Shown: positions 1 through 64,000 of the stretch, piece by piece
Position numbering within the stretch: position 1 is the first letter of the stretch
Layout of the letters: each line of letters starts with the position of its first letter
DNA from: a virus
DNA: 64,000 nt
Strand: one strand, 5' to 3'
Virus record (IMG/VR): IMGVR_UViG_3300031251_000011
Span: 11,765-75,764 of that record
The notes under the pieces: model-generated
The model's input: only the letters and a program-made list of their open reading frames with translations
Database searches by the model: none
What the model was told of the DNA's origin: nothing
Made by a program: the position numbers and the translations under genes

Positions 1-479
1 CGATCAGGAAGGCCAACGGCGTGATCGCGAAGGCCGAGGTCTCGTGGGACAGGTTCTTCGACCGCGCCGTCAGGATCGAGGTGGAGGACGCCAGCAGCTA
101 CGGCGAGAAGGCGCGAGGGGAGCCGGCAAAGGACGTCCCGCCGCGACAGCAGGACCACGTGCCGGCCGACGACGAGGGCCTGCACGACGAGCCTCCCGGC
201 TACCCCGAGGGCTACCATGAACAATCGCAACCGAGCAACCCCCGCGCGGCCGCGGTAGGCAGGCTCGACAAGGAAGCTGAGGAGGAGCTGGCGCGGGTCA
301 CAGCTGCCTTCGCCGTCATCGACGAGGTCGGCGTGGGCGACGAGAAGGCTAAGTCGTTCATCGAGAGCCTGCGCTCGCAGTGGAAGCGCAAGGGAACGTT
401 GAGCGGACCGCAGATGGCCGCGCTCGACAAGTTCAAGGCGGGGGCGGAGCGGTTCAAGAACAGCAGGGGTTACAGATGA
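1..479 (+). CDS. Hypothetical protein, 5'-truncated by the window edge
   Basis: Frame is open from position 3 (..IRKANGVIAK..). C-terminus has a 'SFIESLRSQW..LSGPQ' helical motif. Confidence 0.6.
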   Translation, partial: IRKANGVIAKAEVSWDRFFDRAVRIEVEDASSYGEKARGEPAKDVPPRQQDHVPADDEGLHDEPPGYPEGYHEQSQPSNPRAAAVGRLDKEAEEELARVTAAFAVIDEVGVGDEKAKSFIESLRSQWKRKGTLSGPQMAALDKFKAGAERFKNSRGYR

Positions 480-559
480 CAGTCTACGAAGTCTTCGTTT
501 TGGGTGTGGTGTTCGTGGCGTTCGCGTTCGGCCTGGGTTTGTCGGGATGGCCACGGTGA
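476..559 (+). CDS. Small membrane peptide (27 aa)
   Basis: MTVYEVFVLGVVFVAFAFGLGLSGWPR; ATGA overlap upstream and GTGA overlap downstream. Confidence 0.5.
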   Translation: MTVYEVFVLGVVFVAFAFGLGLSGWPR

Positions 560-1008
560 GCGAGTCCGAGCTGAGCGCGCTGTTCCGCCGCGAGATGGCG
601 CCGTTCGGCAGGACGCACCCGATCGAGTGCCCCGACTCCGACAAGATGGGAACGCCCGACTGCGTCTGCCTGCTGCGGAGACCTCACGCTCCTCACGACC
701 CAGGCGTCGGCGGCGTGACTGCGTGGGTGGAGTTCAAGCACGAGCCCGCGTGGCCGAAGATGCCGAACACGCCGCTTCGCCTGAAGAGGTTCACGGCAGC
801 TCAGCTGTCGTTCCTGACAGGTTGGCACGCGGGCGGCGGCAGATGCGCGATGCTGCTGCAGGTGAAGAGCTACTACCTGCTCCTCCCCCCCTGGCACCTG
901 CGGCAGGTCTTCGAGGGACGAACGCAGAGCGAGCTGAAGATGCTAGGGGTCGTAACTAGCGGCGTTGGTTTTCCGACGGCCTACATCATGAAGTGGTTGA
1001 CACGATGA
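556..1008 (+). CDS. PD-(D/E)XK nuclease, Holliday junction resolvase/VRR-NUC-like
   Basis: 'MSESEL..GTPD..WVEFK..AQLSFL..GG' pattern. Start is either 547 (ATG) or 556 (GTG). Confidence 0.7.
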   Translation: MSESELSALFRREMAPFGRTHPIECPDSDKMGTPDCVCLLRRPHAPHDPGVGGVTAWVEFKHEPAWPKMPNTPLRLKRFTAAQLSFLTGWHAGGGRCAMLLQVKSYYLLLPPWHLRQVFEGRTQSELKMLGVVTSGVGFPTAYIMKWLTR

Positions 1009-1475
1009 ATAATTTATTGAGCAGGCGGCTGACGCCAGGCGAGCGCCTGCTGCTGTGGCGACGCAGCTTCGGATGGACGCAGACGCACGCGGCGATCCAC
1101 ACCGGCTTCTGTCGACAGCTCTACTCGCTGATGGAGCTTGACCAACACACGCCGATGATACGAACAGGACCGACGGGAAGACTGTCGTTTAGACCCGACA
1201 TACGTGAACCCTTGGACGAGGCTAAGCTGTTGTTCCTTGCGCGCCGTCGTTCCGGCCTGACCCTGGAGGAGATCGGGAAGAGGCTAAACGTCTCCCGCCC
1301 GACGGTTCTAAAGTGGGAGGACAGGGGGGACGCGAGGCTGAGGGCCTTCTACAAAACGCCTTCGTCGCTGAAAATAACGGCTGCGCCGAAAGGCATCCGG
1401 GTCGGGGCGCGGGTCACGGGACCCAACGGGTACAAAGGCAGGATCATCGCGGTCAGTGGTTCGGGAAAGGCCTAA
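1005..1475 (+). CDS. XRE-family regulator with two HTH domains
   Basis: 'WRRSFGWTQTHAA..YSLME' and 'RRRSGLTLEEIGKRLNVSRPTVLKWE'. Confidence 0.75.
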   Translation: MNNLLSRRLTPGERLLLWRRSFGWTQTHAAIHTGFCRQLYSLMELDQHTPMIRTGPTGRLSFRPDIREPLDEAKLLFLARRRSGLTLEEIGKRLNVSRPTVLKWEDRGDARLRAFYKTPSSLKITAAPKGIRVGARVTGPNGYKGRIIAVSGSGKA

Positions 1476-1495
1476 AACAGGCCCTTTCTTCACTG

Positions 1496-1525
1496 TTTAC
1501 TCCTGCCTAGACTTAGGCTTATAAT
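1496..1525 (+). promoter_or_regulatory. Sigma70-like early promoter TTTACT-N18-TATAAT
   Basis: Perfect -10 in an intergenic gap; same architecture at 7038 and 60503. Confidence 0.75.
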
Positions 1526-1542
1526 CCTCCCCGAGGGCGGCA

Positions 1543-1554
1543 AGCCGACACGGA
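1543..1554 (+). repeat. Leader motif A (AGCCGACACGGA), copy 1
   Basis: Identical 12-mer at 1543, 2054 and 7084, each flanked by a complementary stem. Confidence 0.85.
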
Positions 1555-1589
1555 CCCGCAGACCTCAGAATGGATAAGGAGACTTTCAG

Positions 1590-1985
1590 ATGGCCCGTTA
1601 CTCCACCGCCGACGTCCGCGTCGTTCAGGACCTCGTCAACAAGGCCGTGAAGGCCGCCCTCGCCGGGACAGGCTTTGAGATTGAGAACACGAAGGGGACC
1701 TACGGCGACAAGCTCGCCGTCAGCGTCAACTTCAAGCGCGCGGGAGAGGCCGGCGCTAACGACGTTCGCGACAAGTGGAACGCGTACTGCGGCCTCTACG
1801 ACCTGAAGCCCACGGACTTCGAGGCGACCTTCGTCAACGGCGGCAAGACCTACAAGGCCGTCGGCTTCAACCTGAACCGCCCCAAGTACCCGCTCGTCGG
1901 CGTCGAGGTGGAGACCGGCAAGACGCTGTTCTTCACGGAGCTGAGCATCAGCAAGATCAAGCGCAACGCGCTCGTCGCCGCGTAA
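1590..1985 (+). CDS. Hypothetical early protein
   Basis: Strong RBS TAAGGAG; phage-like codon usage. Confidence 0.75.
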   Translation: MARYSTADVRVVQDLVNKAVKAALAGTGFEIENTKGTYGDKLAVSVNFKRAGEAGANDVRDKWNAYCGLYDLKPTDFEATFVNGGKTYKAVGFNLNRPKYPLVGVEVETGKTLFFTELSISKIKRNALVAA

Positions 1986-1998
1986 CCTCCTCCTCTCA

Positions 1999-2038
1999 CT
2001 CAACCCCGCTCAGGCTAGGACCCTGACGCGGGGTTGAG
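1999..2038 (+). repeat. Intergenic bulged hairpin B, copy 1
   Basis: CTCAACCCCGC-TCAGG...CCTGA-C-GCGGGGTTGAG. Confidence 0.8.
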
Positions 2039-2053
2039 CTGTCAGAAGGGGCC

Positions 2054-2065
2054 AGCCGACACGGA
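2054..2065 (+). repeat. Leader motif A, copy 2
   Basis: GGGGC-C-AGCCGACACGGA-GCCCC. Confidence 0.85.
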
Positions 2066-2091
2066 GCCCCGACTTGAATGGAGACTGAAAC

Positions 2092-2274
2092 ATGTTCTAC
2101 ACTTTCCTCAGAGGCGACGGCCGCGAGCTGGGCCCGTTCGCTTTCCTCCGCGAGGCGATCAGCGCCGCGGTGGAGCACAACATCCCCGCGCAGGTCACGG
2201 AGCAGGTCGGAGACGAGCGCGTCGTCCGCGGCTTCTGGAACAACCTGGGCGGCTACCGCGCGGTGCAGTCATGA
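2092..2274 (+). CDS. Hypothetical protein (60 aa)
   Basis: GGAG RBS; ATGA overlap with the next ORF. Confidence 0.65.
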   Translation: MFYTFLRGDGRELGPFAFLREAISAAVEHNIPAQVTEQVGDERVVRGFWNNLGGYRAVQS

Positions 2275-2528
2275 CCTTCGCGGAGTGGAAGGCTACCCGC
2301 CGCGAGGTCCCCAACCTCGACGCGCACTTCGGCGACGGAGACGGCACGACCTGCTCGGAGGGTCCGGGCTACGTCTACGCGGGCGAGTGTTACATCACGC
2401 AACTTATGGACGGTGAGGTGGAGAACGGCTTCCACTTGCACGTCGGGACTGAGGAGTGGACCTTCGAGGACCTCGGCGAGGCGGAGGCCAAGCTGTGGGA
2501 AGTCTGGGCCGAGGGAGAGGTTGCTTAG
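2271..2528 (+). CDS. Hypothetical acidic protein
   Basis: Starts MTFAEWKATRR at an ATGA overlap. Confidence 0.65.
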   Translation: MTFAEWKATRREVPNLDAHFGDGDGTTCSEGPGYVYAGECYITQLMDGEVENGFHLHVGTEEWTFEDLGEAEAKLWEVWAEGEVA

Positions 2529-2592
2529 GTCTCTGCCGGTGAGTGCTCCTCCTGCGATGACCTTCATCGCGTAACAGAGACCGAGCAACCGG

Positions 2593-2637
2593 GTCTCGAC
2601 CCCGCTCAGCCCTGAAAAGCTGACGCGGGGTTGAGGC
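2593..2637 (+). repeat. Intergenic bulged hairpin B, copy 2
   Basis: GTCTCGACCCCGC-TCAGC-CCTGAAAA-GCTGA-C-GCGGGGTTGAGGC. Confidence 0.8.
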
Positions 2638-2687
2638 GACAGAGGAGCCGGATTGTCTGGTCCTCGGTAACAGAAGAGAGCGAGAAC

Positions 2688-2906
2688 ATGGCTGCAGTGA
2701 AGATCGAGTACGCGAAGGACAAGATCATCGTCACCATCCCCTACAAGGAGGCCGACATCGAGGCGGCGCCCCTGTCCGGCACGGGCGTCTCCAAGATGAT
2801 CACGCAGACCAAGGGCTTCGTCGACGTCCCCGACTGCCCCGGCGAGCCGCGCATCTCCGTCACCCTCATCAAGCCGCTGCCGAAGGACCAGCGCCCGAAG
2901 AAGTAG
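2688..2906 (+). CDS. Hypothetical protein (72 aa)
   Basis: MAAVKIEY.. after a purine-rich leader. Confidence 0.65.
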   Translation: MAAVKIEYAKDKIIVTIPYKEADIEAAPLSGTGVSKMITQTKGFVDVPDCPGEPRISVTLIKPLPKDQRPKK

Positions 2907-2915
2907 CCTGCCGAT

Positions 2916-2963
2916 CGCCTGCCGGCCCGCCCAGCCCTGAGAAGCTGGAGCGGGCCTTAGGCG
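2916..2963 (+). repeat. Intergenic bulged hairpin B, copy 3
   Basis: GGCCCGC-CCAGC-CCTGAGAA-GCTGG-A-GCGGGCC inside a CGCCT/AGGCG outer stem. Confidence 0.75.
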
Positions 2964-2994
2964 TTGAGTAGAGCCAGAAAGAAGGAGATCAACC

Positions 2995-3225
2995 ATGGCT
3001 GAAGACGGACCCGGCAACCTGAACGAGATCAGGATGTTCCAGCACTGCGCCCTGTGCATCCACGAGCTGCCCGCCGGGACCTCCCCGGCTGACTTCGCCC
3101 AGCTTGAGATGGGCTGGACCAAGCGCGGCTTTCAGGTCTGGTGCAGACGCCACGACGCCAACGTTTTGCACGTCGACTTCGAGGGCGCGACGCACAAGGC
3201 CAACACGACCAGGAGGAGCAACTAG
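2995..3225 (+). CDS. Small Cys/His-rich phage protein
   Basis: AAGGAG RBS; 'HCALC..G.T..G.QVWCRRH..NV.H.DF'. Confidence 0.7.
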   Translation: MAEDGPGNLNEIRMFQHCALCIHELPAGTSPADFAQLEMGWTKRGFQVWCRRHDANVLHVDFEGATHKANTTRRSN

Positions 3226-3423
3226 ATGACGACCCTCGCGCCCTACGACAGGCTGCTGCTCACGCGGCACCTGAAGTCGGCGGCGACCCACTACGACGGG
3301 ATCGTCTCGACGCTCTGGAACGACCCGCGCTGCAACGCGCACAGGCCGCTGATCGAGAGCTACCAGAAGCTCGCCGTCGAGGCGCGCACTTTCGTCAAGC
3401 GCCTGGAGGATGACAAGTCATGA
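3226..3423 (+). CDS. Hypothetical protein
   Basis: AGGAGG RBS; abuts both neighbours. Confidence 0.6.
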   Translation: MTTLAPYDRLLLTRHLKSAATHYDGIVSTLWNDPRCNAHRPLIESYQKLAVEARTFVKRLEDDKS

Positions 3424-4139
3424 GCAACCGCCCGACCAGGATCGACTTCTTCGACGGGACGGCCCACGACTTCCTGTCAAACTTCCACGCGGCAGAGCCG
3501 ATCGAGTACGACGGCCGCCTCTGGCCGACGACCGAGCATGCGTTCCAGGCGATGAAGACACTCGACTTCAACTACAGGAGGAAGATCAGCCTCACGAAGG
3601 GTCCGGGCGCCGCGAAGGGCCTGGGCCAGCGGGCCGCCTTCGTCAAGCACGGCGTCGAGCTGCGCCCGGACTGGGACACGGTGAAGTTCGGCCACATGCT
3701 GGACCTCCTCCGGATCAAGTTCGCGCAGTCGAAGATGAGGAAGTTGCTGCTCGGGACGGGCGACGCGGAGCTGGTCGAGGGCAACGTCTGGAACGACACC
3801 TGCTGGGGCGTGGAATACTTCCCGCGACAGAACGGTCGCCTGGGCGTCGGGACCAACCACCTGGGGCGTCAGCTGATGCGCGTGCGGGCGGAGATCAGGC
3901 CACAGATCAGAACCATGTGGCAGGTGACTGGCATCGGGTTTAACGGCTTCTACGAGCGCACCGTCGAGTGCAGGACCCTGGCCGGCGTGAGGAGGGCGGC
4001 GGAGAAGCTCGCGGCGAAAATGCGGGCGCCCCTCCTGTCTCCCGGAAAAATCACGGCCATGTTTTTGGGCGGGAGTTCAGACCCCCGCAGGATCGTCGGC
4101 GAGGGTGGGAGTTACGTGGAAGTGGAGCAGGTGAAATGA
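3420..4139 (+). CDS. NADAR (YbiA-like) domain protein with a C-terminal extension
   Basis: 'FLSNFH..WPTTEHAFQAMK..RPDW..KFAQ..LLGTGDAELVEGN.W.D..WG..G.NHLG..LM.VR'. Confidence 0.9.
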   Translation: MSNRPTRIDFFDGTAHDFLSNFHAAEPIEYDGRLWPTTEHAFQAMKTLDFNYRRKISLTKGPGAAKGLGQRAAFVKHGVELRPDWDTVKFGHMLDLLRIKFAQSKMRKLLLGTGDAELVEGNVWNDTCWGVEYFPRQNGRLGVGTNHLGRQLMRVRAEIRPQIRTMWQVTGIGFNGFYERTVECRTLAGVRRAAEKLAAKMRAPLLSPGKITAMFLGGSSDPRRIVGEGGSYVEVEQVK

Positions 4140-5170
4140 GTTCGCAGCAGGCCCTCAACGACGCCGAGCTGAAGGTCATCGAGAAGGTCAAGAAGATACT
4201 CGACCTGGCCGCCCGCAACCCGAACGAGCACGAGGCAGCCTCAGCGCGGGACAAGGCGGCGCAGATGATGGCGCAGCACAACCTCGACGTCGCGACCGTA
4301 GAGGCCAACACAGGCCTGGTCGGCAAGCGCGAGGAGGCGCTCGTCGACGGGGGCTTCTACTCGTACCAGCGCGACCTCTGGAACTCCGTCGCCGAGCTTC
4401 ACTTCTGCAGCTACTGGAACCAGAAGTACCTGACGAAGGACTACGTCTCGCAGACCCACAAGGAGCGCGGCGTGTACCTCGGCATGAAGAAGGTCCGCGT
4501 CATGCGCAGGCGGCACGCGCTGATCGGGAGGGTGGTCAACGCCAGGGCGACGCAGGCGATGGCCGGCTACCTGCAGGAGGCGATCGAGAGGTCGCTGCGG
4601 GAGAGGCTGGCAGGCGACGCCGATGTGAGCCACCTCAACGCGGCCAGCAACTGGGCCCACTCCTTCCGGAAGGGCGCGGCCGCAAGGCTGACGCTCAAGC
4701 TGATGGAGCGTCGCGACGAGAAGCTGGCGGAGGAGGCGGCCGAGGAGGAGCGGCGCGCGAGGCAGGCGAGCGGCGTGTCGACCGGGACAGGCGTCACGCT
4801 GGCCACGTACTCCAAGTCGGAGGAGCAGGCGAACTACGACTACAAGCACGGCGACGGCTCTTGGCAGCGGCGCGCCGATCGCCGGGCCAGGTACGCGAGG
4901 GAGATGGCCGAGGAGCTTGCCGCTGAAGCTCAGTGGGCCAAGGACAACCCGGAGGAGGCGCGCAAGCAGCAGGAGGAGTGGGACAAGAAGGAGGCCAAGA
5001 ACTCCGCGCGCCGGAAGGGCCGGCGGTTCACGGGCTGGCGCAAGGACGGCACCGACCTCGGGGCCTACTACGCGGGGAGCGACGCCGCGGGCAAGATAGG
5101 CATAGACCCGCAGGCGGGAGACAGGGGGAAGACGGCGAGGCTGGCGGGCGGAAAGGACATACACCTATGA
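4136..5170 (+). CDS. DUF2786-domain protein
   Basis: N-terminal 'IEKVKKILDLAARNPNEHEAASARDKAAQMMAQHNL'; start at an ATGA overlap. Confidence 0.8.
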   Translation: MSSQQALNDAELKVIEKVKKILDLAARNPNEHEAASARDKAAQMMAQHNLDVATVEANTGLVGKREEALVDGGFYSYQRDLWNSVAELHFCSYWNQKYLTKDYVSQTHKERGVYLGMKKVRVMRRRHALIGRVVNARATQAMAGYLQEAIERSLRERLAGDADVSHLNAASNWAHSFRKGAAARLTLKLMERRDEKLAEEAAEEERRARQASGVSTGTGVTLATYSKSEEQANYDYKHGDGSWQRRADRRARYAREMAEELAAEAQWAKDNPEEARKQQEEWDKKEAKNSARRKGRRFTGWRKDGTDLGAYYAGSDAAGKIGIDPQAGDRGKTARLAGGKDIHL

Positions 5171-5252
5171 GCGCCGGCTCCGAGTTCATCCTGGCGGCGC
5201 TGTTCGTGGCGCCCTCCCCCTGGCTCTGCATCACTGTCGTCGGGTGGTTCCT

Positions 5253-5468
5253 GTGAGGATCACCCTGGCCGACGGGACCTCCCGCGAGGTCTCAATCCGT
5301 GACGGCTACACCGGCCCCAAGGCTGAAGCCGTTACCCTGACCAAGGCGGACGTTGACGCGTTCCGGCGACTAGCTAACTCAGCGCCGGTTCTTTTCAACA
5401 TTCGCATGCGCGAGCTGGCGAGCCGGTTCGTGCAGGGCGGCGACGTGATGGAGGTGAGGAATGGCTAA
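5253..5468 (+). CDS. Hypothetical protein
   Basis: Fits the tightly packed + strand ORF chain. Confidence 0.5.
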   Translation: MRITLADGTSREVSIRDGYTGPKAEAVTLTKADVDAFRRLANSAPVLFNIRMRELASRFVQGGDVMEVRNG

Positions 5469-5664
5469 CCTGGCGGAACTGTTTGACGACCAATCGCTGA
5501 AGACCGACGTGCCGTACTTCATCGTCACCTTGGCGATGACGCGAGCGATCCCGAAGCTGGGGCCGTACCCGAGGTGGGGAACCTCGGAGAAGAACGCCTG
5601 GAACACCGCGTTCGCGGGTATGCTGAAAGAGATCGAAGGAGAGGACCTGGTGATAAATGCCTGA
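5461..5664 (+). CDS. Hypothetical protein
   Basis: GAGG RBS; overlaps neighbours. Confidence 0.55.
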   Translation: MANLAELFDDQSLKTDVPYFIVTLAMTRAIPKLGPYPRWGTSEKNAWNTAFAGMLKEIEGEDLVINA

Positions 5665-5887
5665 CCTCTGCAAGGGCTGTGGCCTGCCCGTGAAGGACGG
5701 CGATGTTCGCTACGTTGCCTCCGAACATCGCGGCGAGTTCTGGCACTGGAACTGCCACAAGAAGGCTATCGACCTGAAAGGGCCACTTGCCAGGATCAGG
5801 CAGCTCAGCGACGAGGCGAGAGCTGTGATGCAGGACATCGAGCGCAAGACGACGATCAGACCGAGAGGACCCAATGGTAAGCGTTAA
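5657..5887 (+). CDS. Small Zn-finger-like protein
   Basis: CKGC..HWNC. Confidence 0.55.
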   Translation: MPDLCKGCGLPVKDGDVRYVASEHRGEFWHWNCHKKAIDLKGPLARIRQLSDEARAVMQDIERKTTIRPRGPNGKR

Positions 5888-6809
5888 GGACATGGACGAG
5901 CAGGGCGCCACCGGGACGTTCATCAACTACTCCGGCCGCTCCTTCAACAAGCCGCAGATGGCTCGCATCGAGACGATCAACGTGATCCTCGCGGAGTACG
6001 GCCGCGCGCTGACCGTGAGGCAGCTCTACTACCAGCACGTCGCGCGGGGCCTGATCCCGAACGAGCAGCGCGAGTACGGGCGCCTCGAACACCTGCTCGG
6101 CGAGGCTCGCCTGGCGGGCCTGGTCTCGTGGACTGCCATCGAGGACCGCGGCCGCAACCTGATGGGGCACCGCACGTACGACGGGCCGACGCAGGCGATC
6201 AAGGAGGTTCGCGCCGAATACAAGCGCGACCTCTGGGCCTCGCAGCCGATCAGGCTTGAGACCTGGTGCGAGAAGCAGGCGCTTGAGGGCGTCGTCGGCG
6301 AGATTTGCAACGAGGAGCGCGTTGACTTCTTCAGCACCAAGGGCTACAACTCATTGTCTGAGATGTGGCGCGCCGGGCAGCGCTTCGCGAACTACTACAG
6401 GAAAGGCCAGCGGCCGGTGGTTTTGCATTTAGGAGACCACGACCCCGCGGGCATCGACATGACGAGGGATTTGAAAGAGAAGCTCGCGATGTTCGCCGGC
6501 ACCGAGGTCACGGTCATCCGCATCGGCCTCAACATGGACCAGGTCGAGCGCCTCAACCCGCCGCCGCAGCCGGCGAAGGAGAGCGACAGCAAGACGCCGG
6601 CCTACGTGGCCGAGTACGGCGAGGACTGCTGGGAGCTTGACGCGCTGCCGCCCGACCAATTGCAAGCCGTGATTAAAGACGAGGTCACGAAGTGGCGCGA
6701 GCCGAAGCTGTGGGACGCGGCGCTGAAGGAGGAGGCCGAGGACAAGAACGAGCTGGACGCGATCATCGAGGAGCTGGGCGGAACCGCTGAACCTGAAATG
6801 GAGATGTAG
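5874..6809 (+). CDS. TopoVI-A/Spo11/JetD-like wHTH + TOPRIM protein
   Basis: 'LTVRQLYY' (CAP-domain Tyr), 'ETWCEKQAL', 'HLGDHDPAGIDM' (TOPRIM DxD), 'WELDAL'. Confidence 0.75.
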   Translation: MVSVKDMDEQGATGTFINYSGRSFNKPQMARIETINVILAEYGRALTVRQLYYQHVARGLIPNEQREYGRLEHLLGEARLAGLVSWTAIEDRGRNLMGHRTYDGPTQAIKEVRAEYKRDLWASQPIRLETWCEKQALEGVVGEICNEERVDFFSTKGYNSLSEMWRAGQRFANYYRKGQRPVVLHLGDHDPAGIDMTRDLKEKLAMFAGTEVTVIRIGLNMDQVERLNPPPQPAKESDSKTPAYVAEYGEDCWELDALPPDQLQAVIKDEVTKWREPKLWDAALKEEAEDKNELDAIIEELGGTAEPEMEM

Positions 6810-6811
6810 AG

Positions 6812-7015
6812 ATGAGCGACACGAAGCTGGACCAGGCGCAACTGGACTGCGCGTTGGACAGAGCCAACGGGTTGGTGGTCGGAGACTCAATGGAGTCGGG
6901 CTACTCCGCCGATGTATTCATGGCGTGTGCCATGCTGAACGCGAGGAGGGCTCTGGTCAAGCGCGGCGTCCCACTGAAGGACCTTGACGGCCTGATGCGG
7001 GGCGACGAAACGTAG
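6812..7015 (+). CDS. Hypothetical protein
   Basis: GGAG RBS; last ORF before the next promoter. Confidence 0.55.
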   Translation: MSDTKLDQAQLDCALDRANGLVVGDSMESGYSADVFMACAMLNARRALVKRGVPLKDLDGLMRGDET

Positions 7016-7037
7016 AGTTCACTGGCTTTCTGAGCTG

Positions 7038-7067
7038 TTTACCCTTGCCCACACCCTGGGCTATACT
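7038..7067 (+). promoter_or_regulatory. Sigma70-like promoter TTTACC-N18-TATACT
   Basis: Same spacing as the 1496 promoter and also followed by motif A. Confidence 0.75.
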
Positions 7068-7083
7068 AAACCCGCCCGCCGGA

Positions 7084-7095
7084 AGCCGACACGGA
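7084..7095 (+). repeat. Leader motif A, copy 3
   Basis: CCGG-A-AGCCGACACGGA-A-CCGG. Confidence 0.85.
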
Positions 7096-7123
7096 ACCGG
7101 GGGCCTAATGAGGAGAATGATTT

Positions 7124-7555
7124 ATGCCAGCGCTTGGATTACTAGATTTACGGCTCATCGTTCGTGACAGCCTGAGGAACGCCATCGACAACGGGAACGC
7201 TGAGCTGAAGACGATGGACCCTACTAAGGTCGTTGAGGACCTTCTGACCTGCGACGCGGACCTCGAAGGCGCGAGCCCCGACGCGGTTGTCGCGATGGGC
7301 ATCATCGTCAAGGAATGGCAGACCGAGAAGGTCCAGTATGTCTGCGACGAGGCTCGCCATCTAATCTGCGTTCCGTACTCGGCGCACTTCATGCACGAGA
7401 TGGCCGCGGAGCTTGGCGTCAAGCGCGGCTGGTTCCATCCCGGCGACAAGGCCCACTACGACATACCGAAGAGCCGCGTCGCCGACGTGACCAAGCTCTG
7501 CCACGTCGTCTCGTCCAAGCTCATTGTTAAGATCACTTCTGGAGCAGCCCTGTGA
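7124..7555 (+). CDS. DUF4031-like domain protein
   Basis: C-terminal 'HL..MHEMAAELGVKRGWFH..HYDI..R'. Confidence 0.65.
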   Translation: MPALGLLDLRLIVRDSLRNAIDNGNAELKTMDPTKVVEDLLTCDADLEGASPDAVVAMGIIVKEWQTEKVQYVCDEARHLICVPYSAHFMHEMAAELGVKRGWFHPGDKAHYDIPKSRVADVTKLCHVVSSKLIVKITSGAAL

Positions 7556-9150
7556 ACGCCGTCCTCCCCCTGTCCTCCGTGACTAAGCCCCGCCCCTTCG
7601 TTCCCTCCGAGATGCAGACCAGCTTCTTCAGCTGGGTGTCAGGGGGAAGGGGCTGCGCGATCCTTGAGGCCGTCGCCGGCTCCGGAAAGTCGACGACCAT
7701 CGTGCGGGCGCTGACCTTCATCCCGGAGTGGGTGCCCGTCCTGATCCTCGCCTTCAACGCGGCGATCGTCACGGAGATGAAGGAGAAAGTGGCGGCGCTC
7801 GGCAAGGAGCTGGGTCGCGACTTCCGCAACGTCCGGGTCAGCACCTTCCACTCGCTCGGCTTCGGCGCCTTGAAGAAGTTATTCAACTGCGACCATCGGG
7901 CCATCAAGACCGACCCCAACAAGCTCCTCACGCTCGCGGAGCAACTGTGGAGCGCCGAAACCGTCGAGCTGTACGGCTCGTTCGTCTGCGACCTCGTCAG
8001 CCTTGCGAAGGGTGAGGGCATCGGGACGGGCCTGTGCCACGACGAGACGCGGGAGTGGACACGGCTCATCGAACACCACGACCTCACGCACTCCAGCTAC
8101 GACGCCGACGACGAGACGGCCATCCGCCTCGCGCGCGAGCTGCTCAGCCACTCCACGACCGTGGCGAAGGACAAGCGCTGGATCGACTACGACGACATGC
8201 TGTATCTCCCGCTCAAGTGGAGGCTCAAGCACTTCGGGCAGGGCTGGGTGTTCATCGACGAGGCGCAGGACACCAACCCGGCTCGCAGAGCCATGGCCCG
8301 CGGCGCGCTGAAGGTCGGCGGCAGGCTCTGCGCCGTCGGCGACCGACGTCAGGCCATCTACGGCTTCACGGGAGCGAGCCACGACGCGCTCGATCTGATC
8401 GCGCAGGACTTCAACGCCACCAGGATGCCTCTGACGGTCTCCTACAGGTGCCCGCAGGCCGCGCTTGAGGCGGTCGGCCACCTCGCGCCGGAGTTCAGCG
8501 TACACGCGAGCGCCCCGCGCGGCTCCTACCGGAGGTACGTCACGTTGGACGACGCGCTCAAGGTCCTGAAGCCGACGGACGCGGTCGTGTGCCGGAACGT
8601 GGCCCCGCTCGTGACGCTGGCCTACGGCCTGATGCGTCGCAGGGTCGCCTGCCGCATCCTGGGCCGCGAGATCGGCGCGGGCCTGGTCAAGCTCGTGAAG
8701 TCGATGCGGGCGAAGACGCTGGACGCCATGCTTGAGAAGCTGGAGGCGTGGCGCGAGCGTGAGACGGCCAAGTTCCTGGCGCAGAAGAAGGAGCAGAAGG
8801 CCGACGCGGTCGACGACCGGGTGAACTGCGTCCTTGAGTTCGTGTCACAGCTCGATGAGAACTCGCGGACGGTGCCGAAGCTGATCGCGGCGATCGAGGC
8901 CACCTTCTCGAACGAGGACGGCTCGCCGCGGCTCACTCTCATGTCCTGTCACAAGGCGAAGGGGCTGGAGTTCGAGAGCGTGGCCCTGCTGCGGTCCGAC
9001 CTGATGCCCTCGCCCTGGGCGCGCCAGGAGTGGCAGCAGGAGCAGGAGCGCAACCTGGAGTACGTCGCCGGGACGCGGTTCAAGCTCAACATGATGGTGC
9101 TGAGCGACGACGGGTCGGAGAAGAAGGTCAAGAAAGAGGGCGGGCAGTGA
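7552..9150 (+). CDS. SF1 (UvrD/Rep-like) helicase
   Basis: Walker A AVAGSGKST; IDEAQD; VGDRRQAIYGF; SYRC; HKAKGLEF; YVAGTR. Confidence 0.92.
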   Translation: MNAVLPLSSVTKPRPFVPSEMQTSFFSWVSGGRGCAILEAVAGSGKSTTIVRALTFIPEWVPVLILAFNAAIVTEMKEKVAALGKELGRDFRNVRVSTFHSLGFGALKKLFNCDHRAIKTDPNKLLTLAEQLWSAETVELYGSFVCDLVSLAKGEGIGTGLCHDETREWTRLIEHHDLTHSSYDADDETAIRLARELLSHSTTVAKDKRWIDYDDMLYLPLKWRLKHFGQGWVFIDEAQDTNPARRAMARGALKVGGRLCAVGDRRQAIYGFTGASHDALDLIAQDFNATRMPLTVSYRCPQAALEAVGHLAPEFSVHASAPRGSYRRYVTLDDALKVLKPTDAVVCRNVAPLVTLAYGLMRRRVACRILGREIGAGLVKLVKSMRAKTLDAMLEKLEAWRERETAKFLAQKKEQKADAVDDRVNCVLEFVSQLDENSRTVPKLIAAIEATFSNEDGSPRLTLMSCHKAKGLEFESVALLRSDLMPSPWARQEWQQEQERNLEYVAGTRFKLNMMVLSDDGSEKKVKKEGGQ

Positions 9151-9368
9151 GTGCGCCTAAGGTCTACGTCATCATGGGCAACGACTACCCCAAGGCCGTG
9201 TGTGTCAGCGAGGAGGCCGCGGAGGCCCGGATGACGGAGCTGCGCGCGGAGGCTGAAAAACACTGGCAGCAGAGCCACGTCGGAAGAAAGCTGGCGGCGC
9301 CCTACAAGGGCTCCGGTCAGGTCTACTACCGGGCATACGAGTTTGAACTTCAAAGCGAGGAGAAGTAG
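9147..9368 (+). CDS. Hypothetical protein
   Basis: GTGA overlap; MSAPKVYVIMGNDYP. Confidence 0.6.
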   Translation: MSAPKVYVIMGNDYPKAVCVSEEAAEARMTELRAEAEKHWQQSHVGRKLAAPYKGSGQVYYRAYEFELQSEEK

Positions 9369-9370
9369 TC

Positions 9371-9862
9371 ATGGCAAAGAGGCAGAAGAGAGTACCAGTC
9401 CAGCGTTCATCGTCAATCGACGGCGCCGTGTCCGACGGCCTGTCGGAGGTCCAGGAGCTGAAGCAGGAGATGGAGGACTGGGCCTCCAACATGGAGAGCA
9501 GCAACATGGAGCACCTCCCGAAGTACGAGGAGGTGAACGAGTGCAAGGAGACGCTGGAGGAGCACGCGGACAGCGAGCCCACCATCCCCGACGCGTTTCC
9601 GGAAGGGCTGGAGGACAAGGTTGACTGGCAGGAACCGATGGCGAAGCGCGCCGGCCACATCAGCCGTGCGCTCCGCCTCGACCAGGCGCTCGCAGGTGTC
9701 TCCGCGGCGAAGGATCACGTGCAGGGCTTTCTCGACGAGCACGACGATGACGATGCCTGCTGGACCGAGGACTGCGAGCGCTCGGAGTGGGAGAACTACC
9801 TCAGCGAGCTGGAGACGATCGTCGACGGCCTCGAAGGCGTCAGCTTCCCGGGGATGTACTGA
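9371..9862 (+). CDS. Acidic helical hypothetical protein
   Basis: GAGGAG RBS; very Asp/Glu-rich; ends in FPGMY. Confidence 0.7.
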   Translation: MAKRQKRVPVQRSSSIDGAVSDGLSEVQELKQEMEDWASNMESSNMEHLPKYEEVNECKETLEEHADSEPTIPDAFPEGLEDKVDWQEPMAKRAGHISRALRLDQALAGVSAAKDHVQGFLDEHDDDDACWTEDCERSEWENYLSELETIVDGLEGVSFPGMY

Positions 9863-10596
9863 TGGACGCAGGACCGATCCCCGCCTTCCTCCTCCGGGCG
9901 CCGAGCCCGGAGGCGAGGGCGCGGGCCGACGAGATCGTCAGGCAGACCACCGAAGGCAAGCGCGGCTGGGCTCCCATGCGGAGCCTGGAGGAGATCAGGG
10001 CGAGCGAGCGGACGATTGAAGCTGTCAAGCAGAGCGAGAGGAGAGCGGAGGAGATGGCCAAGTACAACCAGCTGATAAAGAACAGGGCGGCGCCTGTGGA
10101 GCTGCTACGCTACCCGACCGAGGGCGGCCCGGGCGCCGACCCGGTGTTCGTCCGCAACTTCGCGGACATGGACGAGTTCGAGAGGTTCTACCGCGGGCCG
10201 CCGGTCCACCGTGACCTCGGCGTCACCTGCACGGCGGAGACGACCACGATCCTGCTCGACATAGCGGGCAACCCGAACCTGGTGCCGAAGTCCGCTCCTC
10301 TGTCCTCCGGGGAGAAGGTCGTGAAAGTTCCGCGCGCCGTCGGCCCCAAGGCCAAGGGCAAGTGGTACATCGTCAACAGCCACGTCGGGATGATCCTGCG
10401 GGCGGAGGGCTTCCAGCAGAAGTCCAACGAGGACAGCGAGCCTCTCACGTTCGTGCGCGGCGACGATGTCTGCGTGATCCCGGAGCCGGCGGCCGACAAG
10501 AAGTCGTCCAGCAAGTGGGAGGCGACCGTGAAGGGCAAGCTCACGGCAGGCTTCGGCGTCGCGATCTTCGAGGACGTGCTGAGGGGGAAGAAGTGA
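9862..10596 (+). CDS. Hypothetical protein
   Basis: TGATG overlap; 'IPAFL' N-terminus. Confidence 0.65.
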   Translation: MDAGPIPAFLLRAPSPEARARADEIVRQTTEGKRGWAPMRSLEEIRASERTIEAVKQSERRAEEMAKYNQLIKNRAAPVELLRYPTEGGPGADPVFVRNFADMDEFERFYRGPPVHRDLGVTCTAETTTILLDIAGNPNLVPKSAPLSSGEKVVKVPRAVGPKAKGKWYIVNSHVGMILRAEGFQQKSNEDSEPLTFVRGDDVCVIPEPAADKKSSSKWEATVKGKLTAGFGVAIFEDVLRGKK

Positions 10597-10788
10597 TGGC
10601 CCGCGTCCTGATAGTCTCCGGCATCGCGGTCGGGCTTCTCATGATCTACGCGCAGCTGTACTGCGGCTTCACGGGAAAGTGCTTCTGATGCGCTGGCTCG
10701 GTGTTGCTCTGGTAGGCCTGGCGCTCTTCATGTGGGCGGCGCCGCGGTCGAAGGTAGAGGTCCCGCCGTTCAAGATGGAGGCTAGGCG

Positions 10789-11055
10789 ATGAAGCTGATG
10801 ACAGACTCGCAGGCGCGGTCCACGCTGTGCCCGCTGAAGATGGCAGGCGCGAAGGCCTCACCGAGAGGGGTCCGCGTGAGCCGGAGCTGCGAGGGCGCGC
10901 GGTGCCAGCTCTGGACCAACGGCCCGGAGAGCGAGGAGACCGGGCGCTGCTCCTTCGCCATCAGCGCCATGTCCCTCTTCCTGGTCCCGGCGGCGATCGG
11001 CGACAGCGTCTTCAACGCCATCGGGGGCGCGGTCGCGACGGAGAGGAGCCGCTGA
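10789..11055 (+). CDS. Cys-rich hypothetical protein
   Basis: 'LCP..CEGARCQLW..GRC'. Confidence 0.6.
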   Translation: MKLMTDSQARSTLCPLKMAGAKASPRGVRVSRSCEGARCQLWTNGPESEETGRCSFAISAMSLFLVPAAIGDSVFNAIGGAVATERSR

Positions 11056-11322
11056 TGGCCTCCCCCTGCCCTCCCTGGTACGGCCGGAAGGCCCCGCCCT
11101 GGGCGGGCAGGGAGCCCGCCAGGCAGCCGCGGGGACAGGGGGAGGGAGGGTTGCCCCTCCTCGCCGGGCTCCTCCTGGTGGCCCTGTTTCTGGCCCTTCC
11201 CGACCTCCTGAAATAAGCCCCGCCAGGCAGGCCTCTTGCGGGCGGGTCCTGCCCTAGCTGCCCCCTGCCCCGACCCCTCGCTTTGCCCAAAATTCCCGGG
11301 GTTTCCCTACCCCCAAACGACT

Positions 11323-11351
11323 AGGGCGCCCTCCGTTTCCGGGGGCGCCCT
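11323..11351. terminator. Strong hairpin at the convergence of early and late transcription
   Basis: AGGGCGCCCTCCG-TTTC-CGGGGGCGCCCT. Confidence 0.5.
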
Positions 11352-11458
11352 CATCAGGGTAGTTACCAAAGGTGAGCAGTCCTGTTCCGTCTACATGATC
11401 GGCCTCCGGGTCCTGTGAAGCTCTTTCGAGAACCTCATCGGGTGCGGGGAGCCTACCA

Positions 11459-11502
11459 CAAACGGAAAGGGCCTGCCTCAGGTTTCCCCGAGGCAGGCCC
11501 CC
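11459..11502 (-). terminator. Intrinsic terminator of the late operon
   Basis: On the - strand: GGGCCTGCCTCGGGGAAACCTGAGGCAGGCCC followed by TTTCCGTTT. Confidence 0.65.
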
Positions 11503-11567
11503 TTCCGGGAGGAGGTCAGACAGGCTGACCCTCGGCGGGTTGACGAGACCCGCGAGCTAGGAAGCGG

Positions 11568-11819
11568 TCAGGGCGCCGCCGGAGGTCCCGCCGCCACGAG
11601 AGCGTTGTGCGCCGCGACCGCGTCGGCGAACTGGGTCTCGTAGCCGGAGACCGTGGCGTCGAGCGACGCGAACGCCGCCGCGTCCGGCGCCTCGGGCGTC
11701 CCGAGGTTGGCGATGGCGTTGCGCAGACCCACGACGAGCGGGGCGACGTTCACGCCGATCTCGACGAGCTGCGGGATGTAGCTGGCGGCGAGCGCCAGGG
11801 CCGCGATGATGGCTGACAT
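11568..11819 (-). CDS. Small lysis-module protein with a hydrophobic N-terminus
   Basis: Last gene of the lysis cassette; GGAGG RBS. Confidence 0.6.
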   Translation of the reverse strand: MSAIIAALALAASYIPQLVEIGVNVAPLVVGLRNAIANLGTPEAPDAAAFASLDATVSGYETQFADAVAAHNALVAAGPPAAP

Positions 11820-11822
11820 GTT

Positions 11823-12263
11823 CTAGCCTCCCTGCTTGACGCCGTAGGTGACCATCGCCGTCTGGAACTCGGCGTACGCCGCCTTCAGGACGTCGATGCT
11901 GACGCTCAGATCGGACTGCGACGGGCTCGCCGACAGCGCGAGCGCCTCCGCCCTGTTGATCGCCGATGACAGCGTGGCCCGCGCCTTGTCGAGAGCGCTC
12001 ACGCCCGCGTCGCTGGAGCACAGCGGGGCCGGCAGCGCCTTGGGGAACGAGCAGGGCGTCTGCGTGACGTACGCCTTGGCGAACGGCAGCGCGATCGCGT
12101 AGCCGCTCTTCACGGCGTAGACCGTGTTGCGGGCGTCGGCGATCGTCTGAGCCCCCACCGGGGTGGAGGCCGCTGAGCTGATGCTGCTCGCGGCCTTGAG
12201 GTACTCGCAGCCACCGAGCGCGAGCAGCGCCGAGCAGCCGATCAGCAGCAGAAGTCGTTTCAT
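11823..12263 (-). CDS. Lipoprotein (spanin-like by position)
   Basis: MKR + hydrophobic stretch + lipobox LGGC; lies downstream of holin and endolysin. Confidence 0.65.
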   Translation of the reverse strand: MKRLLLLIGCSALLALGGCEYLKAASSISSAASTPVGAQTIADARNTVYAVKSGYAIALPFAKAYVTQTPCSFPKALPAPLCSSDAGVSALDKARATLSSAINRAEALALSASPSQSDLSVSIDVLKAAYAEFQTAMVTYGVKQGG

Positions 12264-12275
12264 ATTTCAGCTCCT

Positions 12276-12584
12276 TCAGATTTTGTTGACGCTGGCGAGC
12301 GAGGGGCTCTTGTCCTCGGCCGCGGCCTGGGCGCCGGGCGAAGCCGACGCGGGCACGAGTATCTGGACGCCGGTGGCGGCCGCCTGCTGCAGGACGGCCT
12401 TGTCGCGCTTCTTCCACCAGCCGTAAGCCATGATGCCGAGCCCCGCTACGATCGGCCCGGCTTCGCTGCCGGCGTGGATGAGCGTGTTGGCGTTGTCCTG
12501 CGTCAGCTTCCCCGTGGACACGAGGTAGGTCAGGACGATGAGAGCCAGCGAGCGCAGCTGGCTGTATACCTGCTCCTTGTTCAT
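12276..12584 (-). CDS. Putative holin (2 TM)
   Basis: MNKEQVYSQLRSLALIVLTYLVSTG..GPIVAGLGIMAYGWW; adjacent to the endolysin. Confidence 0.65.
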   Translation of the reverse strand: MNKEQVYSQLRSLALIVLTYLVSTGKLTQDNANTLIHAGSEAGPIVAGLGIMAYGWWKKRDKAVLQQAAATGVQILVPASASPGAQAAAEDKSPSLASVNKI

Positions 12585-12597
12585 AGTGCCTCTCTTT

Positions 12598-13272
12598 CTA
12601 GGCCGTTGCGGCCTGCAGCGCCTTGTCGAACAGCTCCGCGTTGGCGGCGATCTCGTCGGCGTGGTCGAGACCGTTGATGACCTTCCTCGCGTTAACGAAG
12701 TCGGTCTCGTCATCGTTGACGTACTCCTCCAGGGCGTGGCCCGTGAAATCGCCGACGTGGCTGTCGGCGCGCAGCATACCCTCGAACATGACCCACACGG
12801 CGACCGGAAGCTCAAGCGCCCGGTCCGGGGTCAGCGTGAGGTCGATCGGCGCGGAGCCCAGCACCTTCGCCAGCTCATCACCGGGCCTGGCGAGTTCCGC
12901 CGACAGCAACGTCCCCATCTTGAGGTAGTTGCTGTAGTGCGTCAGCTGCACCAGGCCGCGGCCGTAGTACGACTGCCCGGTGAGCGGGTTCGTGACCGCG
13001 TACCAGACCCCCTTGAGGCGGTTGCGGGCCTGCAGGTCCGACGTCGCGAAGGTCTCGCGCACAGGGACCATGGCAACCCCGCACTCACGGTACGGCGTGG
13101 CGAGGATGTAAGCGAGCTGCGTGACGGGCCCGACCTCGTGCAGATCAACGCGGCGCTCCCACTCGTCGAGAATCGCCTCCATCGTGTTGACCTGGCCGCT
13201 GTTGAGCCGGCCGCCGAACAGCGACTTGCAGACCCCGTCGGGGCCGTGGTAGAACTCGGCGCGGTCGATCAT
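12598..13272 (-). CDS. Endolysin, GH19/chitinase-like lysozyme fold
   Basis: 'LAYILAT..RE', 'YYGRGLVQLTHYSNY', 'NARKVINGLDHA'. Confidence 0.88.
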   Translation of the reverse strand: MIDRAEFYHGPDGVCKSLFGGRLNSGQVNTMEAILDEWERRVDLHEVGPVTQLAYILATPYRECGVAMVPVRETFATSDLQARNRLKGVWYAVTNPLTGQSYYGRGLVQLTHYSNYLKMGTLLSAELARPGDELAKVLGSAPIDLTLTPDRALELPVAVWVMFEGMLRADSHVGDFTGHALEEYVNDDETDFVNARKVINGLDHADEIAANAELFDKALQAATA

Positions 13273-13273
13273 G

Positions 13274-13765
13274 TCACTTGCCTCCTCTGAACGCGTTGAA
13301 CTGAAGTTCCTTGATGTCCTTGGTCTGCTGCTCGTCGGAGCGCGAGAGAGCGTCGAGGCGGTTGGCCTGCGCGTCGAACCTGCTGTTGAAGAACTGGCTG
13401 AGCGACGGTATCTGGAACGTCACGATGGCGTTCAGCGAGTTCTTGAGATTGTTCATCTCCAGCAGCATGGCCGTGAACGCCTGCGTCTGCCTGTCCTGGG
13501 CAACACCCTGCGTCCTGACCGCCTCGCGCAGGTCGTTCCAGATGAGACCGCCGAGCGCCAGGATACAGAGCATGAGCGTCGGTGTTATGTACGCCATGTT
13601 TAGGCGGGCGAGCAGCTTCAGCTCAGGCTTGTCGGCTGCATTGTTCATGTCACGGGAGCGGTCACGCAAGCGGTTCTCGCGCTCCGCCATGGCGTACGCC
13701 TTGACTATGTCTTCCCGCGGCATCGGACCCTCCGTTCCGCCGCCTTCGGCTGGAAGCTCTGTCAT
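13274..13765 (-). CDS. Single-TM coiled-coil protein
   Basis: One hydrophobic segment (YITPTLMLCILALGGLIW) followed by heptads. Confidence 0.6.
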   Translation of the reverse strand: MTELPAEGGGTEGPMPREDIVKAYAMAERENRLRDRSRDMNNAADKPELKLLARLNMAYITPTLMLCILALGGLIWNDLREAVRTQGVAQDRQTQAFTAMLLEMNNLKNSLNAIVTFQIPSLSQFFNSRFDAQANRLDALSRSDEQQTKDIKELQFNAFRGGK

Positions 13766-13902
13766 GTTTTCGTCCCACCGCCCGTCCGGGCGGTTTCCGC
13801 TTCCGCCAGCTTGGCGTCGATGACGGCTAGCAGCTCTTTCATGCTCGGGACCTTGAGCGTCTTGAGGATCGGGGGCTCGTGTAGGCGGTGGAGAGGTTTC
13901 AT
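13762..13902 (-). CDS. Small protein (46 aa), absent from the ORF track
   Basis: MKPLHRLHEPPILKTLKVPSMKELLAVIDAKLAEAE..; ATGA overlaps at both ends. Confidence 0.55.
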   Translation of the reverse strand: MKPLHRLHEPPILKTLKVPSMKELLAVIDAKLAEAETARTGGGTKT

Positions 13903-14294
13903 TTGACCGCCATCAGGTTGAGCACCTGCGTCTCAAGGCGCGTGATGCGCTCGCGCGTGACGATGTCGGCCGCCGCCAGCTTCTCCGTCGCCGCGCGGCT
14001 CTCCGCGGCCAGCAGCCCCGTGGAGACCTTCAGCTCAGCGGCCAGCTTCTCCGTCGCCGCGCGGCTCTCCGAGGCCAGGCGGTCCGCCGTCGTGCGGTTC
14101 TCCACGGCCAGCACCAGGGCCGCCGTCTGCATCCCCGTGATCGTGTCCTTGCTGGTGACGACCTGCTGCGTCATGCCGCCCATCTGCTGCGCGATCCAAG
14201 CGACGTAGCCGAGCGCGGTCACGACCGCGATCACCGTGGGCAGGTTGATGACCTGGCTGCTGCCGTTTGAGCTTAACCTCAACTCGTTCGCCAT
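13899..14294 (-). CDS. Single-TM coiled-coil protein with an internal repeat
   Basis: MANELR..TM..; ESRAATEKLAA occurs twice (30-bp direct repeat at 13975 and 14041). Confidence 0.6.
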   Translation of the reverse strand: MANELRLSSNGSSQVINLPTVIAVVTALGYVAWIAQQMGGMTQQVVTSKDTITGMQTAALVLAVENRTTADRLASESRAATEKLAAELKVSTGLLAAESRAATEKLAAADIVTRERITRLETQVLNLMAVK

Positions 14295-14443
14295 GCTGAG
14301 CCCCCACCCAAAAGATGTTTGCTGCCACGGTGTCGCAGGTCGCGCAACGCCGCCGGGCACCGGAAGACTTTCGCCCTCGGCTCCCGGCGACGGCGCCGGC
14401 GGCGGGGAGGCAGACCCGCCGCAAGCTCTTAACGGCGTTTGAG

Positions 14444-16882
14444 CTACGACCGGCCCCGAAGGTCGCGCCAGCCGCAGGTGTGGATGTAGAGAGGCTCGCC
14501 GCTGTAGCTCGGGAACCCGACGTATATCCGCGCGGACGTGTCCGTCGGCGGACCGATGACAGAGTTCGTCGAGCTTGACCCCTGCGCCGGGTTTCCCTCG
14601 TAGTGAGACATGACGGTGGCCAGGAGCGTCGCGCTGGCTCCTGGGGCGTACTGCACGGCGGCCGTGTTGTTGTTGATGGAGTTGGCTGTTATGACCGTGA
14701 ACGGCTCGACGACGATACCCACAGGAACCGACAGGGCTGTCAGCGTGGCTGGCTGGGTCCCTCCCCCTCCGGTAAGGTCCAGGATTTCCAGGCGGTAGAA
14801 GTCGTCACCGAACTGCTGGAATGCGACCCAGTGCCCTGAACCGTCCGTCTGCATGGCGCCAATGCGGCGGTACTGCGTGTAATCGGTCGGCAGGAGCGCG
14901 GGGACCACAAAGTTGAGCGACGTGATAACGTCGACGGCCCGCGTCGAGGGGTTCCGGATCAGATACGCGGCGTACCACGTGCTGTTGGCGATGGACCCCT
15001 GGTCCAGCGACCCGTTGCCGGAGCCGGCGGCCCACGCGTCCGTCGTCTTCGTGTAGGCTGCCACCAGCTGCATGATGACCGTGCTGTCGGTGTCGGCCGC
15101 CACGCCCGCCGCGATGCCGAAGACCGCCGAGCCGCCGGCCGTCGAGAGGTTCAGCCCGTCGAGGTAGCCCACCAGGTCCGTGGCCAGGTTTCCGTTCGCC
15201 GGTGGTGTGTTGTTGGAGATGCCCGTCAGCGCCACGCCGTTGGCGTAGACCACGCCCGCGGTTCCCGCCAGCGCGTTGTCCAGGTGGTTGAATGACTGGC
15301 CCGCCGTGCCGCCCGTCGCCGAGGTCGGGTACTCCCCCTGCCCCGGGTTGACGAAGAACGGGACGCCGGCCTGGCCTGCCGCGATCTCCGCCATCGACAC
15401 GCCGAGCACCGCCGTGGTCTCAACCTTGACGATCGCCATCAAAGTAGTAGCGGAGTTCTGCTGGTCGTAAACCATGATCGCGGTGAAGTCGCCGCAGGTC
15501 GCCGGGGCCGTGGGCTGGTTGACAGGGGGGGAGCTGCCGCGGTAGAGCCCGCCGCCGCCGGAGAGGAGCCTGGGCCACAGCGAGCCCGTGGTCGCAGCCG
15601 CGGAGCCGATCGCCGTGGGCGCTGACCTGAGGTACGGAGCGGAGACGCCGAGCGACGCGTCGGGGAGACCCGCCGACAGCCAATACTGCCCTGAGGTTCC
15701 GCTGGACGCCGCGAGCGCCACGAGAGAACCGTTGATGACCTCGGCGTCGAGAGCGAAGGTCGACGCGCTGAGGGTGGACGAGCCCATCCCGGAGGCGGAG
15801 GCGTAGGTGGCGCCCGCAGCCGTGAGACCCAGCAGGTACAGACCGTTGCCGGCGGAGCTGAAGTACGCCAGCCAGAAGTAGATGCCGTCGTTCGTGAGCT
15901 TGACCTGCGGGTAGGTTCCCGCGTTCAGCGTGTTCGCCGCGCTGAACGGTGTCCCCTGGACGACGCCCGCGTTCGTGTAGACGGCGCAGATCAGGTTGGT
16001 GCCGTTGGCTTCCGCGACCGCGAAGTAACCCGTCATGACGCTGATCTCAAGCAGGCCGGCCACGGAGGTGCTGTCGACGCTGGTAGGTCCCGCCACGTTG
16101 ACACCTCCCACCGTGAACACGGTGAAGCTCGTCCCGCCGAACGAGTTCGCTGCCATCGTGCCGCGGTAAGCGCAGACCAGGTTGCCGCTTGAGAGCTGCC
16201 CCAGCTTCAGCGTCTCGACCGCCGCCGATCCTGTGAGGGCCTGCACGGACGTGGCGCCCAGCACGGGAGAGCCGGCGTTGCTGTACGTGACCAGGTTGAT
16301 CGCCGTGGCGGCGCTGCTCTGGAAGACGACGGCGAAGCCGCCGCCGCTGAGGGCGACCGCCGAGTGGTAGACGACGTTCGTCGACGCGCGCTCGGTGGCG
16401 AACGCTGAGGGGCCAGCGATCAGCGTGAGCATCGAGTCGAAGATCACGAAGCACAGGACACCGGCGCTGCGCGCGTAGACACAGCAGAAGTTCCCGTTGG
16501 ACAGCTGGAACAGGATCGGCGTGTTGACCGTTGTGGCGGTAGAGTCCAGCACGGCTGACACCAGGCTCGCGCCGAGAGGGCTCCGCTTGTACGCCACCAG
16601 GCGCCCGCTTCCGTTCGTGCCCATAATGTAAACGTTGCCAAGCCTGTCGCGGGCGACAGCCTGGCGCGCGGAGCCGGTCACGGCGAACGACGCGACAGCG
16701 CTGGGAGACAGCAGCGTCTGGGCCTCGGCGTTGACCGCGTAGTCGATGGTGGCGACGGGCCACGCCTCGGAGCCGAGGCCACCGACCAGGACCAGGTCGC
16801 CCTGCGCGACAGCGGAGCTTCCCGCCGGGACCTTGAGCTGCTGGCCGTTCTTGACGAAGTTGGAAGTTCCCTGAGCGCTCAT
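14444..16882 (-). CDS. Tail fibre/receptor-binding or virion accessory protein
   Basis: 812 aa, beta-rich and G/S/T/A-rich; directly downstream of the tail fibre. Confidence 0.6.
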   Translation of the reverse strand: MSAQGTSNFVKNGQQLKVPAGSSAVAQGDLVLVGGLGSEAWPVATIDYAVNAEAQTLLSPSAVASFAVTGSARQAVARDRLGNVYIMGTNGSGRLVAYKRSPLGASLVSAVLDSTATTVNTPILFQLSNGNFCCVYARSAGVLCFVIFDSMLTLIAGPSAFATERASTNVVYHSAVALSGGGFAVVFQSSAATAINLVTYSNAGSPVLGATSVQALTGSAAVETLKLGQLSSGNLVCAYRGTMAANSFGGTSFTVFTVGGVNVAGPTSVDSTSVAGLLEISVMTGYFAVAEANGTNLICAVYTNAGVVQGTPFSAANTLNAGTYPQVKLTNDGIYFWLAYFSSAGNGLYLLGLTAAGATYASASGMGSSTLSASTFALDAEVINGSLVALAASSGTSGQYWLSAGLPDASLGVSAPYLRSAPTAIGSAAATTGSLWPRLLSGGGGLYRGSSPPVNQPTAPATCGDFTAIMVYDQQNSATTLMAIVKVETTAVLGVSMAEIAAGQAGVPFFVNPGQGEYPTSATGGTAGQSFNHLDNALAGTAGVVYANGVALTGISNNTPPANGNLATDLVGYLDGLNLSTAGGSAVFGIAAGVAADTDSTVIMQLVAAYTKTTDAWAAGSGNGSLDQGSIANSTWYAAYLIRNPSTRAVDVITSLNFVVPALLPTDYTQYRRIGAMQTDGSGHWVAFQQFGDDFYRLEILDLTGGGGTQPATLTALSVPVGIVVEPFTVITANSINNNTAAVQYAPGASATLLATVMSHYEGNPAQGSSSTNSVIGPPTDTSARIYVGFPSYSGEPLYIHTCGWRDLRGRS

Positions 16883-18039
16883 TATTCCATGCTCCAGTTT
16901 CCGGATTTCAGCGAGAACGTGACGCCCTCAAGCCAGTTGACGTCGAGCGGGAAGCTCCCGGAGAAGCCCTCCACAGTGGCGCCGTTGGGGTCGATCGTGC
17001 AGGCGTTCTTCGCGAGCGCGCCGCCCACGTCCTTGATCGTGTAGTTGTCCCCGAGCGCGCCGCCGCTCTGGAACTGGAACGTGAAAGGGCCGCCCGTCGT
17101 GTCGACGTGGTAGACGCCCGGCGCGTAGAGGCCGGAGGAGTTCACGTAGACCGCCTGCGCCGAGAACACGACGGGTACGGGCGCCTGCGTGATGAGAAAG
17201 CCCGTTGAGCCGTCAGAGGTGATCTTGGCCGACTGATTAGGGCGGAGAATTTGTGTGCCGGCGGCGATGCCGTTCAGCGTGGTTCCCCCCGGCGCGGTTA
17301 TCGTGAGGATGGCTGTGGTGTCGACGTTCTGTTCCGTGATGCTCCAGCCGTTCTGCACCGTGCTCGCGTTGGGCAGGTGGTCTACCATCGCTGTTCCGGA
17401 GTTCGAGCGGGCCACGGTGCTTCCCGTGTTGACGGCCGTGGAGTTGAAGGTGTTCCCCGTGACGTAGGCGATGGCACTCAGCGTTGTCAGGGGGAGCCAC
17501 GCGGCTCCGGCCGTGTTGCCCGTCGCGTAACACCACCAGAAAGACAGACCCACGTAGTCCCAGCACAGCGTTGGCGCGGACGACCCCGTCGCTTGCTGGC
17601 CGGCGACGTGCCCGTTCGGGTTCCCGGCGTAGACCTGGTCGATCGACACCAGCGACCAGCCCGCGCCGCCCGTGTCGGGGTCCGTGACGTTGTCGTCGAC
17701 CTTGGACACCCACCAGCCCAGCCCGCTCGCGGCAACAAGCGCGGCTCCCATCGGGTAGCCCCCGATCTCCGCCGAGAACGACGCGTCATAGCCCACGGGT
17801 CCACCCACCCCCTGCCACCTGCTCCACTGCGTGACGAGACGCAGGATACCGTTCATGTCCTGCCCGAAGGGCGGGATGCCGCCGGAGGCCAGGGGGCGGA
17901 AGTTGTCGGGCGGGAAGCCACCCTGCATGGACGCGCGGCCCGGAACCGACGGCGCGGGGGGTATGGTGTCGACGTACTGCGGGTCCGCGTCCGACGCGAA
18001 CGGGACCGGGACCAGCGCGGGGAGGTCTATGTATTTCAT
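16882..18039 (-). CDS. Tail fibre protein
   Basis: N-terminus 'PVPFA..GRAS..GFPP..GGIPPFGQDMNGIL..YD..F...IGGYP.GA' typical of this baseplate-attached fibre family. True start is ATG at 18039. Confidence 0.82.
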   Translation of the reverse strand: MKYIDLPALVPVPFASDADPQYVDTIPPAPSVPGRASMQGGFPPDNFRPLASGGIPPFGQDMNGILRLVTQWSRWQGVGGPVGYDASFSAEIGGYPMGAALVAASGLGWWVSKVDDNVTDPDTGGAGWSLVSIDQVYAGNPNGHVAGQQATGSSAPTLCWDYVGLSFWWCYATGNTAGAAWLPLTTLSAIAYVTGNTFNSTAVNTGSTVARSNSGTAMVDHLPNASTVQNGWSITEQNVDTTAILTITAPGGTTLNGIAAGTQILRPNQSAKITSDGSTGFLITQAPVPVVFSAQAVYVNSSGLYAPGVYHVDTTGGPFTFQFQSGGALGDNYTIKDVGGALAKNACTIDPNGATVEGFSGSFPLDVNWLEGVTFSLKSGNWSME

Positions 18040-18041
18040 GG

Positions 18042-18689
18042 CTAAAGCACCTGGTAGCTGACGGCCACGCCGGTCGGACGCGGCAGGACGTTTGAGCTTG
18101 TTATCAGGGCGACCTCCACCGGGGTCGGCACGAAGCCGAAGGTGTACGTCATCGTCATGTCCTGGTTGTCTACGACGTAGCACGGCCCCCGCAGCGGGAA
18201 GAGGAGCTGCAGCACGGCGTTGATGCCAGGCGTCGAGCCGAACGTTATGTTCGCGAGCGCTTTGGCCAGGATGAGCACCCTGTAGGCGCCGTCGGAAAGC
18301 TCGAAGCTCTGCGTGGGGCCGCCGCCCGCGTAGAACGGCGACACGTTGAACGGGTCGTAGTCCGGGCCGCCCTCCTCGAAGCCGAGGAAGCGCGATGACA
18401 CCGACAGCGTGCGCTTGATGACGACGATGCGGCCCCACACGTCGAGCCCGTAGCCCTCCGCCGTGTCGATGTTCCACAGCTTGTCGTAGAACGCGTCGAC
18501 GTCCGTCTTCTGTTCCATCGCCGCGGCGAAGCTGGCGATGATACCGAGGATGCGGCCGCTGTTGGCGTACTGGCTTATCACCGTGGCCTGCCAGTCGTAG
18601 AACTGGCCGCCGATGGCGAAGTCGCCGATGCCGCCCTCCCCTATGCCGCCTGACTGTTTCGGATGGGGGAAGTAGGGGAGGTCGGTCAC
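18042..18689 (-). CDS. Baseplate wedge protein (DUF2612)
   Basis: 'TVISQYANS..WNIDTAEGYGLDVWGRIV..YRVLILAKALANI..LPRPTGV'. Confidence 0.88.
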   Translation of the reverse strand: MTDLPYFPHPKQSGGIGEGGIGDFAIGGQFYDWQATVISQYANSGRILGIIASFAAAMEQKTDVDAFYDKLWNIDTAEGYGLDVWGRIVVIKRTLSVSSRFLGFEEGGPDYDPFNVSPFYAGGGPTQSFELSDGAYRVLILAKALANITFGSTPGINAVLQLLFPLRGPCYVVDNQDMTMTYTFGFVPTPVEVALITSSNVLPRPTGVAVSYQVL

Positions 18690-18698
18690 GTCGGCGCC

Positions 18699-18938
18699 TT
18701 ACTTCTTGGGCGCTTCAGACGGTGTCTTCAGCTTGGCCACCTCGGCTTTGAGTTCGGCGTTCTCCTTGCGCTTGGCGACAAGCTCCTCGACAACCTTGTT
18801 CAAGGACTCCAAAAGGTGGCGCTGCGATCCTTGGAAGACGGTGAAGTCTTCGCCCAGCATCTTGATCGGGTCGGGAGCCTCCTGCGCGAATGCCGGGGAC
18901 GTGACGAGCAGCGCGATGGCGAATGCGATCTTTTTCAT
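18699..18938 (-). CDS. Small secreted coiled-coil protein
   Basis: Sec signal MKKIAFAIALLVTSPAFA|QE; C-terminal heptads. Confidence 0.65.
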   Translation of the reverse strand: MKKIAFAIALLVTSPAFAQEAPDPIKMLGEDFTVFQGSQRHLLESLNKVVEELVAKRKENAELKAEVAKLKTPSEAPKK

Positions 18939-18962
18939 AACTTGGTTCCTGCCTCTTGAGTT

Positions 18963-20330
18963 TTAAGGTATGCAGCCGCTCGGCTCCCCGTTGAGCAGAA
19001 CCATCCCGGTGATCGGTGGGATGGTTATGACCCCGGTGAAGCGCGTGCAGTCGCTGCGGTGGTACACGCTCGCCCCTAGGTCGTAGGTGCGCGAGAGCGT
19101 GGTAGAAGGGTTGACGAGCGCCAGCAAACTGGCGAACGTCCGGTAGTACACGTTTCCTGTCACCGCGTAAGCGCCGCTTGCCACGCCGTGCGTCAGGTAG
19201 AACTGCGGCCAGAACGCGGTCGGCGTGTTTTCGTTGTAGTACCCCGGCCCTCCGGCGGAACCACTGTCAAAATACATCGTCATGTAGGTGTGCGCGTTCT
19301 TCAGCAGCAGGTAGCTGGCGGCGGCGTACTCAACCACTTCAAAATTGGTGCTCACGCCCGCCTTGGTAAACGACCCGATGGGGCAGATGGAGTTCTCGTC
19401 AACGTAGGCGTTCGGCCCGGCCCCGCCGTTCAGGCCGGTGATGAATGCGATCTTGTTGATCCAGTAGGTGCCTGTCGCTCCTGATCCGTTGTTCGGAGTG
19501 CAGGCGGACGGCTGACTGTCTCCGGTGATCCCCTGTTCGTCGTACCATATGTCGTAAGCGTTCACGAGCCGCGCCGTGTCGGTTAGATTGGCCGCGTCGT
19601 AGCTGATGTTGGCCATCGTCGATTTGCCTTGGGTGTGCGCCCAAGCCGTGACGGCCTGCCCCCAAGCCACGCGGTTGTTTATGAACGTCGCGTCGTTCTG
19701 AACGGCTCCGCTGTAAAGCTGAGTCCACGTCCCGCCGTCTGCCGTGCAGTTGGTCGTGGGAGCTATCGAGCAGATGCCCACCTCATCCCAATCGTTCCGG
19801 TCGGTGACGTTGTCGATGCTGAACGATTGGTAGCCCGCGCTCAAGATGGGCGCGTAGACGTTCGTCTCCAACCATGACTGAACGGTCACGTTGCTTATGT
19901 CGAGAGGCACCCAAGTTGTGTCCCCGAACTGGTAAGCGGGCGTCACCTGATCCGAAGTGTAGATGATCCACGTCGGATGGTTGGTTCTGAACCAAGCCAA
20001 AGGGCACCCGCCGCTGGGTACCCCGCAGGCTTTTAGAATGGTGATGCCTGTGCCGTAAGGCGATGCGTATGTCGGTACACGGTTGACCGCCGTGTACCCG
20101 CTCGAAAAAACGCTCGACGGAAGTATGAGCACGTAACCCTGCGCCGAGTTGGGTCGGTTGTCCCAAATTATGTCGTAGGTGCTCAACTTGTTCTGATACT
20201 GCGAGAGCGTGTAATCATAGACGAACTCGCCTGCGCGTCCCACCCTCGTTGACACGTCGGCCGGGAGGGACTGCGCGAGGGAGACGCTCGTCCACAGAAG
20301 CGCAATGAGACCAAGTGTGAATTTTCCCAT
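18963..20330 (-). CDS. Secreted putative glycoside hydrolase (TIM-barrel-like)
   Basis: Signal peptide ..TSVSLA|Q; 'WFRTNHPTWIIY', 'PLDISN..VQSW', 'GYQSFSIDN', 'YYRTF...LALVNPS'; 8 Cys. Confidence 0.55.
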   Translation of the reverse strand: MGKFTLGLIALLWTSVSLAQSLPADVSTRVGRAGEFVYDYTLSQYQNKLSTYDIIWDNRPNSAQGYVLILPSSVFSSGYTAVNRVPTYASPYGTGITILKACGVPSGGCPLAWFRTNHPTWIIYTSDQVTPAYQFGDTTWVPLDISNVTVQSWLETNVYAPILSAGYQSFSIDNVTDRNDWDEVGICSIAPTTNCTADGGTWTQLYSGAVQNDATFINNRVAWGQAVTAWAHTQGKSTMANISYDAANLTDTARLVNAYDIWYDEQGITGDSQPSACTPNNGSGATGTYWINKIAFITGLNGGAGPNAYVDENSICPIGSFTKAGVSTNFEVVEYAAASYLLLKNAHTYMTMYFDSGSAGGPGYYNENTPTAFWPQFYLTHGVASGAYAVTGNVYYRTFASLLALVNPSTTLSRTYDLGASVYHRSDCTRFTGVITIPPITGMVLLNGEPSGCIP

Positions 20331-20333
20331 GGT

Positions 20334-23300
20334 CTAATTCCCAATCACGGTCCACTGAACGCCGTTGTAGACGGCGAGCGCATAGGCCGCGCCGCCGAGC
20401 GCTAGAGCCGAACCGATGGCAGGCGCGGTCGCCGTGTTGACCGAGATGATCGTGCCTGTCAGAGCGGCGGCAACTATGGTGGCGTTGGGAGTGTGCACGA
20501 TGCCCGTTGACACGTTCACCGCTCCGCTGCCCTTCGGCGTCAGGCTGATGCTGATGTTGCTGTCGCTGCCTGTGGCCAGCAGTTCAACCGGATTAGCGGT
20601 GACGTTGCCGTTGATCGCCCAGTAGTTGACCATTGCCCCGGCCGCACCATGCACGCCGAAGCGCGCGATGTACTGCTGGATATTGTTCGTCATTACATCG
20701 ACGCCGGTTGCACCGTTCCCTGACAGTTGCATGTTCAGGTTGGTAGAGCCCTGCGCGACAATCGACGGTGTGTTGTTGGACGCCACAAGAATGTAGTTGT
20801 TGCTGCTTCCACCCGGCCCGATCTGGAAGGCGGTCTGCAGGGCGTTGACGGTCGTGCCGGTGGAGCCTTGGTTAGAGGTTTTGAAGAAGATGCTGCCGCC
20901 GTAGCCCGTGCCTTTGCCCTGCCCAGCCGCGATGGTGATGCTCGCGCCCGCGATGTTGGACGTGCCGCCCGCGAGCACGTTCTGCATGCTGATCGTCTGC
21001 GCGACGGGAGCGGTGTCCACGTCCGCCGCACCGAGCCGCAGGTTGGCAGCAGCGGCCCGTCCCAGCAGAAGGTCGGTGCTGAACAGAAGTTGTGCCGCGC
21101 CTGTCGGCAGCGTCACGGTGCTGCTGAACGCCGCCGCCCCGGTGAAGAACGAGGCCGATGACACCGTCCAAGCCGAGGCGTTGGTCAATCCGTAGTCAAG
21201 TTTCGTCACACCGCCAATCTGGAACAGTTGCTTGCCTGCACCTTTCGTGTTGAAAGTCAACCCAACATCGGTGTCGCTTCCCGCTGCAGCCAGAGTCGGT
21301 GATGCAGTGGTCAAGGCGGCCGTCAACGTGAAGTAGTTTACGCTCGAATTGCCGCTGCTGAAAAAGCGGGCGATGGTGACGTTCGTGAGGTTTGACAGAA
21401 TATCGACGCCGCTAGTGCCGTTACCCGACAGTTGCAGGTTCACGTTTGTGGCACCCTGCGCGCTGACAGTCGGCGTGTCGTTGGCATCAAACCGCAGGTA
21501 GTACCCAAGCGTGCCCGGCGCTTCAAACTCCGCGACACGTTTGCCGCTCGCCGCTATGTTGACGACAGTAGCGGTACGAAAGTACATGCCGCTCGTCGGA
21601 TCAGCCAAGGAAGAATAAGGCGGATTGCTGACACTTCCGGCCAGCAAGAGAGTGGTATTGAACATAGGGGCTGCGGGAGACCCTGTGTTGTTACCGAACA
21701 CCGACGTTGCCCCGGCGCTCGTGACCGGAGCGACGCCGCAGTCCTGCACGCCTGTTGCTGTGTAACAGGCGACATTACCGGGAGTGCCGCCGAGAACGGT
21801 CGTGGCCACCGTGCTGGTCGCGGCGGGCATCGTGTAGGTGTACGCGCCGGGCATGGCGAACGTGGTGTTGTACGCGCCCGTCATCGTCAGGTTGCCGCCC
21901 AGCGTTATCAGCTTCCCGGCGACGCTGAGATTGACGGAAGCGTTGATCGTGCCGGCCACGTCCAGTTCAACGGCAGGTGCTTTCGTGAGAATGCCGATCT
22001 TGGCAGTCGAGATGGTCGAACCCGTTCCCGTCAGCCCGGTGCCGTAGATGGCGTTGCCGATGACAAGCTGGCCGTTTGCCGTGGCAGAAGCCAACGCATT
22101 GTCGAAGCCGATGGAGATGTTCTGGCTGCCGGTCGTGAGTTGATTGAGCCCCGCGCTGGATGAAGACGCACCTACAATGACGTTCTGTGCGCCTGTCGTT
22201 GCGCCGTAGCCCGCAGCATTTCCCACAAACACATTGGCTGCCGTACCAGTAGCGATACTGTAGCCCGCCTGCTTGCCAACTAGGGTATTACCTGTCGCCG
22301 TGTACGTGCCCCCGACGCCGTAGCCAGCATCGCGCCCCACCGCAACAGTATCAGTTGATGTCGTGGCGTTATAGAGCGCGTGATCTCCGACTGCGGAATT
22401 ACCGGCGCCAGTTACGTTATTGATCAAGACTTGATAGCCGACGCCGGTATTCCCGGAACCGCTAGTCTGGGCCTGCATAGCGGCAAGACCAATACCAACA
22501 TTTCCATCTCCAGAGACGAGAGCGTAAAGCGCGCGACGACCAATCGCTACGACATCGTTTGCCGCCACGAGTGCCGATGCTGCGTCACTGCCAACTGCGG
22601 TATTTCGATTGCCACCGGAGACGGCATAAAGCGCAGAATTACCAAAACCAGTATTCTCGTCGCCGGTGAGTCCAGCCAGCATCGAGTGAGCGCCAACTGC
22701 GGTATTGTAGGAGCCGCTGGTATGCTGTTCCATCGTCGAGTTGCCGACCCCGACGTTAAAGATGCTGGCACCAGTCAGCGCGCCCATGCTCTGGTAGCCA
22801 ATGGCAGTATTGGCGTCGCCGCCGTTCATAACTTGGAGTGCTAGCGGCCCGATGGCGATAGATGCGCTATCGTGCACTGCCGCATTAAAAGCGTTGTAAC
22901 CAATGGCGATGCTCTTACAGCCGTTAGTCAGGGACGAGGCGGCATTCTTTCCGATGCCGATAATCCACAGCCCGTAACTGCCAGAGCATTCCCCATGACC
23001 GCCGGTCGACGAGGACGTGAGAGAAGGCACTATGGGAGCGAGAGCAAAACCGCTGCTGAACGTCGGCACGTCAGCGACAGTTATGTTACCGTTCTGGTAC
23101 AGGTACGCGGCAAGGTTGAGCGTGCCGCTACCTTCGCTCCCGCCCGTCGGCGTGCCCAGCGTCAGGCTGGTGCCTGTGGCAGCGCCGAGGGACGGCGTCG
23201 TGAAGGATGGCGACGTCTGCATGGCGACCACGGTGCCCGTTCCCGTGATTGTGTACTCGCCCAAGACGGAACCGTTCACGCGGAGAACGCGCGTGTCGGT

Positions 23301-23861
23301 CCCCCCTGTCACCGTCGTGCTTCCGACCGTGATGCCTGCCGCGGTCGGGTTGACCCACGTCCCGTCGCCCCGCAGGAACGTCGAGGAGCTGGCGCCGCTG
23401 CCGGAGTTGAAGCGGTTGACGGAGACCGTGCCCGTGAGGTTGGCGGCGTCGGTCCCCGTGGCGAACGCGCCGAACAGGACGCCGTTGGTCTTCGTGACGG
23501 AGATGGCGCCGACGTTGGACAGCGTGGCGTCGCCGGAGAGGGCGCGCGCGGTGGCAATGCCCGAAGCGTTGCCGACGAAGAGCGCGCCCGGCGTGAGCGC
23601 GTTCGACATGCCGCCCAGGTTGGTGAGGGCCGCGGCAGCGGAAGTCGCGCCGGTGCCGCCGTAGACGATCGGGATGCCGCCCGTGTAATAGCCGACCTTG
23701 TTGGTCCACTGGCGCTGCCACTCCTGCGGCGTGGGAACGTAGCCCAGCGACCAGTTGGGACCGAAGAACGGACCGTTGACCGAGGGCGTCGGCTGCGCGG
23801 CCGCGCCGCCCGCCAGGAGCAGGAGCGCGGAGGTGAGGGAAAGGAGGAGCTTCTTAATCAT
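20334..23861 (-). CDS. Large fibre/adhesin-like protein with a signal peptide and beta-roll repeats
   Basis: MIKKLLLSLTSALLLLAGGAAA|Q; many ~14-residue N(T/V)A(V/I)G repeats (YadA-head-like); a duplicated ~85-aa unit near the C-terminus. Confidence 0.7.
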   Translation of the reverse strand: MIKKLLLSLTSALLLLAGGAAAQPTPSVNGPFFGPNWSLGYVPTPQEWQRQWTNKVGYYTGGIPIVYGGTGATSAAAALTNLGGMSNALTPGALFVGNASGIATARALSGDATLSNVGAISVTKTNGVLFGAFATGTDAANLTGTVSVNRFNSGSGASSSTFLRGDGTWVNPTAAGITVGSTTVTGGTDTRVLRVNGSVLGEYTITGTGTVVAMQTSPSFTTPSLGAATGTSLTLGTPTGGSEGSGTLNLAAYLYQNGNITVADVPTFSSGFALAPIVPSLTSSSTGGHGECSGSYGLWIIGIGKNAASSLTNGCKSIAIGYNAFNAAVHDSASIAIGPLALQVMNGGDANTAIGYQSMGALTGASIFNVGVGNSTMEQHTSGSYNTAVGAHSMLAGLTGDENTGFGNSALYAVSGGNRNTAVGSDAASALVAANDVVAIGRRALYALVSGDGNVGIGLAAMQAQTSGSGNTGVGYQVLINNVTGAGNSAVGDHALYNATTSTDTVAVGRDAGYGVGGTYTATGNTLVGKQAGYSIATGTAANVFVGNAAGYGATTGAQNVIVGASSSSAGLNQLTTGSQNISIGFDNALASATANGQLVIGNAIYGTGLTGTGSTISTAKIGILTKAPAVELDVAGTINASVNLSVAGKLITLGGNLTMTGAYNTTFAMPGAYTYTMPAATSTVATTVLGGTPGNVACYTATGVQDCGVAPVTSAGATSVFGNNTGSPAAPMFNTTLLLAGSVSNPPYSSLADPTSGMYFRTATVVNIAASGKRVAEFEAPGTLGYYLRFDANDTPTVSAQGATNVNLQLSGNGTSGVDILSNLTNVTIARFFSSGNSSVNYFTLTAALTTASPTLAAAGSDTDVGLTFNTKGAGKQLFQIGGVTKLDYGLTNASAWTVSSASFFTGAAAFSSTVTLPTGAAQLLFSTDLLLGRAAAANLRLGAADVDTAPVAQTISMQNVLAGGTSNIAGASITIAAGQGKGTGYGGSIFFKTSNQGSTGTTVNALQTAFQIGPGGSSNNYILVASNNTPSIVAQGSTNLNMQLSGNGATGVDVMTNNIQQYIARFGVHGAAGAMVNYWAINGNVTANPVELLATGSDSNISISLTPKGSGAVNVSTGIVHTPNATIVAAALTGTIISVNTATAPAIGSALALGGAAYALAVYNGVQWTVIGN

Positions 23862-25720
23862 ACCAGGTTCACCTCTATGCAGGCCGCCGTAACCGTCGGG
23901 GCCTGGTTTATACGAACGTTAGTCGCGGTCTGGTCCGGGACCACAGCCTGGAACGCCTCAAGCGCGACCTTCTGCGCGGCGCTTACCGAGTAGCGCCCCG
24001 CGGCCCCCGATGTGCCTGAGAGCTGCGCCGTGATCGTCGTGCCTTCGTTGATGTTGCCGTCAGCGTCGAACAGGAACTGCCCGACCGCGAGCGTCCCCGA
24101 CGTGACCGTAGCGACCACAGCTACGGCGCTCGTGGTTGTCAGGGCAGCGGCTGACGCCGTCGTCGCCACGCTGGTCGTGTAATCCCCTGTCCCTCCGGTC
24201 GTGCCGCTGTCCTGAGAGAGGATCGTCGTTCCCGAAGGGGCGCCGGTTCCGACGACTGTGTCGCCGACCGACACGTAGCCGGTCAGAGAGCTGATCGTAA
24301 GAGTTGTGCCGACCGCTGTTCCCGTGAACGACGCGCCAATGGCCAGCGTCCCGGTCGCGGTCGGGAGGTTCTCCGTGCCGAGCAGCAGCGAGACGATGTT
24401 CGCCCACGAGCCAAGCGCGGCGACAGGGGGATAGAAGCGGCTGGCATAGACCGGGTAGCCGATCCTGGCGCGCTGGCCTCCGTCCGCCCCGGCGAAGGCC
24501 GCTATGACGGCAGCCTGCACTTGAGCCTCGAAGTCCGCGGGGACCTCGGGGCTGTTGGCCAGGTTAACGCGGAACACGAACGGCAGAGACGACGGTCGCT
24601 CGAACTTCACCGTGTACGCGGCGCCGGGCGGCGGCACCTGCGTGTTGAGGTCGTAGACGGTGACGGTCGTGTTGCCGTCGTACCAAGCGCAGCCCGGCGA
24701 CTTCTTCGACCAGGCCGCGGTCGCCACAGCGTCATCGGTCCCGCCCACGGCCGCGACGTACAGGCAGTTCGGCCCGAGCACGACGCCGCCGAGGTTCATC
24801 TCCGAGGCCGCGACGGTCTGCGACACGCTAACGGTCCAGTCGTTCCCGCTTATGAAGCTGACGATCGTTGTGCCGTTGGCGACCGGGACGTTGGAGGCTG
24901 ACGAGCCGGTGAGCGTTTGCCCCGCCGCGATGAAGCCGCTGACAACGCTCGTGACCGTGAGCGTGGTTCCGCTTATCGAGCCCTGGACGACGCCCGTCGG
25001 CGTGTAGCCCACCTCATACGAGTTCGGGTTGTCGTTTACGTAAGCGTCGAGCACGCCGCTCACGTTCAGCACCGCGCCGTAGACCGACGGGATGAAACCG
25101 ACCGTGTTGAGCGCCACCGACAGCTCGCGCCGGGTCTCGAACGCGGACCTGCTCTCCACCGCGTTGCCGAGCACGCCGTCGGTCGGGTTGTTGATGCTGT
25201 CCCAGCCCGGTATGGACCTGTAGACCCGGTTCAGCGTGTCGGCGGGACAGCTGACCGGACCCGTGACCTGACAGGCGAAGTCCAGGGTGATCGAACCACC
25301 AACCGGTATCACTCCGCCCGACACGGCGTAGTAGAGGTTGCCGTCAGAAGCTATGGCGAGGGCGCCCGGCGGTATCGGCGTGTTGGCCAGACCGATGCAG
25401 AGGCACGACGCCACGGTGCTCTGCGCGGGAAGCCGGGTCATGAAATAGATGCGGCCGATCGCGTCCTGCAGGCGGCCCGTGGAGAACGCGGGGTCCACTC
25501 CGTTGGCCAGCGCGCAGAACGTGTCGTTCGCGTCGCCGACTATCGCCGACTCGCTGGCGACCAACTGCCCCTGCGGCGTGGGGTTGGTGACCGTGCCAAA
25601 GTTAAGCTCCACCCCAAACGCCTGGTTCCAGTCGAGCTTCAGGCCCGCCAGAACGTCCGGCTCGGTCGGAGGCACGAACCCCGTGGCGGTGAACGTCGGC
25701 TTCGGAACGTTGGTTGTCAT
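23858..25720 (-). CDS. Baseplate J-like protein with inserted beta modules
   Basis: 'TPQGQL..DPAFSTGRLQDAIGRIYF.TR..GWDSINN..G..VESR..FE.RR'. Confidence 0.9.
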   Translation of the reverse strand: MTTNVPKPTFTATGFVPPTEPDVLAGLKLDWNQAFGVELNFGTVTNPTPQGQLVASESAIVGDANDTFCALANGVDPAFSTGRLQDAIGRIYFMTRLPAQSTVASCLCIGLANTPIPPGALAIASDGNLYYAVSGGVIPVGGSITLDFACQVTGPVSCPADTLNRVYRSIPGWDSINNPTDGVLGNAVESRSAFETRRELSVALNTVGFIPSVYGAVLNVSGVLDAYVNDNPNSYEVGYTPTGVVQGSISGTTLTVTSVVSGFIAAGQTLTGSSASNVPVANGTTIVSFISGNDWTVSVSQTVAASEMNLGGVVLGPNCLYVAAVGGTDDAVATAAWSKKSPGCAWYDGNTTVTVYDLNTQVPPPGAAYTVKFERPSSLPFVFRVNLANSPEVPADFEAQVQAAVIAAFAGADGGQRARIGYPVYASRFYPPVAALGSWANIVSLLLGTENLPTATGTLAIGASFTGTAVGTTLTISSLTGYVSVGDTVVGTGAPSGTTILSQDSGTTGGTGDYTTSVATTASAAALTTTSAVAVVATVTSGTLAVGQFLFDADGNINEGTTITAQLSGTSGAAGRYSVSAAQKVALEAFQAVVPDQTATNVRINQAPTVTAACIEVNLV

Positions 25721-25723
25721 CGC

Positions 25724-26083
25724 CTAGAACCTCGCCTGCGCCTTGGCGCTGGTGATCTCGTCAGTTATCTGGACCTGCCCCGTGACCTCGCGGTTGGCGA
25801 CCGAGTCGATCACGCAGAGCGCGGATATTACCCCCGGCACCGTCAGGGCAGCCTGCTCGAACTTGGCTTTCATGAGCGCCAGCGGCGGGAGGTGGCCCAG
25901 TATCTCCTGCCAGTAAGGGATGCCCTGGTTCACGTCGTACTGCAGCTCGCCGCGGAACAGCCTGATGGCGCTCGCCGCGTCCTGCGCCTGGCTGTAGGGG
26001 TCGCTGGCGAGCGCCAGGTTGCCGGCCTGGTCCAGCACGAGGTCCCAGGTGTCGACGTCGAGGAGCAGCGTTTTCATCTTCAC
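25724..26083 (-). CDS. Baseplate wedge/sheath initiator (gp25-like)
   Basis: 'LLLD..WDL..D..GN.A...Y..AQD.ASA..LF.GE..YD...GIPY'. Confidence 0.78.
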   Translation of the reverse strand: MKMKTLLLDVDTWDLVLDQAGNLALASDPYSQAQDAASAIRLFRGELQYDVNQGIPYWQEILGHLPPLALMKAKFEQAALTVPGVISALCVIDSVANREVTGQVQITDEITSAKAQARF

Positions 26084-26928
26084 GTCCCCGGGGTCGGCGG
26101 GTTGGTCGGAACTTCCGTGTCGCCGTGGCTGTCGTTGCCCTGCGTGTGCGTGTGCGTGGTGAGCCCGACGCCGCCAGGGCCGTTGCCCTCCACGGTGCCG
26201 CCGAACACGGCGCCTCCGGAGACGTCTAGCGCGCCGTTTATCTTGAAGCTCGTCGTCGTGGCTTCGATCATCCCCGGCTTCAGGTTCATAATGTTGCCGT
26301 TACAGTCCTCCAGCTTCATACCTTCCGAGCTGGTCGTGATCTTGTTCCCGAACTTGTCGGTCGTGACCACGCCGCTCTCGCCGGTCTCGGTGCTGTTGCC
26401 CTGGTTGTCCAGGAGCACGTAGCCTTTCGCCTTGAACCTGACATACTGATCCGAGACACCGTTGAGAACCGGCCCCACGTACACGCCGTCGGCCGCGTCG
26501 TAGCGCCGGCTTGAGCCCGGCGTCGCCGCGTCGCGGTTGGCCTTGACCGACGAGATGTCGCGGTCGGCGCAGGCCATAGCCCCGATGTCGCCCGCCTTCG
26601 GGTCGCATATGACGGCGCTCCCGCCGCCCTGCTGCCTGGTGAACGGCACACCGTAGATGATGCCGTGCGGGGTGGCCTGGTTCGCGCCGTCCACCTGCGA
26701 CACAAGCGGCTGCACGTCCACGAAGCCGGTCGGCCCGACGACGCCCGTGTCGTCCGGAGACACAGGTGACATGTTCGAGTCGTAGACCGCGATGACTTTC
26801 ACGATCTTCGTCGTAGCTACCTGCGCGATCGCCTGAGCTATCTGGAACGCCCTGACGTTGAACTCCGACGAGGTGTCGAACGGACCCTGCTGGCCTACTC
26901 CCGCCGCTGGCGTGACTTCGTCTGTCAT
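26080..26928 (-). CDS. Baseplate central spike (Gp138-like)
   Basis: OB-fold N-terminus 'VDVQPLV..P..GDIG....DRDIS'; C-terminal THTHT metal-binding tip. Confidence 0.85.
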   Translation of the reverse strand: MTDEVTPAAGVGQQGPFDTSSEFNVRAFQIAQAIAQVATTKIVKVIAVYDSNMSPVSPDDTGVVGPTGFVDVQPLVSQVDGANQATPHGIIYGVPFTRQQGGGSAVICDPKAGDIGAMACADRDISSVKANRDAATPGSSRRYDAADGVYVGPVLNGVSDQYVRFKAKGYVLLDNQGNSTETGESGVVTTDKFGNKITTSSEGMKLEDCNGNIMNLKPGMIEATTTSFKINGALDVSGGAVFGGTVEGNGPGGVGLTTHTHTQGNDSHGDTEVPTNPPTPGT

Positions 26929-27812
26929 CGTGTCAGCGGCAGCGGCGTGTCAGGGTCGTAAGCCGAGATCGTCGACTGCCACTTGCCGTTGGGCGTCCGG
27001 CTGTCGAGCAGATGGTCCACCGCGCCGACCGCCCACACGCCGTTGGCGGGGGTGAGAGTGCTGACCACCTTGATCTTGCCGCCGAACCGGATAGCGGGGT
27101 TGAACGACGTCTGCAGCATGAGACCCTGCGACGTGAAGGCCGGGTATCCGATCATCCCCGTGTCGGGCGCCACAACTATGACCTGTCCCTTCCTGGCCCT
27201 GTTCTTCGGCCATACCGACAGGATGCCGTTGTCTATGATCCAGTCGATGTTCGCGGCGTCGACGGCCCGCTGCGCCTGGCTCCGGTACGACCCCGAGAAG
27301 TACGGGTTGGAGAGTATCACGGAGACGCCGTTACCCTCGAAGACCAGCCCCATCTGTTTCGCGAGGTACGCCAGCACCGTGGAAACGTCGGTCGCGCCCT
27401 TGAAGCTCGTCGCCTTGGCGTTCACGACGTCCTCGGCCAGACCCGCGCTCGCGTCCACGCGGAACGCCACGTCCGGCGCGCCCTGCGCGTCGAAGTACGC
27501 GTTGAATATGGTCCCCTGAAAAACGGTGAACATACCTTCGGAGTCGCCGGCCGACAGAACCACGGTGTCTCTCGGCACCGTGCTGATTTTCATTCCCAGC
27601 GTGGACAGCTGGTTCATCTGCGACAGGGTCATCCCGTACACGGTTATCTGCGCGGTGCTCTTCATGACGCCGCCGGCCTTGACTATCCTGGACGATATGC
27701 GCAAGCCCTTCAGCGTGATCGTGTTGACCTTGGTGCCCTTGAAGTTCACCGCGCTGCCGTTCCTCGGCGCCAGCGTGAACGTGATGTCGAGCAGCTTCGC
27801 CGTGAAGCTCAT
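26925..27812 (-). CDS. Baseplate hub protein
   Basis: Position and 'ITVYGMT..MNQL..TGMIGYP..FNPAI.FGG'. Confidence 0.75.
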   Translation of the reverse strand: MSFTAKLLDITFTLAPRNGSAVNFKGTKVNTITLKGLRISSRIVKAGGVMKSTAQITVYGMTLSQMNQLSTLGMKISTVPRDTVVLSAGDSEGMFTVFQGTIFNAYFDAQGAPDVAFRVDASAGLAEDVVNAKATSFKGATDVSTVLAYLAKQMGLVFEGNGVSVILSNPYFSGSYRSQAQRAVDAANIDWIIDNGILSVWPKNRARKGQVIVVAPDTGMIGYPAFTSQGLMLQTSFNPAIRFGGKIKVVSTLTPANGVWAVGAVDHLLDSRTPNGKWQSTISAYDPDTPLPLTR

Positions 27813-28126
27813 GACTCAAGCGCCGTGAGGTCGGCGGAGTTCAGGTAGACCAGCTGAAACCTGGTCCCAAGCTCCGCGAAGTACGGGTTGTCACGCGCGC
27901 CGCTGGAGTCGTAGAACACCAGGTCACCCACGAGCCCGAGGTACGCGTCGCGCACGATGCGGTTCATGTTCTGGCAGATCACGAGCCCGACTATCTCGAC
28001 GTTCTCCACCTGCACGTTGATGAACAGCCCGCTCGCGAGCTGCCGCAGCGTCAGGACGACCTGCTGGTCGGCGAGGATCACGCCGAACGTCTGCGCGGGG
28101 GTTGCGCGGAGCGGGATCAGCTGCAT
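27809..28126 (-). CDS. Small baseplate protein
   Basis: 'IPL...PAQ.F.V.L..Q..GDL.F.D..G..P....LG.RF.LVY'. Confidence 0.7.
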   Translation of the reverse strand: MQLIPLRATPAQTFGVILADQQVVLTLRQLASGLFINVQVENVEIVGLVICQNMNRIVRDAYLGLVGDLVFYDSSGARDNPYFAELGTRFQLVYLNSADLTALES

Positions 28127-28130
28127 GGCG

Positions 28131-28715
28131 TCACGGGGCGTTGAAGGCTGCGCTGATGATCGACTGCTGGCTCGCCGTCGTATCTTTTGCCTGCACCTGG
28201 CCCCCGTCCTGCGTCGCGGCCCCGCTGGGCGCCGCCGTGTCGGTCGTTGCGACGGTCGCGTTCTCTCTGATCTCCGTCAACCACACGGCCACGGTTATCA
28301 GGCCGGCGCCGTTCACGGCGGTTCGCCTGTAATCGTAGTGCATGATGTTGACGCTGGTGTAGGTCTTCTCCGGCGTCACGACGTCGTACTTCTTGAGGTC
28401 CCCGGCCACCTGGTCGATGGAGGCGAGCAGGTGCTGACGGTTCCTGAAGCTGCCGCCCGAGCTGAACGTGATGCGGGCGGAGAACGGCGTGTCGACCTTG
28501 TCGTAGCTCTCGAACGCCCCCTGTTCCATCGGGTAGTCCGCGACGGTCCACTCCTGCTTGTACTCGAAGTTCACGACGTTGTCGGCGACCACGACCGACT
28601 CGCCGCTGTCGTTGAAGATACCCCACAGCGGTTCGATGATACCGAACGCGGCGAGGTCCCGCTGGATTATCGTCGGGCCGCCGCCGAAGCCGAAGACCGT
28701 CGGGAGACTGGCCAC
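28131..28715 (-). CDS. Tail tube initiator/Dit-like protein
   Basis: Follows the TMP; 'YPMEQGAF.SY.KV..P..YDVVTPE'. Confidence 0.7.
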   Translation of the reverse strand: MASLPTVFGFGGGPTIIQRDLAAFGIIEPLWGIFNDSGESVVVADNVVNFEYKQEWTVADYPMEQGAFESYDKVDTPFSARITFSSGGSFRNRQHLLASIDQVAGDLKKYDVVTPEKTYTSVNIMHYDYRRTAVNGAGLITVAVWLTEIRENATVATTDTAAPSGAATQDGGQVQAKDTTASQQSIISAAFNAP

Positions 28716-28717
28716 GG

Positions 28718-30841
28718 CTAAATCTGCCCATAGTTCGAGTTGGCGGCGAACGTGTTCCGCTCCAGCGCCGGCTTGATGTCATCGGCGATGCCCTGGGCGT
28801 CGGTCGCCTGCGTGTTGACGACGATCGTCCCGATGTTGGTCTCGCTGCTGGACGTCCCAGGTATCTGGAACGGGGGAAGCGCGGCGGCAGAAACCGCAGC
28901 AGCGGCCGGCGCTCCCGTTGGGACTGTAGCCTGAGGTTGTGAACCAGGGGGACGGTATAGCTCGGCGGCGAGAGCAGAGCGTTTCACAGCCTCAAGGCCT
29001 GCGTATTTAGGGCGCTCGTACAGCGTCGATAACACGCGTGCGGCTTCTCCAGGGCTTCCTGTACGCTTCAGCGCTTCTCCCGCCGCACGTTCACTGTTAC
29101 GCAACTCCCAGTCCGTGAACCTTCTCTGCTCGTCACGCGTTGACTCACGTATGTCATGCCCGAACACCTGCTTGAAGTTGGCCTGGCGATCAGGATGCCA
29201 CTGGTGAAGGCCATATGCTTTACCGCCATCACCAACGGCGTTTTTGTCACCTGTGCTTTCCGCAACGGTGTTGGCAACGATGCCGGTGGCCTGCTCTCGG
29301 GTCCATCCGAGCGCTTGGTACGCGGCGATGTCCTCGTCTATCTGCTTGCGATCAGCCGGCGCTTTTATAGCGCCGCCTCCCGCTGCCGCGCTAGCACCAG
29401 GGCCGTCTGTGTCGGTCTTCTGCCCCCACCCGCCGGTAGAGTCCTTCTCAAACAGGTTGCCACCCGTAATCGCGCGCCAGATCACGTTAGCCCGTTCCAT
29501 AACCCAGTCAAAGCCGGCGCTGAACGCCTGCTTAATAGCGTCGTAGATCGCAGGCGTCGCGTTGTAGATAGCTTTAGCCAGGCCGTCCCAAAAATTGACC
29601 CACTGCGTTCCGATGGCACCTACGAGATTGCTCCACGCAGACTTCACGTCCTCGGCGGTCCCGAAGAACAGCGCGTACGCCAGCCTCCAGCCGGCAGCCC
29701 AGATGTTGAACGTGTCGACCATGAGCTGCTTCAGGCCGCTCAGGATCGGCATGACGCTACCGCCGATGTCGTCCCACACCTTGGTCGCCGTGTCCCTGAT
29801 CGCGTTCCACTTGTCTGTGACGTACTGCCAGAACTCCCCAAACTGCGACTTGCCTCCCTCGTTCCACGTCCGCCAGTCGTCGTAGAGCAGAGCGCCAGCG
29901 ACGGCGAGCGCCGCCACCCAGGCGATCGGTCCGCCGAACGCCAGGCCCAGCGCAACCACTGCCGCCGTCACTCCGGCGAACGCGAGCTTCAGCTTTTCCG
30001 GGTTCGCCTGGAACCACACGAACACGTCCTGCAGCTTCTTCAGCAGGTTGTTGAACGCCGGCGACAGGCTCTGGAGTATCATGCGGCCCAGCGTCGTGAA
30101 CGACTGCGTGACGCCGGCCGTGTTGTACTGCAGCTCCTGGGCGGCCGCGGCCTGCTCCTTGGTGACGGTGCCCCAGCGCTGCTGATCCTGCATGAACTTG
30201 TTGAACACCTCATCGCTCTGGATGAGGATGTTGATGAGGTCCTGCCCGAGCCCCATGCCGGAGAGGATGGCGGTCGAGCGCGCCGCGTCCATGCCCTGCA
30301 CGGCCTTGTGGAGGTCCGGGAGCATGTCGACGGCCGTGCGCATCTGACCGTTGGCACCCATCAGCGACAGGTTGACCGCCGGGGCGAACGCCTGCAGCGC
30401 GCGGAGGTACGGGATCACGCTGGACTCGCCCGTGAGCGAGAGGTTCACGAGAGACTGGTTGAGCGAGTTGATGCCACCCGTGACGCCGGCCGCCGACCCG
30501 CCCGTGGCGTTGGCTATCCCCTGCCACCTCGACAGCGTCTGCGTGGTCGTCCCGACGATGACGGCCATGCGCCCGAGCGCGGCGTCGTTCTGCACCAGGT
30601 CCGCCGTGAACTGCTTGATGCCCTTGCCGCCCATGAAGGCCGCGGCGAGCATGAGCACGCGTCCCTGGAGCTGCTGCAGGAACTCGCCGGACTTCTTGGC
30701 GCTCTCCTCGATGGCCTTGCCCGAAGACTTCGCCTCGTCCTTCGTCTTCAGCCACGCTTGCGCCGCGGCCTTCTGCCCCGCGTTGAAACCCGCGGGGTCG
30801 AGGCCGAGCGTTACGATGAGACTGTCGACGACTGTGGGCAT
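28718..30841 (-). CDS. Tape measure protein with a C-terminal tail lysozyme domain
   Basis: Helical Ala/Trp-periodic body; 'GWTREQATGIVAN..ES..AYGLHQW...RQ'. Confidence 0.88.
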   Translation of the reverse strand: MPTVVDSLIVTLGLDPAGFNAGQKAAAQAWLKTKDEAKSSGKAIEESAKKSGEFLQQLQGRVLMLAAAFMGGKGIKQFTADLVQNDAALGRMAVIVGTTTQTLSRWQGIANATGGSAAGVTGGINSLNQSLVNLSLTGESSVIPYLRALQAFAPAVNLSLMGANGQMRTAVDMLPDLHKAVQGMDAARSTAILSGMGLGQDLINILIQSDEVFNKFMQDQQRWGTVTKEQAAAAQELQYNTAGVTQSFTTLGRMILQSLSPAFNNLLKKLQDVFVWFQANPEKLKLAFAGVTAAVVALGLAFGGPIAWVAALAVAGALLYDDWRTWNEGGKSQFGEFWQYVTDKWNAIRDTATKVWDDIGGSVMPILSGLKQLMVDTFNIWAAGWRLAYALFFGTAEDVKSAWSNLVGAIGTQWVNFWDGLAKAIYNATPAIYDAIKQAFSAGFDWVMERANVIWRAITGGNLFEKDSTGGWGQKTDTDGPGASAAAGGGAIKAPADRKQIDEDIAAYQALGWTREQATGIVANTVAESTGDKNAVGDGGKAYGLHQWHPDRQANFKQVFGHDIRESTRDEQRRFTDWELRNSERAAGEALKRTGSPGEAARVLSTLYERPKYAGLEAVKRSALAAELYRPPGSQPQATVPTGAPAAAAVSAAALPPFQIPGTSSSETNIGTIVVNTQATDAQGIADDIKPALERNTFAANSNYGQI

Positions 30842-30858
30842 GGGTGCGGTTGCCTCGG

Positions 30859-31086
30859 TCAGCTCTTCTGCTGCGCGCGCTTCTGCTGCAGGCGCCGGTT
30901 GTGGGCGTCCACGGCTACGATCTCAAGGAGGTCGTACACGTCCCTCAGGGAGTAGACGGTCTGGCATTCCGCGAGGGTTGCCTTGCCGGACGAGACGGCT
31001 GCGCCGATTGAGGCGGGGACGTTCCGGTATTCGGCGTACCCTCCTTCGCTCCCGAGTTCAAGTTCGAGAGGAAGTCGGCTATAGAA
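30859..31086 (-). CDS. -1 frameshift extension of the tail assembly chaperone
   Basis: Open -1 frame 'YRNVPASIGAAVSSGKATLAECQTVYSLRDVYDLLEIVAVDAHN' after the slippery site A AAT TTT. Confidence 0.7.
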   Translation of the reverse strand, partial: FYSRLPLELELGSEGGYAEYRNVPASIGAAVSSGKATLAECQTVYSLRDVYDLLEIVAVDAHNRRLQQKRAQQKS

Positions 31087-31463
31087 AAATTTGCGTGGAG
31101 AGCGATCACCTCCATGCGTATGTCGAGGACGGTGCCGATCTCCTCGATGTCCCCGTCAGCAAGCGCCCGCTGGTAGAGCGGGTTCTTGACCGGGTCCGGC
31201 ACGACCTGCACGCACTCGAACATCTCGTCCAGGAGCGGCTTGGCGTCGAGCGGGTCGAGCTTGGCGATCGCCTGAATGCCCAGCGCCGCCACGGCCTGGA
31301 GCGAGGGCTGTGCGTTGTCGGGGAACTCCACGCCGCGCCGGGCGAGCGCGAGGAAGAGCCGCGTCGCCCACCACTCTGTCTTCATCGCGTCGGCTTCCGT
31401 GAGCCTGAACATCTTCTGCGCGTCACGACCTTTGGTCGCGACGAAGTCTCTCTGCTGCCTCAT
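30945..31463 (-). CDS. Tail assembly chaperone
   Basis: Between tube and TMP; 'GRD..K.F..TE..A...EWWA.R..LLDEMFECV..DIEE..T'. Confidence 0.78.
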   Translation of the reverse strand: MRQQRDFVATKGRDAQKMFRLTEADAMKTEWWATRLFLALARRGVEFPDNAQPSLQAVAALGIQAIAKLDPLDAKPLLDEMFECVQVVPDPVKNPLYQRALADGDIEEIGTVLDIRMEVIALHANFSIADFLSNLNSGAKEGTPNTGTSPPQSAQPSRPARQPSRNARPSTP

Positions 31464-31492
31464 CTGCCTCTGCCTCTCTCAGTTTGTGACGC

Positions 31493-31927
31493 CTACGTCG
31501 GGTTCGGCACCGCCTGCTGCCAGGTGATCTCCATCTTGCGGGGCTTGAGCGTCTTGCCCGCGTCGGGGATTGGCATGTAGCCTGTCAGGAAGCCCTGCGT
31601 CATCGCCCACTTCTTGCCCAGGCTCTTGAGCGTGATGACCGCCTGCGCGGTGTAGGTCTCCTGCGCCACCTGCATCGCCGACCACCACTGGTCGAACTGT
31701 TCGAGCGAAGGCGAGTTGGCCTGCAGCATGATCGACTGCACGACGGGGACGAACACGAAGCCTCCCGACAGGATGCCGTCGACGCCCATCGAGACCTCGA
31801 CGGACTTGAGCATCTCCGTCGAGAAGATGTCGTCAGCCGCGAACTGCTGGAGCTGCTGCGGGGAGCTGAACACGCCCGGGATCGTGAGCATGTAAACCGC
31901 CGTGGCGGAGGTGAGTGAGCCGGCCAT
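31493..31927 (-). CDS. Tail tube protein
   Basis: Follows the sheath; 'QLQQFAADD..MGVDG.LSGG..LQANSPS'. Confidence 0.8.
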   Translation of the reverse strand: MAGSLTSATAVYMLTIPGVFSSPQQLQQFAADDIFSTEMLKSVEVSMGVDGILSGGFVFVPVVQSIMLQANSPSLEQFDQWWSAMQVAQETYTAQAVITLKSLGKKWAMTQGFLTGYMPIPDAGKTLKPRKMEITWQQAVPNPT

Positions 31928-31939
31928 TTCGTTCGCTCC

Positions 31940-33676
31940 TTACTGGATCGCGATGCTCGCGAGGTTGATCTTCTGCACCGCGCCCGCGTCCGTGTACCAG
32001 AACGTGCAGGGCGGCGATTGCCGGTTCTGCCGGACCTGCGCCGTCGCCGGGCTGATCTGGACGTAGTAGCCGAGCGTGAACAGAGCGTTGGTGATGTCGA
32101 CGCCGGCCGAGTTCTTGACCTCCGCGGCCTGCAGCGAGGACAGGGGGACGCCCGGGGAGATGGCGCCGAAGTTGAGCGCCTCCTGGATCGTGCTCCCGAG
32201 CGAAGCCTCGATCATCGTGTAGCCGGCCGTCGTGTACGGCACCGACTTGACCTGCGTCAGCAGAAGCATGAGGTCGAGCTGGAACTGGGCGTTCATCCAA
32301 ATCTGGTTGACGTAGCTGTCGGCCCACTTGAAGCTGCCGCTGACCGAACCGGGGTAGAAGAACACGAACCCGTCGTTCGCCGTCGCGTACGCCCCGTAGA
32401 AGTTGTAACCGTTCGCGATCAGGTTGTCGGAAACGGTCTGGTTGGTGACGCTCGCCGGGATGCCGGACTGGCTGCGGAAGGCCATCGTGGCGCGGCCCTG
32501 GCGCTGCGTGAAGTCCAGCGACGCGATGGCGCCGCACTCGAACGCGGCGAGGTTGTCGCCGTTCGGATCGTAGATGAGGATGGTCCCGGAGTATTTGTTC
32601 TGCTGCAGCAGGTAGCCGAGGCTGGTGACAGCCGGCACCGTGACGGTCGGCGCCACGTCGCTGTCCCAACACACGTAGGTCCAGCGGTTGTTCTGCTGCG
32701 ACGTCCACAGCGCGAACTCCAGCTTGACAGCGTTGCCGGAGCCGTCGTCCGGGTCGAACAGCGTCGTGTACGACGCCCAGTTCTGCGTCGTGGCAACGAT
32801 GCCGTCCATGAAAGCGGCCGGCGCGGCAGCCGCGGCACCCTGGCTGAGGACAGCTCCCGTCGCTTCGGTGAGGAAGATGTGCGCGGCGAGCGTGCCCGTG
32901 GCAAACGCCGCGGTGGAGTAAGTGCCCTCCACTCCGGAGGTCGCCACGAAGGCGCCGGACGTGCTGTCGTACGAGACCACGATCGGGGTCGCCGACGCCG
33001 TGATCGCGACCGGGCTGCCCACGGTCTGCGAGGTGTCGATGAGGTAGGTGCCCGCGGCGCCGGGCGTGCCGGTGAGCTGCGACAGGATTTTGGTTCCCAG
33101 CGTGACGCCGGCTCCGGAGATGGTCTGACCGGGCGCCCAGGTTCCTGTGATCGTGCCGCCGACCGTCAGCGTGGTCGTGGCGATCGTGGAGGCCGAGCCG
33201 GTCGCCGCCTGCGGCTGCGAAGCGTTGATGGCCGTGTTGATGATCGACGCCGCGTTGGAGTAGCTCGTGGCAGCCGACAGGGTGATCGACGCCGCTGCGT
33301 GCGTGTAACCGTCCATCACGATCGACAGGCTGCCCGTCGGGATGGCCTGGAGCTGGGCGAGCGTCAGCGAGGCCACCTCGCCGCCGCGCAGGTACGCGGC
33401 GACGGCCGCCGGGTTGTACTGCGTGAAGTAGAGCCGGCCCGGCTTGATGTTGGACCCTTCGAAACCCGCGAAGTAGACCGCGGCGGCCGCGGCCTGGTCG
33501 CTCGAAGCCCCGAAGTAGGTCTCGACGTCAGCTGCGCTTGAGAACGGCTGCACGGCGCCGATCGGAACGCGGGTCGTGTCGTCCAGGATGATGCCGTTGA
33601 GCGCGAGGCCCAGGCCACCCGCCGCGAGCACGCCGGGCTCGACGGATACGATCGCTTTCGCGGGAATGGTTGCCAT
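31940..33676 (-). CDS. Tail sheath protein (DUF3383)
   Basis: 'IPA..IV.V.PGVL..YFG..GYNFYGAYATAND.F..W.DSY.NQIW..WYTDAG.VQ'. Confidence 0.9.
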   Translation of the reverse strand: MATIPAKAIVSVEPGVLAAGGLGLALNGIILDDTTRVPIGAVQPFSSAADVETYFGASSDQAAAAAVYFAGFEGSNIKPGRLYFTQYNPAAVAAYLRGGEVASLTLAQLQAIPTGSLSIVMDGYTHAAASITLSAATSYSNAASIINTAINASQPQAATGSASTIATTTLTVGGTITGTWAPGQTISGAGVTLGTKILSQLTGTPGAAGTYLIDTSQTVGSPVAITASATPIVVSYDSTSGAFVATSGVEGTYSTAAFATGTLAAHIFLTEATGAVLSQGAAAAAPAAFMDGIVATTQNWASYTTLFDPDDGSGNAVKLEFALWTSQQNNRWTYVCWDSDVAPTVTVPAVTSLGYLLQQNKYSGTILIYDPNGDNLAAFECGAIASLDFTQRQGRATMAFRSQSGIPASVTNQTVSDNLIANGYNFYGAYATANDGFVFFYPGSVSGSFKWADSYVNQIWMNAQFQLDLMLLLTQVKSVPYTTAGYTMIEASLGSTIQEALNFGAISPGVPLSSLQAAEVKNSAGVDITNALFTLGYYVQISPATAQVRQNRQSPPCTFWYTDAGAVQKINLASIAIQ

Positions 33677-33680
33677 AGTT

Positions 33681-34463
33681 TCAAGCTCCTTGTTCGAAGG
33701 GGTAGTTAGCCGCGTCGGCCAGCGTCAGGGAAAGCTCATCGGTGAACCGCTGCGGGACGTCAACCCTGAAGTCGGCCTGCGCGTGCAGGTCGACGGAAAG
33801 CCGCTTCTCGACCTGCTTCTCGCCGTTGATGAACGGCGTCTGCCTCGGATCGTCGGCGTAGAGCGGGGAGAGCGGGTAGCCGTTCTCCTCGAACAGGTCC
33901 GCCGCGTACTGGTCGCGGAACAGCGTGGCGATCAGCGCCGCGTTCTGCACTGACAGAGGGCCATGCACGTCAACCTGCACCGTCACGTCAGCGGTCTGCG
34001 TGACGCTCTGGATGCCGGCCGCCATCTGCGTGCTCGTCACCGACTGCGACGGGTACACCTTGAAGACCACCGGGCCGCCGATCGCCAGCGTGTCCCCGAT
34101 GCTGCCGACCCCGATGCCGCCGCTGATGTCTCCCGGTATTGCCGTTATTACCGTTCCGTCCGAGACGCCGTCGCCGAACACCGGGCTGCCGACGTGAAGC
34201 GTTCCGGTGTAGCCCGGCTCGATCGCTGTGACCGTCAGCGTGTCGGCATCGATCGACCCCGTGAACACGATGTCGGCGTACTCGTCGAGGTTGGTCGCCA
34301 GCCGCGGCATCATCAGGAGCCACATGATCGCGTAGTCGCTGTTCTGCGGCTCCGGCGTCCGGTTTATCTCCCCCTGCTTCACCGGGGTGCCAGGGGGGAG
34401 CACCGCGAGCAGGAAGCCGCGCACGGCCTTGAAGATGTCATCGCCGGTCGGCGTGATCTCCAC
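33681..34463 (-). CDS. Tail terminator/neck protein with an inserted beta module
   Basis: 'QVDVHGP..ATLFRD..PLYADDP.Q.PF.N.E.Q.E.R'. Confidence 0.72.
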   Translation of the reverse strand: MEITPTGDDIFKAVRGFLLAVLPPGTPVKQGEINRTPEPQNSDYAIMWLLMMPRLATNLDEYADIVFTGSIDADTLTVTAIEPGYTGTLHVGSPVFGDGVSDGTVITAIPGDISGGIGVGSIGDTLAIGGPVVFKVYPSQSVTSTQMAAGIQSVTQTADVTVQVDVHGPLSVQNAALIATLFRDQYAADLFEENGYPLSPLYADDPRQTPFINGEKQVEKRLSVDLHAQADFRVDVPQRFTDELSLTLADAANYPFEQGA

Positions 34464-34466
34464 GGC

Positions 34467-34775
34467 CTAGCCGACCTCCTTGCAGAACAGCACGTCCACG
34501 ACCGGCGAGCCGGTCTGCTTGATGAACTGGAACGCCGAGAAGTTCCCGCGGAACTCGTAGGGCGCGGCGCCCGCGGCGATCGGCATGCCGACGCTGGCGG
34601 TCGGAGCATCGCCCGTGGACAGCCAGCTGATGCCGGCTCCGGTCACGCTGATCTGCACCATGTTCGTGCCCTCGGGCACCGCGTTGTCGGTGAGGCCGTC
34701 GGCGAGCCCGAACGGGCCGATGCCGCTGGCGTCGACCTGGTTGTACGCGAGCGTGACGAAACGCTGAATGCCCAT
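34467..34775 (-). CDS. Small virion-associated hypothetical protein
   Basis: 'W...GDAPTASVGMP' beta-sandwich-like motif. Confidence 0.55.
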   Translation of the reverse strand: MGIQRFVTLAYNQVDASGIGPFGLADGLTDNAVPEGTNMVQISVTGAGISWLSTGDAPTASVGMPIAAGAAPYEFRGNFSAFQFIKQTGSPVVDVLFCKEVG

Positions 34776-34780
34776 GGTGT

Positions 34781-35374
34781 CTATTCCCCGTTCTGAAGCG
34801 TGACGACGACCGCGCACCAGCCGGCGTAGGTCCAGTCCTCAAGCACGTTGTTTACCAGCCACACCTTGCCGCTCGGGTCGGTGATGAGGTCGCCGCCCTT
34901 GCCGTCGGCGCGCACGATCGCCTCGACCTGGCCGTAGAGGTAGCACTTGCGCATCGTGCCCTGGAGGTTCAGCCCGTCGATCTGCTGGAGGTCCTTCCAG
35001 CCCATCGGCTGGACCTGGCCGATGAGGATGAACGTGGCGTCGCAGGCCACGGCCATCAGCTCGTCCTGCGAGATGTTCAGGAGGTAATCGCCCAGGCCCC
35101 CCGCGGGGCCGCTGGTCTGCCCGACGATCACGGTGCCGACCTTGACGCCGGTCCCCGTCACGCGCTGGCCGACCTGGAGCTTGCCCGCGGTCTGCGTCCC
35201 AACGGTCATGACGTAGCCGTCGAAGTCAGCCTGGAACGCTCCGGGCGTCGCGTAGCCCGGCGACGCCACGCCGCTGTCGCTGATGACCTCCACGCCCGTC
35301 GAGACGCGCACGACGAGCGGGACGTTCTGGTTGACCGCGCCGACCTGCGCCGCGACGACCGCGTGCAGGTTCAT
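34781..35374 (-). CDS. Head closure/stopper protein with an inserted beta module
   Basis: 'MNLH..V...V..VN..QVQP....DL..DGLNLQG..GGDL..WLV..VLE.W..WC'. Confidence 0.72.
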   Translation of the reverse strand: MNLHAVVAAQVGAVNQNVPLVVRVSTGVEVISDSGVASPGYATPGAFQADFDGYVMTVGTQTAGKLQVGQRVTGTGVKVGTVIVGQTSGPAGGLGDYLLNISQDELMAVACDATFILIGQVQPMGWKDLQQIDGLNLQGTMRKCYLYGQVEAIVRADGKGGDLITDPSGKVWLVNNVLEDWTYAGWCAVVVTLQNGE

Positions 35375-35380
35375 CGAAGA

Positions 35381-36397
35381 CTAGCCCCTGATCTCGTAGT
35401 CGTACGTCGACGTGTTCAGGGCCGCGGAGTTGAAGGTGAAACCCGTGCCGGCGGTCCGGGCCGTGACGAACGCAGCGCCCACGGTTCCGCCCGGCGTGTT
35501 GATCGTGAGACTGATCTGCGACCCGGCCGTGACGCGGGCGTCGGATACGGTCACAGGCGTGGCGCCGTTGGCGGCGCCGGTCGTGCCGGTCTTGGGAAAG
35601 TACCCCTGCGCGACGGCAACCATCGTGAGCGTCGCGGACCCGTCCCGCGTGACCAGGTACTCCACCCACGAGTTGGCCGGCACGACCGTAGCTTCGGAAA
35701 CCGTCACGCCGACGCCTCCCGCGATCGTGATGGGGAAGACGCCGTTGTTGATGTAGCGGTAGGTCATCGACTTGCCGATGATGCCGAGGCCCGAGGCTGC
35801 CGCGATGATCGCGACGGCCGTGTCGGTCGTGTCGGTGTGGGCCGCCGTCTGCGCCGAGCGCGTGGTGAGACCGGCCACGACACCCGCGGCCGTGATCGTG
35901 CCATCGCCCGTGCCGCCGAGCGCGGTGGCCTTCGGGTTCAGCAGCGACGCCGGGAGGTTGGTCCCGTTGGTGTCGATGTGCGTGAGCGTGACCGTGGGAG
36001 CCGCCTGCGTGCCGCCCATCGTCCCGAAAAACACGGCGGCGCCGAACGGGGGCACGACCGTCGTCGACGCGAGCGTGACGCCCGAGCCCGCTGCCATCGT
36101 CATCGGGAAAGCCGTGGAGTTCTTGTAGGTGAAGGCGAACGTCTCGCCGACCGAGAGGTTGGCGCCGAGCAGCGCCGCGATGGCGGCGGCGGTCGCGGTG
36201 GTGTCCGTGAACGCGGCGACCGGGCCGGTGCGCGTGATGAGACCGCCGTCCAGGGCCGCGGCCGTCAGGACGCCGTCGCCGGCCGTGGTGATCGGCGTGT
36301 TGACGATGCTGCTGCCGTCGCCGCCCAGGATGGCGTTCAGGAGGTCCGCGGTCAGGACGCCGCCGTTGACAAAGAAGTCGATGCCGACTACGTTCAT
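35381..36397 (-). CDS. Putative head decoration/fibre protein with two internal repeats
   Basis: Two copies of 'GDG..TAA....GL.TR....AA.TDTT.TA.AI..N...FP.T...G.GVT'. Confidence 0.6.
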   Translation of the reverse strand: MNVVGIDFFVNGGVLTADLLNAILGGDGSSIVNTPITTAGDGVLTAAALDGGLITRTGPVAAFTDTTATAAAIAALLGANLSVGETFAFTYKNSTAFPMTMAAGSGVTLASTTVVPPFGAAVFFGTMGGTQAAPTVTLTHIDTNGTNLPASLLNPKATALGGTGDGTITAAGVVAGLTTRSAQTAAHTDTTDTAVAIIAAASGLGIIGKSMTYRYINNGVFPITIAGGVGVTVSEATVVPANSWVEYLVTRDGSATLTMVAVAQGYFPKTGTTGAANGATPVTVSDARVTAGSQISLTINTPGGTVGAAFVTARTAGTGFTFNSAALNTSTYDYEIRG

Positions 36398-36407
36398 GCT
36401 AAGTCTC

Positions 36408-36845
36408 CTATTTCACTTTGAATGTGACGCTGTTGAGCATCGTCGATGTCTCGATCAGCGGCTTGTCAAAACCCTTGCGTTTAATCGTGCTCTCCTTCAG
36501 CGGCGGCGAGACAAGCTCGCGTATGCCGTCCTGCACGTCGTCCCTGATGCCGACGCCCATCATGGTCAGCGCCTTCTTGGCATCGTAACCGGAGCGCACG
36601 AGCGCCACGCCCAGGTTGTGGCCCCAGGCGTTTCCGCGCTTCTTGATCGTGCGCCGGAAAAACGGGCGCGGCGGCACGTTACCGTGACCGAACTCGTTCA
36701 TAGCAGCGACGAAGGCGACCGGAGTGCCGTCAGGTTCCGTGGCGTTGCCCATGAAACCGACGGTGAGAACCGCAGCCTTCTTGACGGCCGCGCTCATCTT
36801 CTTCAGCGCCGCGTCCAGCTTGTCTCCACCCTTCAGCTGGACCAC
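36408..36845 (-). CDS. Neck/tail completion protein
   Basis: 'VGF...AT..DGTPVA.VAA.NEFG..PPRPFFR..KGFDKPLI.T..M.NS'. Confidence 0.78.
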   Translation of the reverse strand: MVQLKGGDKLDAALKKMSAAVKKAAVLTVGFMGNATEPDGTPVAFVAAMNEFGHGNVPPRPFFRRTIKKRGNAWGHNLGVALVRSGYDAKKALTMMGVGIRDDVQDGIRELVSPPLKESTIKRKGFDKPLIETSTMLNSVTFKVK

Positions 36846-37330
36846 GGGCCGCCCCAGCCGTAGAGCCCGCCGTAACCGTTCCCAGGCGGGAGACCGCCGG
36901 GCTGCAGGGAGCCTGGCGCGTAGCGCATCGTCCTGTACGCGGCGGTCGCCGCCCAGAAGCCCAGGCCGTACTTGGTCTGCGCCAGCCACGCCTCCACGCC
37001 GCCCGTGCCCGGAGCCGTCGCAAGCTCGGTCGAGACGTTCACGCTGCCCTGCGCGGCGGAGCTGACGCGACCGACCGGCGTGTTGGCGTCCTGCGGCGCG
37101 CCCGGCTCAAGCGCCCCCTGGCTCTGCGAGTAGAGCGCCGCGATGTGCGCGGTCAGCATGTTCAGGTAGAGCAGCTGCGTGCCGACGGTCGGGTTCAGCG
37201 ACGTGCCGTCGTTGCGCCAGTACAGCCCGGCCTCGGCGAAGTAGGCGGCCGCGGTCGCCTCAGGCACGGCGGCGAACTCGGGGTAGCGAGCCACCCAGCC
37301 GTCGTAGCTGAAGTCCACCGCGGCCGACAC
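36833..37330 (-). CDS. Head-tail adaptor (DUF4054)
   Basis: 'F.Y..W..RYPEF..MLTAHIA.L..VGRVSSA.QGSV.VS..QTKYG..FW'. Confidence 0.82.
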   Translation of the reverse strand: MSAAVDFSYDGWVARYPEFAAVPEATAAAYFAEAGLYWRNDGTSLNPTVGTQLLYLNMLTAHIAALYSQSQGALEPGAPQDANTPVGRVSSAAQGSVNVSTELATAPGTGGVEAWLAQTKYGLGFWAATAAYRTMRYAPGSLQPGGLPPGNGYGGLYGWGGPWSS

Positions 37331-37331
37331 G

Positions 37332-37835
37332 CTACTGGAACCTCGGCTGCTCGTCAGCCGGCACAGCGTCCGCGATGCCGCTCTTCGGGCGCGGGCGCCG
37401 CGGGTCGCCGACAGGCGCGAAGGGCTCCAGGCCTGAGCGGGTCTCGGCGTGGTCGTCGCTCCAGGCTTCGCCGTCGGCCTGGTCGGCGGCCGCGTAGATG
37501 AGGTTGTTGCGGACCATGGCAGAGTCGCGGTTGGCTTCCAGCCAGTTGTCCCACAGGTTCTTGTCGATGCCGGTGGTGATGGCGTAGCCGTTCTCGTTGA
37601 CCAGCGTTTTGGCCGCGCCGCCGAACGGCTTGGACACGCCGAAGATGAGAGCCTCCTGGCCCGTGGGCTCCGCGACGTTCACGTCGCGCGACCCGCCGCC
37701 CATGACAAGCTCGCTGGTCTTCCGCATGCGGTAGCCACGGATGCGCACGCCGTGGGGGAGCTTGCAGAACACCGTGACCTTCTCGCCTGCTGAGCTGGCG
37801 CCCGGCGTTGCCGCGGCGCCCCTGTTCTTTGCCAT
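37332..37835 (-). CDS. Conserved head-module protein
   Basis: 'V.CKLPHG..GYAIT..W..WL..SGLEP'; follows the major capsid gene. Confidence 0.65.
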   Translation of the reverse strand: MAKNRGAAATPGASSAGEKVTVFCKLPHGVRIRGYRMRKTSELVMGGGSRDVNVAEPTGQEALIFGVSKPFGGAAKTLVNENGYAITTGIDKNLWDNWLEANRDSAMVRNNLIYAAADQADGEAWSDDHAETRSGLEPFAPVGDPRRPRPKSGIADAVPADEQPRFQ

Positions 37836-37924
37836 TCCGTCGTCCTCCTGGTTTCAGCTGCCGTGCCTCCGGCCGCTGAGAAGGAGCCGCCGGCGAACCG
37901 GCGGCCCAGACTCAGCGGTCGGCG

Positions 37925-39037
37925 TCAGACGCCGATCATCTGCTGGAAGGCGAACGGCTGGCGGATGATGGCGCCCCAGGTGCCACCGATCTCCTTCTGC
38001 TTGTACGCGCTCATCTCGCGCACGATCGGGAACGTGCGGAGCTTCTCGTTGAACGCGCAGTAGCCGGTGTCCTGACCCTCGACCTCGTCGGCGATCAGCT
38101 GGACCAGGTTGCCGGCGGCGACGCCCTGGCTGTTCGAGGTCGTCTGCGCGCCGTACTGCGGCACGGTGACAATCTTGATCTTCCCGCCGAAGTTCTTCTT
38201 CAGCAGGTCCTCGACGTTCACGTTGAACGAGTTCGTGAAGGTCATCGCGACCGACGAGCCCGGCGACATGGCCAGGGTCATCTGCGTGTCCTTGTCGACC
38301 AGGCCCGCGTTGACCTGCACGAGGCGCTCGAACATCATGATGATGTCGTTGTAGACCTCGTTGGCCGTGGCGTTGGGAGCGCCGGAGGCTGTGAACCAGC
38401 CGGTGCCGCCGTTCGCCTTGGTCGCGGGGGTCAGGGGGGCGGGCAGCTGCGGGTCGTTGGTGAGCCCGTAGTTCTGCAGGCCGGCGACGCCGAACAGGTA
38501 CGTGAAGTTCGAGTACCGGGTTAGCAGGTCGGCGGCGGAGCGGTTCAGCTCCGACACCCAGTTGATCTTTGCCAGGCCCGCGCGCTCCATCTCCAGGTCG
38601 CCGTACGAGACGATCGTCTGGAACAGGTACGACTGGCGCTGCGGCCAGTTGGTGTTCGCGCCGGCGCTTCCGTTGTTGCTGTAGTCCCCGTAGCTGGAGA
38701 CCTCGCCGGTGTGCTCGACGACCGGGAACATCGCGGTTTGCGTGGTCCAGTCGCCCTTCTTGTTCTCGCCCAGGACCTCGGCCGCCTTCGTCGGCGCGAA
38801 GAGCACCTCGATGGTGGTCGGGTCGATGAACGTGGTCAGCATCGTGGGGACGCCGGAGTTCGGGTCCGTCTGCAGGCCGGGCTGCGCGTCCATGCCCATG
38901 ACGGCATCCATCGCCATGGCGTAGTTGCTGCGGAAGGCGGGAGGCAGGTAGGCGCTCACGCCGTGGAGGTTCACGCCCAGCTCCCGGAAGCGGCCGACGT
39001 CGGCCTGGAACTTTGCGCGCGCTTCGATGAGGTTCAT
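37925..39037 (-). CDS. Major capsid protein (DUF2184)
   Basis: 'KKGDWT..FPVVE.TGEVSSYGD..NWPQRQSY.FQT..GVAGLQNYG..NDP..GTWGAIIRQP'. Confidence 0.9.
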   Translation of the reverse strand: MNLIEARAKFQADVGRFRELGVNLHGVSAYLPPAFRSNYAMAMDAVMGMDAQPGLQTDPNSGVPTMLTTFIDPTTIEVLFAPTKAAEVLGENKKGDWTTQTAMFPVVEHTGEVSSYGDYSNNGSAGANTNWPQRQSYLFQTIVSYGDLEMERAGLAKINWVSELNRSAADLLTRYSNFTYLFGVAGLQNYGLTNDPQLPAPLTPATKANGGTGWFTASGAPNATANEVYNDIIMMFERLVQVNAGLVDKDTQMTLAMSPGSSVAMTFTNSFNVNVEDLLKKNFGGKIKIVTVPQYGAQTTSNSQGVAAGNLVQLIADEVEGQDTGYCAFNEKLRTFPIVREMSAYKQKEIGGTWGAIIRQPFAFQQMIGV

Positions 39038-39068
39038 GGTTCAGGTGTCCTTTCTGTTCCGGCCACGA

Positions 39069-40010
39069 TCAGCCGAGGTAATGGTCGCTGATCTTGACCA
39101 GCTCGCCGACACCGGCGAACGACATGGCCTTCCATTTGGTGGCGACGTTGACGGTAGAGCCGATGGTGGTCGACCCAGCGGTCTGCGTGGTGCCGACGTA
39201 GTAGGTCCCGAGGCCGCCCGTTCCGGTGCCGAACTCGTAGATGGTCGTGCCGGCCGTGACGCCCGAGCCCGACAGGATCGATCCGATGCTGAACGAGCCG
39301 GTGAGGCCCGAGGCGGCGGTGAAGACGCCGTAGGTGCCGGCGATCGCCGTGCCCGCCGCCACGGCCTGGTCGGGGATCGACACAGCGTAGGTGCCGACGT
39401 CGTGGGCCGTGCCGGAGAGCTGGCGCACGATGCGCGTGCCGCTGGCGACGCCGGTGCCCGTGAGGAGCGCGCCGTTCACCAGGAGGCCCGAGCCGCCGTT
39501 GACGGTGGTGACCGTCAGCGTGTCGTTGACGATCGAGCCCACGACGTCGATGGCGGTGCCCGCGGCGATGGAGCCCGTGACGGCGCCGGTGAGAGCGCCG
39601 AACGTGACCTTGCCGTCGGCGAGGTTGGCGTAGGCCGTGGCGCCGGGGACGACCGCGGCCGCCCCGTCGTTCACGCACCAGAAGTCGCCGCCGTTCATCA
39701 GCGTCATGCCGAAGCCCTGCGGGATTTTCATCGATGCGATGGCGAGGTAGTCGCTGATGAGGGCCTGCTGCTCGCGGTGAACGAAGCCCGCGACCGAGCC
39801 CACGCCCACGTTGCTCGCCTGCGCGGGAGCGCCGTCGCCGTCAGCCGGCGCGTAGAGCCACGCGAAGCGGCCGACGTAGCAGCCCCCCGCGGCAGCCACG
39901 ATGCCGGCGGGGCCGGCGTCGACGCTGAAGTAGGGGTTGCGGCTGGCGAAGTCGCCCGCCACGCCCCGTGCCGGCTGGTCGTTGACCGCCGTCTGGAAAC
40001 CGTTGCTCAT
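39069..40010 (-). CDS. Capsid decoration/cement protein with inserted beta modules
   Basis: 'GFQT.VN..PA.GVAGDFAS.NP..VGRFAW..GFVHREQQALI..GDFW'. Confidence 0.78.
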   Translation of the reverse strand: MSNGFQTAVNDQPARGVAGDFASRNPYFSVDAGPAGIVAAAGGCYVGRFAWLYAPADGDGAPAQASNVGVGSVAGFVHREQQALISDYLAIASMKIPQGFGMTLMNGGDFWCVNDGAAAVVPGATAYANLADGKVTFGALTGAVTGSIAAGTAIDVVGSIVNDTLTVTTVNGGSGLLVNGALLTGTGVASGTRIVRQLSGTAHDVGTYAVSIPDQAVAAGTAIAGTYGVFTAASGLTGSFSIGSILSGSGVTAGTTIYEFGTGTGGLGTYYVGTTQTAGSTTIGSTVNVATKWKAMSFAGVGELVKISDHYLG

Positions 40011-40037
40011 TCTCTAGTCCTTTCCTGTTTCCGGCGA

Positions 40038-41657
40038 TCAGCCGAGGTTGCCGATGTTGGCGGTGTGCGGGAAGCGCTCGGCGAAGCTCGTCGCCGCGGC
40101 GGCGTCCAGCGCGATGGGCTCCGCCCCCTGGCGGCGGGCGCCGGGCTTCGGCTGCGCCGAGACCACGAGCTTGAGCGCGGCCGGATCGGTCACGCCCTCG
40201 GTCTTGACGCCGAGCGCGCTGAGGGCGCCCTGGTAGACCGCCTCCGCGCTGTCGAACGCGAGAGACGAGACCTCGCCGACCCACGGCTTGACGAAGGCGA
40301 CCGCCTCGTGGATGGACTTCTGCGTCTCGCGCACGCGCTTCTCGGTGGCCTCGGTCGCGGCCTTGATGGCAGCGTCCATAGCGGGTTTCGTCACCATGTC
40401 CTTCTTGTCCTTGTCCTTGTTGGGGTCCTCGTCATCGGCTGTGGCGTCGGGATCGGCGCCCTCTTTGGCAGCGGCCGCGGGGTCAGCCCCGCCGCCCGCC
40501 ATCGCCATGATCTTGGCGACGACCTCGGGCGGCAGGCCGAGCGTGGCCAGGAAGGCCGTCAGCTCGGCGTTGTCACCGCCCGCCGCCATCGCGGGGTCAC
40601 CGGCGCCGGGCTCGGTCGCGGCGGGCATCGCCGCCTCCGGGATCATCGCGTCGGCCTCGACCGCGGGGGGAGCGCCGCCGGGCGCCACGACCTGGTCGAG
40701 CAGCTTCATGATGATGTCGTCCGGGCCGACGCCGCCAGACGCGGTCGCCTCGGGCGTCATCATCGGGTCCAGCGCGTCGCGCGCGATCTTGACGACCGCG
40801 GCCAGCTTCTTCTTATCGATCGACTTGCCGTCCTGCGCGAGCAGTGTCTTCAACGTCACGCCGCTCGTGATCTTCGCGTAGTCCGGCTTCTTGTCCATGG
40901 CGAGCTTCGGAGCGTAGAGGGCCATCAGGGCCGCCGACACACCGAGCGCGGCACGCGATACCGGCGTCACCTTCTTGCTCATCTCGTTCTCCTCTTGCTG
41001 TGGCATGGCCTCGTCACCGACGACCACGTCAGGGCCGGCACGGCCCTTCTTCACGAGAGCAACGTGGTTGCCCACGATGTCGCGCATCACTCCGTCGTAC
41101 TTGACGCCCTCCCAGGCGCCGGGGGTCATGTCGGCGCGGTATCGGTACGCGCTCGACAGCTCCTTCTGCTGATCGCTCTCGACACCGTCGATCGCCTCGC
41201 GCGTCCAGACGGACAGCGCGTTGTAGAGGTAGGGGTCCTCGAAGAAGGCCGTCGTTCCCGTGCAGCCGCCGACGATGTCCTTCTGCGGGTCGTCAGCCGA
41301 GACCGCGACGTGCTTCACGAGGATCGGCAGGCCGTTGAACGTCGGCGCCGCCTTGCGAAGCTCCTCCGGGTCGCGGAAGAGCATGTAGACCTGCGTGGGG
41401 ACCAGCCCCAGCTCCTCGGCGTTCGGTATCTCGGAGCCCAGGTACGGGTTCACGCAGGCCTTGCTGATGGGAGCCTGGTTGACCCGCAGGCGGCCGTCGG
41501 CGTCGTAGACGCGCGTGGTGTCCTTGTCGAACGCCAGGCCGGAGGGCAGGGGGAGGGTGAGAAGGGCTGAGGCGCGGCTGGCGACCTCGCGCGACGGGAA
41601 CGGTCCCACCGGGGTCTCGGAGTCAGCGGCGAGGAAGTAGAAGCCGTCGTTGTCCAT
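40038..41657 (-). CDS. Prohead protease (DUF2213) fused to a scaffold region
   Basis: '[49 protein letters not shown]'. Confidence 0.9.
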
Positions 41658-41864
41658 TCAGCACCTCCCCCACTCTTCAATCTTCCAGTTGTGCAGCCTG
41701 AGCGCGTGCGCCTTCATCAGAGCGCCGAGCTTGCTCGCCTCCTCGGCGTCGCCGCTCGCCAGCCTCACGGCCTCGGCGGCCTGCTCGTCCGTGAAGCCGA
41801 GCCACCCCGCCATCGCGTTCACGTACACGCCGTCGTTGAACCTGATCTCGACCCGGTAGGCCAC
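41658..41864 (-). CDS. Hypothetical protein
   Basis: Fills the gap between the MuF and protease genes. Confidence 0.5.
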   Translation of the reverse strand: MAYRVEIRFNDGVYVNAMAGWLGFTDEQAAEAVRLASGDAEEASKLGALMKAHALRLHNWKIEEWGRC

Positions 41865-41865
41865 C

Positions 41866-42684
41866 TCAGATGAAACCCGGTATCACCGTGCGCGACGTAC
41901 ACCTACAATTTATCAGCTGCCCAGGGAAGATGCGCTCGCCGACCGCCGGGTCCAGCCACCCGAGCCTGACGTCGTACAGCTCGCCGTCGTTCTTCACGTG
42001 CGTGGGCCGTGGCTTCTTGCCAGCGTGGCTGTGCTTCCACACCGCCTGCTCCGCGCCGATCTCGAGCTGGCGGGACCTGGTGAACGCGCTCGTGATCTTC
42101 GTGTTCTGGTCGAGGCTGATGATCTTCGCGCGGCGCTTGCTGACCCCGTACGACTGCTCCAGCTTCTTGGACAGGCCGCCCACGTCCATGCCGGTCTGCA
42201 CCGCGCTGGCGACGTGGACCTGCACATCTTTCAGGTACTGCTCCGGGATCGACTTGATGAGCCCGACGTTCTCGGCGACCGCGCTCGCCAGTATCTCGCG
42301 CTGCGCGGCCGTCATCTCGAAGTCGATCGAGAAGCCGGCGTCCTGCAGTATCTTCCTCAGCTGCGCGTCGGACCTCTTGCCCGCGGCCTTTGCGAAGTAG
42401 GCCGCCAGGCGCTCGGCGCCCTCGTCGAAGTTGTCGAGCCAGCGTTTGGTCAGCTCGTCGACAACCTTCTGCGCCCTGGTCTTTGACTTGGCGGCGTCAA
42501 GCGCGAGGGAGGCCTGATCCTGCGCCAGCTTCTGCATCGCCGGCGGGTCCGCCCTGTACGCCGCGAGCACCCACTTCGTGAACGACGCGTGCATGGCGTC
42601 GATCATCGCGTCGAGGCGCCTGCGGTACTTGACCTGCAGGCCCGCGTTCGGGAAGACGGGGCGGAGGACCTTGGGCTTCTTCAC
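41866..42684 (-). CDS. Head morphogenesis protein (MuF/SPP1 gp7-like)
   Basis: 'ENV.LIKSIP..RA..I..DQ..W.HS...PRPTH...G..PGQLINCRC'. Confidence 0.88.
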   Translation of the reverse strand: MKKPKVLRPVFPNAGLQVKYRRRLDAMIDAMHASFTKWVLAAYRADPPAMQKLAQDQASLALDAAKSKTRAQKVVDELTKRWLDNFDEGAERLAAYFAKAAGKRSDAQLRKILQDAGFSIDFEMTAAQREILASAVAENVGLIKSIPEQYLKDVQVHVASAVQTGMDVGGLSKKLEQSYGVSKRRAKIISLDQNTKITSAFTRSRQLEIGAEQAVWKHSHAGKKPRPTHVKNDGELYDVRLGWLDPAVGERIFPGQLINCRCTSRTVIPGFI

Positions 42685-43100
42685 GTAGCCCTGTGTTTGC
42701 TGTGAACGGCGTTATGAACGTCCTTGCCGTTCTTAGAATGCAGCTCGACGGTCTCCATCTGGTAGGGGCCGGGCGATCGTTCCCATGACGACACGTGCAG
42801 ACCTCCCATCATCGGGGAGAGCTTATCCATGTATTTTCCGGAGCCCTGCTGGTACGACGGCTTGAAACCGTTAGCCTTCAAATGTTGCACAATGTTCTCG
42901 TGAGGGACTGGCTTCGCCGGCGCGTAGCTCTGGTACGCGTTCAGCTCCGGCTTGTAGCCCGAGCCAGGCTTGTGAGCAAGCCCCGCTTTCTTCAGAACGT
43001 CCGCGCCACTCCCGAACTGCCCATTCGCGGCGCGCTTGATCTCAGCGTCCATCGCGAAGTGTCGTGTCCGGTAAGCCAGCTCAGCTTCAAGGTCTGTCAT
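42681..43100 (-). CDS. Putative head-packaged internal protein
   Basis: 'AMDAE..KRAANGQFGSG' N-terminus; lower-GC codon usage. Confidence 0.55.
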   Translation of the reverse strand: MTDLEAELAYRTRHFAMDAEIKRAANGQFGSGADVLKKAGLAHKPGSGYKPELNAYQSYAPAKPVPHENIVQHLKANGFKPSYQQGSGKYMDKLSPMMGGLHVSSWERSPGPYQMETVELHSKNGKDVHNAVHSKHRAT

Positions 43101-44872
43101 GGTACAAGCTCCGATGCTGGCCGCGCCCTCGTGCGCCGGTCGCCCTCGCGCCCCCTGCCATCGCGGCCAGCGCGTCTGTCTCCTCGCGCCTGCAGCCGGT
43201 CCTCTTCCCGCTCCTGCTCGCGCTTCTTCAATCTCTCTTCCCTAGGATCGGCGCGCCCCTCCTCGCCGATGCCGAACATGCCTCCGACGTCGCCGGTGAA
43301 GTCCTCCTGGTCGACGCTCTCGGGCACGTCGTCGACGTCGAGCCCGCTGTACGGCGAGTTCTTGTCGCCCGCCAGCTTCTCGCGCACCTCGGTCGGGTCC
43401 AGGATGCCCGCGCCTACGTAGGCCACGTCGGTGTCGGCCTCGGTCTTCTTGACGCCGGCCAGCTCCGTCTCGTTCAGGCTCTCCATCGGCACGAACTCGA
43501 AGACGATCTCGGTGTCGAGCTTCCCCCACAGGTCGTACATGCAGAAGCCCACGACCGCTTCGAGGTGCTCGCGGTAGAACTTGTCCTGGTACGCCGAGAC
43601 CCACTCGTACCACGTGGTCAGCTCTCCTTCTGAACTCGCGTTCAGACCGGCGGGCTGCACGCCCAGGAGCTTGACGACCGGCGTTCCCGACACCGAGCAC
43701 ATCTGCTCCTGGGCCTGAGCCTGCAGCTTGTCGAGCGAGGCCAGCGAGGCCGACACGTTCTTGAAGTCCTCGCTGTCCTTGTTGATGAGCATCAGGCCCT
43801 GGTTCGTCTTCAGGTTCGCGAAGAGGGCCGCCCTCCTGAACAGCGCGTCGCCGCCCTCGGAGCCCAGCGACGCCATGTCCGTGCTTAGCACCATCGTGGA
43901 GAAGGTCCAGATGAGGTCGGCCACGGACTGCCGCGTGCGCAGCCAGTTGTCGATGTAGGGCTTCGCCATCTGCGACATGGAGAGGCCGCCGAACGCGTAG
44001 CTAGGCTTCAGCAGGTCCGGGACCTCGCGGCCGATGAACGTCAGCAGGCGGCTGACGTGCATCTGCTTCCCCTGCACGAACCACTGTTGCGGGTTGTACC
44101 AGTCGGGCTTCAGCGGGTCGGTCGCGTTGTAGCCGGCCGGGTAGGTCCAGACGGGCTCGACCGGCTTCACGGCCTTCAGGAAGCCCGTCTTGCCGCCGAA
44201 CTTGAACTTGGTCGTCTCGTCGCGGCCGTTGCCGATCGGTGTCTTCAGCTCGTCGCGCTCGTCCGTGGCGCCCGTGTCGATGTAGAGGTGCGCCCTGCCC
44301 ATCAGGCCGTCGATCTCCGTCATCTTCCGGAACACGCCGCGCACGTTCAGCTGCTTGAGCCTGTTCTCAAGCTGCTTGATCTTCTCCACCTTGGAGTCGG
44401 CGTCGGTCGAGGTCGACTTGAACTCGATCCACTGCCGGGTCATGTCGGTCGCCAGCACCTCGCTGATGCGCCGGTACTCCGGGCGCTGCGCCAATTCGCT
44501 GAGGTACGGGTAGCCGAGGAACGTGATGCCGTTGAAGAAGGCGTTGTTGTAGACCGCCTGCGAGGCCCACACGGCCGCGCTGTCCGAGTCGATGCCCGCG
44601 TCCATGGCGATGCGCGAAGCCGTGAGCTTACCCGGCAGGACGCGGGGCGGGGGCTCGACGATGAAGAACGGCTGCACGAGGTGCCCCTCGCTCTTCAGCC
44701 GCGAACGTATCAGCAGGCTGTCGCTGATCTTCGACCAGGGCTGAGGGGGAGACAGGGGGGCGGCCGCGATCGCCCTGTCGAGCGCCGTGTCCTTGCGCGG
44801 CTTGATGACCTCGGGCTTGAACGGCTTGCGCCTCTTCGCCTTCGTCTTCTTCGGGAGGAGGCTACGCGCCAA
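43097..44872 (-). CDS. Portal protein (DUF1073)
   Basis: 'FLGYPYLSELAQRPEYR..YNA.DPL.PD.Y.P..LKPSY.FGGLS..PAGLNASSEGE'. Confidence 0.9.
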   Translation of the reverse strand: MARSLLPKKTKAKRRKPFKPEVIKPRKDTALDRAIAAAPLSPPQPWSKISDSLLIRSRLKSEGHLVQPFFIVEPPPRVLPGKLTASRIAMDAGIDSDSAAVWASQAVYNNAFFNGITFLGYPYLSELAQRPEYRRISEVLATDMTRQWIEFKSTSTDADSKVEKIKQLENRLKQLNVRGVFRKMTEIDGLMGRAHLYIDTGATDERDELKTPIGNGRDETTKFKFGGKTGFLKAVKPVEPVWTYPAGYNATDPLKPDWYNPQQWFVQGKQMHVSRLLTFIGREVPDLLKPSYAFGGLSMSQMAKPYIDNWLRTRQSVADLIWTFSTMVLSTDMASLGSEGGDALFRRAALFANLKTNQGLMLINKDSEDFKNVSASLASLDKLQAQAQEQMCSVSGTPVVKLLGVQPAGLNASSEGELTTWYEWVSAYQDKFYREHLEAVVGFCMYDLWGKLDTEIVFEFVPMESLNETELAGVKKTEADTDVAYVGAGILDPTEVREKLAGDKNSPYSGLDVDDVPESVDQEDFTGDVGGMFGIGEEGRADPREERLKKREQEREEDRLQARGDRRAGRDGRGREGDRRTRARPASELVP

Positions 44873-45116
44873 CTGCCTCGGCCTTCCTCATCCGGGCCAG
44901 GCGCCGCTGCGCGATGGTCTTCTTCGTGCTCGGCCCCGGCTTCACGAGCGACGGCGAGAGCGGGAACTGCGCCAGCATGATGGTCGCCGCGGCCTTCGGG
45001 CCGCTCAGCTTCGAGACGTCGACAACGCGGCTCGCGATCAACCTGGCGAGCGAGCCCGGGCGCGTGGCCGTGTTGATGACGAGGGCCTTCTCCGCTTCCA
45101 TCAGAGCCTCTTTCAT
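44862..45116 (-). CDS. Hypothetical protein
   Basis: ATGA-coupled to an upstream micro-ORF (45113-45214). Confidence 0.45.
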   Translation of the reverse strand: MKEALMEAEKALVINTATRPGSLARLIASRVVDVSKLSGPKAAATIMLAQFPLSPSLVKPGPSTKKTIAQRRLARMRKAEAVGA

Positions 45117-45230
45117 CGGTCCGCCGCCGGCGCGCCGTAGCGGACCTGGCAGCCGATCGCCGACCGCAGCAGGTTCCACGCCAGCTTCGCCACTCTGATC
45201 TGCTTATCGCTCATGCTGCTCTCCACCGCG

Positions 45231-45464
45231 TTACAGGTCAGCGCTCATGAACACGTCCCTCACGCTGAGAGGCCGGTTGCGCAGCTTCCCGCGCAGGCCC
45301 AGGCTGCGTGGGCGATGAGCACGCGGCTGCTTCTCTGTTCTGGGCCACGCGCCCAAGAACATGCCGGCCACGTTCTCCATGGCCTGGCGCTCGTCGACCG
45401 TGTACTTCCACTTCTGAGCGCGCGCCGCCAGCTTCGCGCCGCAGCGGAGCAGCGTGTCGTTCAC
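45231..45464 (-). CDS. Hypothetical basic protein
   Basis: GGAGG RBS; GTGA overlap. Confidence 0.45.
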   Translation of the reverse strand: MNDTLLRCGAKLAARAQKWKYTVDERQAMENVAGMFLGAWPRTEKQPRAHRPRSLGLRGKLRNRPLSVRDVFMSADL

Positions 45465-45655
45465 GCCGCCCTCCTGAACAAATCACGCACCGTCAGCCTG
45501 CGTTCCCGCATCGGCTTCTCGCGACGCTGGCTCGGGTAGAAGCGCCACTCGTCAGACAGGGCCGGGCGCTCAACCGTCATCATGGCCTGCACGAACCAGG
45601 CGAATTTGCAGAACGCGCGCATGGCCGGATCGATCCGCCGCTTATTAGGCTGCAC
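45461..45655 (-). CDS. Hypothetical basic protein
   Basis: Overlaps the TerL stop. Confidence 0.45.
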   Translation of the reverse strand: MQPNKRRIDPAMRAFCKFAWFVQAMMTVERPALSDEWRFYPSQRREKPMRERRLTVRDLFRRAA

Positions 45656-47279
45656 GTCTTCCGCCCACCAGCATGGCGCTCTTCATCAGCAGCTCGTCGC
45701 TGATCTGCAGGCCTCGCTGCGCCCTCGCCATCCGGATCATCACCGCGTCGGCGAGGTTCGGCGACCTGGCGCCCTCGGGCGTCTTGTCAACGACGATCTT
45801 GCCGGAGGTGTTCAGCTCGTAGGTCGGCTGCGAAAGCTCCAGCAGCAGCTTCGGCCGCAGCTTCATGCCGCCGTCGATGAAGATCATCTCGTCGGCCTTG
45901 TAGATCGCGTCCTTCGTGACCGCGCGCCACGTCTTGTAGAACCTGGTGCGAAGCTCCCACCACGCCTGCGCCTTGCGGTTCGCGAAGTAGTCCTCGTTCT
46001 TGCGGCCCTTGACGTCCTCGCGCTCCGGGTCCAGCACCGCCGCGCTCCCGCGGAAGGCCTCGAAGACGATGGGCGGCCGCGGGTGGCGCTTCTCGTTCGC
46101 CACGCGCGCGTCGCCTCTGGCGCCTGCGCCCAGCCCGTCGGCGTCGTACCTGATCTTCTTGACCCCGGCCGCGTCGGCGAGGTCGATCGCCTTCAGCACC
46201 GTGTCGTAGATGTCGCTCCCCTTGCCCGACCACTCGACCAGGTCCTCGACCAGGGGTCCGATGCCGCAGCACCAGGCGTTGCCGTCCTTGCCCTCGTCGG
46301 CGATGTCCAGCGATCCGAACCGCTCGCCCGTCGCGCTCATCTTCAGCTTCTTGTTCGCGTCCACCGCGGCCTGCACCCACGCGCTCGGGATCAGAGCGCC
46401 CTGCGTGCTCGCCTGGTAGTCGATGTCTATCTCCTGGGCGACGATGACCGGGTCGAGGTCCTCGTTCTGCCGCGCGTACCAGGCGTCGTCCTTGCGCGGG
46501 TCGTCGCGCCAGTGGAAGGTGAAGACCTTGATCTTGCCGCCGTGGCGCTTGATCGCGAACGTGTTGCCCATGCCGTTGACCGACGAGACGTCGAGCCGGC
46601 AGTTGGTGGTCTGCGAGAGCGCCGCGTCGACCTGCTCGGGATGCTCCAGGTAGGCCGACTCGTCCACGAGGTAGATGGCCGTGCGGTCTCCTCGGCCGAT
46701 GTTGTCGCCGGCCTCGCCGGTCATCGTGGCGCCGCTCTCCGGGAACGACAGCCGCATGTGCGGCGAGTTCTTCTTCCTGTCCCAGCCGCCTCTGAACTCG
46801 ACCGGCAGGTTCTCCATGAACACGCGGGCCTTGTAGAAGAGCGACTTCGGGTCGCCGAGCCTGTCGACGTAGTCTTCCTTGCGAGAGCCGAAGCCGATGG
46901 CCATGCCTTCGTAATGCAAACACAAAGAGCACGCGGTAGACGTCATCAGCCAGCTCAGCCCCATGTCGCGCGACTTCTCGGTGATGCCCGGGCGCTGGCT
47001 CTTCCAGCGGTCAACCAGGAACTCCACCCACTCGCGCTGCTTGGGGAACAGCTTGAACGGTATCAGAGCCGGCCTGCCCAGCTCGATGTTGCGCGGGTCG
47101 AAGGTCCAGCCCCAATCGTCGATGAACTGCGCAGGGTTGTCGCGGTAGTAGAGCTTCAGCAGCCTGACGTCGATCTCGCCGCGCCTGATCCGTTCCAGCC
47201 GCTTCCCGCGCTCCACGATCACGCTGACGTAGTCAGGGGCCTTAAAGTCGAACGGCGTGGCCGCGGCAGGCTTAGCCAT
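45645..47279 (-). CDS. terL: Terminase large subunit
   Basis: 'EKSRDMGLSW', 'GRGDR...LVDESA', 'SSVNG', nuclease 'LDIADEG.D', 'SPNLADA'. Confidence 0.93.
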   Translation of the reverse strand: MAKPAAATPFDFKAPDYVSVIVERGKRLERIRRGEIDVRLLKLYYRDNPAQFIDDWGWTFDPRNIELGRPALIPFKLFPKQREWVEFLVDRWKSQRPGITEKSRDMGLSWLMTSTACSLCLHYEGMAIGFGSRKEDYVDRLGDPKSLFYKARVFMENLPVEFRGGWDRKKNSPHMRLSFPESGATMTGEAGDNIGRGDRTAIYLVDESAYLEHPEQVDAALSQTTNCRLDVSSVNGMGNTFAIKRHGGKIKVFTFHWRDDPRKDDAWYARQNEDLDPVIVAQEIDIDYQASTQGALIPSAWVQAAVDANKKLKMSATGERFGSLDIADEGKDGNAWCCGIGPLVEDLVEWSGKGSDIYDTVLKAIDLADAAGVKKIRYDADGLGAGARGDARVANEKRHPRPPIVFEAFRGSAAVLDPEREDVKGRKNEDYFANRKAQAWWELRTRFYKTWRAVTKDAIYKADEMIFIDGGMKLRPKLLLELSQPTYELNTSGKIVVDKTPEGARSPNLADAVMIRMARAQRGLQISDELLMKSAMLVGGRRAA

Positions 47280-47886
47280 TGCCGCCGAGCAGCTTCTGGT
47301 ACTCGCCGACGGCCTGCTGCGGTGTCATGTTCAACGTGTTGTTGTGCTGCGAGAAGCTGAAGTTGTTGATGACCGTGCTACCGTCACCGGGCTGAAGGTT
47401 CTTTGCGTTCGGTGCCAGGTAACGCAGCAGCGTGGTCAGAGCGCCGAGCTTGTCGTGTAGTTTGAACTTGGTGCGCTTAACCGCTCGCGCGTCATCTCCG
47501 CGGCCTTCCGTGTACTCTTCAGTTATCAGCTCGCTGACCGCTGCGAGCTGCTCACGAGTAGCTGTGCTGAAATCGATATACCGTTCCCCGCTGCCGTTGA
47601 GCGAGGTGTAGTCAGCCAGGTTACTGAACCCCAGCTTTCCGATCTCGGCCACTACATCATCGAGCACGATCCTGGTGCGTTGCCGCAGCAGCTCAAGCTC
47701 TTCCCCCAGGATTTTTTCCACGTTGGGGTTTCTGAGGAGCTTCGACGCTTCCGACGCTGCGGAGGCAGGGGGGAGGCCAGTAGCTATCGCCGCCTGTGTG
47801 GCATTGAATTTCATCGCAAGATAGTTCATCGCGAACATCCGCTCGCGCTCAGCCTTCCGATACTGAGTTTTCTTAGGCGCCGGCAT
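47272..47886 (-). CDS. terS: Terminase small subunit
   Basis: 'F...YL..FNATQAAI..G..ASKLLRNP.V..KFKLHDK..AL'; start ATG at 47886. Confidence 0.88.
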   Translation of the reverse strand: MPAPKKTQYRKAERERMFAMNYLAMKFNATQAAIATGLPPASAASEASKLLRNPNVEKILGEELELLRQRTRIVLDDVVAEIGKLGFSNLADYTSLNGSGERYIDFSTATREQLAAVSELITEEYTEGRGDDARAVKRTKFKLHDKLGALTTLLRYLAPNAKNLQPGDGSTVINNFSFSQHNNTLNMTPQQAVGEYQKLLGGNG

Positions 47887-47888
47887 TG

Positions 47889-48407
47889 TCAGACCAGCTC
47901 CAGCGCCCGCTTGGACACCTTCATCTCGCGCTCGGAGCCGAACAGGCTCAGCAGGACCTTGACGCGGTCGCCCTTCGACCAGGTCACGGGTCCGGTGTGT
48001 CCTGCGAAAGGTCCCTCGGTCAATTTCACTCTGGCTCCGACGGGGGTGACGATCAGACGTTTCAGCGTCCTGTCGATCGACGCGGCCTCGACCGTCGATC
48101 CTCTGCAGAGCATCAGGAGTTCTTCGACCACGCCGTCCCGCACCCTGGCCGGTGAGTCGGGAGACGACAGCATGAGCTGTTTCACGCCTCGGGTCCCGTT
48201 GATCGAGCGCCACTGCGTGAGGGCGCGGTCGAAGTTGATGAAGATGTAGCCGGGGAAGTACGCGTACTCCGTCGTAACCTTGCGGCCGCGGGTCACTCTC
48301 GTGAACTCGTAGCGCGGGGCGAAGGGCTCGAAGCCCTGGCGCACGAGGTGCTCCTCAGCGGTCAGCTCCATGAAAGGCTGAACGGTCGCGACGTGCCAGG
48401 CGTGCAA
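47889..48407 (-). CDS. NusG-paralogue (RfaH-like) transcription antiterminator
   Basis: NGN domain 'WHVA..HL.RQGF..F.P..FPGYIFI..WRSINGTRGV' plus KOW 'G.RV...GPFAG..G..RV.VLL.LFG'; TTG start with GGGGA RBS. Confidence 0.88.
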   Translation of the reverse strand: MHAWHVATVQPFMELTAEEHLVRQGFEPFAPRYEFTRVTRGRKVTTEYAYFPGYIFINFDRALTQWRSINGTRGVKQLMLSSPDSPARVRDGVVEELLMLCRGSTVEAASIDRTLKRLIVTPVGARVKLTEGPFAGHTGPVTWSKGDRVKVLLSLFGSEREMKVSKRALELV

Positions 48408-48430
48408 GCTGTTGATCCCCCGTTCAAGTT

Positions 48431-48438
48431 GCTACCGC
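48431..48438 (-). promoter_or_regulatory. ops-like pause/recruitment element GCGGTAGC
   Basis: Matches the core of enterobacterial ops (GGCGGTAGCGTG); on the non-template strand 23 nt upstream of the RfaH-like start. Confidence 0.5.
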
Positions 48439-48589
48439 ACCCGTGGAGCTTTCGCAACCGGGTTAGCACGTCGGAAGAGCCCGCTAAGTACCAAGCCCTC
48501 GCCCGGGTGTCTACAGCTTTGCTAGACCTCGGCGGTGCGGGGGAGACAGGGGGAGCGTCGCGATCGCGCTGCACCGTGACCGGCAATCG

Positions 48590-48706
48590 GTATTGCCTAT
48601 ATAGATGCTATACTTGGTAAAATCTAAGGTAACTGTTTATAAACTGTATACAACAGATAAAGAGTTACACTAGATTTTACCAAGCCTAGCCTCTTATAGG
48701 GGATAC
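48590..48706. repeat. AT-rich long imperfect inverted repeat at the divergence point
   Basis: CTTGGTAAAATCTA (48613-26) and TAGATTTTACCAAG (48671-84) are perfect 14-bp arms; imperfect pairing extends inward and outward. Confidence 0.85.
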
Positions 48707-48733
48707 GCCCCACAACGATGGAGGTCTTTCACG

Positions 48734-49282
48734 ATGAGCAGACAGCCGCACCACTCGAAGAACTACGGCGGCATCCGCCTGGGATCGGGCCGCAAGGGCG
48801 CCGACATGTACCCCCCTGCCGACGGCGACGAGCTGGAGCTGTACCCGCGGCGCTCCTTCACCGTGGAGGGCGGCCCCGTCTACCTGGAAGAGGGCGACGG
48901 CATCGCGTACGAGAACGCGCAGCGCGTCGCGGTCCTCCTCAAGAAGATGGGGCTGTCGCCCGTGTTCTCCGTCGTGGCGCCCGACGGCGTGGAGAAGCGC
49001 AAGGTGCCGCACAAACGCGTCGAGGCTCCCGTGGTCCGGGACATCCTGTACGACAGAGGCCCCGAGGGTTTCACTATCCCGGAGCTTGCGCGCGCGCTCT
49101 TCAAGCCCGGTGACGAGCTGTGGAGCCCGATGGACCAGAAGGCCGGCGAGAACAAGGCCCACATGTGGATGGCCAAGCTGCGCCGCGAGGGCGTCGCCAC
49201 GCGCTTCTACCGCCACTCCGACGGCAAGGCGATCTACATTCATGTTCAGCGGGCCGCCGCTCTTCAACCCGCTGACAAATAA
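48734..49282 (+). CDS. Hypothetical protein with a possible C-terminal winged HTH
   Basis: GGAGG RBS; 'FTIPELARALF..AHMWMAKLRREG'. Confidence 0.6.
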   Translation: MSRQPHHSKNYGGIRLGSGRKGADMYPPADGDELELYPRRSFTVEGGPVYLEEGDGIAYENAQRVAVLLKKMGLSPVFSVVAPDGVEKRKVPHKRVEAPVVRDILYDRGPEGFTIPELARALFKPGDELWSPMDQKAGENKAHMWMAKLRREGVATRFYRHSDGKAIYIHVQRAAALQPADK

Positions 49283-49451
49283 CCCTTTACCTCAAAAGCC
49301 AAGGGGGTTTAGTAGGGGTGTTCCCGAGGAGAGGGCGTTAAACCTCTCTCCTCTCCTGCTTAGAGCCAGAAGAGAGACGGGAACATATGAGCTACCCAAG
49401 CGGCCCGACTTCGAGCGACCTGTGGTAGGCGTCCTCCGCGGCTCCACCGCC

Positions 49452-51176
49452 ATGACCCCGCTCGACTACGAGCACTTCGGACCTGTCCCATACGAGTGGC
49501 AGGACGAGTGCCATGCAGCCACGGCCGAGGCTCTCTACCATGCGCTGCTGTCTGAGCCCCGCTGCGGGAAGAGCAAGCCCATCATCGATACGGCCTGCTA
49601 CCGTTTCCTGCTCGGCCGCTCCTCCCCCCTGTACTGCGACCTCGTCCTGATCGTCGCCATGCCTTCGGGCGCGCCCTGGAACTGGGAGCGCGTCGAGGTG
49701 CCGAAGCACTGTCGCCCTGATGTCAACCCGCTCTGCCTGACCTGGGAGAGCGACGAGGCTGCCGCTCGCACCGAGAAGGGCCGCCGCGTCTTCGGCTCCA
49801 AGGCCTGGCGCGATCGCCTCATCGACTTCGAGAACCACGCTGGCCTCCGCTTCCTGCTGGTCCACGGTGAAGCAATTCTCACGGAGCCGTTCCTCGACCT
49901 GCTGCGCCGCCTCTTCCCCAAATCCAAAGTCATGGTCGTGGGTGACGAGTCTTCGCTGATAATGAAAGCGCCGCCCGGTCCCAAGCACGGCAAGCGCACC
50001 GCGAAGATGCACGTCATCAGCCGCCAGAAGACTGTCGTGTGCCGTCGCATCATGGACGGCACGCCGGTGGGCGAGGGACCTCTTGACCTGTTCGGCCAGG
50101 TCGGCTTCCTGATGCCCGAGCCGTTCGGCTTCAAGACGTTCGTCGCGTTCCGCGCGCACCACGTCTCGATGGTTGACGGCACGGACTACGTGTTCAAGAT
50201 CGGGCTGAGCCGCGGCGAGGAGGTGGCGCCCCTCTACGGCTTTGAAGGAAAAACTGCAGCTGACTTCGCCGAGGCCTACGCGGTCCGTTCCGGCGGGAAG
50301 AGGTGGCCCGCCAAGGAGAAGGACGAGAGCACGGGCGAGGTCAAGTACAAGAACCTCGATGAGCTTGGGGCCAAGCTGGCGGAGTTCTCCACGCGGATAA
50401 AAAGGCGTGACGTCTACAAGAGCCACGAGAAGGTTTACCAGAAGGTCTTCTTCGAGATGTCGCCTGAACAGAAGCGGGTCTACGAAGAATTGCGGTCAAC
50501 GTATGAGGCCGAGCTTGAGGGTGGGAAAAGGGTAGAGGCTCGCAACGTTCTTGAACGGCTGATGCGCCTGCAGCAGGTGACGTCGAACTTCTACCCCGAT
50601 CCTAAATCAGTGATCGCCTGCGGAAGCTGCGATGGCGAGGATGGCAGCTGTGAGACCTGCGGCGGGGCAGGCTACGTCGAGAGCAAAGGTCCGAGGACCA
50701 TGCGTCGCATCGGGAACAGCAACCCGAGGCTGGAGGCCCTGGGCGAGCAGCTGACCGGAGAGCCGACCATCGTGTGGTGCCGCTTCCACCAGGAGATGGA
50801 CGACGTGATGGGGCTGCTTCGTGAAAGAGGTATGGGCCCCGTCGAATACTCCGGCCGGATGAAGACTGCCGAGAAGCGCGAGAACGCCTTCGCGTTCCAA
50901 GAGGGCAAGGCCGGGAGCGTGGTGGCGACGCAGCGGAGCGCGGGTAGGGCGATCGCGCTGCCCGCGAAGATGATGTGTTACTACACGCAAGAATACTCGT
51001 TGCTGTCCAGACTGCAGAGTGAAGACAGAGCCGAGATGCCAGGCAACAAAGAAGGTACGGGCGTTCTGGACTTGGTGGCCGTTGGAAGCAAAGACCTAGC
51101 CATCGTGCAAGCCCTCATAGGTAAACGTAGAGTGTCTGATGTAATCATGCGAGAGAGTTCGGGGAGCTGGCTGTGA
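49452..51176 (+). CDS. SNF2-like (SF2) helicase
   Basis: 'EPRCGKS', 'GDESS', 'MDGTP...PLDLFGQ', 'RLQQ', 'IVWCRF', 'QSEDRA'; likely start MTPLDY. Confidence 0.85.
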   Translation: MTPLDYEHFGPVPYEWQDECHAATAEALYHALLSEPRCGKSKPIIDTACYRFLLGRSSPLYCDLVLIVAMPSGAPWNWERVEVPKHCRPDVNPLCLTWESDEAAARTEKGRRVFGSKAWRDRLIDFENHAGLRFLLVHGEAILTEPFLDLLRRLFPKSKVMVVGDESSLIMKAPPGPKHGKRTAKMHVISRQKTVVCRRIMDGTPVGEGPLDLFGQVGFLMPEPFGFKTFVAFRAHHVSMVDGTDYVFKIGLSRGEEVAPLYGFEGKTAADFAEAYAVRSGGKRWPAKEKDESTGEVKYKNLDELGAKLAEFSTRIKRRDVYKSHEKVYQKVFFEMSPEQKRVYEELRSTYEAELEGGKRVEARNVLERLMRLQQVTSNFYPDPKSVIACGSCDGEDGSCETCGGAGYVESKGPRTMRRIGNSNPRLEALGEQLTGEPTIVWCRFHQEMDDVMGLLRERGMGPVEYSGRMKTAEKRENAFAFQEGKAGSVVATQRSAGRAIALPAKMMCYYTQEYSLLSRLQSEDRAEMPGNKEGTGVLDLVAVGSKDLAIVQALIGKRRVSDVIMRESSGSWL

Positions 51177-51796
51177 AGAAATTCTACGTTTACGTCCTCT
51201 CTTCAAAAACTGTTGGCCCGTTCTACGTGGGCAAAGGTCACGGAGAACGCTGCAAGCTACATGAGCGTGAAGCTAAGCTGCGCGCTCCTACGCAGGACTC
51301 GGTAAACCCGTTCAAGCTGCGGGTTATCCGGAAAATACTGAAAGCCGGTGAAGAGGTTGACATCAAGCTGACATTCTACGTCACTGATACAGCGGCGTTG
51401 AGAGCTGAGAAAAGGCTTATAGCTAAGCACGGGCGCAGAGACATCAAAACTGGCTGTCTTGCTAACCTGACCGATGGCGGTGAAGGCGCGGCAGGTTACA
51501 GGCATACAGCTGAGGACAAAGTTGTATGCGGTAACTCATGGCGCGGCAAGAAGCGTCCTCCAGAATTCAGCGCGATGCTGAAAGCACGACGCGGGGAAAA
51601 GCGCAGTGACGTGACGAAAGCCCGACTGAAGGCTGCGCACAAACACAGAGACAAAGAGGCTTGGAAGAAGAAGCTGAGGGCCGCGTGGCGCCGAAGAAAG
51701 AAACGCGGCCCTATCTTCAGCGAAGAGGAGCGTCTTAAAATATCAACGCGCGTTAAGGAATGGTGGGATATTCGCCGAGGGATTTCAGCACCATGA
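51173..51796 (+). mobile_element. Free-standing GIY-YIG homing endonuclease with a NUMOD-like tail
   Basis: 'FYVYVL..FYVGKG..R..H..E..LI..NLTDGGEG'; lower GC than its flanks. Confidence 0.78.
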
Positions 51797-52004
51797 CAAA
51801 CCGTTTCAGGATGGACTGCCCCACCTTCGGCAAGTGTCCGATGCCGGAGATATGTTTTCTGGAGAAGCTGGACGCCCGGAGCGGGGAGCGCCGCTGCAGA
51901 CGCGCGACCGCCGAGGGACAGGGGGAGGGCCTGACGCTGGGAGCGCCGTCGGCGCTGGGTGCGTCGCCCTCCCCCGCCTTATCCCCCTGTCTTCCCGGTG
52001 CGTC

Positions 52005-52244
52005 ATGCTAGCTCACGTCAAGGGCGCGAGCTTCACCATCCTCGCCGTCGGACTGATATTGACATATGCGGAATGGCAAGCGGAGACGCTCAGCGGCTTC
52101 TGGAGCACGTGGCGCTGCGGGGGTCTCGTGGGCCTGGGTGTCGGGGCCATCGTCAGCGACGTGACCCTGGGCGCGCTGCACGAGAAGGTCAAGGACATGC
52201 AGAAGCAGATGGAAGCTCTGCTGGCGAGAGAGGAAAAGAGATGA
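52005..52244 (+). CDS. Small 2-TM membrane protein
   Basis: Two hydrophobic segments plus a coiled coil. Confidence 0.5.
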   Translation: MLAHVKGASFTILAVGLILTYAEWQAETLSGFWSTWRCGGLVGLGVGAIVSDVTLGALHEKVKDMQKQMEALLAREEKR

Positions 52245-52624
52245 GCAAGGTTTACGTCGTCGAGCTTCCGCTGCGTCACGACAGGACGAGCGGGCAGATG
52301 GTGCCGGCGCGCGACCTGACCGACGCGTGCAGGTTCGGGGAAATCATTTTTCTTCTTCCGCCTTCCGGTGAGGGCAGACCGTTCGATCTCAAGCCCGTGG
52401 TCGATAAGCTGCGGGAGGGCCTGCACGGCTTCACGTCCGACGACTACCTGGTCGCGGGCATGGGCCATCCCCTCTCCCTCGCCGCCGCGACGGCGCTCGC
52501 GGCCGAGGCGGCGGAAGGCAAGCTGAAGCTGCTGCACTGGCTCCGCGACGACGCGGGCTACCAGGCGGTGACGCTTGACCTGTTCAACATGGACGACGAG
52601 CGTTTCGAGAAGAAGCGCGTTTAA
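52241..52624 (+). CDS. Conserved phage hypothetical protein
   Basis: 'MSKVYVV..DL..A..FGEI.FL..L..F..DDYL...G.P..LL.W....Y'. Confidence 0.7.
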   Translation: MSKVYVVELPLRHDRTSGQMVPARDLTDACRFGEIIFLLPPSGEGRPFDLKPVVDKLREGLHGFTSDDYLVAGMGHPLSLAAATALAAEAAEGKLKLLHWLRDDAGYQAVTLDLFNMDDERFEKKRV

Positions 52625-52644
52625 CAGAGCGAGGAGAAGAAGCC

Positions 52645-53577
52645 ATGGCTAAGTCAGCGACGTTGAAGAAGCCCGCGGAGAAGCCCGCGACCGTGAAGAC
52701 GACAACCGATAAACTGCGGGAGGGCAAGCCCAAGTCAGTCGCGCTCCCTCCGAAAGGTTTCCGCTGTCAGGAGGCGAGCCTCCTCGCCAAGACCAAGTAC
52801 ATCGCCTGCGGCATGCCCGCGACGCGCGTGGTGACCTGGCTCGGGACACCGCGCAACAACTCCGAGACTTACTGCATGTGCACCGGCTGCGCCGACCACA
52901 ACGTCAGGAACAGGGAGGCCAGGTACGTGCTGGTCGGCGAGAGCTACGAGATCACGCCTATCAAGAGCGGGCCGGACCACGTCAGCAAGGAGGCGCCCGC
53001 GGTCGAGGTCGAGGAGGCACCCGCTGAAACTACCGTCACCGACGAGCAGCGCAAGTCGGTCGCCGACCAGTGCCTGGAGGCCAAAGCGCTGGAGGACGAG
53101 ATAGCCGGCGAGGAGGCCGTGACCGATGAGAAGCGCAAGCGGCTCCGCGACATGCTGGACCGGGTGCTGCCCGAGGCCATCAAGGCGATCGGCGTCTCGG
53201 AGGTCCCGCTGCTCGGCGGCGAGAAGGTCAAGCTGAAGGACATCAAGGGCGGTTACATCAAGGCCGACAACCGCGAGGAGGCGCACGCCAAGCTGGAGGA
53301 GTACGGCGAGGACGCCATCATCAAGCGGGTCGCCACCGTGGAGTTCGGCAAGGGCGACCAGGAGTGGTTCGAGAAGTGGATGCGCGACAACGCCAAGCGC
53401 AAGAAGCCTCTGAATATCTCGCTGAAGGAGGCGGTGAACGCGCAGACGCTCGACGCCTGGGTGCGAGAGAGGCTGCGCACGGGCCAGGAGATCGACCGCG
53501 ACCTGTTCGGCGTCTACGAGATCACGCGGGCGCAGATCGTGCGGCCGAAGGCCCTGAAGAAAAAGGATGACCTATGA
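52645..53577 (+). CDS. Replication-module protein (N-terminal Cys cluster, C-terminal coiled coil)
   Basis: Cys-rich N-terminus; 'IIKR..V.FGKG..V.AQTL.AWVRE....G'. Confidence 0.65.
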   Translation: MAKSATLKKPAEKPATVKTTTDKLREGKPKSVALPPKGFRCQEASLLAKTKYIACGMPATRVVTWLGTPRNNSETYCMCTGCADHNVRNREARYVLVGESYEITPIKSGPDHVSKEAPAVEVEEAPAETTVTDEQRKSVADQCLEAKALEDEIAGEEAVTDEKRKRLRDMLDRVLPEAIKAIGVSEVPLLGGEKVKLKDIKGGYIKADNREEAHAKLEEYGEDAIIKRVATVEFGKGDQEWFEKWMRDNAKRKKPLNISLKEAVNAQTLDAWVRERLRTGQEIDRDLFGVYEITRAQIVRPKALKKKDDL

Positions 53578-53726
53578 ACCCCTCCTGCTACCAGGTGGCC
53601 GCGCTCGCCGACTCGCTCGCGAGCCTGACCGCGTTCATGGTCATAATCAACGTGGCGGCGCTCGCGGTGATCGTACCGTGCGCGATCGTGTTCGCCGTCA
53701 GCAGCTTCAAGAGAACCAAGGACTGA
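53574..53726 (+). CDS. Small membrane protein (50 aa)
   Basis: ATGA overlap; hydrophobic AFMVIINVAALAVIVPCAIVFAV. Confidence 0.45.
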   Translation: MNPSCYQVAALADSLASLTAFMVIINVAALAVIVPCAIVFAVSSFKRTKD

Positions 53727-53816
53727 CCGGAATACCCGCTTCACCCGGAGCGGGTTAACGGCCGCAGCCGGCGCGGCTTACACAATGAGCCGGCTTAACA
53801 GAAGGAAGTCACAGCT

Positions 53817-54824
53817 ATGAGCAAGACAACCACTCTCGCCAAGGACGACAGGGGCATCGAAGAGGCCGCGCGCAACGCGGGAGGTGCCGCGGTCGACGCG
53901 GGTCCCAAGATCGAGGGCGGCGCCCTCACCCAGACCGGCTCGCGCGCGCTCGCCAGCTACGACTTCGGCGAGGACGCCGGCGTCGGCCTGGAGAACGTCG
54001 ACAAGTCCGAGCTGAAGCTGCCGTGGATCACGCTGCTGCAGTCGAACTCGCCGCAGGTCGAGGACGGCGACCCGAAGCAGATGCCGGGAGCGAAGGCGGG
54101 GCAGTTCCTGAACACGCTGACGAAGCGGCTCTACGACGGCAAGAAGGGTTTCGTAATCGTCCCCGCGATGCGCGACCGCAACTTCGTCGAGTACACGCCG
54201 CGCAACCTGGGCGGCGGTTTCCTGGGCGCCCACTCGCCGACCGACCCCGCGATCACGACGCTGATCGCGAACCACAACCGGAAGCTCGGCCGCAGGCCCG
54301 ACGCCGAGATTTACGGCAAGCTCTCGACCACGACGAAGCACTCCAGCGACGGGCTCCCGCTCGACGGCACAGAGTTCATCGACACGCGCTACCTGTTCGC
54401 CGTGGTCGCGCCGGAGGACGAGCCCGCCTTCTGGGCCATGCTCTCGTTCAAGTCGACGCAGATCGACAAGCAGAAGCAGCTCGTGAGCCGCGCCCTCGGC
54501 TTCAAGTACCCGCACCCGGCGAAGCCCGGCGTCATGCAGAACCCGCCGCTGTGGGCTCACCGCTGGTACATGACGTCGAAGCCCGAGCAGAAGAAGGGCA
54601 AGACATTCCAGGGCTACGAGCTGAAGCTGGCCGAGAAAAACGAGGACGGCAGCGAGAAGCCCGAGTGGTTCTCTCTGATGAAGATGGACGACGAGCTGTA
54701 CCAGCTCGGCCGCTCCCTCTACAAGGCGATGGCGAGCGGCGAGGCTAAGGCCGACTTTAGCCAGCAGGCGAGCGAGGCCGACGGCGGCGCGGCCGCTGCC
54801 GACGAGGAAGACGTGCCCATGTAA
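53817..54824 (+). CDS. Putative ssDNA-binding/annealing protein
   Basis: 'GLENV...L.LP...LLQSNSPQV..GAK.G.F.N'; acidic tail DEEDVPM. Confidence 0.65.
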   Translation: MSKTTTLAKDDRGIEEAARNAGGAAVDAGPKIEGGALTQTGSRALASYDFGEDAGVGLENVDKSELKLPWITLLQSNSPQVEDGDPKQMPGAKAGQFLNTLTKRLYDGKKGFVIVPAMRDRNFVEYTPRNLGGGFLGAHSPTDPAITTLIANHNRKLGRRPDAEIYGKLSTTTKHSSDGLPLDGTEFIDTRYLFAVVAPEDEPAFWAMLSFKSTQIDKQKQLVSRALGFKYPHPAKPGVMQNPPLWAHRWYMTSKPEQKKGKTFQGYELKLAEKNEDGSEKPEWFSLMKMDDELYQLGRSLYKAMASGEAKADFSQQASEADGGAAAADEEDVPM

Positions 54825-54919
54825 CTGCGCTCTGCCGAACGACGGGAGGGGGCGGCGGCTGGGAGGCTGCCGCCCTGTTCCGGTCTTATGAAGGACTGAG
54901 GTAGAGCGGGGCGTACAAC

Positions 54920-56458
54920 GTGGCAACATTAGCCGAGAGGTTTCACGCTCTCTTCGCGGGCCTGCAGAGGGCGCACGGGGAGTACGTCGTGCCTGACGAC
55001 GCTGTCCCCGACGCCAAGGGCAAGATCGAGGGCAGGGCCAAGACCGTACACGAGCCACTGAGCGCGGAGCTTTGGGCCAGGCACCTGAAGGGCGAGCGCA
55101 GCTTCGGGCTCGGAGTCACGCCCATCACCGAGGACAACTCGTGCGGCTGGGGCGCGATCGACGTCGACGTGTACCCGCTCGACCTGCCTTCGCTGGAGAG
55201 GCTCTGCCGGAAGAAGGGGCTGCCCGTCGTGCTCTGCCGCACGAAGTCAGGGGGCGCGCACCTCTACGTATTCATGTCATCCCCCTGCCCCTCCGAGCTG
55301 GTGCGCTCTAAGCTGATGGAGTGGGCCGTGGCGCTGGGCTACCCCGGCGTCGAGGTGTTCCCCAAGCAGATCAGCCTGGCGAGCGAGCGCGACTACGGCA
55401 ACTGGATCAACATGCCGTACCAGGGCGGAGGCCGCACGACGCGCTACGCGCTGAGCGTGGAAGGTCAGGCGCTCTCGGCCGCGGAGTTCCTCGACCTGGC
55501 CGCGGAAAGGTCCGTGACCGAGGACTGGCTGCGCGCCTTCGAGCTTCCGCCCGACGAGACCACGGGCGACCTCTTCACCGGCGCCCCGCCGTGTCTGCAG
55601 ACCCTCGCCGTCACAGGTTTCAGCGGTCACCGGAACAACGGCCTGTTCTCCATCGCGGTCTACCTGCGCAAGCGTTACGGCGACGAGTTCGGCGAGCATC
55701 TGGAGAATTACAACCAGGAGTTCATGTCGCCGCCCCTGACCGGCGAGGAGGTCGGCAACACGGCCAAGTCCGTAAGGAAGAAGGCCTACTCGTACAAGTG
55801 CAAAGACGAGCCCATCTGCGCCGTCTGCAACAAGGAGGTCTGCCAGACGCGCGAGTTCGGCGTCGGCAAGGAGAACGAGGACCCCGGCGTCGTGTTCGGG
55901 CCGCTGGTGATGCTGATGACCGAGCCGCCGCTCTTCATCTGGGACGTGGACGGCGCGCGCATCGAGGTCGACGCCGAGGTCCTGATGAACCAGACGCTGT
56001 TCCACCGCGCCGTGATAAACAAGGGCATCAGGAAATGGCCCACGATGTTGAAGGGCCCGGCGTGGCAGAGGATCGTGCGCGAGAAGCTGGAGAGCGCCGA
56101 GCACGTGGACGTGCCGAAGGACGCCACCAAGGAGGGCCAGCTGGGCGAGCACCTGCAGGCGTTCTGCACGGGACGAAGCAGGGCGAGGGCTCTGGACGAG
56201 CTGCTGATGGGCAAGCCGTTCATGGACGTCGAGAACGGCCGCACGTTCTTCCGCGCGTCGGACTTCTTCGCGTACCTGCAGCAGCACCGCGTCGCCGGCG
56301 TGAGCGAGAAGGGCGTGTACGCGTGGCTCAAGCGCGAGGGCGTGGACCACCACTTCTACAAGCTGAAGGGCAAGGGCGTCAACTGCTGGAGCGTCGTCAG
56401 CTTCGAGGAGCAGACGGCTGAGCATGACGTGCCGAGGGTAGAGAAAGAGGAGATGTGA
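54920..56458 (+). CDS. AEP-family primase with a PriCT-like domain
   Basis: 'WGAIDVD', 'RTKSGGAHLYVF', 'EVFPKQ', 'GNWINMPY', 'PPCL..RNNGLF'. Confidence 0.82.
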   Translation: MATLAERFHALFAGLQRAHGEYVVPDDAVPDAKGKIEGRAKTVHEPLSAELWARHLKGERSFGLGVTPITEDNSCGWGAIDVDVYPLDLPSLERLCRKKGLPVVLCRTKSGGAHLYVFMSSPCPSELVRSKLMEWAVALGYPGVEVFPKQISLASERDYGNWINMPYQGGGRTTRYALSVEGQALSAAEFLDLAAERSVTEDWLRAFELPPDETTGDLFTGAPPCLQTLAVTGFSGHRNNGLFSIAVYLRKRYGDEFGEHLENYNQEFMSPPLTGEEVGNTAKSVRKKAYSYKCKDEPICAVCNKEVCQTREFGVGKENEDPGVVFGPLVMLMTEPPLFIWDVDGARIEVDAEVLMNQTLFHRAVINKGIRKWPTMLKGPAWQRIVREKLESAEHVDVPKDATKEGQLGEHLQAFCTGRSRARALDELLMGKPFMDVENGRTFFRASDFFAYLQQHRVAGVSEKGVYAWLKREGVDHHFYKLKGKGVNCWSVVSFEEQTAEHDVPRVEKEEM

Positions 56459-56506
56459 TTAACCGTTTTTCCGTCATCGGGAAAACAGAGCAGAGGAGCA
56501 GACGAA

Positions 56507-58255
56507 GTGACCACCAACCAGTACGGCCCCAAGACCCCGCAGGCCGAAGAGCTGCACGCCATGAAGTACCGCGGCCCCGGCGAGGACTTCCGCGAGGCCA
56601 TGAACCGCGTGGCCTTCGCGCTGAAGGACACCGACGCGCACTACCACGAGTTCAGGGAAATCCTTCTCAATCAGCGCTTCTGCCCCGGCGGGAGGATACA
56701 GGCGGCGATGGGCGCGACGCGGAGGACGACCGCGTACAACTGCTTCGTCAGCGGCTCTATCGCCGACACCTTCGTCGACGGGCAGGAGTCGATAATGGGG
56801 AGAGCGCACCAGGCGGCCGCGACGATGCGGATGGGCGGCGGCATCGGCTACGACTTCTCGACGCTGAGGCCGCGCGGCTTCCGCGTCGTCAAGATCGACT
56901 CGCAGGCGTCCGGCCCCGTGTCTTTCATGCCGGTGTTCGACGCGGTCTGCCTGGCGACAGCGTCGTTCGGACATCGGAGAGGGGCGCAGATGGGAGTGCT
57001 ACGCTGTGACCACCCGGACATCGAGGAGTTCATCGGGGCCAAGCAGAACGATGTTGCTTTGAAAGGCTTCAACGTTTCGGTCGCCGTCACCGACAAGCTG
57101 ATGGAGGCTGTCGCGCGGGGCTCCACCTTCTGGCTCCAGTGGAAAGGCGAGGACTACAAGGAGGTCGACGCGGCCGCGCTGTGGGAGCGCATCATGCGAT
57201 CGACCTGGGACTGGGCCGAGCCCGGCGTGCTCTTCATCGACACGATCAATCGCATGAACAACCTTCACTACTGCGAGACGATCGCCGCCACCAACCCCTG
57301 CGGCGAGCAGCCGCTGCCCCCGTACGGGGCGTGCCTGTTGGGGAGCTTCAACCTTACGAAGTACCTGACCCCCAACGTCAAGAGCGTGGCGGAAGCTGAC
57401 AATGGCGAGCCGGATTTTTATTTCAACTACGACCAGCTCATCACCGACCTGCCGGCCGTGGTCCGTGCCATGGACAACGTCGTGGACCGCACCATCTATC
57501 CGCTCGCCGAGCAGCGCGGCGAGGCGGTCAGCAAGCGGCGCATGGGCATCGGCGTGATGGGCTTGGCCAACGCGGGCGAGGCGCTCGGCTTCCCGTACGG
57601 CTCCCCCGCCTTCCTGGACTTCGAGGGCCGTGTGTTGCGAACGATCAACGTCGAGAGCTACCGAGCCTCAGCTTTTCTCGCCGGAGAGAAGGCGCCGTTC
57701 CCTCTCTTCGACGAGGAGCGCTACATGAAGGGAGAGTTCATCAAGACGCTGCCAGACGACGTGAAATTCTTGATAGCTTCCAACGGCATCCGCAACAGCC
57801 ACCTCACTTCGATCGCTCCGACCGGCACGATCAGCATGACCTGCGACAACATCAGCTCCGGCGTCGAGCCGGTCTTCTCCCACGAGACCACGCGGAACAT
57901 CAACACGCCGGACGGTGTCATGAAGACCGTGCTGCAGGACTACGGTGTCGGCTTCCTGGGGGTCAGGGGGAAGCTCAGCCGCGACGTCACGGCGCAGGAG
58001 CACGTGAACGTCCTGCTCGCGGCGCAGGCCCACGTCGACAGCGCGGTCAGCAAGACCTGCAACGTGTCGCCCGACATGCCCTGGGACGACTTCAAGAACA
58101 TCTACGTGGACGCGTACCAGGGCGGCGCGAAAGGCGCGACCACGTTCAACAGCGGCGGCAAGCGCTTCGCGCTGCTGGTCGAAGCGAAGCCGGTCAAGGA
58201 CGAGGGCGAGGTCAGCTGCGAGATCGACGCGAGCGGGCGGAGGAGCTGCGAATGA
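56507..58255 (+). CDS. nrdJ: Class II (AdoCbl-dependent) ribonucleotide reductase
   Basis: 'NCFV', 'GGGIG', 'RRGAQM', 'TNPCGEQPL..CLLGS', 'IAPTGTIS', 'VSKTCN'; C-terminal Cys pair; no beta-subunit gene nearby. Confidence 0.9.
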   Translation: MTTNQYGPKTPQAEELHAMKYRGPGEDFREAMNRVAFALKDTDAHYHEFREILLNQRFCPGGRIQAAMGATRRTTAYNCFVSGSIADTFVDGQESIMGRAHQAAATMRMGGGIGYDFSTLRPRGFRVVKIDSQASGPVSFMPVFDAVCLATASFGHRRGAQMGVLRCDHPDIEEFIGAKQNDVALKGFNVSVAVTDKLMEAVARGSTFWLQWKGEDYKEVDAAALWERIMRSTWDWAEPGVLFIDTINRMNNLHYCETIAATNPCGEQPLPPYGACLLGSFNLTKYLTPNVKSVAEADNGEPDFYFNYDQLITDLPAVVRAMDNVVDRTIYPLAEQRGEAVSKRRMGIGVMGLANAGEALGFPYGSPAFLDFEGRVLRTINVESYRASAFLAGEKAPFPLFDEERYMKGEFIKTLPDDVKFLIASNGIRNSHLTSIAPTGTISMTCDNISSGVEPVFSHETTRNINTPDGVMKTVLQDYGVGFLGVRGKLSRDVTAQEHVNVLLAAQAHVDSAVSKTCNVSPDMPWDDFKNIYVDAYQGGAKGATTFNSGGKRFALLVEAKPVKDEGEVSCEIDASGRRSCE

Positions 58256-58515
58256 TTAACCCCCTGTCCCTCCTGGTCGAGGCCTGCGAGTACCTTTCCG
58301 ACGGCGCGAGAGCCGCGCAGCAGCCGAGGGTCACCGCCCAGGAGGTTGGCGACGTGCTCGCGGCAATCGACGTGCTCGTGTACCGTGACATGTTCACCGA
58401 CGAGGAGCTGCGCGCGGCGAAGTTCCGACGCTTGATCGAGCTGAAGAAGCTGCACGGTGACGAGGCCGTGCTGGGCGTCAGCACCGGGAAACCTTTCACG
58501 GGGGTGAGCGGATGA
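58252..58515 (+). CDS. Hypothetical protein (MazG-like helix motif)
   Basis: 'EACE..QEVGDVLAAID'. Confidence 0.45.
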   Translation: MINPLSLLVEACEYLSDGARAAQQPRVTAQEVGDVLAAIDVLVYRDMFTDEELRAAKFRRLIELKKLHGDEAVLGVSTGKPFTGVSG

Positions 58516-58682
58516 AATACCTGAGAGCGGTTGCGCGTTTCCTCGGCTGGGTGTTCTTCCTGACGGGCCTCGCCGCGGCGTACCCCGTCGCCTGGGTGCG
58601 CTTCGTGTGGGAGCTGTCGGACGTAGTCCTCGACGACCTGCAGCGGTTCTACGCGGCGCAGGAGAGGCGCAAGGAAGACTGA
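58512..58682 (+). CDS. Small membrane protein
   Basis: ATGA overlap; MKYLRAVARFLGWVFFLTGLAAAY. Confidence 0.5.
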   Translation: MKYLRAVARFLGWVFFLTGLAAAYPVAWVRFVWELSDVVLDDLQRFYAAQERRKED

Positions 58683-58683
58683 G

Positions 58684-59001
58684 GTGCACGACATCGAGGC
58701 CCTCCCTCCCCGCATCCGGAAGCTGCTGACGGTCTGCCCGATCAGCGGCTGCTGGGTCTTCGTCGGCAGGTGGACGACGGGGAAGGGCCACGCGAAGACG
58801 ATGTGGCAGGGGCATCACGTTATGCTCCACCGCGTCGTGTATTCGTTGTTAGTCGCCCCGGTCTGCTGGTGGCTCAACCTCGACCACCTCTGCAGGTTTC
58901 GCGGCTGCAGCAACCCGGACCATCTGGAGCCGGTTCCGCCGGTGGTGAACACGCGGCGGGGTGAGGCTAAACTGTTTAAGCGGCGCGCGGAGTATACATG
59001 A
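58684..59001 (+). CDS. HNH endonuclease
   Basis: 'GCW..G..HRVVY..LDHLC..RGC.NPDHLEPV...N..RG'. Confidence 0.85.
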   Translation: MHDIEALPPRIRKLLTVCPISGCWVFVGRWTTGKGHAKTMWQGHHVMLHRVVYSLLVAPVCWWLNLDHLCRFRGCSNPDHLEPVPPVVNTRRGEAKLFKRRAEYT

Positions 59002-60467
59002 AGAAAACTTTAGTTCTTGGTGGTCCGGGATGCGGCAAGACCACGCGCCTGCTGCAGGTGATGGAGCAGGCGCTCGACAGCGGCGTGCGCGCCAACCAGA
59101 TCGCGTTCTGCTCCTTCACCAACGCCGCGGCCGACGAGGCGCGCGACCGGGCGATGGAACGCTTCGGCCTCAAGGAGGAGGACCTGCCGTACTTCCGCAC
59201 GCTCCACTCTTTAGCATTTCGAGAATTAGGTGTGAGCAAACGCGACGTGGTCAGCAAGCAGCACCTGCTGGAGCTTGGCGAGCTGACGGGCGAGCTGATC
59301 GACCCGCGCGGCTACGACGTCACGGTGCCGGCCACCGGGATGAGCGCCGACCCGCTCATAACCATCGACGGTAAAGCCCGGATGATGCTTACGACGCTGC
59401 GCCGCGCCTGGGAGACCAACCAGGACGTCGGCGGCGACCTTGAGTGGTTCCGGCTGAAGCGCTTCTCCGACGCCTACACAAAGTTCCGCGAGGACCGCGG
59501 GCTGATCGACTTCACCGACATGCTTGAGCGCTACGCGTTCGGAGACGGCGGCCCCACGCCGGTGAAGGTGGCGATCGTCGACGAGGCGCAGGACCTGACG
59601 CTGCTGCAGTGGAAGGTGGTCGAGAAGGCCTTCTCGCACGCCGACGAGCTTTGGGTCGGAGGCGACGACGATCAGGCGATCTACGAGTGGTCCGGCGCGG
59701 CCACAGGTCATCTGATGAGCCTGGGCTACGAGCGCGAGGTCCTCCCCCTGTCCCACCGGCTGCCGCAGCAGGTGTTCGACCTCAGCCGCGAGGTCGTGAG
59801 CAGGATCGGGCGCCGCTTCCCAAAGGACACGAGGTCGAGCGGCCGCGCCGGAGCCGTCGAGTGGGTGTCGGGTGCTGAGGAGGTCGACCTGTCCAAAGGC
59901 AAGTGGCTGGTGCTGGCGCGGACGCGCTACCAGCTGGGACCTTTGGAAGAAGAGGCGCGGAGGCAGGGGGTTGTGTACTCGACGAAAGGCAGGCCCTCGG
60001 TAGCTCCCGCCCACGTCGTGGCCATCCTGGCGTACGAGAGGCTGCGGAGAGGCTCCAGGGTGGAAGGGCCTGAGGCGATCGCGGCGCTCAAAGCCATGGG
60101 CCTGCCGGTGAGGGAGATGGCTGAGGACAGGACCTACGACGCGGCAGAGCTGGGCGTGAGGTTCGAGGCGATCTGGCACGATGCGCTAGTCCGGATCAGC
60201 CCGGACGACCGCGAGTATTACCTGGCCTGCCTGCGCAGGGGCGACAAGCTGACGGAGGCCCCCCGCGTGAGGGTGGAGACCGTCCACGGGGCAAAGGGCG
60301 CCGAGGCGGAGAACGTCCTGCTCGTCACCGACATGACCTACAGGGTGAAGAGGGGCTACGAGGAGGACCCGGACGCCGAGCACCGGGTGTTCTACGTTGG
60401 CGTCACCCGGGCCTCCGGCAGCCTCCACCTGGTGGCCCCCCGCAGCGTGTACCCTTACCCCCTCTAG
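58998..60467 (+). CDS. Second SF1 (UvrD-like) helicase
   Basis: GGPGCGKTT; FRTLHS; VDEAQD; GDDDQAIY; TVHGAKGAE; FYVGVTRA. Confidence 0.92.
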   Translation: MKKTLVLGGPGCGKTTRLLQVMEQALDSGVRANQIAFCSFTNAAADEARDRAMERFGLKEEDLPYFRTLHSLAFRELGVSKRDVVSKQHLLELGELTGELIDPRGYDVTVPATGMSADPLITIDGKARMMLTTLRRAWETNQDVGGDLEWFRLKRFSDAYTKFREDRGLIDFTDMLERYAFGDGGPTPVKVAIVDEAQDLTLLQWKVVEKAFSHADELWVGGDDDQAIYEWSGAATGHLMSLGYEREVLPLSHRLPQQVFDLSREVVSRIGRRFPKDTRSSGRAGAVEWVSGAEEVDLSKGKWLVLARTRYQLGPLEEEARRQGVVYSTKGRPSVAPAHVVAILAYERLRRGSRVEGPEAIAALKAMGLPVREMAEDRTYDAAELGVRFEAIWHDALVRISPDDREYYLACLRRGDKLTEAPRVRVETVHGAKGAEAENVLLVTDMTYRVKRGYEEDPDAEHRVFYVGVTRASGSLHLVAPRSVYPYPL

Positions 60468-60502
60468 GCGGGGAAGGCTGTCTGGCGGGCAGATTTTAGG
60501 GG

Positions 60503-60532
60503 TTTACTCCTGCCTAAACAAGGGAGTAGGGT
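60503..60532 (+). promoter_or_regulatory. Promoter TTTACT-N18-TAGGGT
   Basis: Shares GTTTACTCCTGCCTA with the 1496 promoter. Confidence 0.6.
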
Positions 60533-60586
60533 GGGGACCTCGGGCGGGACCTCCCCGACCCGGTAACTCAGAGCCAGAGAGAAGAC

Positions 60587-61270
60587 ATGAAAACATACCT
60601 CGTTCAGCTGACCCCCGCGGGCAAGACCCTCGTGCTTCCGTTCTCAGACCTGCCGGCTGCCAAGGCGATGGCCGCGGGTGAGTGGGAGGCCGGGACTCGC
60701 CTCTACACCCTGCAGGGCGCCAACGACCTCGCCACCGCCTCCTCCGCGGAGCTGGTCGCCCTCCACAACGGCCTCCTCCCGGAGGGCGGTAACAAAACAT
60801 CAAATTTCGATGATCTGAAAAAAGGTGCGAAGAAGGTGTTTGCAATGGTCCTGAAAGCCTGTATCACTTCTCCCGTTCCCGGAGATCAGGCGCCGGCCGC
60901 GGGGACCGAGGAAAGCATCCCGCCGGCGTCAGTCAAACCGAAGAGGCAGAAGACCATGGCTACCAAGACGAAGAAGACCCCCGCGAAGAAGGCCGCCAAG
61001 AAGGCCGCCAAGAAGTCCGCGACCCCCCGCGTGAAGGCCCCCGCCTTCATCGAGATCGGCAACGGCGCCCCGCCGGCCGGCACGACCTGCGGCCTGTTCA
61101 TCCGCTCGCTCATCATGAAGGGCGCGACGACCGAGGACATCCTCGCGAAGGTCAAGAAGCACTACCCCGACAGCACCGCGAAGGGCTCGGACGTCAGCTG
61201 GAACCGGCAGAAGCTCCGGGCGGACGGCATCAAGAACGTGCCGGACGCGCGGGTCGCGAAGGAGGAGTAG
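60587..61270 (+). CDS. Putative DNA-binding protein (Lys/Ala-rich linker + C-terminal helical domain)
   Basis: 'TPAKKAAKKAAKK'; C-terminal domain resembles the MTase C-terminus. Confidence 0.65.
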   Translation: MKTYLVQLTPAGKTLVLPFSDLPAAKAMAAGEWEAGTRLYTLQGANDLATASSAELVALHNGLLPEGGNKTSNFDDLKKGAKKVFAMVLKACITSPVPGDQAPAAGTEESIPPASVKPKRQKTMATKTKKTPAKKAAKKAAKKSATPRVKAPAFIEIGNGAPPAGTTCGLFIRSLIMKGATTEDILAKVKKHYPDSTAKGSDVSWNRQKLRADGIKNVPDARVAKEE

Positions 61271-61304
61271 ACCTCAGACCTCTCTCCCTAACTCTCTAAA
61301 GATC

Positions 61305-61336
61305 AAGGCCCCCTTAACCGGGGGCCTTCGTCGTTT
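61305..61336 (+). terminator. Intrinsic terminator
   Basis: AAGGCCCCC-TTAACC-GGGGGCCTT followed by CGTCGTTT. Confidence 0.6.
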
Positions 61337-61347
61337 GTGGGGTAAGC

Positions 61348-61650
61348 ATGAACATGAAGACTGCGAAATGGACCGCGAAACCCAACAGGCCGGGGCAGAC
61401 CGCCGGCTGGACCCTGCTGCGTGACGGCGTCCCGCTGATCCGACTCGGGCGCGTCATTGAGACGAACCCGGGATACCTGACGCTGGAGGAGTTCGCCGCG
61501 ACGGCGCACGAGATCGCGGACAGGCTGAGCGGGAGGACAGGGCCTCCGGCCGCTCCCGGATACGAACAGCCCTACGACCCGGAGCGCTGCCTCAACTGCG
61601 GGGGCTTTCATGGTTTAGGGCTTCCCTGCCCGGACCTGGTGCCGCGATGA
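61348..61650 (+). CDS. Hypothetical protein with a C-terminal CxxC..H..C motif
   Basis: ATGA overlap with the glycosylase gene. Confidence 0.55.
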   Translation: MNMKTAKWTAKPNRPGQTAGWTLLRDGVPLIRLGRVIETNPGYLTLEEFAATAHEIADRLSGRTGPPAAPGYEQPYDPERCLNCGGFHGLGLPCPDLVPR

Positions 61651-62144
61651 CACTTCGCAAGCCGTACGTCCTCCTCTTCCAGGAGACCCTTGCGCGCAGG
61701 CGCCCGAAGCACTGGAAGTTCTGGCTGCTGGTCGGCTGCGTCATGGTGAACCGCGCGAGGTGGGAGGAGGCGCAGCCGATCCACGCTGGCCTGATGGGCG
61801 CGTGGCCGTCGCCCGAGGGGCTGCTTGCCGGGCTCTCCCTGGAGGAGACGCAGGACGAGATGCGCCCGCTCGGCTTCCCGGTCAGCAGGGCTCGCGTCAT
61901 CAGGAACCTCGCGTTCAGGTGGCTCAAGGAGCCGCTGACGAACTACAAGGAGGTCCAGTCGGTGGTCGGCCTTGGGCAGTACGCCGCGGACAGCTGGGCC
62001 ATCTTCGTTGACGGCAAGCGGAACGTGAAACCGAAGGACAAGCGCCTGCGGGAGTTCCTGCGGGAGGAGAAACGTATCAAGGCCGAACGTGCCACCAGGC
62101 GAGCGGCGATCGACAAAGCAGAGTTCATGAGGGAGAGCGCGTGA
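61647..62144 (+). CDS. MBD4-like HhH-GPD DNA glycosylase
   Basis: 'LFQETL..W..LLVGCVMVNRA..WPSPE..RPLGF..RAR.I..GLGQYAADSWAIF..VKPKDKRL'. Confidence 0.82.
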   Translation: MTLRKPYVLLFQETLARRRPKHWKFWLLVGCVMVNRARWEEAQPIHAGLMGAWPSPEGLLAGLSLEETQDEMRPLGFPVSRARVIRNLAFRWLKEPLTNYKEVQSVVGLGQYAADSWAIFVDGKRNVKPKDKRLREFLREEKRIKAERATRRAAIDKAEFMRESA

Positions 62145-63565
62145 TGGCAAAACTTACGGCGATAGCTGCGGACGTCTTCGCGGGCGGCTTCTCGCTGGGA
62201 GTGCAGAAGCACTTCAACGTGCTGGCGCACCTGGAGGAGAGCAGTTACGGCGTGGCGACGGCGCGGCGCAACTTCCCGAAAATACCGATCCACGTCGGCG
62301 TCGACAACTGGCCGCTGGACTTCTTCAAGGACAAGGTCGACTTCGTGTTCGCCAACCCTCCGTGCGCGCCGTTCTCGGTAGCCGGTTACACGAAGACGCG
62401 GGGCACAGACAAGTGGCTCACTGATCCGCGGCTCGCCTGCACGCTCACGTGCGCCAACCTCCGGAAGACGCTGCGCCCGAAGGTCTACGCCACGGAGAGC
62501 GTCACGCAGGCCTGGAGCAAAGGTCGCGAGTTCATCGAGAACATGGTGAAGGAGGCGGCCGACGACGGCTACGCCACGACCGTGCTTCTGCACGACGCGC
62601 AGCACCTGGGCCTCCCACAGGCCCGGAAGCGCGTGTTCTTCGTCTTCCACCGTATCGGCTTCTCCCCGCGCGCTCCGAACTGGGCGCCGCCTCCGGTTCC
62701 GCTCGACGTGCTGCCGGACAAGCCGGTCGGGGAACCGATGATCGAGAAGCCGGACTACTTCACGGCGAAACGTCTGGCCAAGGTGCTGCCTGGCGAGCGG
62801 CTGAGCAAGTTCTGGGAGCGCACGCACCCAGACGAGAGCAAGTGGAAGCGGAACGCGCAGGGCGGCGTGGCGGGCAGGCCGGCGTTCGGTCATTGCCGGC
62901 TGCCGGTCGACAGGCCGAGCGGAGCCACGGTTGGCTATTGCCTGGCGCACCCCGTCGAGAACCGCTTCCTCTCCACCGAGGAGATACAGCTGCTGTCGGG
63001 CTTCCCGGCTGACTTCGTGTTCACGCCCAACGGCAAGAACGCCAGAGCTGCGGAGATAGCCCGCGGCGTCTGTCCGAAGGTCGGCGAGTGGCTGGCAGCG
63101 TCGGTGAAGGCAGCCATAGACGCTGACGCGCCGCTCGCTGACACCAAGCTGGTGGAATACGATTACAGGCGGCCGCCCGTTGACGCGGATGACGTGCAGC
63201 GCCGCGAGGTGCCGTTCGGGGAGACGTCCACGGAGCCTGCCACAGTGAGGTCAGGATCGCCGAGGCAGCCCCGCCTGCCGCGCACCGAGGTCCTGCAGGG
63301 CGAGCCGGCGAAGCCAAGGCCGGCGAAGTTCCCGGTGCCGAAGGCTGACCTCGGTTCGGGCAACTACATCAGGCTGCTGTTGACGATGGAGGTCTTCACG
63401 ACCGAGGAGATCGTGACCGCGGTGCATGAACATTTCAAGACGAGCAAGGCCACGGCGGCCGACGTGAGCTACCACCGAGGGAAGATGAAGGAAGCGGGCG
63501 CGCCTGTGCGCGTGGTCCGCGAGACATCGCAGGGGAGGCGGCTGGCGCCGCTGAAAGGAGCGTAG
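62141..63565 (+). CDS. C5 cytosine DNA methyltransferase with an extra C-terminal domain
   Basis: FAGG (motif I), NPPCAPFS (IV), ESV (VI variant), PQARKR (VIII), HP.ENR.LS..E....GFP (IX), RGV.P (X). Confidence 0.85.
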   Translation: MMAKLTAIAADVFAGGFSLGVQKHFNVLAHLEESSYGVATARRNFPKIPIHVGVDNWPLDFFKDKVDFVFANPPCAPFSVAGYTKTRGTDKWLTDPRLACTLTCANLRKTLRPKVYATESVTQAWSKGREFIENMVKEAADDGYATTVLLHDAQHLGLPQARKRVFFVFHRIGFSPRAPNWAPPPVPLDVLPDKPVGEPMIEKPDYFTAKRLAKVLPGERLSKFWERTHPDESKWKRNAQGGVAGRPAFGHCRLPVDRPSGATVGYCLAHPVENRFLSTEEIQLLSGFPADFVFTPNGKNARAAEIARGVCPKVGEWLAASVKAAIDADAPLADTKLVEYDYRRPPVDADDVQRREVPFGETSTEPATVRSGSPRQPRLPRTEVLQGEPAKPRPAKFPVPKADLGSGNYIRLLLTMEVFTTEEIVTAVHEHFKTSKATAADVSYHRGKMKEAGAPVRVVRETSQGRRLAPLKGA

Positions 63566-63568
63566 GTT

Positions 63569-63793
63569 ATGGCGAGAGGTCTGAAGGTTCCGGCGCACCT
63601 GGTGCCGGTTACGACCGAGCGGAAGAGCCCGGTCAGGAGCGATCGCACACACGGCATGAACGACGAGTTCGTCGAAGAATTGCTGTCGAAGGTCTCGAAG
63701 CTGCAGAGCGCCGGCATCAGCAACGCGACCATCCTGGGCGTGCTCGGCGACGTGAAGTTCAACATACCGAAACCTAAGAAGCCGAGGGCATGA
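63569..63793 (+). CDS. Hypothetical protein
   Basis: Follows the MTase; ATGA overlap downstream. Confidence 0.55.
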   Translation: MARGLKVPAHLVPVTTERKSPVRSDRTHGMNDEFVEELLSKVSKLQSAGISNATILGVLGDVKFNIPKPKKPRA

Positions 63794-64000
63794 CGATGGC
63801 CGAACCCGACGACAGCGCCGACTTCGAGAAGCGCCTCACGTGGAACAAGGGCGACCTGAAGGTCTACGGGCCGGACGGCAAGGAGGTCGACGTCAGCACT
63901 CTGAAGGAGGAGGAAGACGAAGAGGAGGACAACCCGCTGGCGGCCTTCCCCCTGTCCCCCGCGGCAGAGGAGCCCGAGGCTGACAGCGCCGGCCCGACCG
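63790..64000 (+). CDS. Acidic hypothetical protein, 3'-truncated
   Basis: Frame stays open to the window end. Confidence 0.5.
   Translation, partial: MTMAEPDDSADFEKRLTWNKGDLKVYGPDGKEVDVSTLKEEEDEEEDNPLAAFPLSPAAEEPEADSAGPT

Follow-up and report, generated by a model that had tools for sequence, protein, structure and literature searches.

Why does the nine-letter word GACAGGGGG recur throughout the genome of this soil phage (G000 in the comparisons below), and what reads it? In the window, meaning the whole 64,000-nucleotide stretch analysed, 15 exact copies are present, each at the coordinate and on the strand first reported, while dinucleotide shuffles of the window average 0.72 and never exceed 3. 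The near-variants listed with them are also real, apart from a single coordinate slip (41545 rather than 41547). Genome-wide, coding sequence contains 13 copies, where synonymous-codon shuffles give 0.97 (maximum 5 in 500) and codon-order shuffles 0.63. Codon-aware models thus expect only about one copy, not the 10–15 or so at which the original prediction was to be given up. The looser pattern G.CAGGGGG occurs 30 times in the same sequence against 5.2 in codon-aware shuffles, and in an unbiased scan of all 8-, 9- and 10-mers the word ranks first. Since its copies lie in all three frames, sense and antisense, and far exceed the codon-aware nulls, the proposal that it is a selected DNA signal is upheld.

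Position 2 of the word is tolerant (A 19, G 13, C 6, T 5), whereas single-mismatch variants at the other positions are not enriched (17 observed, about 19 expected). Because variants are enriched at position 2 only, the word is redefined as GNCAGGGGG (G-N-CAGGGGG), with the core CAGGGGG and every position but 2 strict. Its flanks are purine-rich. This form occurs 36 times in the window and 42 times in the 75,624-bp circular genome, or once per 1.8 kb. The ends of the record overlap by 140 bp, so the whole genome holds 18 distinct exact GACAGGGGG copies, not 19; the count of 15 in the window is unchanged. The sites, in window coordinates, are as follows.

887–895, minus: GCCAGGGGG, divergent (-,+) pair with 1320
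1320–1328, plus: GACAGGGGG
5120–5128, plus: GACAGGGGG, inverted pair with 5216 (96 bp)
5216–5224, minus: GCCAGGGGG
7566–7574, minus: GACAGGGGG, divergent pair with 7638 (72 bp)
7638–7646, plus: GTCAGGGGG
11062–11070, minus: GGCAGGGGG, divergent pair with 11134 (72 bp)
11134–11142, plus: GACAGGGGG
11261–11269, minus: GGCAGGGGG
15334–15342, minus: GGCAGGGGG, divergent pair with 15521 (187 bp)
15521–15529, plus: GACAGGGGG
17486–17494, plus: GTCAGGGGG
17808–17816, minus: GGCAGGGGG, divergent pair with 17888 (80 bp); encodes WQGV, aligned to relatives without gaps
17888–17896, plus: GCCAGGGGG
23302–23310, minus: GACAGGGGG
24422–24430, plus: GACAGGGGG, Ala to Pro in conserved FY[A]P[IV]AALG of a baseplate J-like protein
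28517–28523, minus: core-only CAGGGGG (A at -2), divergent pair with 28945
28945–28951, plus: core-only CAGGGGG
32139–32147, plus: GACAGGGGG, Thr to Pro in conserved GV[T]LS of a 578-aa virion protein (31940–33676)
34370–34376, minus: core-only CAGGGGG, divergent pair with 34389 (~20 bp)
34389–34397, plus: GCCAGGGGG
37114–37122, minus: GCCAGGGGG
38430–38438, plus: GTCAGGGGG, major capsid gene, Ser/Ala to Pro (A[SA]LT to APLT)
40124–40132, minus: GCCAGGGGG
41545–41553, plus: GGCAGGGGG
43151–43159, minus: GGCAGGGGG, portal C-terminus
44751–44759, plus: GACAGGGGG, portal N-terminus
47764–47772, plus: GGCAGGGGG
48545–48553, plus: GACAGGGGG, intergenic, inverted pair with 48812
48812–48820, minus: GGCAGGGGG
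49625–49631, minus: core-only CAGGGGG
51917–51925, plus: GACAGGGGG, non-coding, inverted pair with 51983 (66 bp)
51983–51991, minus: GACAGGGGG
55246–55254, plus: GTCAGGGGG, primase residue 110, as in G726; inverted pair with 55281 (35 bp)
55281–55289, minus: GGCAGGGGG
57962–57970, plus: GTCAGGGGG, RNR gene, residue 486, as in G727
58260–58268, minus: GACAGGGGG
59744–59752, minus: GACAGGGGG, UvrD-like helicase residue 249; divergent pair with 59962
59962–59970, plus: GGCAGGGGG, helicase residue 323
63948–63956, minus: GACAGGGGG, genome position 88 through the end overlap

The signal had been described as orientation-independent, which the arrangement of the sites contradicts. A site and its neighbour are on opposite strands 32 times out of 42 (p=0.001). 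Within 450 bp lie 15 inverted neighbour pairs where 5.2 are expected, and shifting the sites of one strand around the circle never gave as many as 15; no same-orientation neighbours lie closer than 450 bp in this phage. Many pairs are separated by just 9–100 bp. Each strand is also evenly spaced when taken separately: gaps between CAGGGGG cores have medians of 3.2 and 3.0 kb on the two strands and coefficients of variation (CV) of 0.39 and 0.48, where sites placed at random would give about 0.94 (p=0.0003 for either strand). Same-strand gaps of 2.9–3.45 kb number 12 against 2.7 expected (window-corrected p=0.002). The order within close pairs is mixed, with 11 (-,+) and 7 (+,-).

Selection for the word can be followed through protein sequence. 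In conserved virion proteins, sites arise by ungapped amino-acid substitutions (for instance Ala, Thr or Ser to Pro) and not by insertions. Some are retained at the same residue in orthologues that are 43–56% identical. The site at helicase residue 323 is found in five genomes (this phage, G727, G728, G729 and G722) and that at residue 249 in three (this phage, G727 and G729). Each genome compared carries an inverted pair in the UvrD-like helicase gene, even where its position has moved.

The distribution of the word among relatives follows a replication module, whose genes in this phage are on the plus strand.

49086–51176, plus: SNF2-like helicase, first gene of the shared module
52645–54824, plus: Pam3 gp33-like and gp34-like genes
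54920–56458, plus: AEP-family primase of 512 aa (AEP-TOTE and PriCT_1 domains), the proposed reader of the word
58998–60467, plus: UvrD-like helicase

Apart from G723, all word-bearing genomes compared, a set that leaves out the 14-kb fragment G724, share the SNF2, gp33-like, gp34-like, primase and UvrD-like helicase genes with this phage. In the primase tree this phage, G727, G728 and G729 form one clade, to which the helicase tree adds G722; G726 bears the word yet falls outside. A comparable arrangement recurs in the independent genomes G727 (54 copies against 6 of a control; 21 close pairs (-,+) and 0 (+,-); CV 0.40 on both strands) and G729 (50 against 8; 18 and 1; CV 0.48 and 0.51). G722, G728 and G726 have many copies, but their spacing is weakly or not even and their pair order is mixed. 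The word is absent as an array from phages with only the virion module in common (0–3 copies), and from five complete 70-kb relatives and the portal relatives. It is restricted to a clade having this replication module, with one exception: G723, an unrelated phage with no detectable genes in common, carries the similar word GACAGGG[GA]. Within the 21-kb loci compared, no gene occurs in every genome with the word and is missing from every genome without it.

Tentatively, and at somewhat less than an even chance, CAGGGGG can be read as a strand-specific start signal for the phage replication machinery, its sites forming bidirectional priming stations; we infer priming as the event marked and the AEP-family primase as the likeliest reader. 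The link between primase and word is correlative. Known primases recognize 3–5 nt, and a selected array of 7–9-nt primase sites would be, to our knowledge, unprecedented. PrimPol, itself an AEP enzyme, prefers to start at 3'-GTCC-5'; it treats the 3' G as cryptic, begins its primer with pppAG and makes AG, AGG and AGGG (PMC5934617). The complement of the word, 3'-GTCCCCC-5', is this site extended by CCC, and the two invariant letters of the word that are not G, namely C and A, match the cryptic base and the initiating nucleotide. PrimPol is distant within the superfamily, and its preference is not simply transferable to the phage enzyme. Among 71 loci with this primase family, ACAGG (complement 3'-TGTCC-5') is mildly enriched, with a mean z of 1.32 and 11% above 3, against a mean of -0.33 and none above 3 in 101 portal-relative loci. 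The strong (-,+) bias in G727 and G729 is what would be predicted if the process departed from every site in one set direction. Against the priming reading stand the mixed pair order in this phage itself, the position of G726 outside the main clade, the irregular arrays of G722, G728 and G726, and the lack, within the 21-kb loci, of any gene that tracks the word exactly. Module phages with primases 45–48% identical (G720, L560/G730 and L562) lack any long word, as do about 60 more distant ones. The similar word in G723 could point to a host factor instead.

Another kind of directional signal is Chi-like punctuation, in which a translocating helicase-nuclease reads the word on one strand and stops degrading, starts recombination, or both. 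The reader would be host RecBCD or AddAB, or a phage machine built on UvrD-like helicases, and sites in both orientations would be required, as ends can fall anywhere in a genome that is circularly permuted and packaged by the headful. The end overlap and a small terminase subunit of Terminase_2 type are compatible with such packaging. The word is G-rich and strict at 8 of 9 positions with one free, like the Chi of H. influenzae, which is GNTGGTGG. No recombinase or RecBCD inhibitor was found among the ORFs scanned, the even spacing per strand is compatible with selection for coverage, and the similar word in unrelated G723 would also fit. Chi is just as dense in LLS (1/1.86 kb) and P1 (1/1.9 kb), two Chi-rich phages whose commonest octamer it is (PMC12315714). 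A host Chi is nevertheless not supported in the roughly 700 Pseudomonadota genomes sampled. Word counts equal those of the reversed control in 401 Alphaproteobacteria and 301 Gammaproteobacteria and in 5–10 genomes carrying prophages related through the portal gene, and a Synechocystis plasmid shows no enrichment. The exact 9-mer occurs 8–102 times per genome; the 102-copy genome is a single outlier due to an IS-like repeat, and the next highest count is matched by the control. In these genomes the word is not host-wide, and such counts are too low to serve a host. Chi-rich cos phages, moreover, carry nearly all sites in one orientation, unlike this phage; the 21:0 and 18:1 biases are not expected of a stop signal; and the word tracks the replication-module clade across GC contents of 0.51–0.65, a range that implies different hosts. 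Chi-like punctuation is unlikely.

Strand-specific nicking, in which a phage endonuclease would cut at the word as the DNA is replicated, recombined or packaged, appears improbable. The phage encodes several small nucleases, and the candidates are these.

5874–6809: Topo VI-A/Spo11-like protein
51173–51796: GIY-YIG protein
58684–59001: weak His-Me finger

A nick would give the family-A polymerase of the phage a directional 3'-OH start, and divergent pairs would suit nick-primed synthesis. The array would then have parallels in T5, phiKMV and tf/Rembedalsseter phages, whose nick-associated motifs are 9-mers at similar copy numbers; the motif WACTRTGAC, for instance, has 13 copies in ~45 kb and shows enrichment across 60 related phages (PMC11780129). 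However, published nick sites all lie on one strand, while here both are used, and two nicks in pairs 9–100 bp apart would yield staggered double-strand breaks in virion DNA. Within the compared loci no nuclease candidate is common to all word-bearing relatives. Conservation of the Topo VI-A-like protein extends to thousands of phage contigs, the word-less G719 among them.

Static binding sites for a phage protein, be it a stoperator-like regulator or a genome organiser, are very unlikely: a monomer that binds duplex DNA would be indifferent to strand, yet same-orientation neighbours are excluded (0/15) and each strand is separately even. Equally, the sites might direct the methyltransferase to its targets. 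The candidates are an HTH protein at 993–1475 and a winged-helix-like domain common to the ORF at 60587–61270 and the C5-methyltransferase. That domain, proposed as a candidate reader in the original prediction, is real (54 aa, 39% identity, E 8e-8), and judged by its Atlas model it is similar to small winged-helix and ribbon-helix-helix (RHH) DNA-binding domains, though as a lead only (TM 0.5–0.69). The candidate genes are missing from the 21-kb loci of word-bearing relatives except for weak hits in L561; the ORF at 48734–49282, another suggested reader, likewise fails to accompany the word there, bar weak hits in one locus. Although site density is about twice as high in intergenic as in coding DNA, sites are unconnected with the direction of transcription or with where genes begin and end, so the features of a stoperator are lacking, and the absence of enriched one-mismatch variants would be unusual for a regulator.

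If CAGGGGG is a priming signal, the opposite strand would offer 3'-GTCCCCC-5', of which the primase would leave the G uncopied (cryptic) and begin with ATP opposite T, giving pppAGGGGG(RR). The new strand would then extend in the 5' to 3' direction of the G-rich word. One site per ~2.3–3.3 kb on each strand would match the scale of Okazaki fragments, and because each strand would hold its own sites at that scale, a fork moving either way could be primed. At the back-to-back (-,+) pairs, in which most sites lie, two primers would run outward, and these pairs could double as many small bidirectional initiation stations.

All 15 exact copies of GACAGGGGG that the original prediction had listed on the two strands are present, and dinucleotide shuffles of the window average 0.72 copies and never exceed 3. 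A codon-aware null model, which that prediction had named as the case against itself, does not account for them either: 13 copies lie in coding sequences, and shuffling synonymous codons within genes gives 0.97. For the looser pattern G.CAGGGGG the corresponding numbers are 30 and 5.2. Synonymous-codon and codon-order shuffles rule out codon or amino-acid bias as the cause.

In a k-mer scan against an order-3 Markov model, GACAGGGGG ranks first among all 8-, 9- and 10-mers. When the letters are replaced one by one, positions 1 and 3-9 prove to be strict, with variants there at or below expectation, and position 2 is free, with a preference for A (19) over G (13), C (6) and T (5). The relaxed word is written here as GNCAGGGGG, and its core is CAGGGGG. 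A post hoc grouping of position 2 by strand (A 12, T 5, G 3 and C 2 on +; G 10, A 6, C 4 and T 0 on -) is unexplained. The flanks are purine-rich on the word's own strand, roughly GRR-GNCAGGGGG-RRG. No conserved hairpin or longer repeat was found around the words; that the word is a piece of a longer repeat was rejected, as the purine bias is all that the flanks share.

The IMG/VR record, which comes from a rhizosphere metagenome, is 75,764 bp long, and the window covers its bases 11765-75764. A single mismatch apart, the first and last 140 bases of the record (genome 1-140 and 75625-75764, the latter being window 63861-64000) are the same, so that the genome must be a circle or have terminal redundancy; 75,624 of its bases are unique, and the copies at genome 88 and 75712 are a single site. 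The density of GNCAGGGGG is 0.57 per kb, or about one per 1.8 kb.

Copies of the word and of its core in the soil phage
GNCAGGGGG: 36 in the window, 42 in the genome, about 3.5 expected in the genome
CAGGGGG core: 40 in the window, 48 in the genome, about 10 expected in the genome

A literature search for the word returned primers only, and a scan of IMG/VR for an exact 14-mer returned chance matches only. Other rhizosphere runs contain identical low-coverage fragments, and one watershed run contains a relative that is 83-94% identical. A second, weaker word, AAGGACA, is also enriched (22 copies in the whole genome against 6.3), as is CAAGGACA (11 against 2); similar words head the lists of two contigs with a related portal gene, L024 (AAGGACACC) and L010.

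The late genes form a myovirus-like operon on the - strand, and the early and replication genes lie on the + strand. In both blocks, words turn up in every reading frame, on the sense as well as the antisense strand, and are not drawn towards gene starts or ends. In the virion proteins that can be aligned with those of five complete relatives, sites arise by substitution in otherwise conserved stretches, never by insertion.

Substitutions that create a site in virion proteins
Baseplate J-like protein: FY[A]P[IV]AALG becomes FYPPVAALG
578-aa virion protein, window 31940-33676: GV[T]LS becomes GVPLS
Major capsid protein: A[SA]LT becomes APLT

Near-cognate sites, of the kind that decay would leave, are not in excess. 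Because sites are made by substitution and decayed ones do not accumulate, DNA-level selection maintains the word, and mutational bias is not its source.

Two other origins were considered and set aside. Insertions of 9 bp or scars of an element are ruled out, as the sites align to their homologues without gaps. A promoter, terminator or RNA element is likewise rejected: there is no Rfam or tRNA match, no promoter-like sites accompany the intergenic copies, and there is no link to gene boundaries.

Regulatory arrays are known from the stoperators of cluster A mycobacteriophages, which are oriented with transcription and bound by repressor. They too are short asymmetric sites, with 20-40 copies per phage genome, some of them intragenic. 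The words of the soil phage, in contrast, follow neither the direction of transcription nor the junctions between genes; sense and antisense copies stand in both blocks.

The signal had been described as orientation-independent, and this part of the original prediction fails. The words are split almost equally between the strands (22+/20-), and 32 of 42 steps from one site to the next switch strand (p=0.001). Where neighbours lie less than 450 bp apart, all 15 pairs are inverted; 5.2 inverted pairs are expected, and shifting the sites of one strand around the circle about 2000 times never gave 15. On each strand the spacing is even: gaps between CAGGGGG cores have a coefficient of variation (CV) of 0.39 (+) and 0.48 (-) compared with 0.94 for random placement (p=0.0003 each), and medians of 3.2 kb (+) and 3.0 kb (-). 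Of the same-strand gaps, 12 fall between 2.9 and 3.45 kb, where 2.7 would be expected (p=0.002, corrected for the choice of window). Alternation, inverted pairs and spacing per strand imply that something tells the strands apart; a duplex binder blind to strand would not give this pattern.

Within this phage the order of the close pairs is mixed, with 11 divergent pairs (-,+) and 7 in the opposite order (+,-). The exact 9-mer appears to run mostly + from 0.4 to 63.7 kb and - beyond, and a runs test for this polarity is not significant (p about 0.12).

The order becomes clear in related genomes. A scan of IMG/VR for two inverted words close together returned further carriers, in which the backward reading of the pattern served as control. 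The soil phage and two of these, G722 and G726, have in common a replication block of an SNF2-like helicase, Pam3 gp33-like and gp34-like proteins, a primase of the AEP superfamily (window 54920-56458) and a UvrD-like helicase (window 58998-60467). A search with an alignment of primases of the type found in these three phages then gave 80 loci. The word occurs genome-wide in three of the four loci nearest to the soil phage by primase identity.

Word-bearing genomes, with copies of the word and of the backward control
G722, 74 kb, GC 0.51: 48 copies of GNCAGGGGG, control 7
G726, 50 kb: 15 copies of GNCAGGGGG, control 2
G724, 14-kb fragment: 7 copies of GNCAGGGGG, control 0
G727, near primase locus: 54 copies, control 6
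G728, near primase locus: 53 copies, control 6
G729, near primase locus: 50 copies, control 8

CAGGGGG cores number 89 in G722, where 16 are expected. The word is missing from L560/G730, L562 and G720, whose primases are 45-48% identical, and from about 60 more distant, mostly low-GC primase loci. The primase tree unites the soil phage with G727, G728 and G729 in a clade to which the helicase tree adds G722; G726 falls elsewhere in both. A comparison of gene presence and absence across the 21-kb loci picked out no gene that tells word-bearing from word-less genomes.

Close pairs and spacing in the two most regular relatives
G727: pairs within 650 bp, 21 (-,+) and 0 (+,-); CV 0.40/0.40 (+/-); median same-strand gap 2.3-2.6 kb
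G729: pairs within 650 bp, 18 (-,+) and 1 (+,-); CV 0.48/0.51 (+/-); median same-strand gap 2.2-3.1 kb

G727 has three additional close pairs with both words on one strand, and G722, G728 and G726 are less regular in pair order and spacing. From the pair order and spacing in G727 and G729, the unit is a back-to-back pair, 5'-CCCCCTG-N(9-600)-CAGGGGG-3', present about 20-25 times per genome. At its 5' end the word reads GNCA in the soil phage and ..CA in G727 and G729.

Individual sites show conservation and turnover together. Among orthologues that are 43-56% identical, sites fall in the same codon at helicase residue 323 in five genomes and at residue 249 in three, and at primase residue 110 and ribonucleotide reductase (RNR) residue 486 in two genomes each. 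The helicase gene contains an inverted pair in each genome, including those in which its position has shifted.

A similar word occurs in G723, an 82-kb phage with direct terminal repeats and no detectable genes in common with the other word-bearing genomes. The word there is GACAGGG[GA], with purines after it, and its 84 copies lie on alternating strands (p=0.007). G723 encodes a TnpB-like transposase and a large primase-like protein in which domains of the D5_N and SF3-helicase types were found. This phage is rich in GCGATCGC, the palindrome known as HIP1 in cyanobacteria, with 16 copies. In the soil phage GCGATCGC occurs 14 times and CGATCGCC 39 times (13.7 expected), and the two word copies at window 44751 and 48545 are each followed by GCGATCGC six bases later. 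The enrichment of GCGATCGC in both phages may hint at a host or a methylation site.

Two cultured relatives by primase, Dinoroseobacter phage R5C (L556) and Pseudanabaena phage Pan1 (L557), lack the word, and the word enriched there is the palindrome CGTTTAAACG. In both of these Nanhaivirus genomes it has about 10 dispersed copies per 50 kb (z 34-57), and R5C and Pan1 have it in common across hosts of two phyla. Jumbo-phage contigs (L503, L483, L527 and L432) contain clustered, longer repeat units that include GCCAGGGGG (for example tagGCCAGGGGGttaagggggagc), which is a distinct phenomenon from the dispersed word.

Several other features of the genome were recorded.

Window 5874-6809, + strand: 311-aa enzyme, Topo VI-A/Spo11/MksG-like, with an LRQLYY tyrosine motif and the Toprim E..DHD residues
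Window 48603-48694: 92-bp AT-rich near-palindrome with 38-nt arms, 84% complementary, in a genome of 65% GC
Window 51173-51796: GIY-YIG homing-endonuclease-like ORF (phrog_314), just upstream of the non-coding stretch with the word pair at 51917 and 51983
Window 58684-59001: weak His-Me finger ORF, preceding the UvrD-like helicase gene
Window 62141-63565: C5-cytosine methyltransferase, whose C-terminal domain of ~54 aa is paralogous (39% identity) to the C-terminus of an upstream 227-aa ORF (60587-61270)
Genome L009:172-2001, before the window: 609-aa protein with an ADP-ribosyltransferase exoenzyme domain
Genome L009:2024-7370, before the window: MazG-like protein, thymidylate-synthase homologue, ThyX and kinases, adjoining a family-A polymerase and the 609-aa protein

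Foldseek matches the AF2 model of the 311-aa enzyme (pLDDT 88) to 9o8p_A, 1d3y and 8b7f (probability 1.0). No B subunit lies near its gene, which is preceded by a gene for DUF2786 and followed by genes for DUF4031 and a UvrD-like helicase; phage contigs of 45-100 kb carry more than 3,500 homologues with 55-60% identity. The near-palindrome lies in the intergenic DNA from which the late operon, whose first gene encodes a NusG/RfaH-like antiterminator, and the early genes diverge, with a word copy 50 bp away; it could be an origin or an operator. The ~54-aa domain would, by its Atlas structure neighbours, resemble small winged-helix and ribbon-helix-helix (RHH) DNA-binding domains. The block of MazG-like, ThyX and kinase genes beside a family-A polymerase suggests a modified pyrimidine in the phage DNA.

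In the portal relatives and bacteria sampled, the word is rare. Identity among relatives by portal protein, some of them prophages of Acetobacteraceae, Hyphomicrobiales and Pseudomonas, does not exceed 60%, and their density of 0.007-0.012 words per kb compares with 0.57 in the soil phage. The five complete relatives, of 70-73 kb, have the virion module alone in common with it, contain 0-3 copies and show no comparable word of their own. Among bacteria, counts equal the reversed control in 401 Alphaproteobacteria, 301 Gammaproteobacteria and 10 genomes with prophages related to the portal gene. A single outlier, G284, reflects an IS-like repeat. These tallies take in genomes flagged as unpublished (G049, G249, G453, G555 and G710), which add nothing special. 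The chromosomes sampled were alpha- and gammaproteobacterial, and cyanobacteria were represented by one Synechocystis plasmid, in which the word is not enriched. A chromosome saturated with the word, as a DNA uptake sequence would have it, was seen in none of the genomes sampled, all of which are at background.

This distribution bears on whether the word is a Chi-like signal, a reading that would fit its density, its strictness and the precedent of Chi-rich phages. In phages without recombination modules (LLS, P1 and MD8; PMC12315714, PMC3784561) Chi is likewise the top over-represented oligomer, G-rich, strict, oriented, independent of genes and present about once per 1.8 kb. However, Chi is the host's word and abundant there, whereas the present word is not an enriched signal in the more than 700 bacterial genomes sampled. 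Chi-rich cos phages have their sites in one orientation, clustered near one end; here the sites are even on both strands, alternating and in divergent pairs, with no single active orientation relative to ends or replication. As neither the paired two-strand layout nor the bias in pair order fits, a Chi-like role is unlikely.

Nicking is quite improbable as well. Published nick motifs are also lineage-specific 9-mers of no known function, with at least 13 dispersed copies, intragenic and conserved in their clade, as in the Pseudomonas phages tf and Rembedalsseter (WACTRTGAC; PMC11780129), T5 and phiKMV. Those motifs, however, are confined to a single strand and mark sites of physical nicks, whereas both strands carry sites equally here, and pairs that are often 9-100 bp apart would, if nicked, break the duplex. 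That the words are static binding or methylation-guide sites for proteins with a winged-helix-like domain is very doubtful, as both the strand logic and the gene content speak against it.

The strong bias for one pair order indicates that the event at the word runs in a fixed direction from it. If that direction is 5' to 3' of the G-rich strand, the two events of a (-,+) pair would run apart. Primases generally start with a purine on a pyrimidine template after a cryptic base (PMC5934617). Human PrimPol, a primase of the AEP superfamily, prefers the site 3'-GTCC-5' and starts with pppAG; the G at the 3' end is cryptic, stimulating initiation without being copied (PMC5934617). In this site the T lies opposite the initiating ATP, and the C's then yield AG, AGG and longer products. 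The complement of the word, 3'-GTCCCCC-5', is this site plus three C's, PrimPol being a distant member of the family to which the phage primase (512 aa, AEP plus PriCT_1 domains) belongs. The shorter ACAGG (complement 3'-TGTCC-5') shows a mild, consistent excess in the loci that encode a primase of this family, and none in the portal relatives.

Together, the direction given by the pair order, the match to the PrimPol site and the enrichment of ACAGG point to priming. The words have a not quite even chance of being programmed start sites of the phage primase. Of the invariant letters other than G, the C, opposite a G, would then stand for the cryptic base and the A for the initiating nucleotide, and the G-run with its purine-rich 3' flank would be the primer. 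The spacing of the words on either strand would be that of Okazaki fragments, and the pairs could serve in addition as points from which synthesis sets out in both directions.

Primase start sites are textbook preferences of 3-5 nt, measured in vitro, and occur by chance; the putative priming words, in contrast, are 7-9 nt long, even on each strand, set in divergent pairs and carried through conserved codons. The likeness to known start sites (3'-CTG-5' for T7 gp4; 3'-GTCC-5' for human PrimPol, PMC5934617) lies in a strand-specific signal, the PrimPol site inside the word's complement, an encoded AEP primase and a flank that is purine-rich in the primer sense.

Another precedent would be a pair of priming signals on opposite strands, with outward synthesis by a dedicated primase, if the words do prime. 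The signals ssiA and ssiB of RSF1010, whose primase RepB' is AEP-like, and the origin of phage G4 are hairpins of ~40 nt that occur once per replicon. The word, in contrast, is linear, 7-9 nt long and without a conserved hairpin, and there are about 20-25 stations.

More broadly, it is possible, though rather doubtful, that this clade of ~70-kb phages encodes its own replication map, with about 20-25 regular stations of paired CAGGGGG at which the AEP primase would start pppAGGGGG primers outward. Such a map would provide many bidirectional initiation points and Okazaki starts programmed in the genome, with selection for it altering conserved virion residues; 'dialects' such as that of G723 would follow the same principle with other primases. 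No genome is known to be shaped around primase start sites, nor are such sites known to be selected as a genome-wide array of 7-9 nt of this kind.

If the map is real, this would be the first viral chromosome with hard-wired, even and paired starts for lagging strands or origins, and one in which selection for them overrides protein sequence. The word would then offer a sequence handle on site choice by AEP primases. Regardless of function, the word is a practical marker that links mosaic replication modules in metagenomes. If the function is a different one, Chi-like or nicking, a layout of divergent pairs spaced along each strand is still conserved over the clade, and it speaks for a general level of order in phage genomes that has yet to be described.

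Follow-up and report, generated by a model that had tools for sequence, protein, structure and literature searches.

A phage gene for an MBD4-type DNA glycosylase overlaps a C5-methyltransferase gene and belongs to a viral family associated with modified cytosine

Introduction

Cytosine, 5mC and 5hmC deaminate to uracil, thymine and 5-hydroxymethyluracil (5hmU), and MBD4 is viewed as a means by which eukaryotes counter the mutagenic effect of 5-methylcytosine. What would an enzyme of this kind do in a virus? The question is raised by a locus in an uncultured phage (76 kb, 65% GC; IMG/VR record IMGVR_UViG_3300031251_000011), of which a stretch of 64,000 nucleotides is the window analysed here. 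A sequence-only reading had described an MBD4-type glycosylase translationally coupled to an atypical C5-methyltransferase, and had proposed that the two form a phage analogue of Dcm/Vsr protecting a methylated genome. Our literature search found no paper describing phage MBD4-like enzymes.

Results

The two open reading frames and their overlap are as originally drawn: on the plus strand, the glycosylase gene occupies 61647-62144 (165 aa, ATG start) and the methyltransferase gene 62141-63565 (474 aa). Their third-position GC contents, 0.90 and 0.87, are typical of coding sequence in a 65% GC genome. The shorter protein belongs to the MBD4-type, cluster-free HhH-GPD glycosylases. Every motif string previously listed for it is present (LFQETL, LLVGCVMVNR, PLGFPVSRA, GLGQYAADSWAIF and VKPKDKRL), and the stated absence of an FeS cluster holds, since a protein with a single Cys cannot carry a 4Fe-4S cluster. 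Searching the PDB with the single sequence returned significant matches to MBD4 chains only (E 1e-5, entire domain). With a profile of 18 sequences, MBD4 scored 92 bits (2.3e-25), again over the entire domain, compared with 47 bits (1.7e-11) for EndoIII, 45 bits (6.8e-11) for Mig and 34 bits (1.4e-7) for MutY, whose alignments all end short of the catalytic Asp; by profile search the protein is closer to MBD4 than to EndoIII, MutY, Mig, AlkA or OGG. The fold supports the same grouping. The AF2 model (pLDDT 93.9) is a compact, all-helical HhH-GPD domain, distinct from the Vsr endonuclease fold, and its best 16 PDB matches in Foldseek are all MBD4 (target TM-score 0.76-0.82, rmsd 2.5 A), several of them G:T or G:5hmU complexes. 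A core domain (residues 10-137) leads into a long C-terminal helix (132-164). The protein corresponds to the glycosylase domain alone and not to full-length MBD4.

The key residues of the phage enzyme are Q12, N35-R36, L75-G76-F77, Y112 and D131. In mouse MBD4 the catalytic Asp is D534 in PEDHKL, 20 residues past Y514 of GIGKY (PMC3458566), and our alignment pairs mouse Q423, Y514, D534 and L537 with phage Q12, Y112, D131 and L134. The catalytic Asp is thus D131, in V.P.D..L, and not the residue of the DS motif to which the role had been given. In the mouse enzyme these four residues contact O2/N3/O4 of T or 5hmU and shut out cytosines, with Y514 hydrogen-bonding O2 and Q423 reading O2/N3 of T, U or 5hmU (PMC3458566). 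The 18-sequence alignment shows no variation at any of the four; among 56 diverse homologues the same holds for D131 and L134, and Q12 and Y112 are conserved in at least 90%. Y112, in GLGQY, places Tyr rather than Lys at the HhH position, the monofunctional type. N35-R36 is present at the Arg finger, the MBD4 wedge residue Leu (L482) is replaced by F77, and members of the Xp12 group have Leu where the Arg finger (MBD4 R442) would be. Because of these two differences, DNA handling may differ from that of MBD4.

The pocket bears directly on one alternative, in which the enzyme serves self/non-self discrimination by excising unmodified C or another canonical base from host or unmodified phage DNA. 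T4-type phages destroy cytosine-containing DNA, and the gene studied here lies among early and replication genes. However, the Gln, Tyr and main-chain contacts by which MBD4 accepts only the thymine/uracil Watson-Crick edge and excludes cytosines are conserved, and we regard this role as highly improbable.

The junction of the two genes (62131-62146, plus strand) comprises an SD-like GGGAGAG (62131-62137), a GTG (62141), the TGA stop of the glycosylase gene (62142-62144) and an ATG (62144), the stop overlapping both potential starts. The claim of translational coupling is well supported by this arrangement. In the closest IMG/VR relative, L162, whose methyltransferase is 63% identical, the glycosylase gene is missing while the SD and ATG of the methyltransferase gene are kept, and therefore 62144 is the likelier methyltransferase start. 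An ATGA-type overlap likewise joins the two genes in another metagenome contig, which we had considered as a candidate fusion and rejected, since it holds two genes in different, overlapping frames. The overlap suggests that glycosylase and methyltransferase would be made together, like dcm-vsr in E. coli. Prediction of a complex between the two proteins scored 0.15 (mark 0.32), which we count neither way.

The flanking sequence (all features on the plus strand) shows what accompanies the glycosylase gene. Upstream, a gene for a lysine-rich protein of 227 aa (60587-61270), which has a counterpart at the equivalent position in Xp12-like phages (matches in L001, L002 and others), is followed just 3' by a terminator-like hairpin (61307-61336; GGCCCCC/GGGGGCC) with a T-rich tail. 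This hairpin marks the upstream edge of a segment of ~870 bp that is missing from L162, where the equivalent hairpin lies directly 5' of the methyltransferase ribosome-binding site. Within the segment, a 100-aa ORF (61348-61650), whose stop overlaps the glycosylase start (ATGA, 61647-61650), goes with the glycosylase gene in that L162 lacks both; Pfam and PHROG searches detected no family for it, and no similarity was found to the 76-aa ORF 5' of the Xp12 glycosylase gene. Downstream, a 74-aa ORF (63569-63793) with no Pfam or PHROG match begins 4 nt past the methyltransferase stop and probably shares its transcription unit.

The partner is indeed an atypical C5 cytosine methyltransferase, as had been proposed. 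It matches PF00145 (2.5e-22, 80 bits, cut-off 22), and alignment with M.HaeIII reveals PPC (motif IV), ESV in place of ENV, and QARKR (motif VIII, QxRxR). Neither the canonical ENV of motif VI nor the FxGxG of motif I is present; read against M.HaeIII and M.HhaI, motif I is FAGG, one residue under the canonical form. ESV and NPPCA are invariant in 24 homologues with identities down to 33%, defining a lineage, and it is plausible from sequence that the enzyme is catalytically competent, since ESV keeps the Glu. The catalytic domain (~residues 1-335) is followed by a proline-rich linker and a C-terminal domain of ~45 aa (window positions about 63380-63520), which is common to the 227-aa protein (E 6e-9, shared PHROGs). 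Among 50,697 phage records, tblastn found nothing that matches the methyltransferase.

A search for related loci matched nothing with the single glycosylase sequence as query; sub-alignments did find such loci. The family is sizeable: ~2,300 clusters (50% identity) reach E 1e-10 or better against the glycosylase profile. The glycosylase's clade is all but missing from a set of 185,579 prokaryote genomes, and tblastn across the 50,697 phage records found homologues only in Xp12 and its relatives, barring two weak matches of non-phage type. In Xp12 the glycosylase gene is the first of a cluster that continues with a hydrolase, a ThyA homologue, a deaminase and DHFR; this ThyA homologue produces 5-methyl-dCMP, and Xp12 DNA is fully 5mC (bioRxiv 10.1101/2024.12.05.627091). 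Homologues in the relatives of Xp12 are likewise located in the cluster for 5mC synthesis. The proposed connection to cytosine C5 modification is thereby strongly backed. In the Xp12-type clade (motif YAADSWA) a ThyA homologue flanks the gene in 42 of the 46 loci that could be judged, and a ThyA-family gene is present in every one of the 14 near-complete viral records with the glycosylase. Where E. coli has N177, a position associated with cytosine specificity, the divergent ThyA copies of jumbo phages have Asp. The constant companion of the glycosylase is thus a cytosine-specific ThyA homologue. That of the phage studied here bears a 5-hydroxymethyl-dCMP synthase signature, and for this reason the main base protected may be 5hmC rather than the 5mC made by the methyltransferase.

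Pairing with methyltransferases recurs but is not general. It is seen here, in three relatives, with an unrelated methyltransferase of the ENV type as neighbour and, in one case, as a fusion: the two genes are adjacent in G004 and G016, and P0022 is a true fusion of the glycosylase to a canonical ENV/PCQ methyltransferase. A further pair, P0002 and P0155, appears to lie on one contig, as both sit on 30,747 bp with identical sources. On the family tree, the two genes came to be neighbours or fused in at least three distinct branches, all with good support. A 1,197-aa open frame in another locus, L022, was rejected as a fusion: third-position GC puts the coding start near position 7,950, and the long frame is an artefact of high GC. 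Among the ESV/NPPCA methyltransferase lineage the glycosylase was found at none of 80 loci and in none of 49 whole phage records (positive control 5/5), and just 2 of 66 glycosylase-bearing viral records have any C5-methyltransferase. The expectation that the pairing would be conserved across phages is not borne out by these counts. The glycosylase is dispensable, since L162 and all 49 searched records of the methyltransferase lineage do without it.

This patchiness is what a general anti-mutator or counter-defence enzyme might show, one that repairs U:G and T:G mismatches arising from host antiviral deaminases or replication errors and whose adjacency to the methyltransferase is incidental. 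Compared with L162 the gene forms an accessory insertion, it is missing from most relatives that have the methyltransferase, and MBD4 itself works fastest on G:U (PMC3458566). Against this idea, the distribution is non-random: the glycosylase occurs almost always with cytosine-specific ThyA homologues, is missing from the other cultured phage records and has joined C5-methyltransferases repeatedly. We consider it an unlikely explanation.

A role inside the modification pathway is hinted at by family members that are fused or adjacent to the helical domain of a 5-hmdU DNA kinase (HMUDK). P0071 and P0081 are such fusions, and in G004 an HMUDK-domain gene lies between the glycosylase and methyltransferase genes. 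Thymidine hypermodification is known to be carried out by HhH glycosylase-like enzymes paired with 5-HMUDK kinases (PMC5889632, PMC8989533). Our enzyme could by analogy act like the aGPT-Pplases and attach a group to an activated 5-hydroxymethyl pyrimidine, or carry out some other processing step, and the hydroxymethylase signature of the phage's ThyA homologue would suit such a task. However, no HMUDK-domain gene was found in the studied genome, Xp12 or Donnerlittchen, and the plain 5mC of Xp12 DNA offers no target for transfer. The catalytic Asp, Tyr and Gln of MBD4 are conserved in the glycosylase, its Pfam search returned no family besides HhH-GPD, and hence no aGPT-Pplase match, and tblastn revealed no tie to ViI, M6, phiW-14 or SP10. 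A search of the phage's early genes found neither a glycosyltransferase nor a TET enzyme. Participation in hypermodification therefore seems improbable to us.

Discussion

Altogether, the proposal of a Dcm/Vsr analogue survives in its MBD4 family assignment, its translational coupling and its link to C5 modification; it fails in its choice of catalytic Asp and in casting the methyltransferase as the conserved partner. What we observed, an MBD4-family protein with its pocket and catalytic residues conserved, a gene that overlaps the methyltransferase gene and a set of genomic associations, leads us to favor a model in which the glycosylase probably repairs deaminated 5mC or 5hmC in modified phage DNA. 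We judge removal of deaminated modified cytosines the most likely function because the enzyme's relatives are nearly confined to phages that build 5mC or 5hmC; the substrate range, the base composition of virion DNA and the repair role itself are what we infer.

In this scenario the client of the glycosylase would be the phage's own C5-modified cytosine DNA, to which the phage encodes two candidate routes. The first, pre-replicative, comprises a MazG-type pyrophosphohydrolase, a dNMP kinase, the cytosine-specific ThyA homologue, a dCMP deaminase and ThyX; the second, post-replicative, is the C5-methyltransferase encoded by the overlapping gene. The glycosylase would flip and excise T, U or 5hmU opposite G, opening base-excision repair that would be finished by an AP endonuclease from either host or phage, together with PolA of the phage and a ligase. 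Relatives of the neighbouring deaminase act on 5mC and 5hmC in single-stranded DNA in vitro, and this deaminase may therefore itself create mismatches that the glycosylase clears.

The logic of the coupling is incomplete, since full replacement of cytosine before replication would leave little substrate for the methyltransferase. A further reading, which we rate as rather unlikely, is that the phage carries dual marks, with pre-replicative 5hmC and post-replicative 5mC, or that the methyltransferase further derivatises 5hmC. The ESV/NPPCA enzyme would then be no ordinary orphan methylase but a core part of a co-evolving module, widespread in phages, with MazG, dNMP kinase, the ThyA homologue with the 5hm-dCMP-synthase signature and deaminase; in a minority of these phages, an MBD4-type glycosylase would be added that keeps deamination products of the two marks in check. 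If true, this would constitute a previously undescribed dual cytosine-modification system with repair built in; our literature search on dual cytosine modification yielded nothing relevant.

These findings extend the MBD4 catalytic domain to a sizeable viral family linked to phages whose cytosine is replaced or methylated, among them the textbook all-5mC phage Xp12. Under the favored repair model, they suggest an answer to how phages in which one third of the bases are 5mC or 5hmC escape C-to-T decay, and they bear on the origin of the MBD4 domain. Xp12 and AXL1 provide genetically tractable systems for testing the glycosylase's role. In addition, small Fe-S-free enzymes predicted to act on T:G and 5hmU:G could serve methylation sequencing.

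The structural comparator is the glycosylase domain of mammalian MBD4/MED1 (PDB 1NGN, 4EVV, 4EW0, 4E9E-H, 6VJW), to which the phage enzyme is 26% identical and with which it shares the compact Fe-S-free HhH-GPD fold (target TM-score about 0.8), the catalytic Asp, the Tyr at the HhH position, the Gln that reads T/U/5hmU, the Asn-Arg pair at the finger and the PLG of the wedge loop. The biological logic, clearing deaminated 5mC or 5hmC, would also be common to both. Unlike MBD4, the viral protein stands alone, with neither a methyl-CpG-binding domain nor a linker, has an additional C-terminal helix and a Phe instead of Leu wedge, and operates from a phage cytosine-modification operon rather than in the context of CpG methylation.

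The nearest cultured homologues, Xanthomonas phage Xp12 QNN97216 and Stenotrophomonas phage AXL1 gp65, are 41-44% identical; existing annotations call them hypothetical, as in Xp12, or else an ENDO3c domain or endonuclease III protein, and a function could not be assigned to AXL1 gp65 (PMC9206674). 5mC is known to replace C in Xp12 DNA and is suspected to do so in that of AXL1. Like the gene studied here, theirs lie 3' of PolA, a helicase and a protein with the shared small C-terminal domain. They differ in that the genes that follow encode a hydrolase, a dCMP methylase, a deaminase and DHFR, in records without a DNA methyltransferase, and in having Leu in place of the Arg finger.

Two prokaryotic systems come closest in concept. 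In E. coli Dcm-Vsr, overlapping frames co-express a C5-methyltransferase with a corrector of the T:G mismatches that methylation causes. The gene order is opposite, however, and Vsr is a sequence-specific endonuclease of unrelated fold whereas the phage repair enzyme is a glycosylase in which sequence specificity is not evident, so the resemblance is functional only. Mig.MthI, encoded next to M.MthTI on plasmid pFV1 of Methanothermobacter (PDB 1KEA), is likewise an HhH-GPD T:G glycosylase adjoining a C5-methyltransferase, but it is a member of the EndoIII/MutY branch with a 4Fe-4S cluster, scoring about 45 bits below MBD4 against the family profile with a target TM-score of 0.43. On the reading that we favor, the phage glycosylase would represent a fresh version of the idea embodied in Dcm-Vsr and Mig.

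Results

The IMG/VR virus record, rated complete by CheckV, spans 75,764 bp, of which the window covers bases 11765-75764. Its final ~140 bp (window 63861-64000) duplicate genome positions 1-140 and the genome is therefore effectively circular; despite this repeat, the IMG/VR entry describes it as linear and without end repeats. A terminator-like hairpin (61307-61336) and, downstream of it, four tightly packed ORFs lie on the plus strand: a 100-aa ORF (61348-61650), the 165-aa glycosylase (61647-62144), the 474-aa methyltransferase (62141-63565) and a 74-aa ORF (63569-63793). The 100-aa and 165-aa ORFs overlap by ATGA, and the glycosylase overlaps the methyltransferase at GTGATG, with GGGAGAG upstream. 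These coordinates, the GTGATG junction and the third-position GC (0.90 for the glycosylase and 0.87 for the methyltransferase) bear out the overlapping pair that a sequence-only reading of this DNA had interpreted as a phage methylate-and-repair module, an MBD4-type analogue of Dcm/Vsr.

Pfam finds only HhH-GPD in the 165-aa protein, at 17 bits and below threshold. When this single sequence was searched against all PDB sequences, MBD4 glycosylase domains were the sole significant matches, aligned end-to-end (E 1e-5). A profile built from 18 phage homologues matched MBD4 at 2.3e-25 (92 bits), whereas EndoIII, Mig and MutY scored 1.7e-11, 6.8e-11 and 1.4e-7 in alignments that end short of the catalytic Asp. 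The AlphaFold model is confident (pLDDT 93.9); MBD4 fills its top 16 Foldseek places (target TM-score 0.76-0.82, rmsd 2.5 Å), with clusterless MutY, Mig and EndoIII ranked below at target TM-scores ≤0.45. Both the profile and Foldseek results favor a grouping with MBD4 over EndoIII/MutY, the placement that the sequence-only reading had said in advance would count against it. The protein has a single Cys and therefore lacks an Fe-S cluster, again as first proposed.

Functional residues were mapped onto mouse MBD4-DNA structures (PMC3458566), with numbering consistent with the chain indices of the PDB alignment. Q12 corresponds to Q423, which reads O2/N3 of T or 5hmU (PMC3458566), N35-R36 to the finger N441-R442, L75-G76-F77 to the wedge loop L480-G-L482, Y112 to Y514 at the HhH lysine position, and D131-K-R-L134 to D534-x-K-L537. 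Q12, Y112, D131 and L134 are all invariant in the 18-sequence set; across 56 diverse homologues D131 and L134 remain invariant and Q12 and Y112 are at least 90% conserved. The catalytic Asp is not in the DS motif, where it had initially been placed, but in V.P.D..L (D131, mouse D534). Glycosylases of the Xp12 group (L011-L021, Xp12 and Donnerlittchen in the 18-sequence alignment) have Asn-Leu in place of the Asn-Arg finger of MBD4 and our phage, and base flipping in all-5mC phages may differ because of this substitution.

An exhaustive HMMER search recovered 7,941 clusters at E≤1e-3 and 2,278 at E≤1e-10, mostly stand-alone proteins 120-200 aa long. A screen of 50,697 deposited phage genomes placed homologues only in Xp12 and related phages (Xanthomonas phages, Stenotrophomonas AXL_1 and Janthinobacterium Donnerlittchen), bar two weak matches of another kind. 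Xp12 is the classic phage in which all cytosines are 5mC; 5-methyl-dCMP is the demonstrated product of its ThyA homologue, and the class of the adjacent deaminase favors 5mC and 5hmC, single-stranded DNA included (bioRxiv 10.1101/2024.12.05.627091). The Xp12 neighbourhood map in that preprint leaves the glycosylase gene unmentioned (bioRxiv 10.1101/2024.12.05.627091), AXL1 gp65 has been reported as an ENDO3c-domain protein, otherwise only in Xp12, of no assignable function (PMC9206674), and our literature searches turned up no account of phage MBD4-type enzymes.

Xp12 and dozens of uncultured relatives share the order PolA, helicase, a few genes, glycosylase, HAD/MazG hydrolase, ThyA homologue, deaminase and DHFR. 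A ThyA homologue flanks the gene at 42 of the 46 judged loci in this Xp12-type clade, which is all but missing from 185,579 prokaryote genomes (sole match, one 1.6-kb MAG contig). Another clade, recognizable by G[VI]GxYAxDSW, comprises 172 viral contigs, of which many come from jumbo or T4-like phages, and its complete members carry a divergent copy of ThyA that has Asp at the positions of E. coli L143 and N177, the dCMP hydroxymethylase signature (PMC13326640). All 14 near-complete glycosylase-bearing viral records contain a ThyA-family gene. In one 392-aa homologue (P0056) the MBD4-like domain is fused with a MazG-type pyrophosphohydrolase and with the N-terminal domain of a dATP/dGTP diphosphohydrolase, partners that are neighbour genes in Xp12-type clusters.

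Onward round the circle from the methyltransferase, our phage encodes an Alt-like ADP-ribosyltransferase, MazG-type pyrophosphohydrolase, P-loop dNMP kinase, ThyA homologue, dCMP deaminase, ThyX and PolA. The first, a 609-aa protein just past the window end (genome 172-2001, locus L006), separates the methyltransferase operon from the nucleotide module both here and in L162, the closest IMG/VR relative. The ThyA homologue carries RDTPC and PYDV, with Asp at the L143 and N177 positions, and keeps D169; it shares just 25% identity with the Xp12 methylase, and in the PDB it matches the CMP hydroxymethylase MilA best. By published criteria (PMC13326640) its residues point to 5-hydroxymethyl-dCMP synthesis, and our phage probably replaces cytosine before replication. 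DHFR was not found in this genome, and the early genes scanned included neither a glycosyltransferase nor a TET enzyme. The ThyA homologue (L010:12122-13552) of G004, a complete phage of 73.6 kb, matches in two pieces ~800 bp apart within one long open frame; the gap could be an intein or other insertion.

The 474-aa protein (METHYLTRANSFERASE) is a C5-methyltransferase (PF00145, 2.5e-22) that aligns with M.HaeIII at its catalytic Cys, at the Glu of motif VI and across motif VIII. ESV in place of ENV, already flagged as atypical, proved invariant in its lineage, as did NPPCA in place of PCQ, down to 33% identity. A ~45-residue domain (63380-63520) ends the methyltransferase and also an upstream lysine-rich 227-aa protein (60587-61270; E 6e-9); it recurs at an equivalent position in the Xp12 'TolA protein' (L001:4159-4320). 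Unexpectedly, the ESV lineage is tightly linked to a nucleotide-modification module. Across its 80 loci (L162-L241), a ThyA homologue of our phage's type lies on the same strand in 57, with a median separation of ~2 kb; the hydroxymethylase-type Asp/Asp signature is present in 51 of these 57. In uncultured phages the methyltransferase is a conserved neighbour of the module made up of MazG, the dNMP kinase, the ThyA homologue and the dCMP deaminase, a DNA methyltransferase embedded in a pre-replicative cytosine-modification module.

Pairing with the glycosylase is a minority arrangement, although it recurs. The overlapping pair is found on metagenome contig L125 (44% and 45% identity), P0002 and P0155 (83% and 71% identical) apparently lie together on one 30.7-kb contig, and the two genes are adjacent in G004. 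In another viral record, G016, the glycosylase divergently adjoins an unrelated ENV-type methyltransferase, and P0022 is a true fusion with a canonical PCQ/ENV enzyme. A maximum-likelihood tree distributes these cases over at least three distinct groups, each well supported, so the association has arisen repeatedly. It is not generally conserved: any C5-methyltransferase occurs in just 2 of the 66 viral records that carry the glycosylase, and the glycosylase in none of the 80 ESV loci or 49 whole records (positive control, 5/5). L162, with a 63% identical methyltransferase, keeps the hairpin, ribosome-binding site and ATG and lacks ~870 bp carrying the 100-aa ORF and glycosylase; the glycosylase is thus an accessory cassette placed exactly before the methyltransferase.

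Discussion

We consider it probable that the 165-aa protein, a putative T/U/5hmU:G mismatch glycosylase that would be co-expressed with the methyltransferase, safeguards a genome rich in C5-modified cytosine. The main rival model is that it acts within hypermodification. Family members P0071 and P0081 are fused to a 5-hmdU DNA kinase helical domain, and in G004 a gene for this domain (PF18723, 4e-23; L010:8386-9282) lies between glycosylase and methyltransferase; these links hint that some relatives carry out chemistry on hydroxymethyl pyrimidines after replication. However, the domain is absent from our phage and Xp12, and the catalytic and base-reading residues of MBD4 are conserved in the glycosylase. 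The most novel thread is what the methyltransferase contributes alongside probable pre-replicative cytosine replacement. In the mismatch-repair model that we favor, the glycosylase would be co-expressed with its methyltransferase as Vsr is with Dcm.
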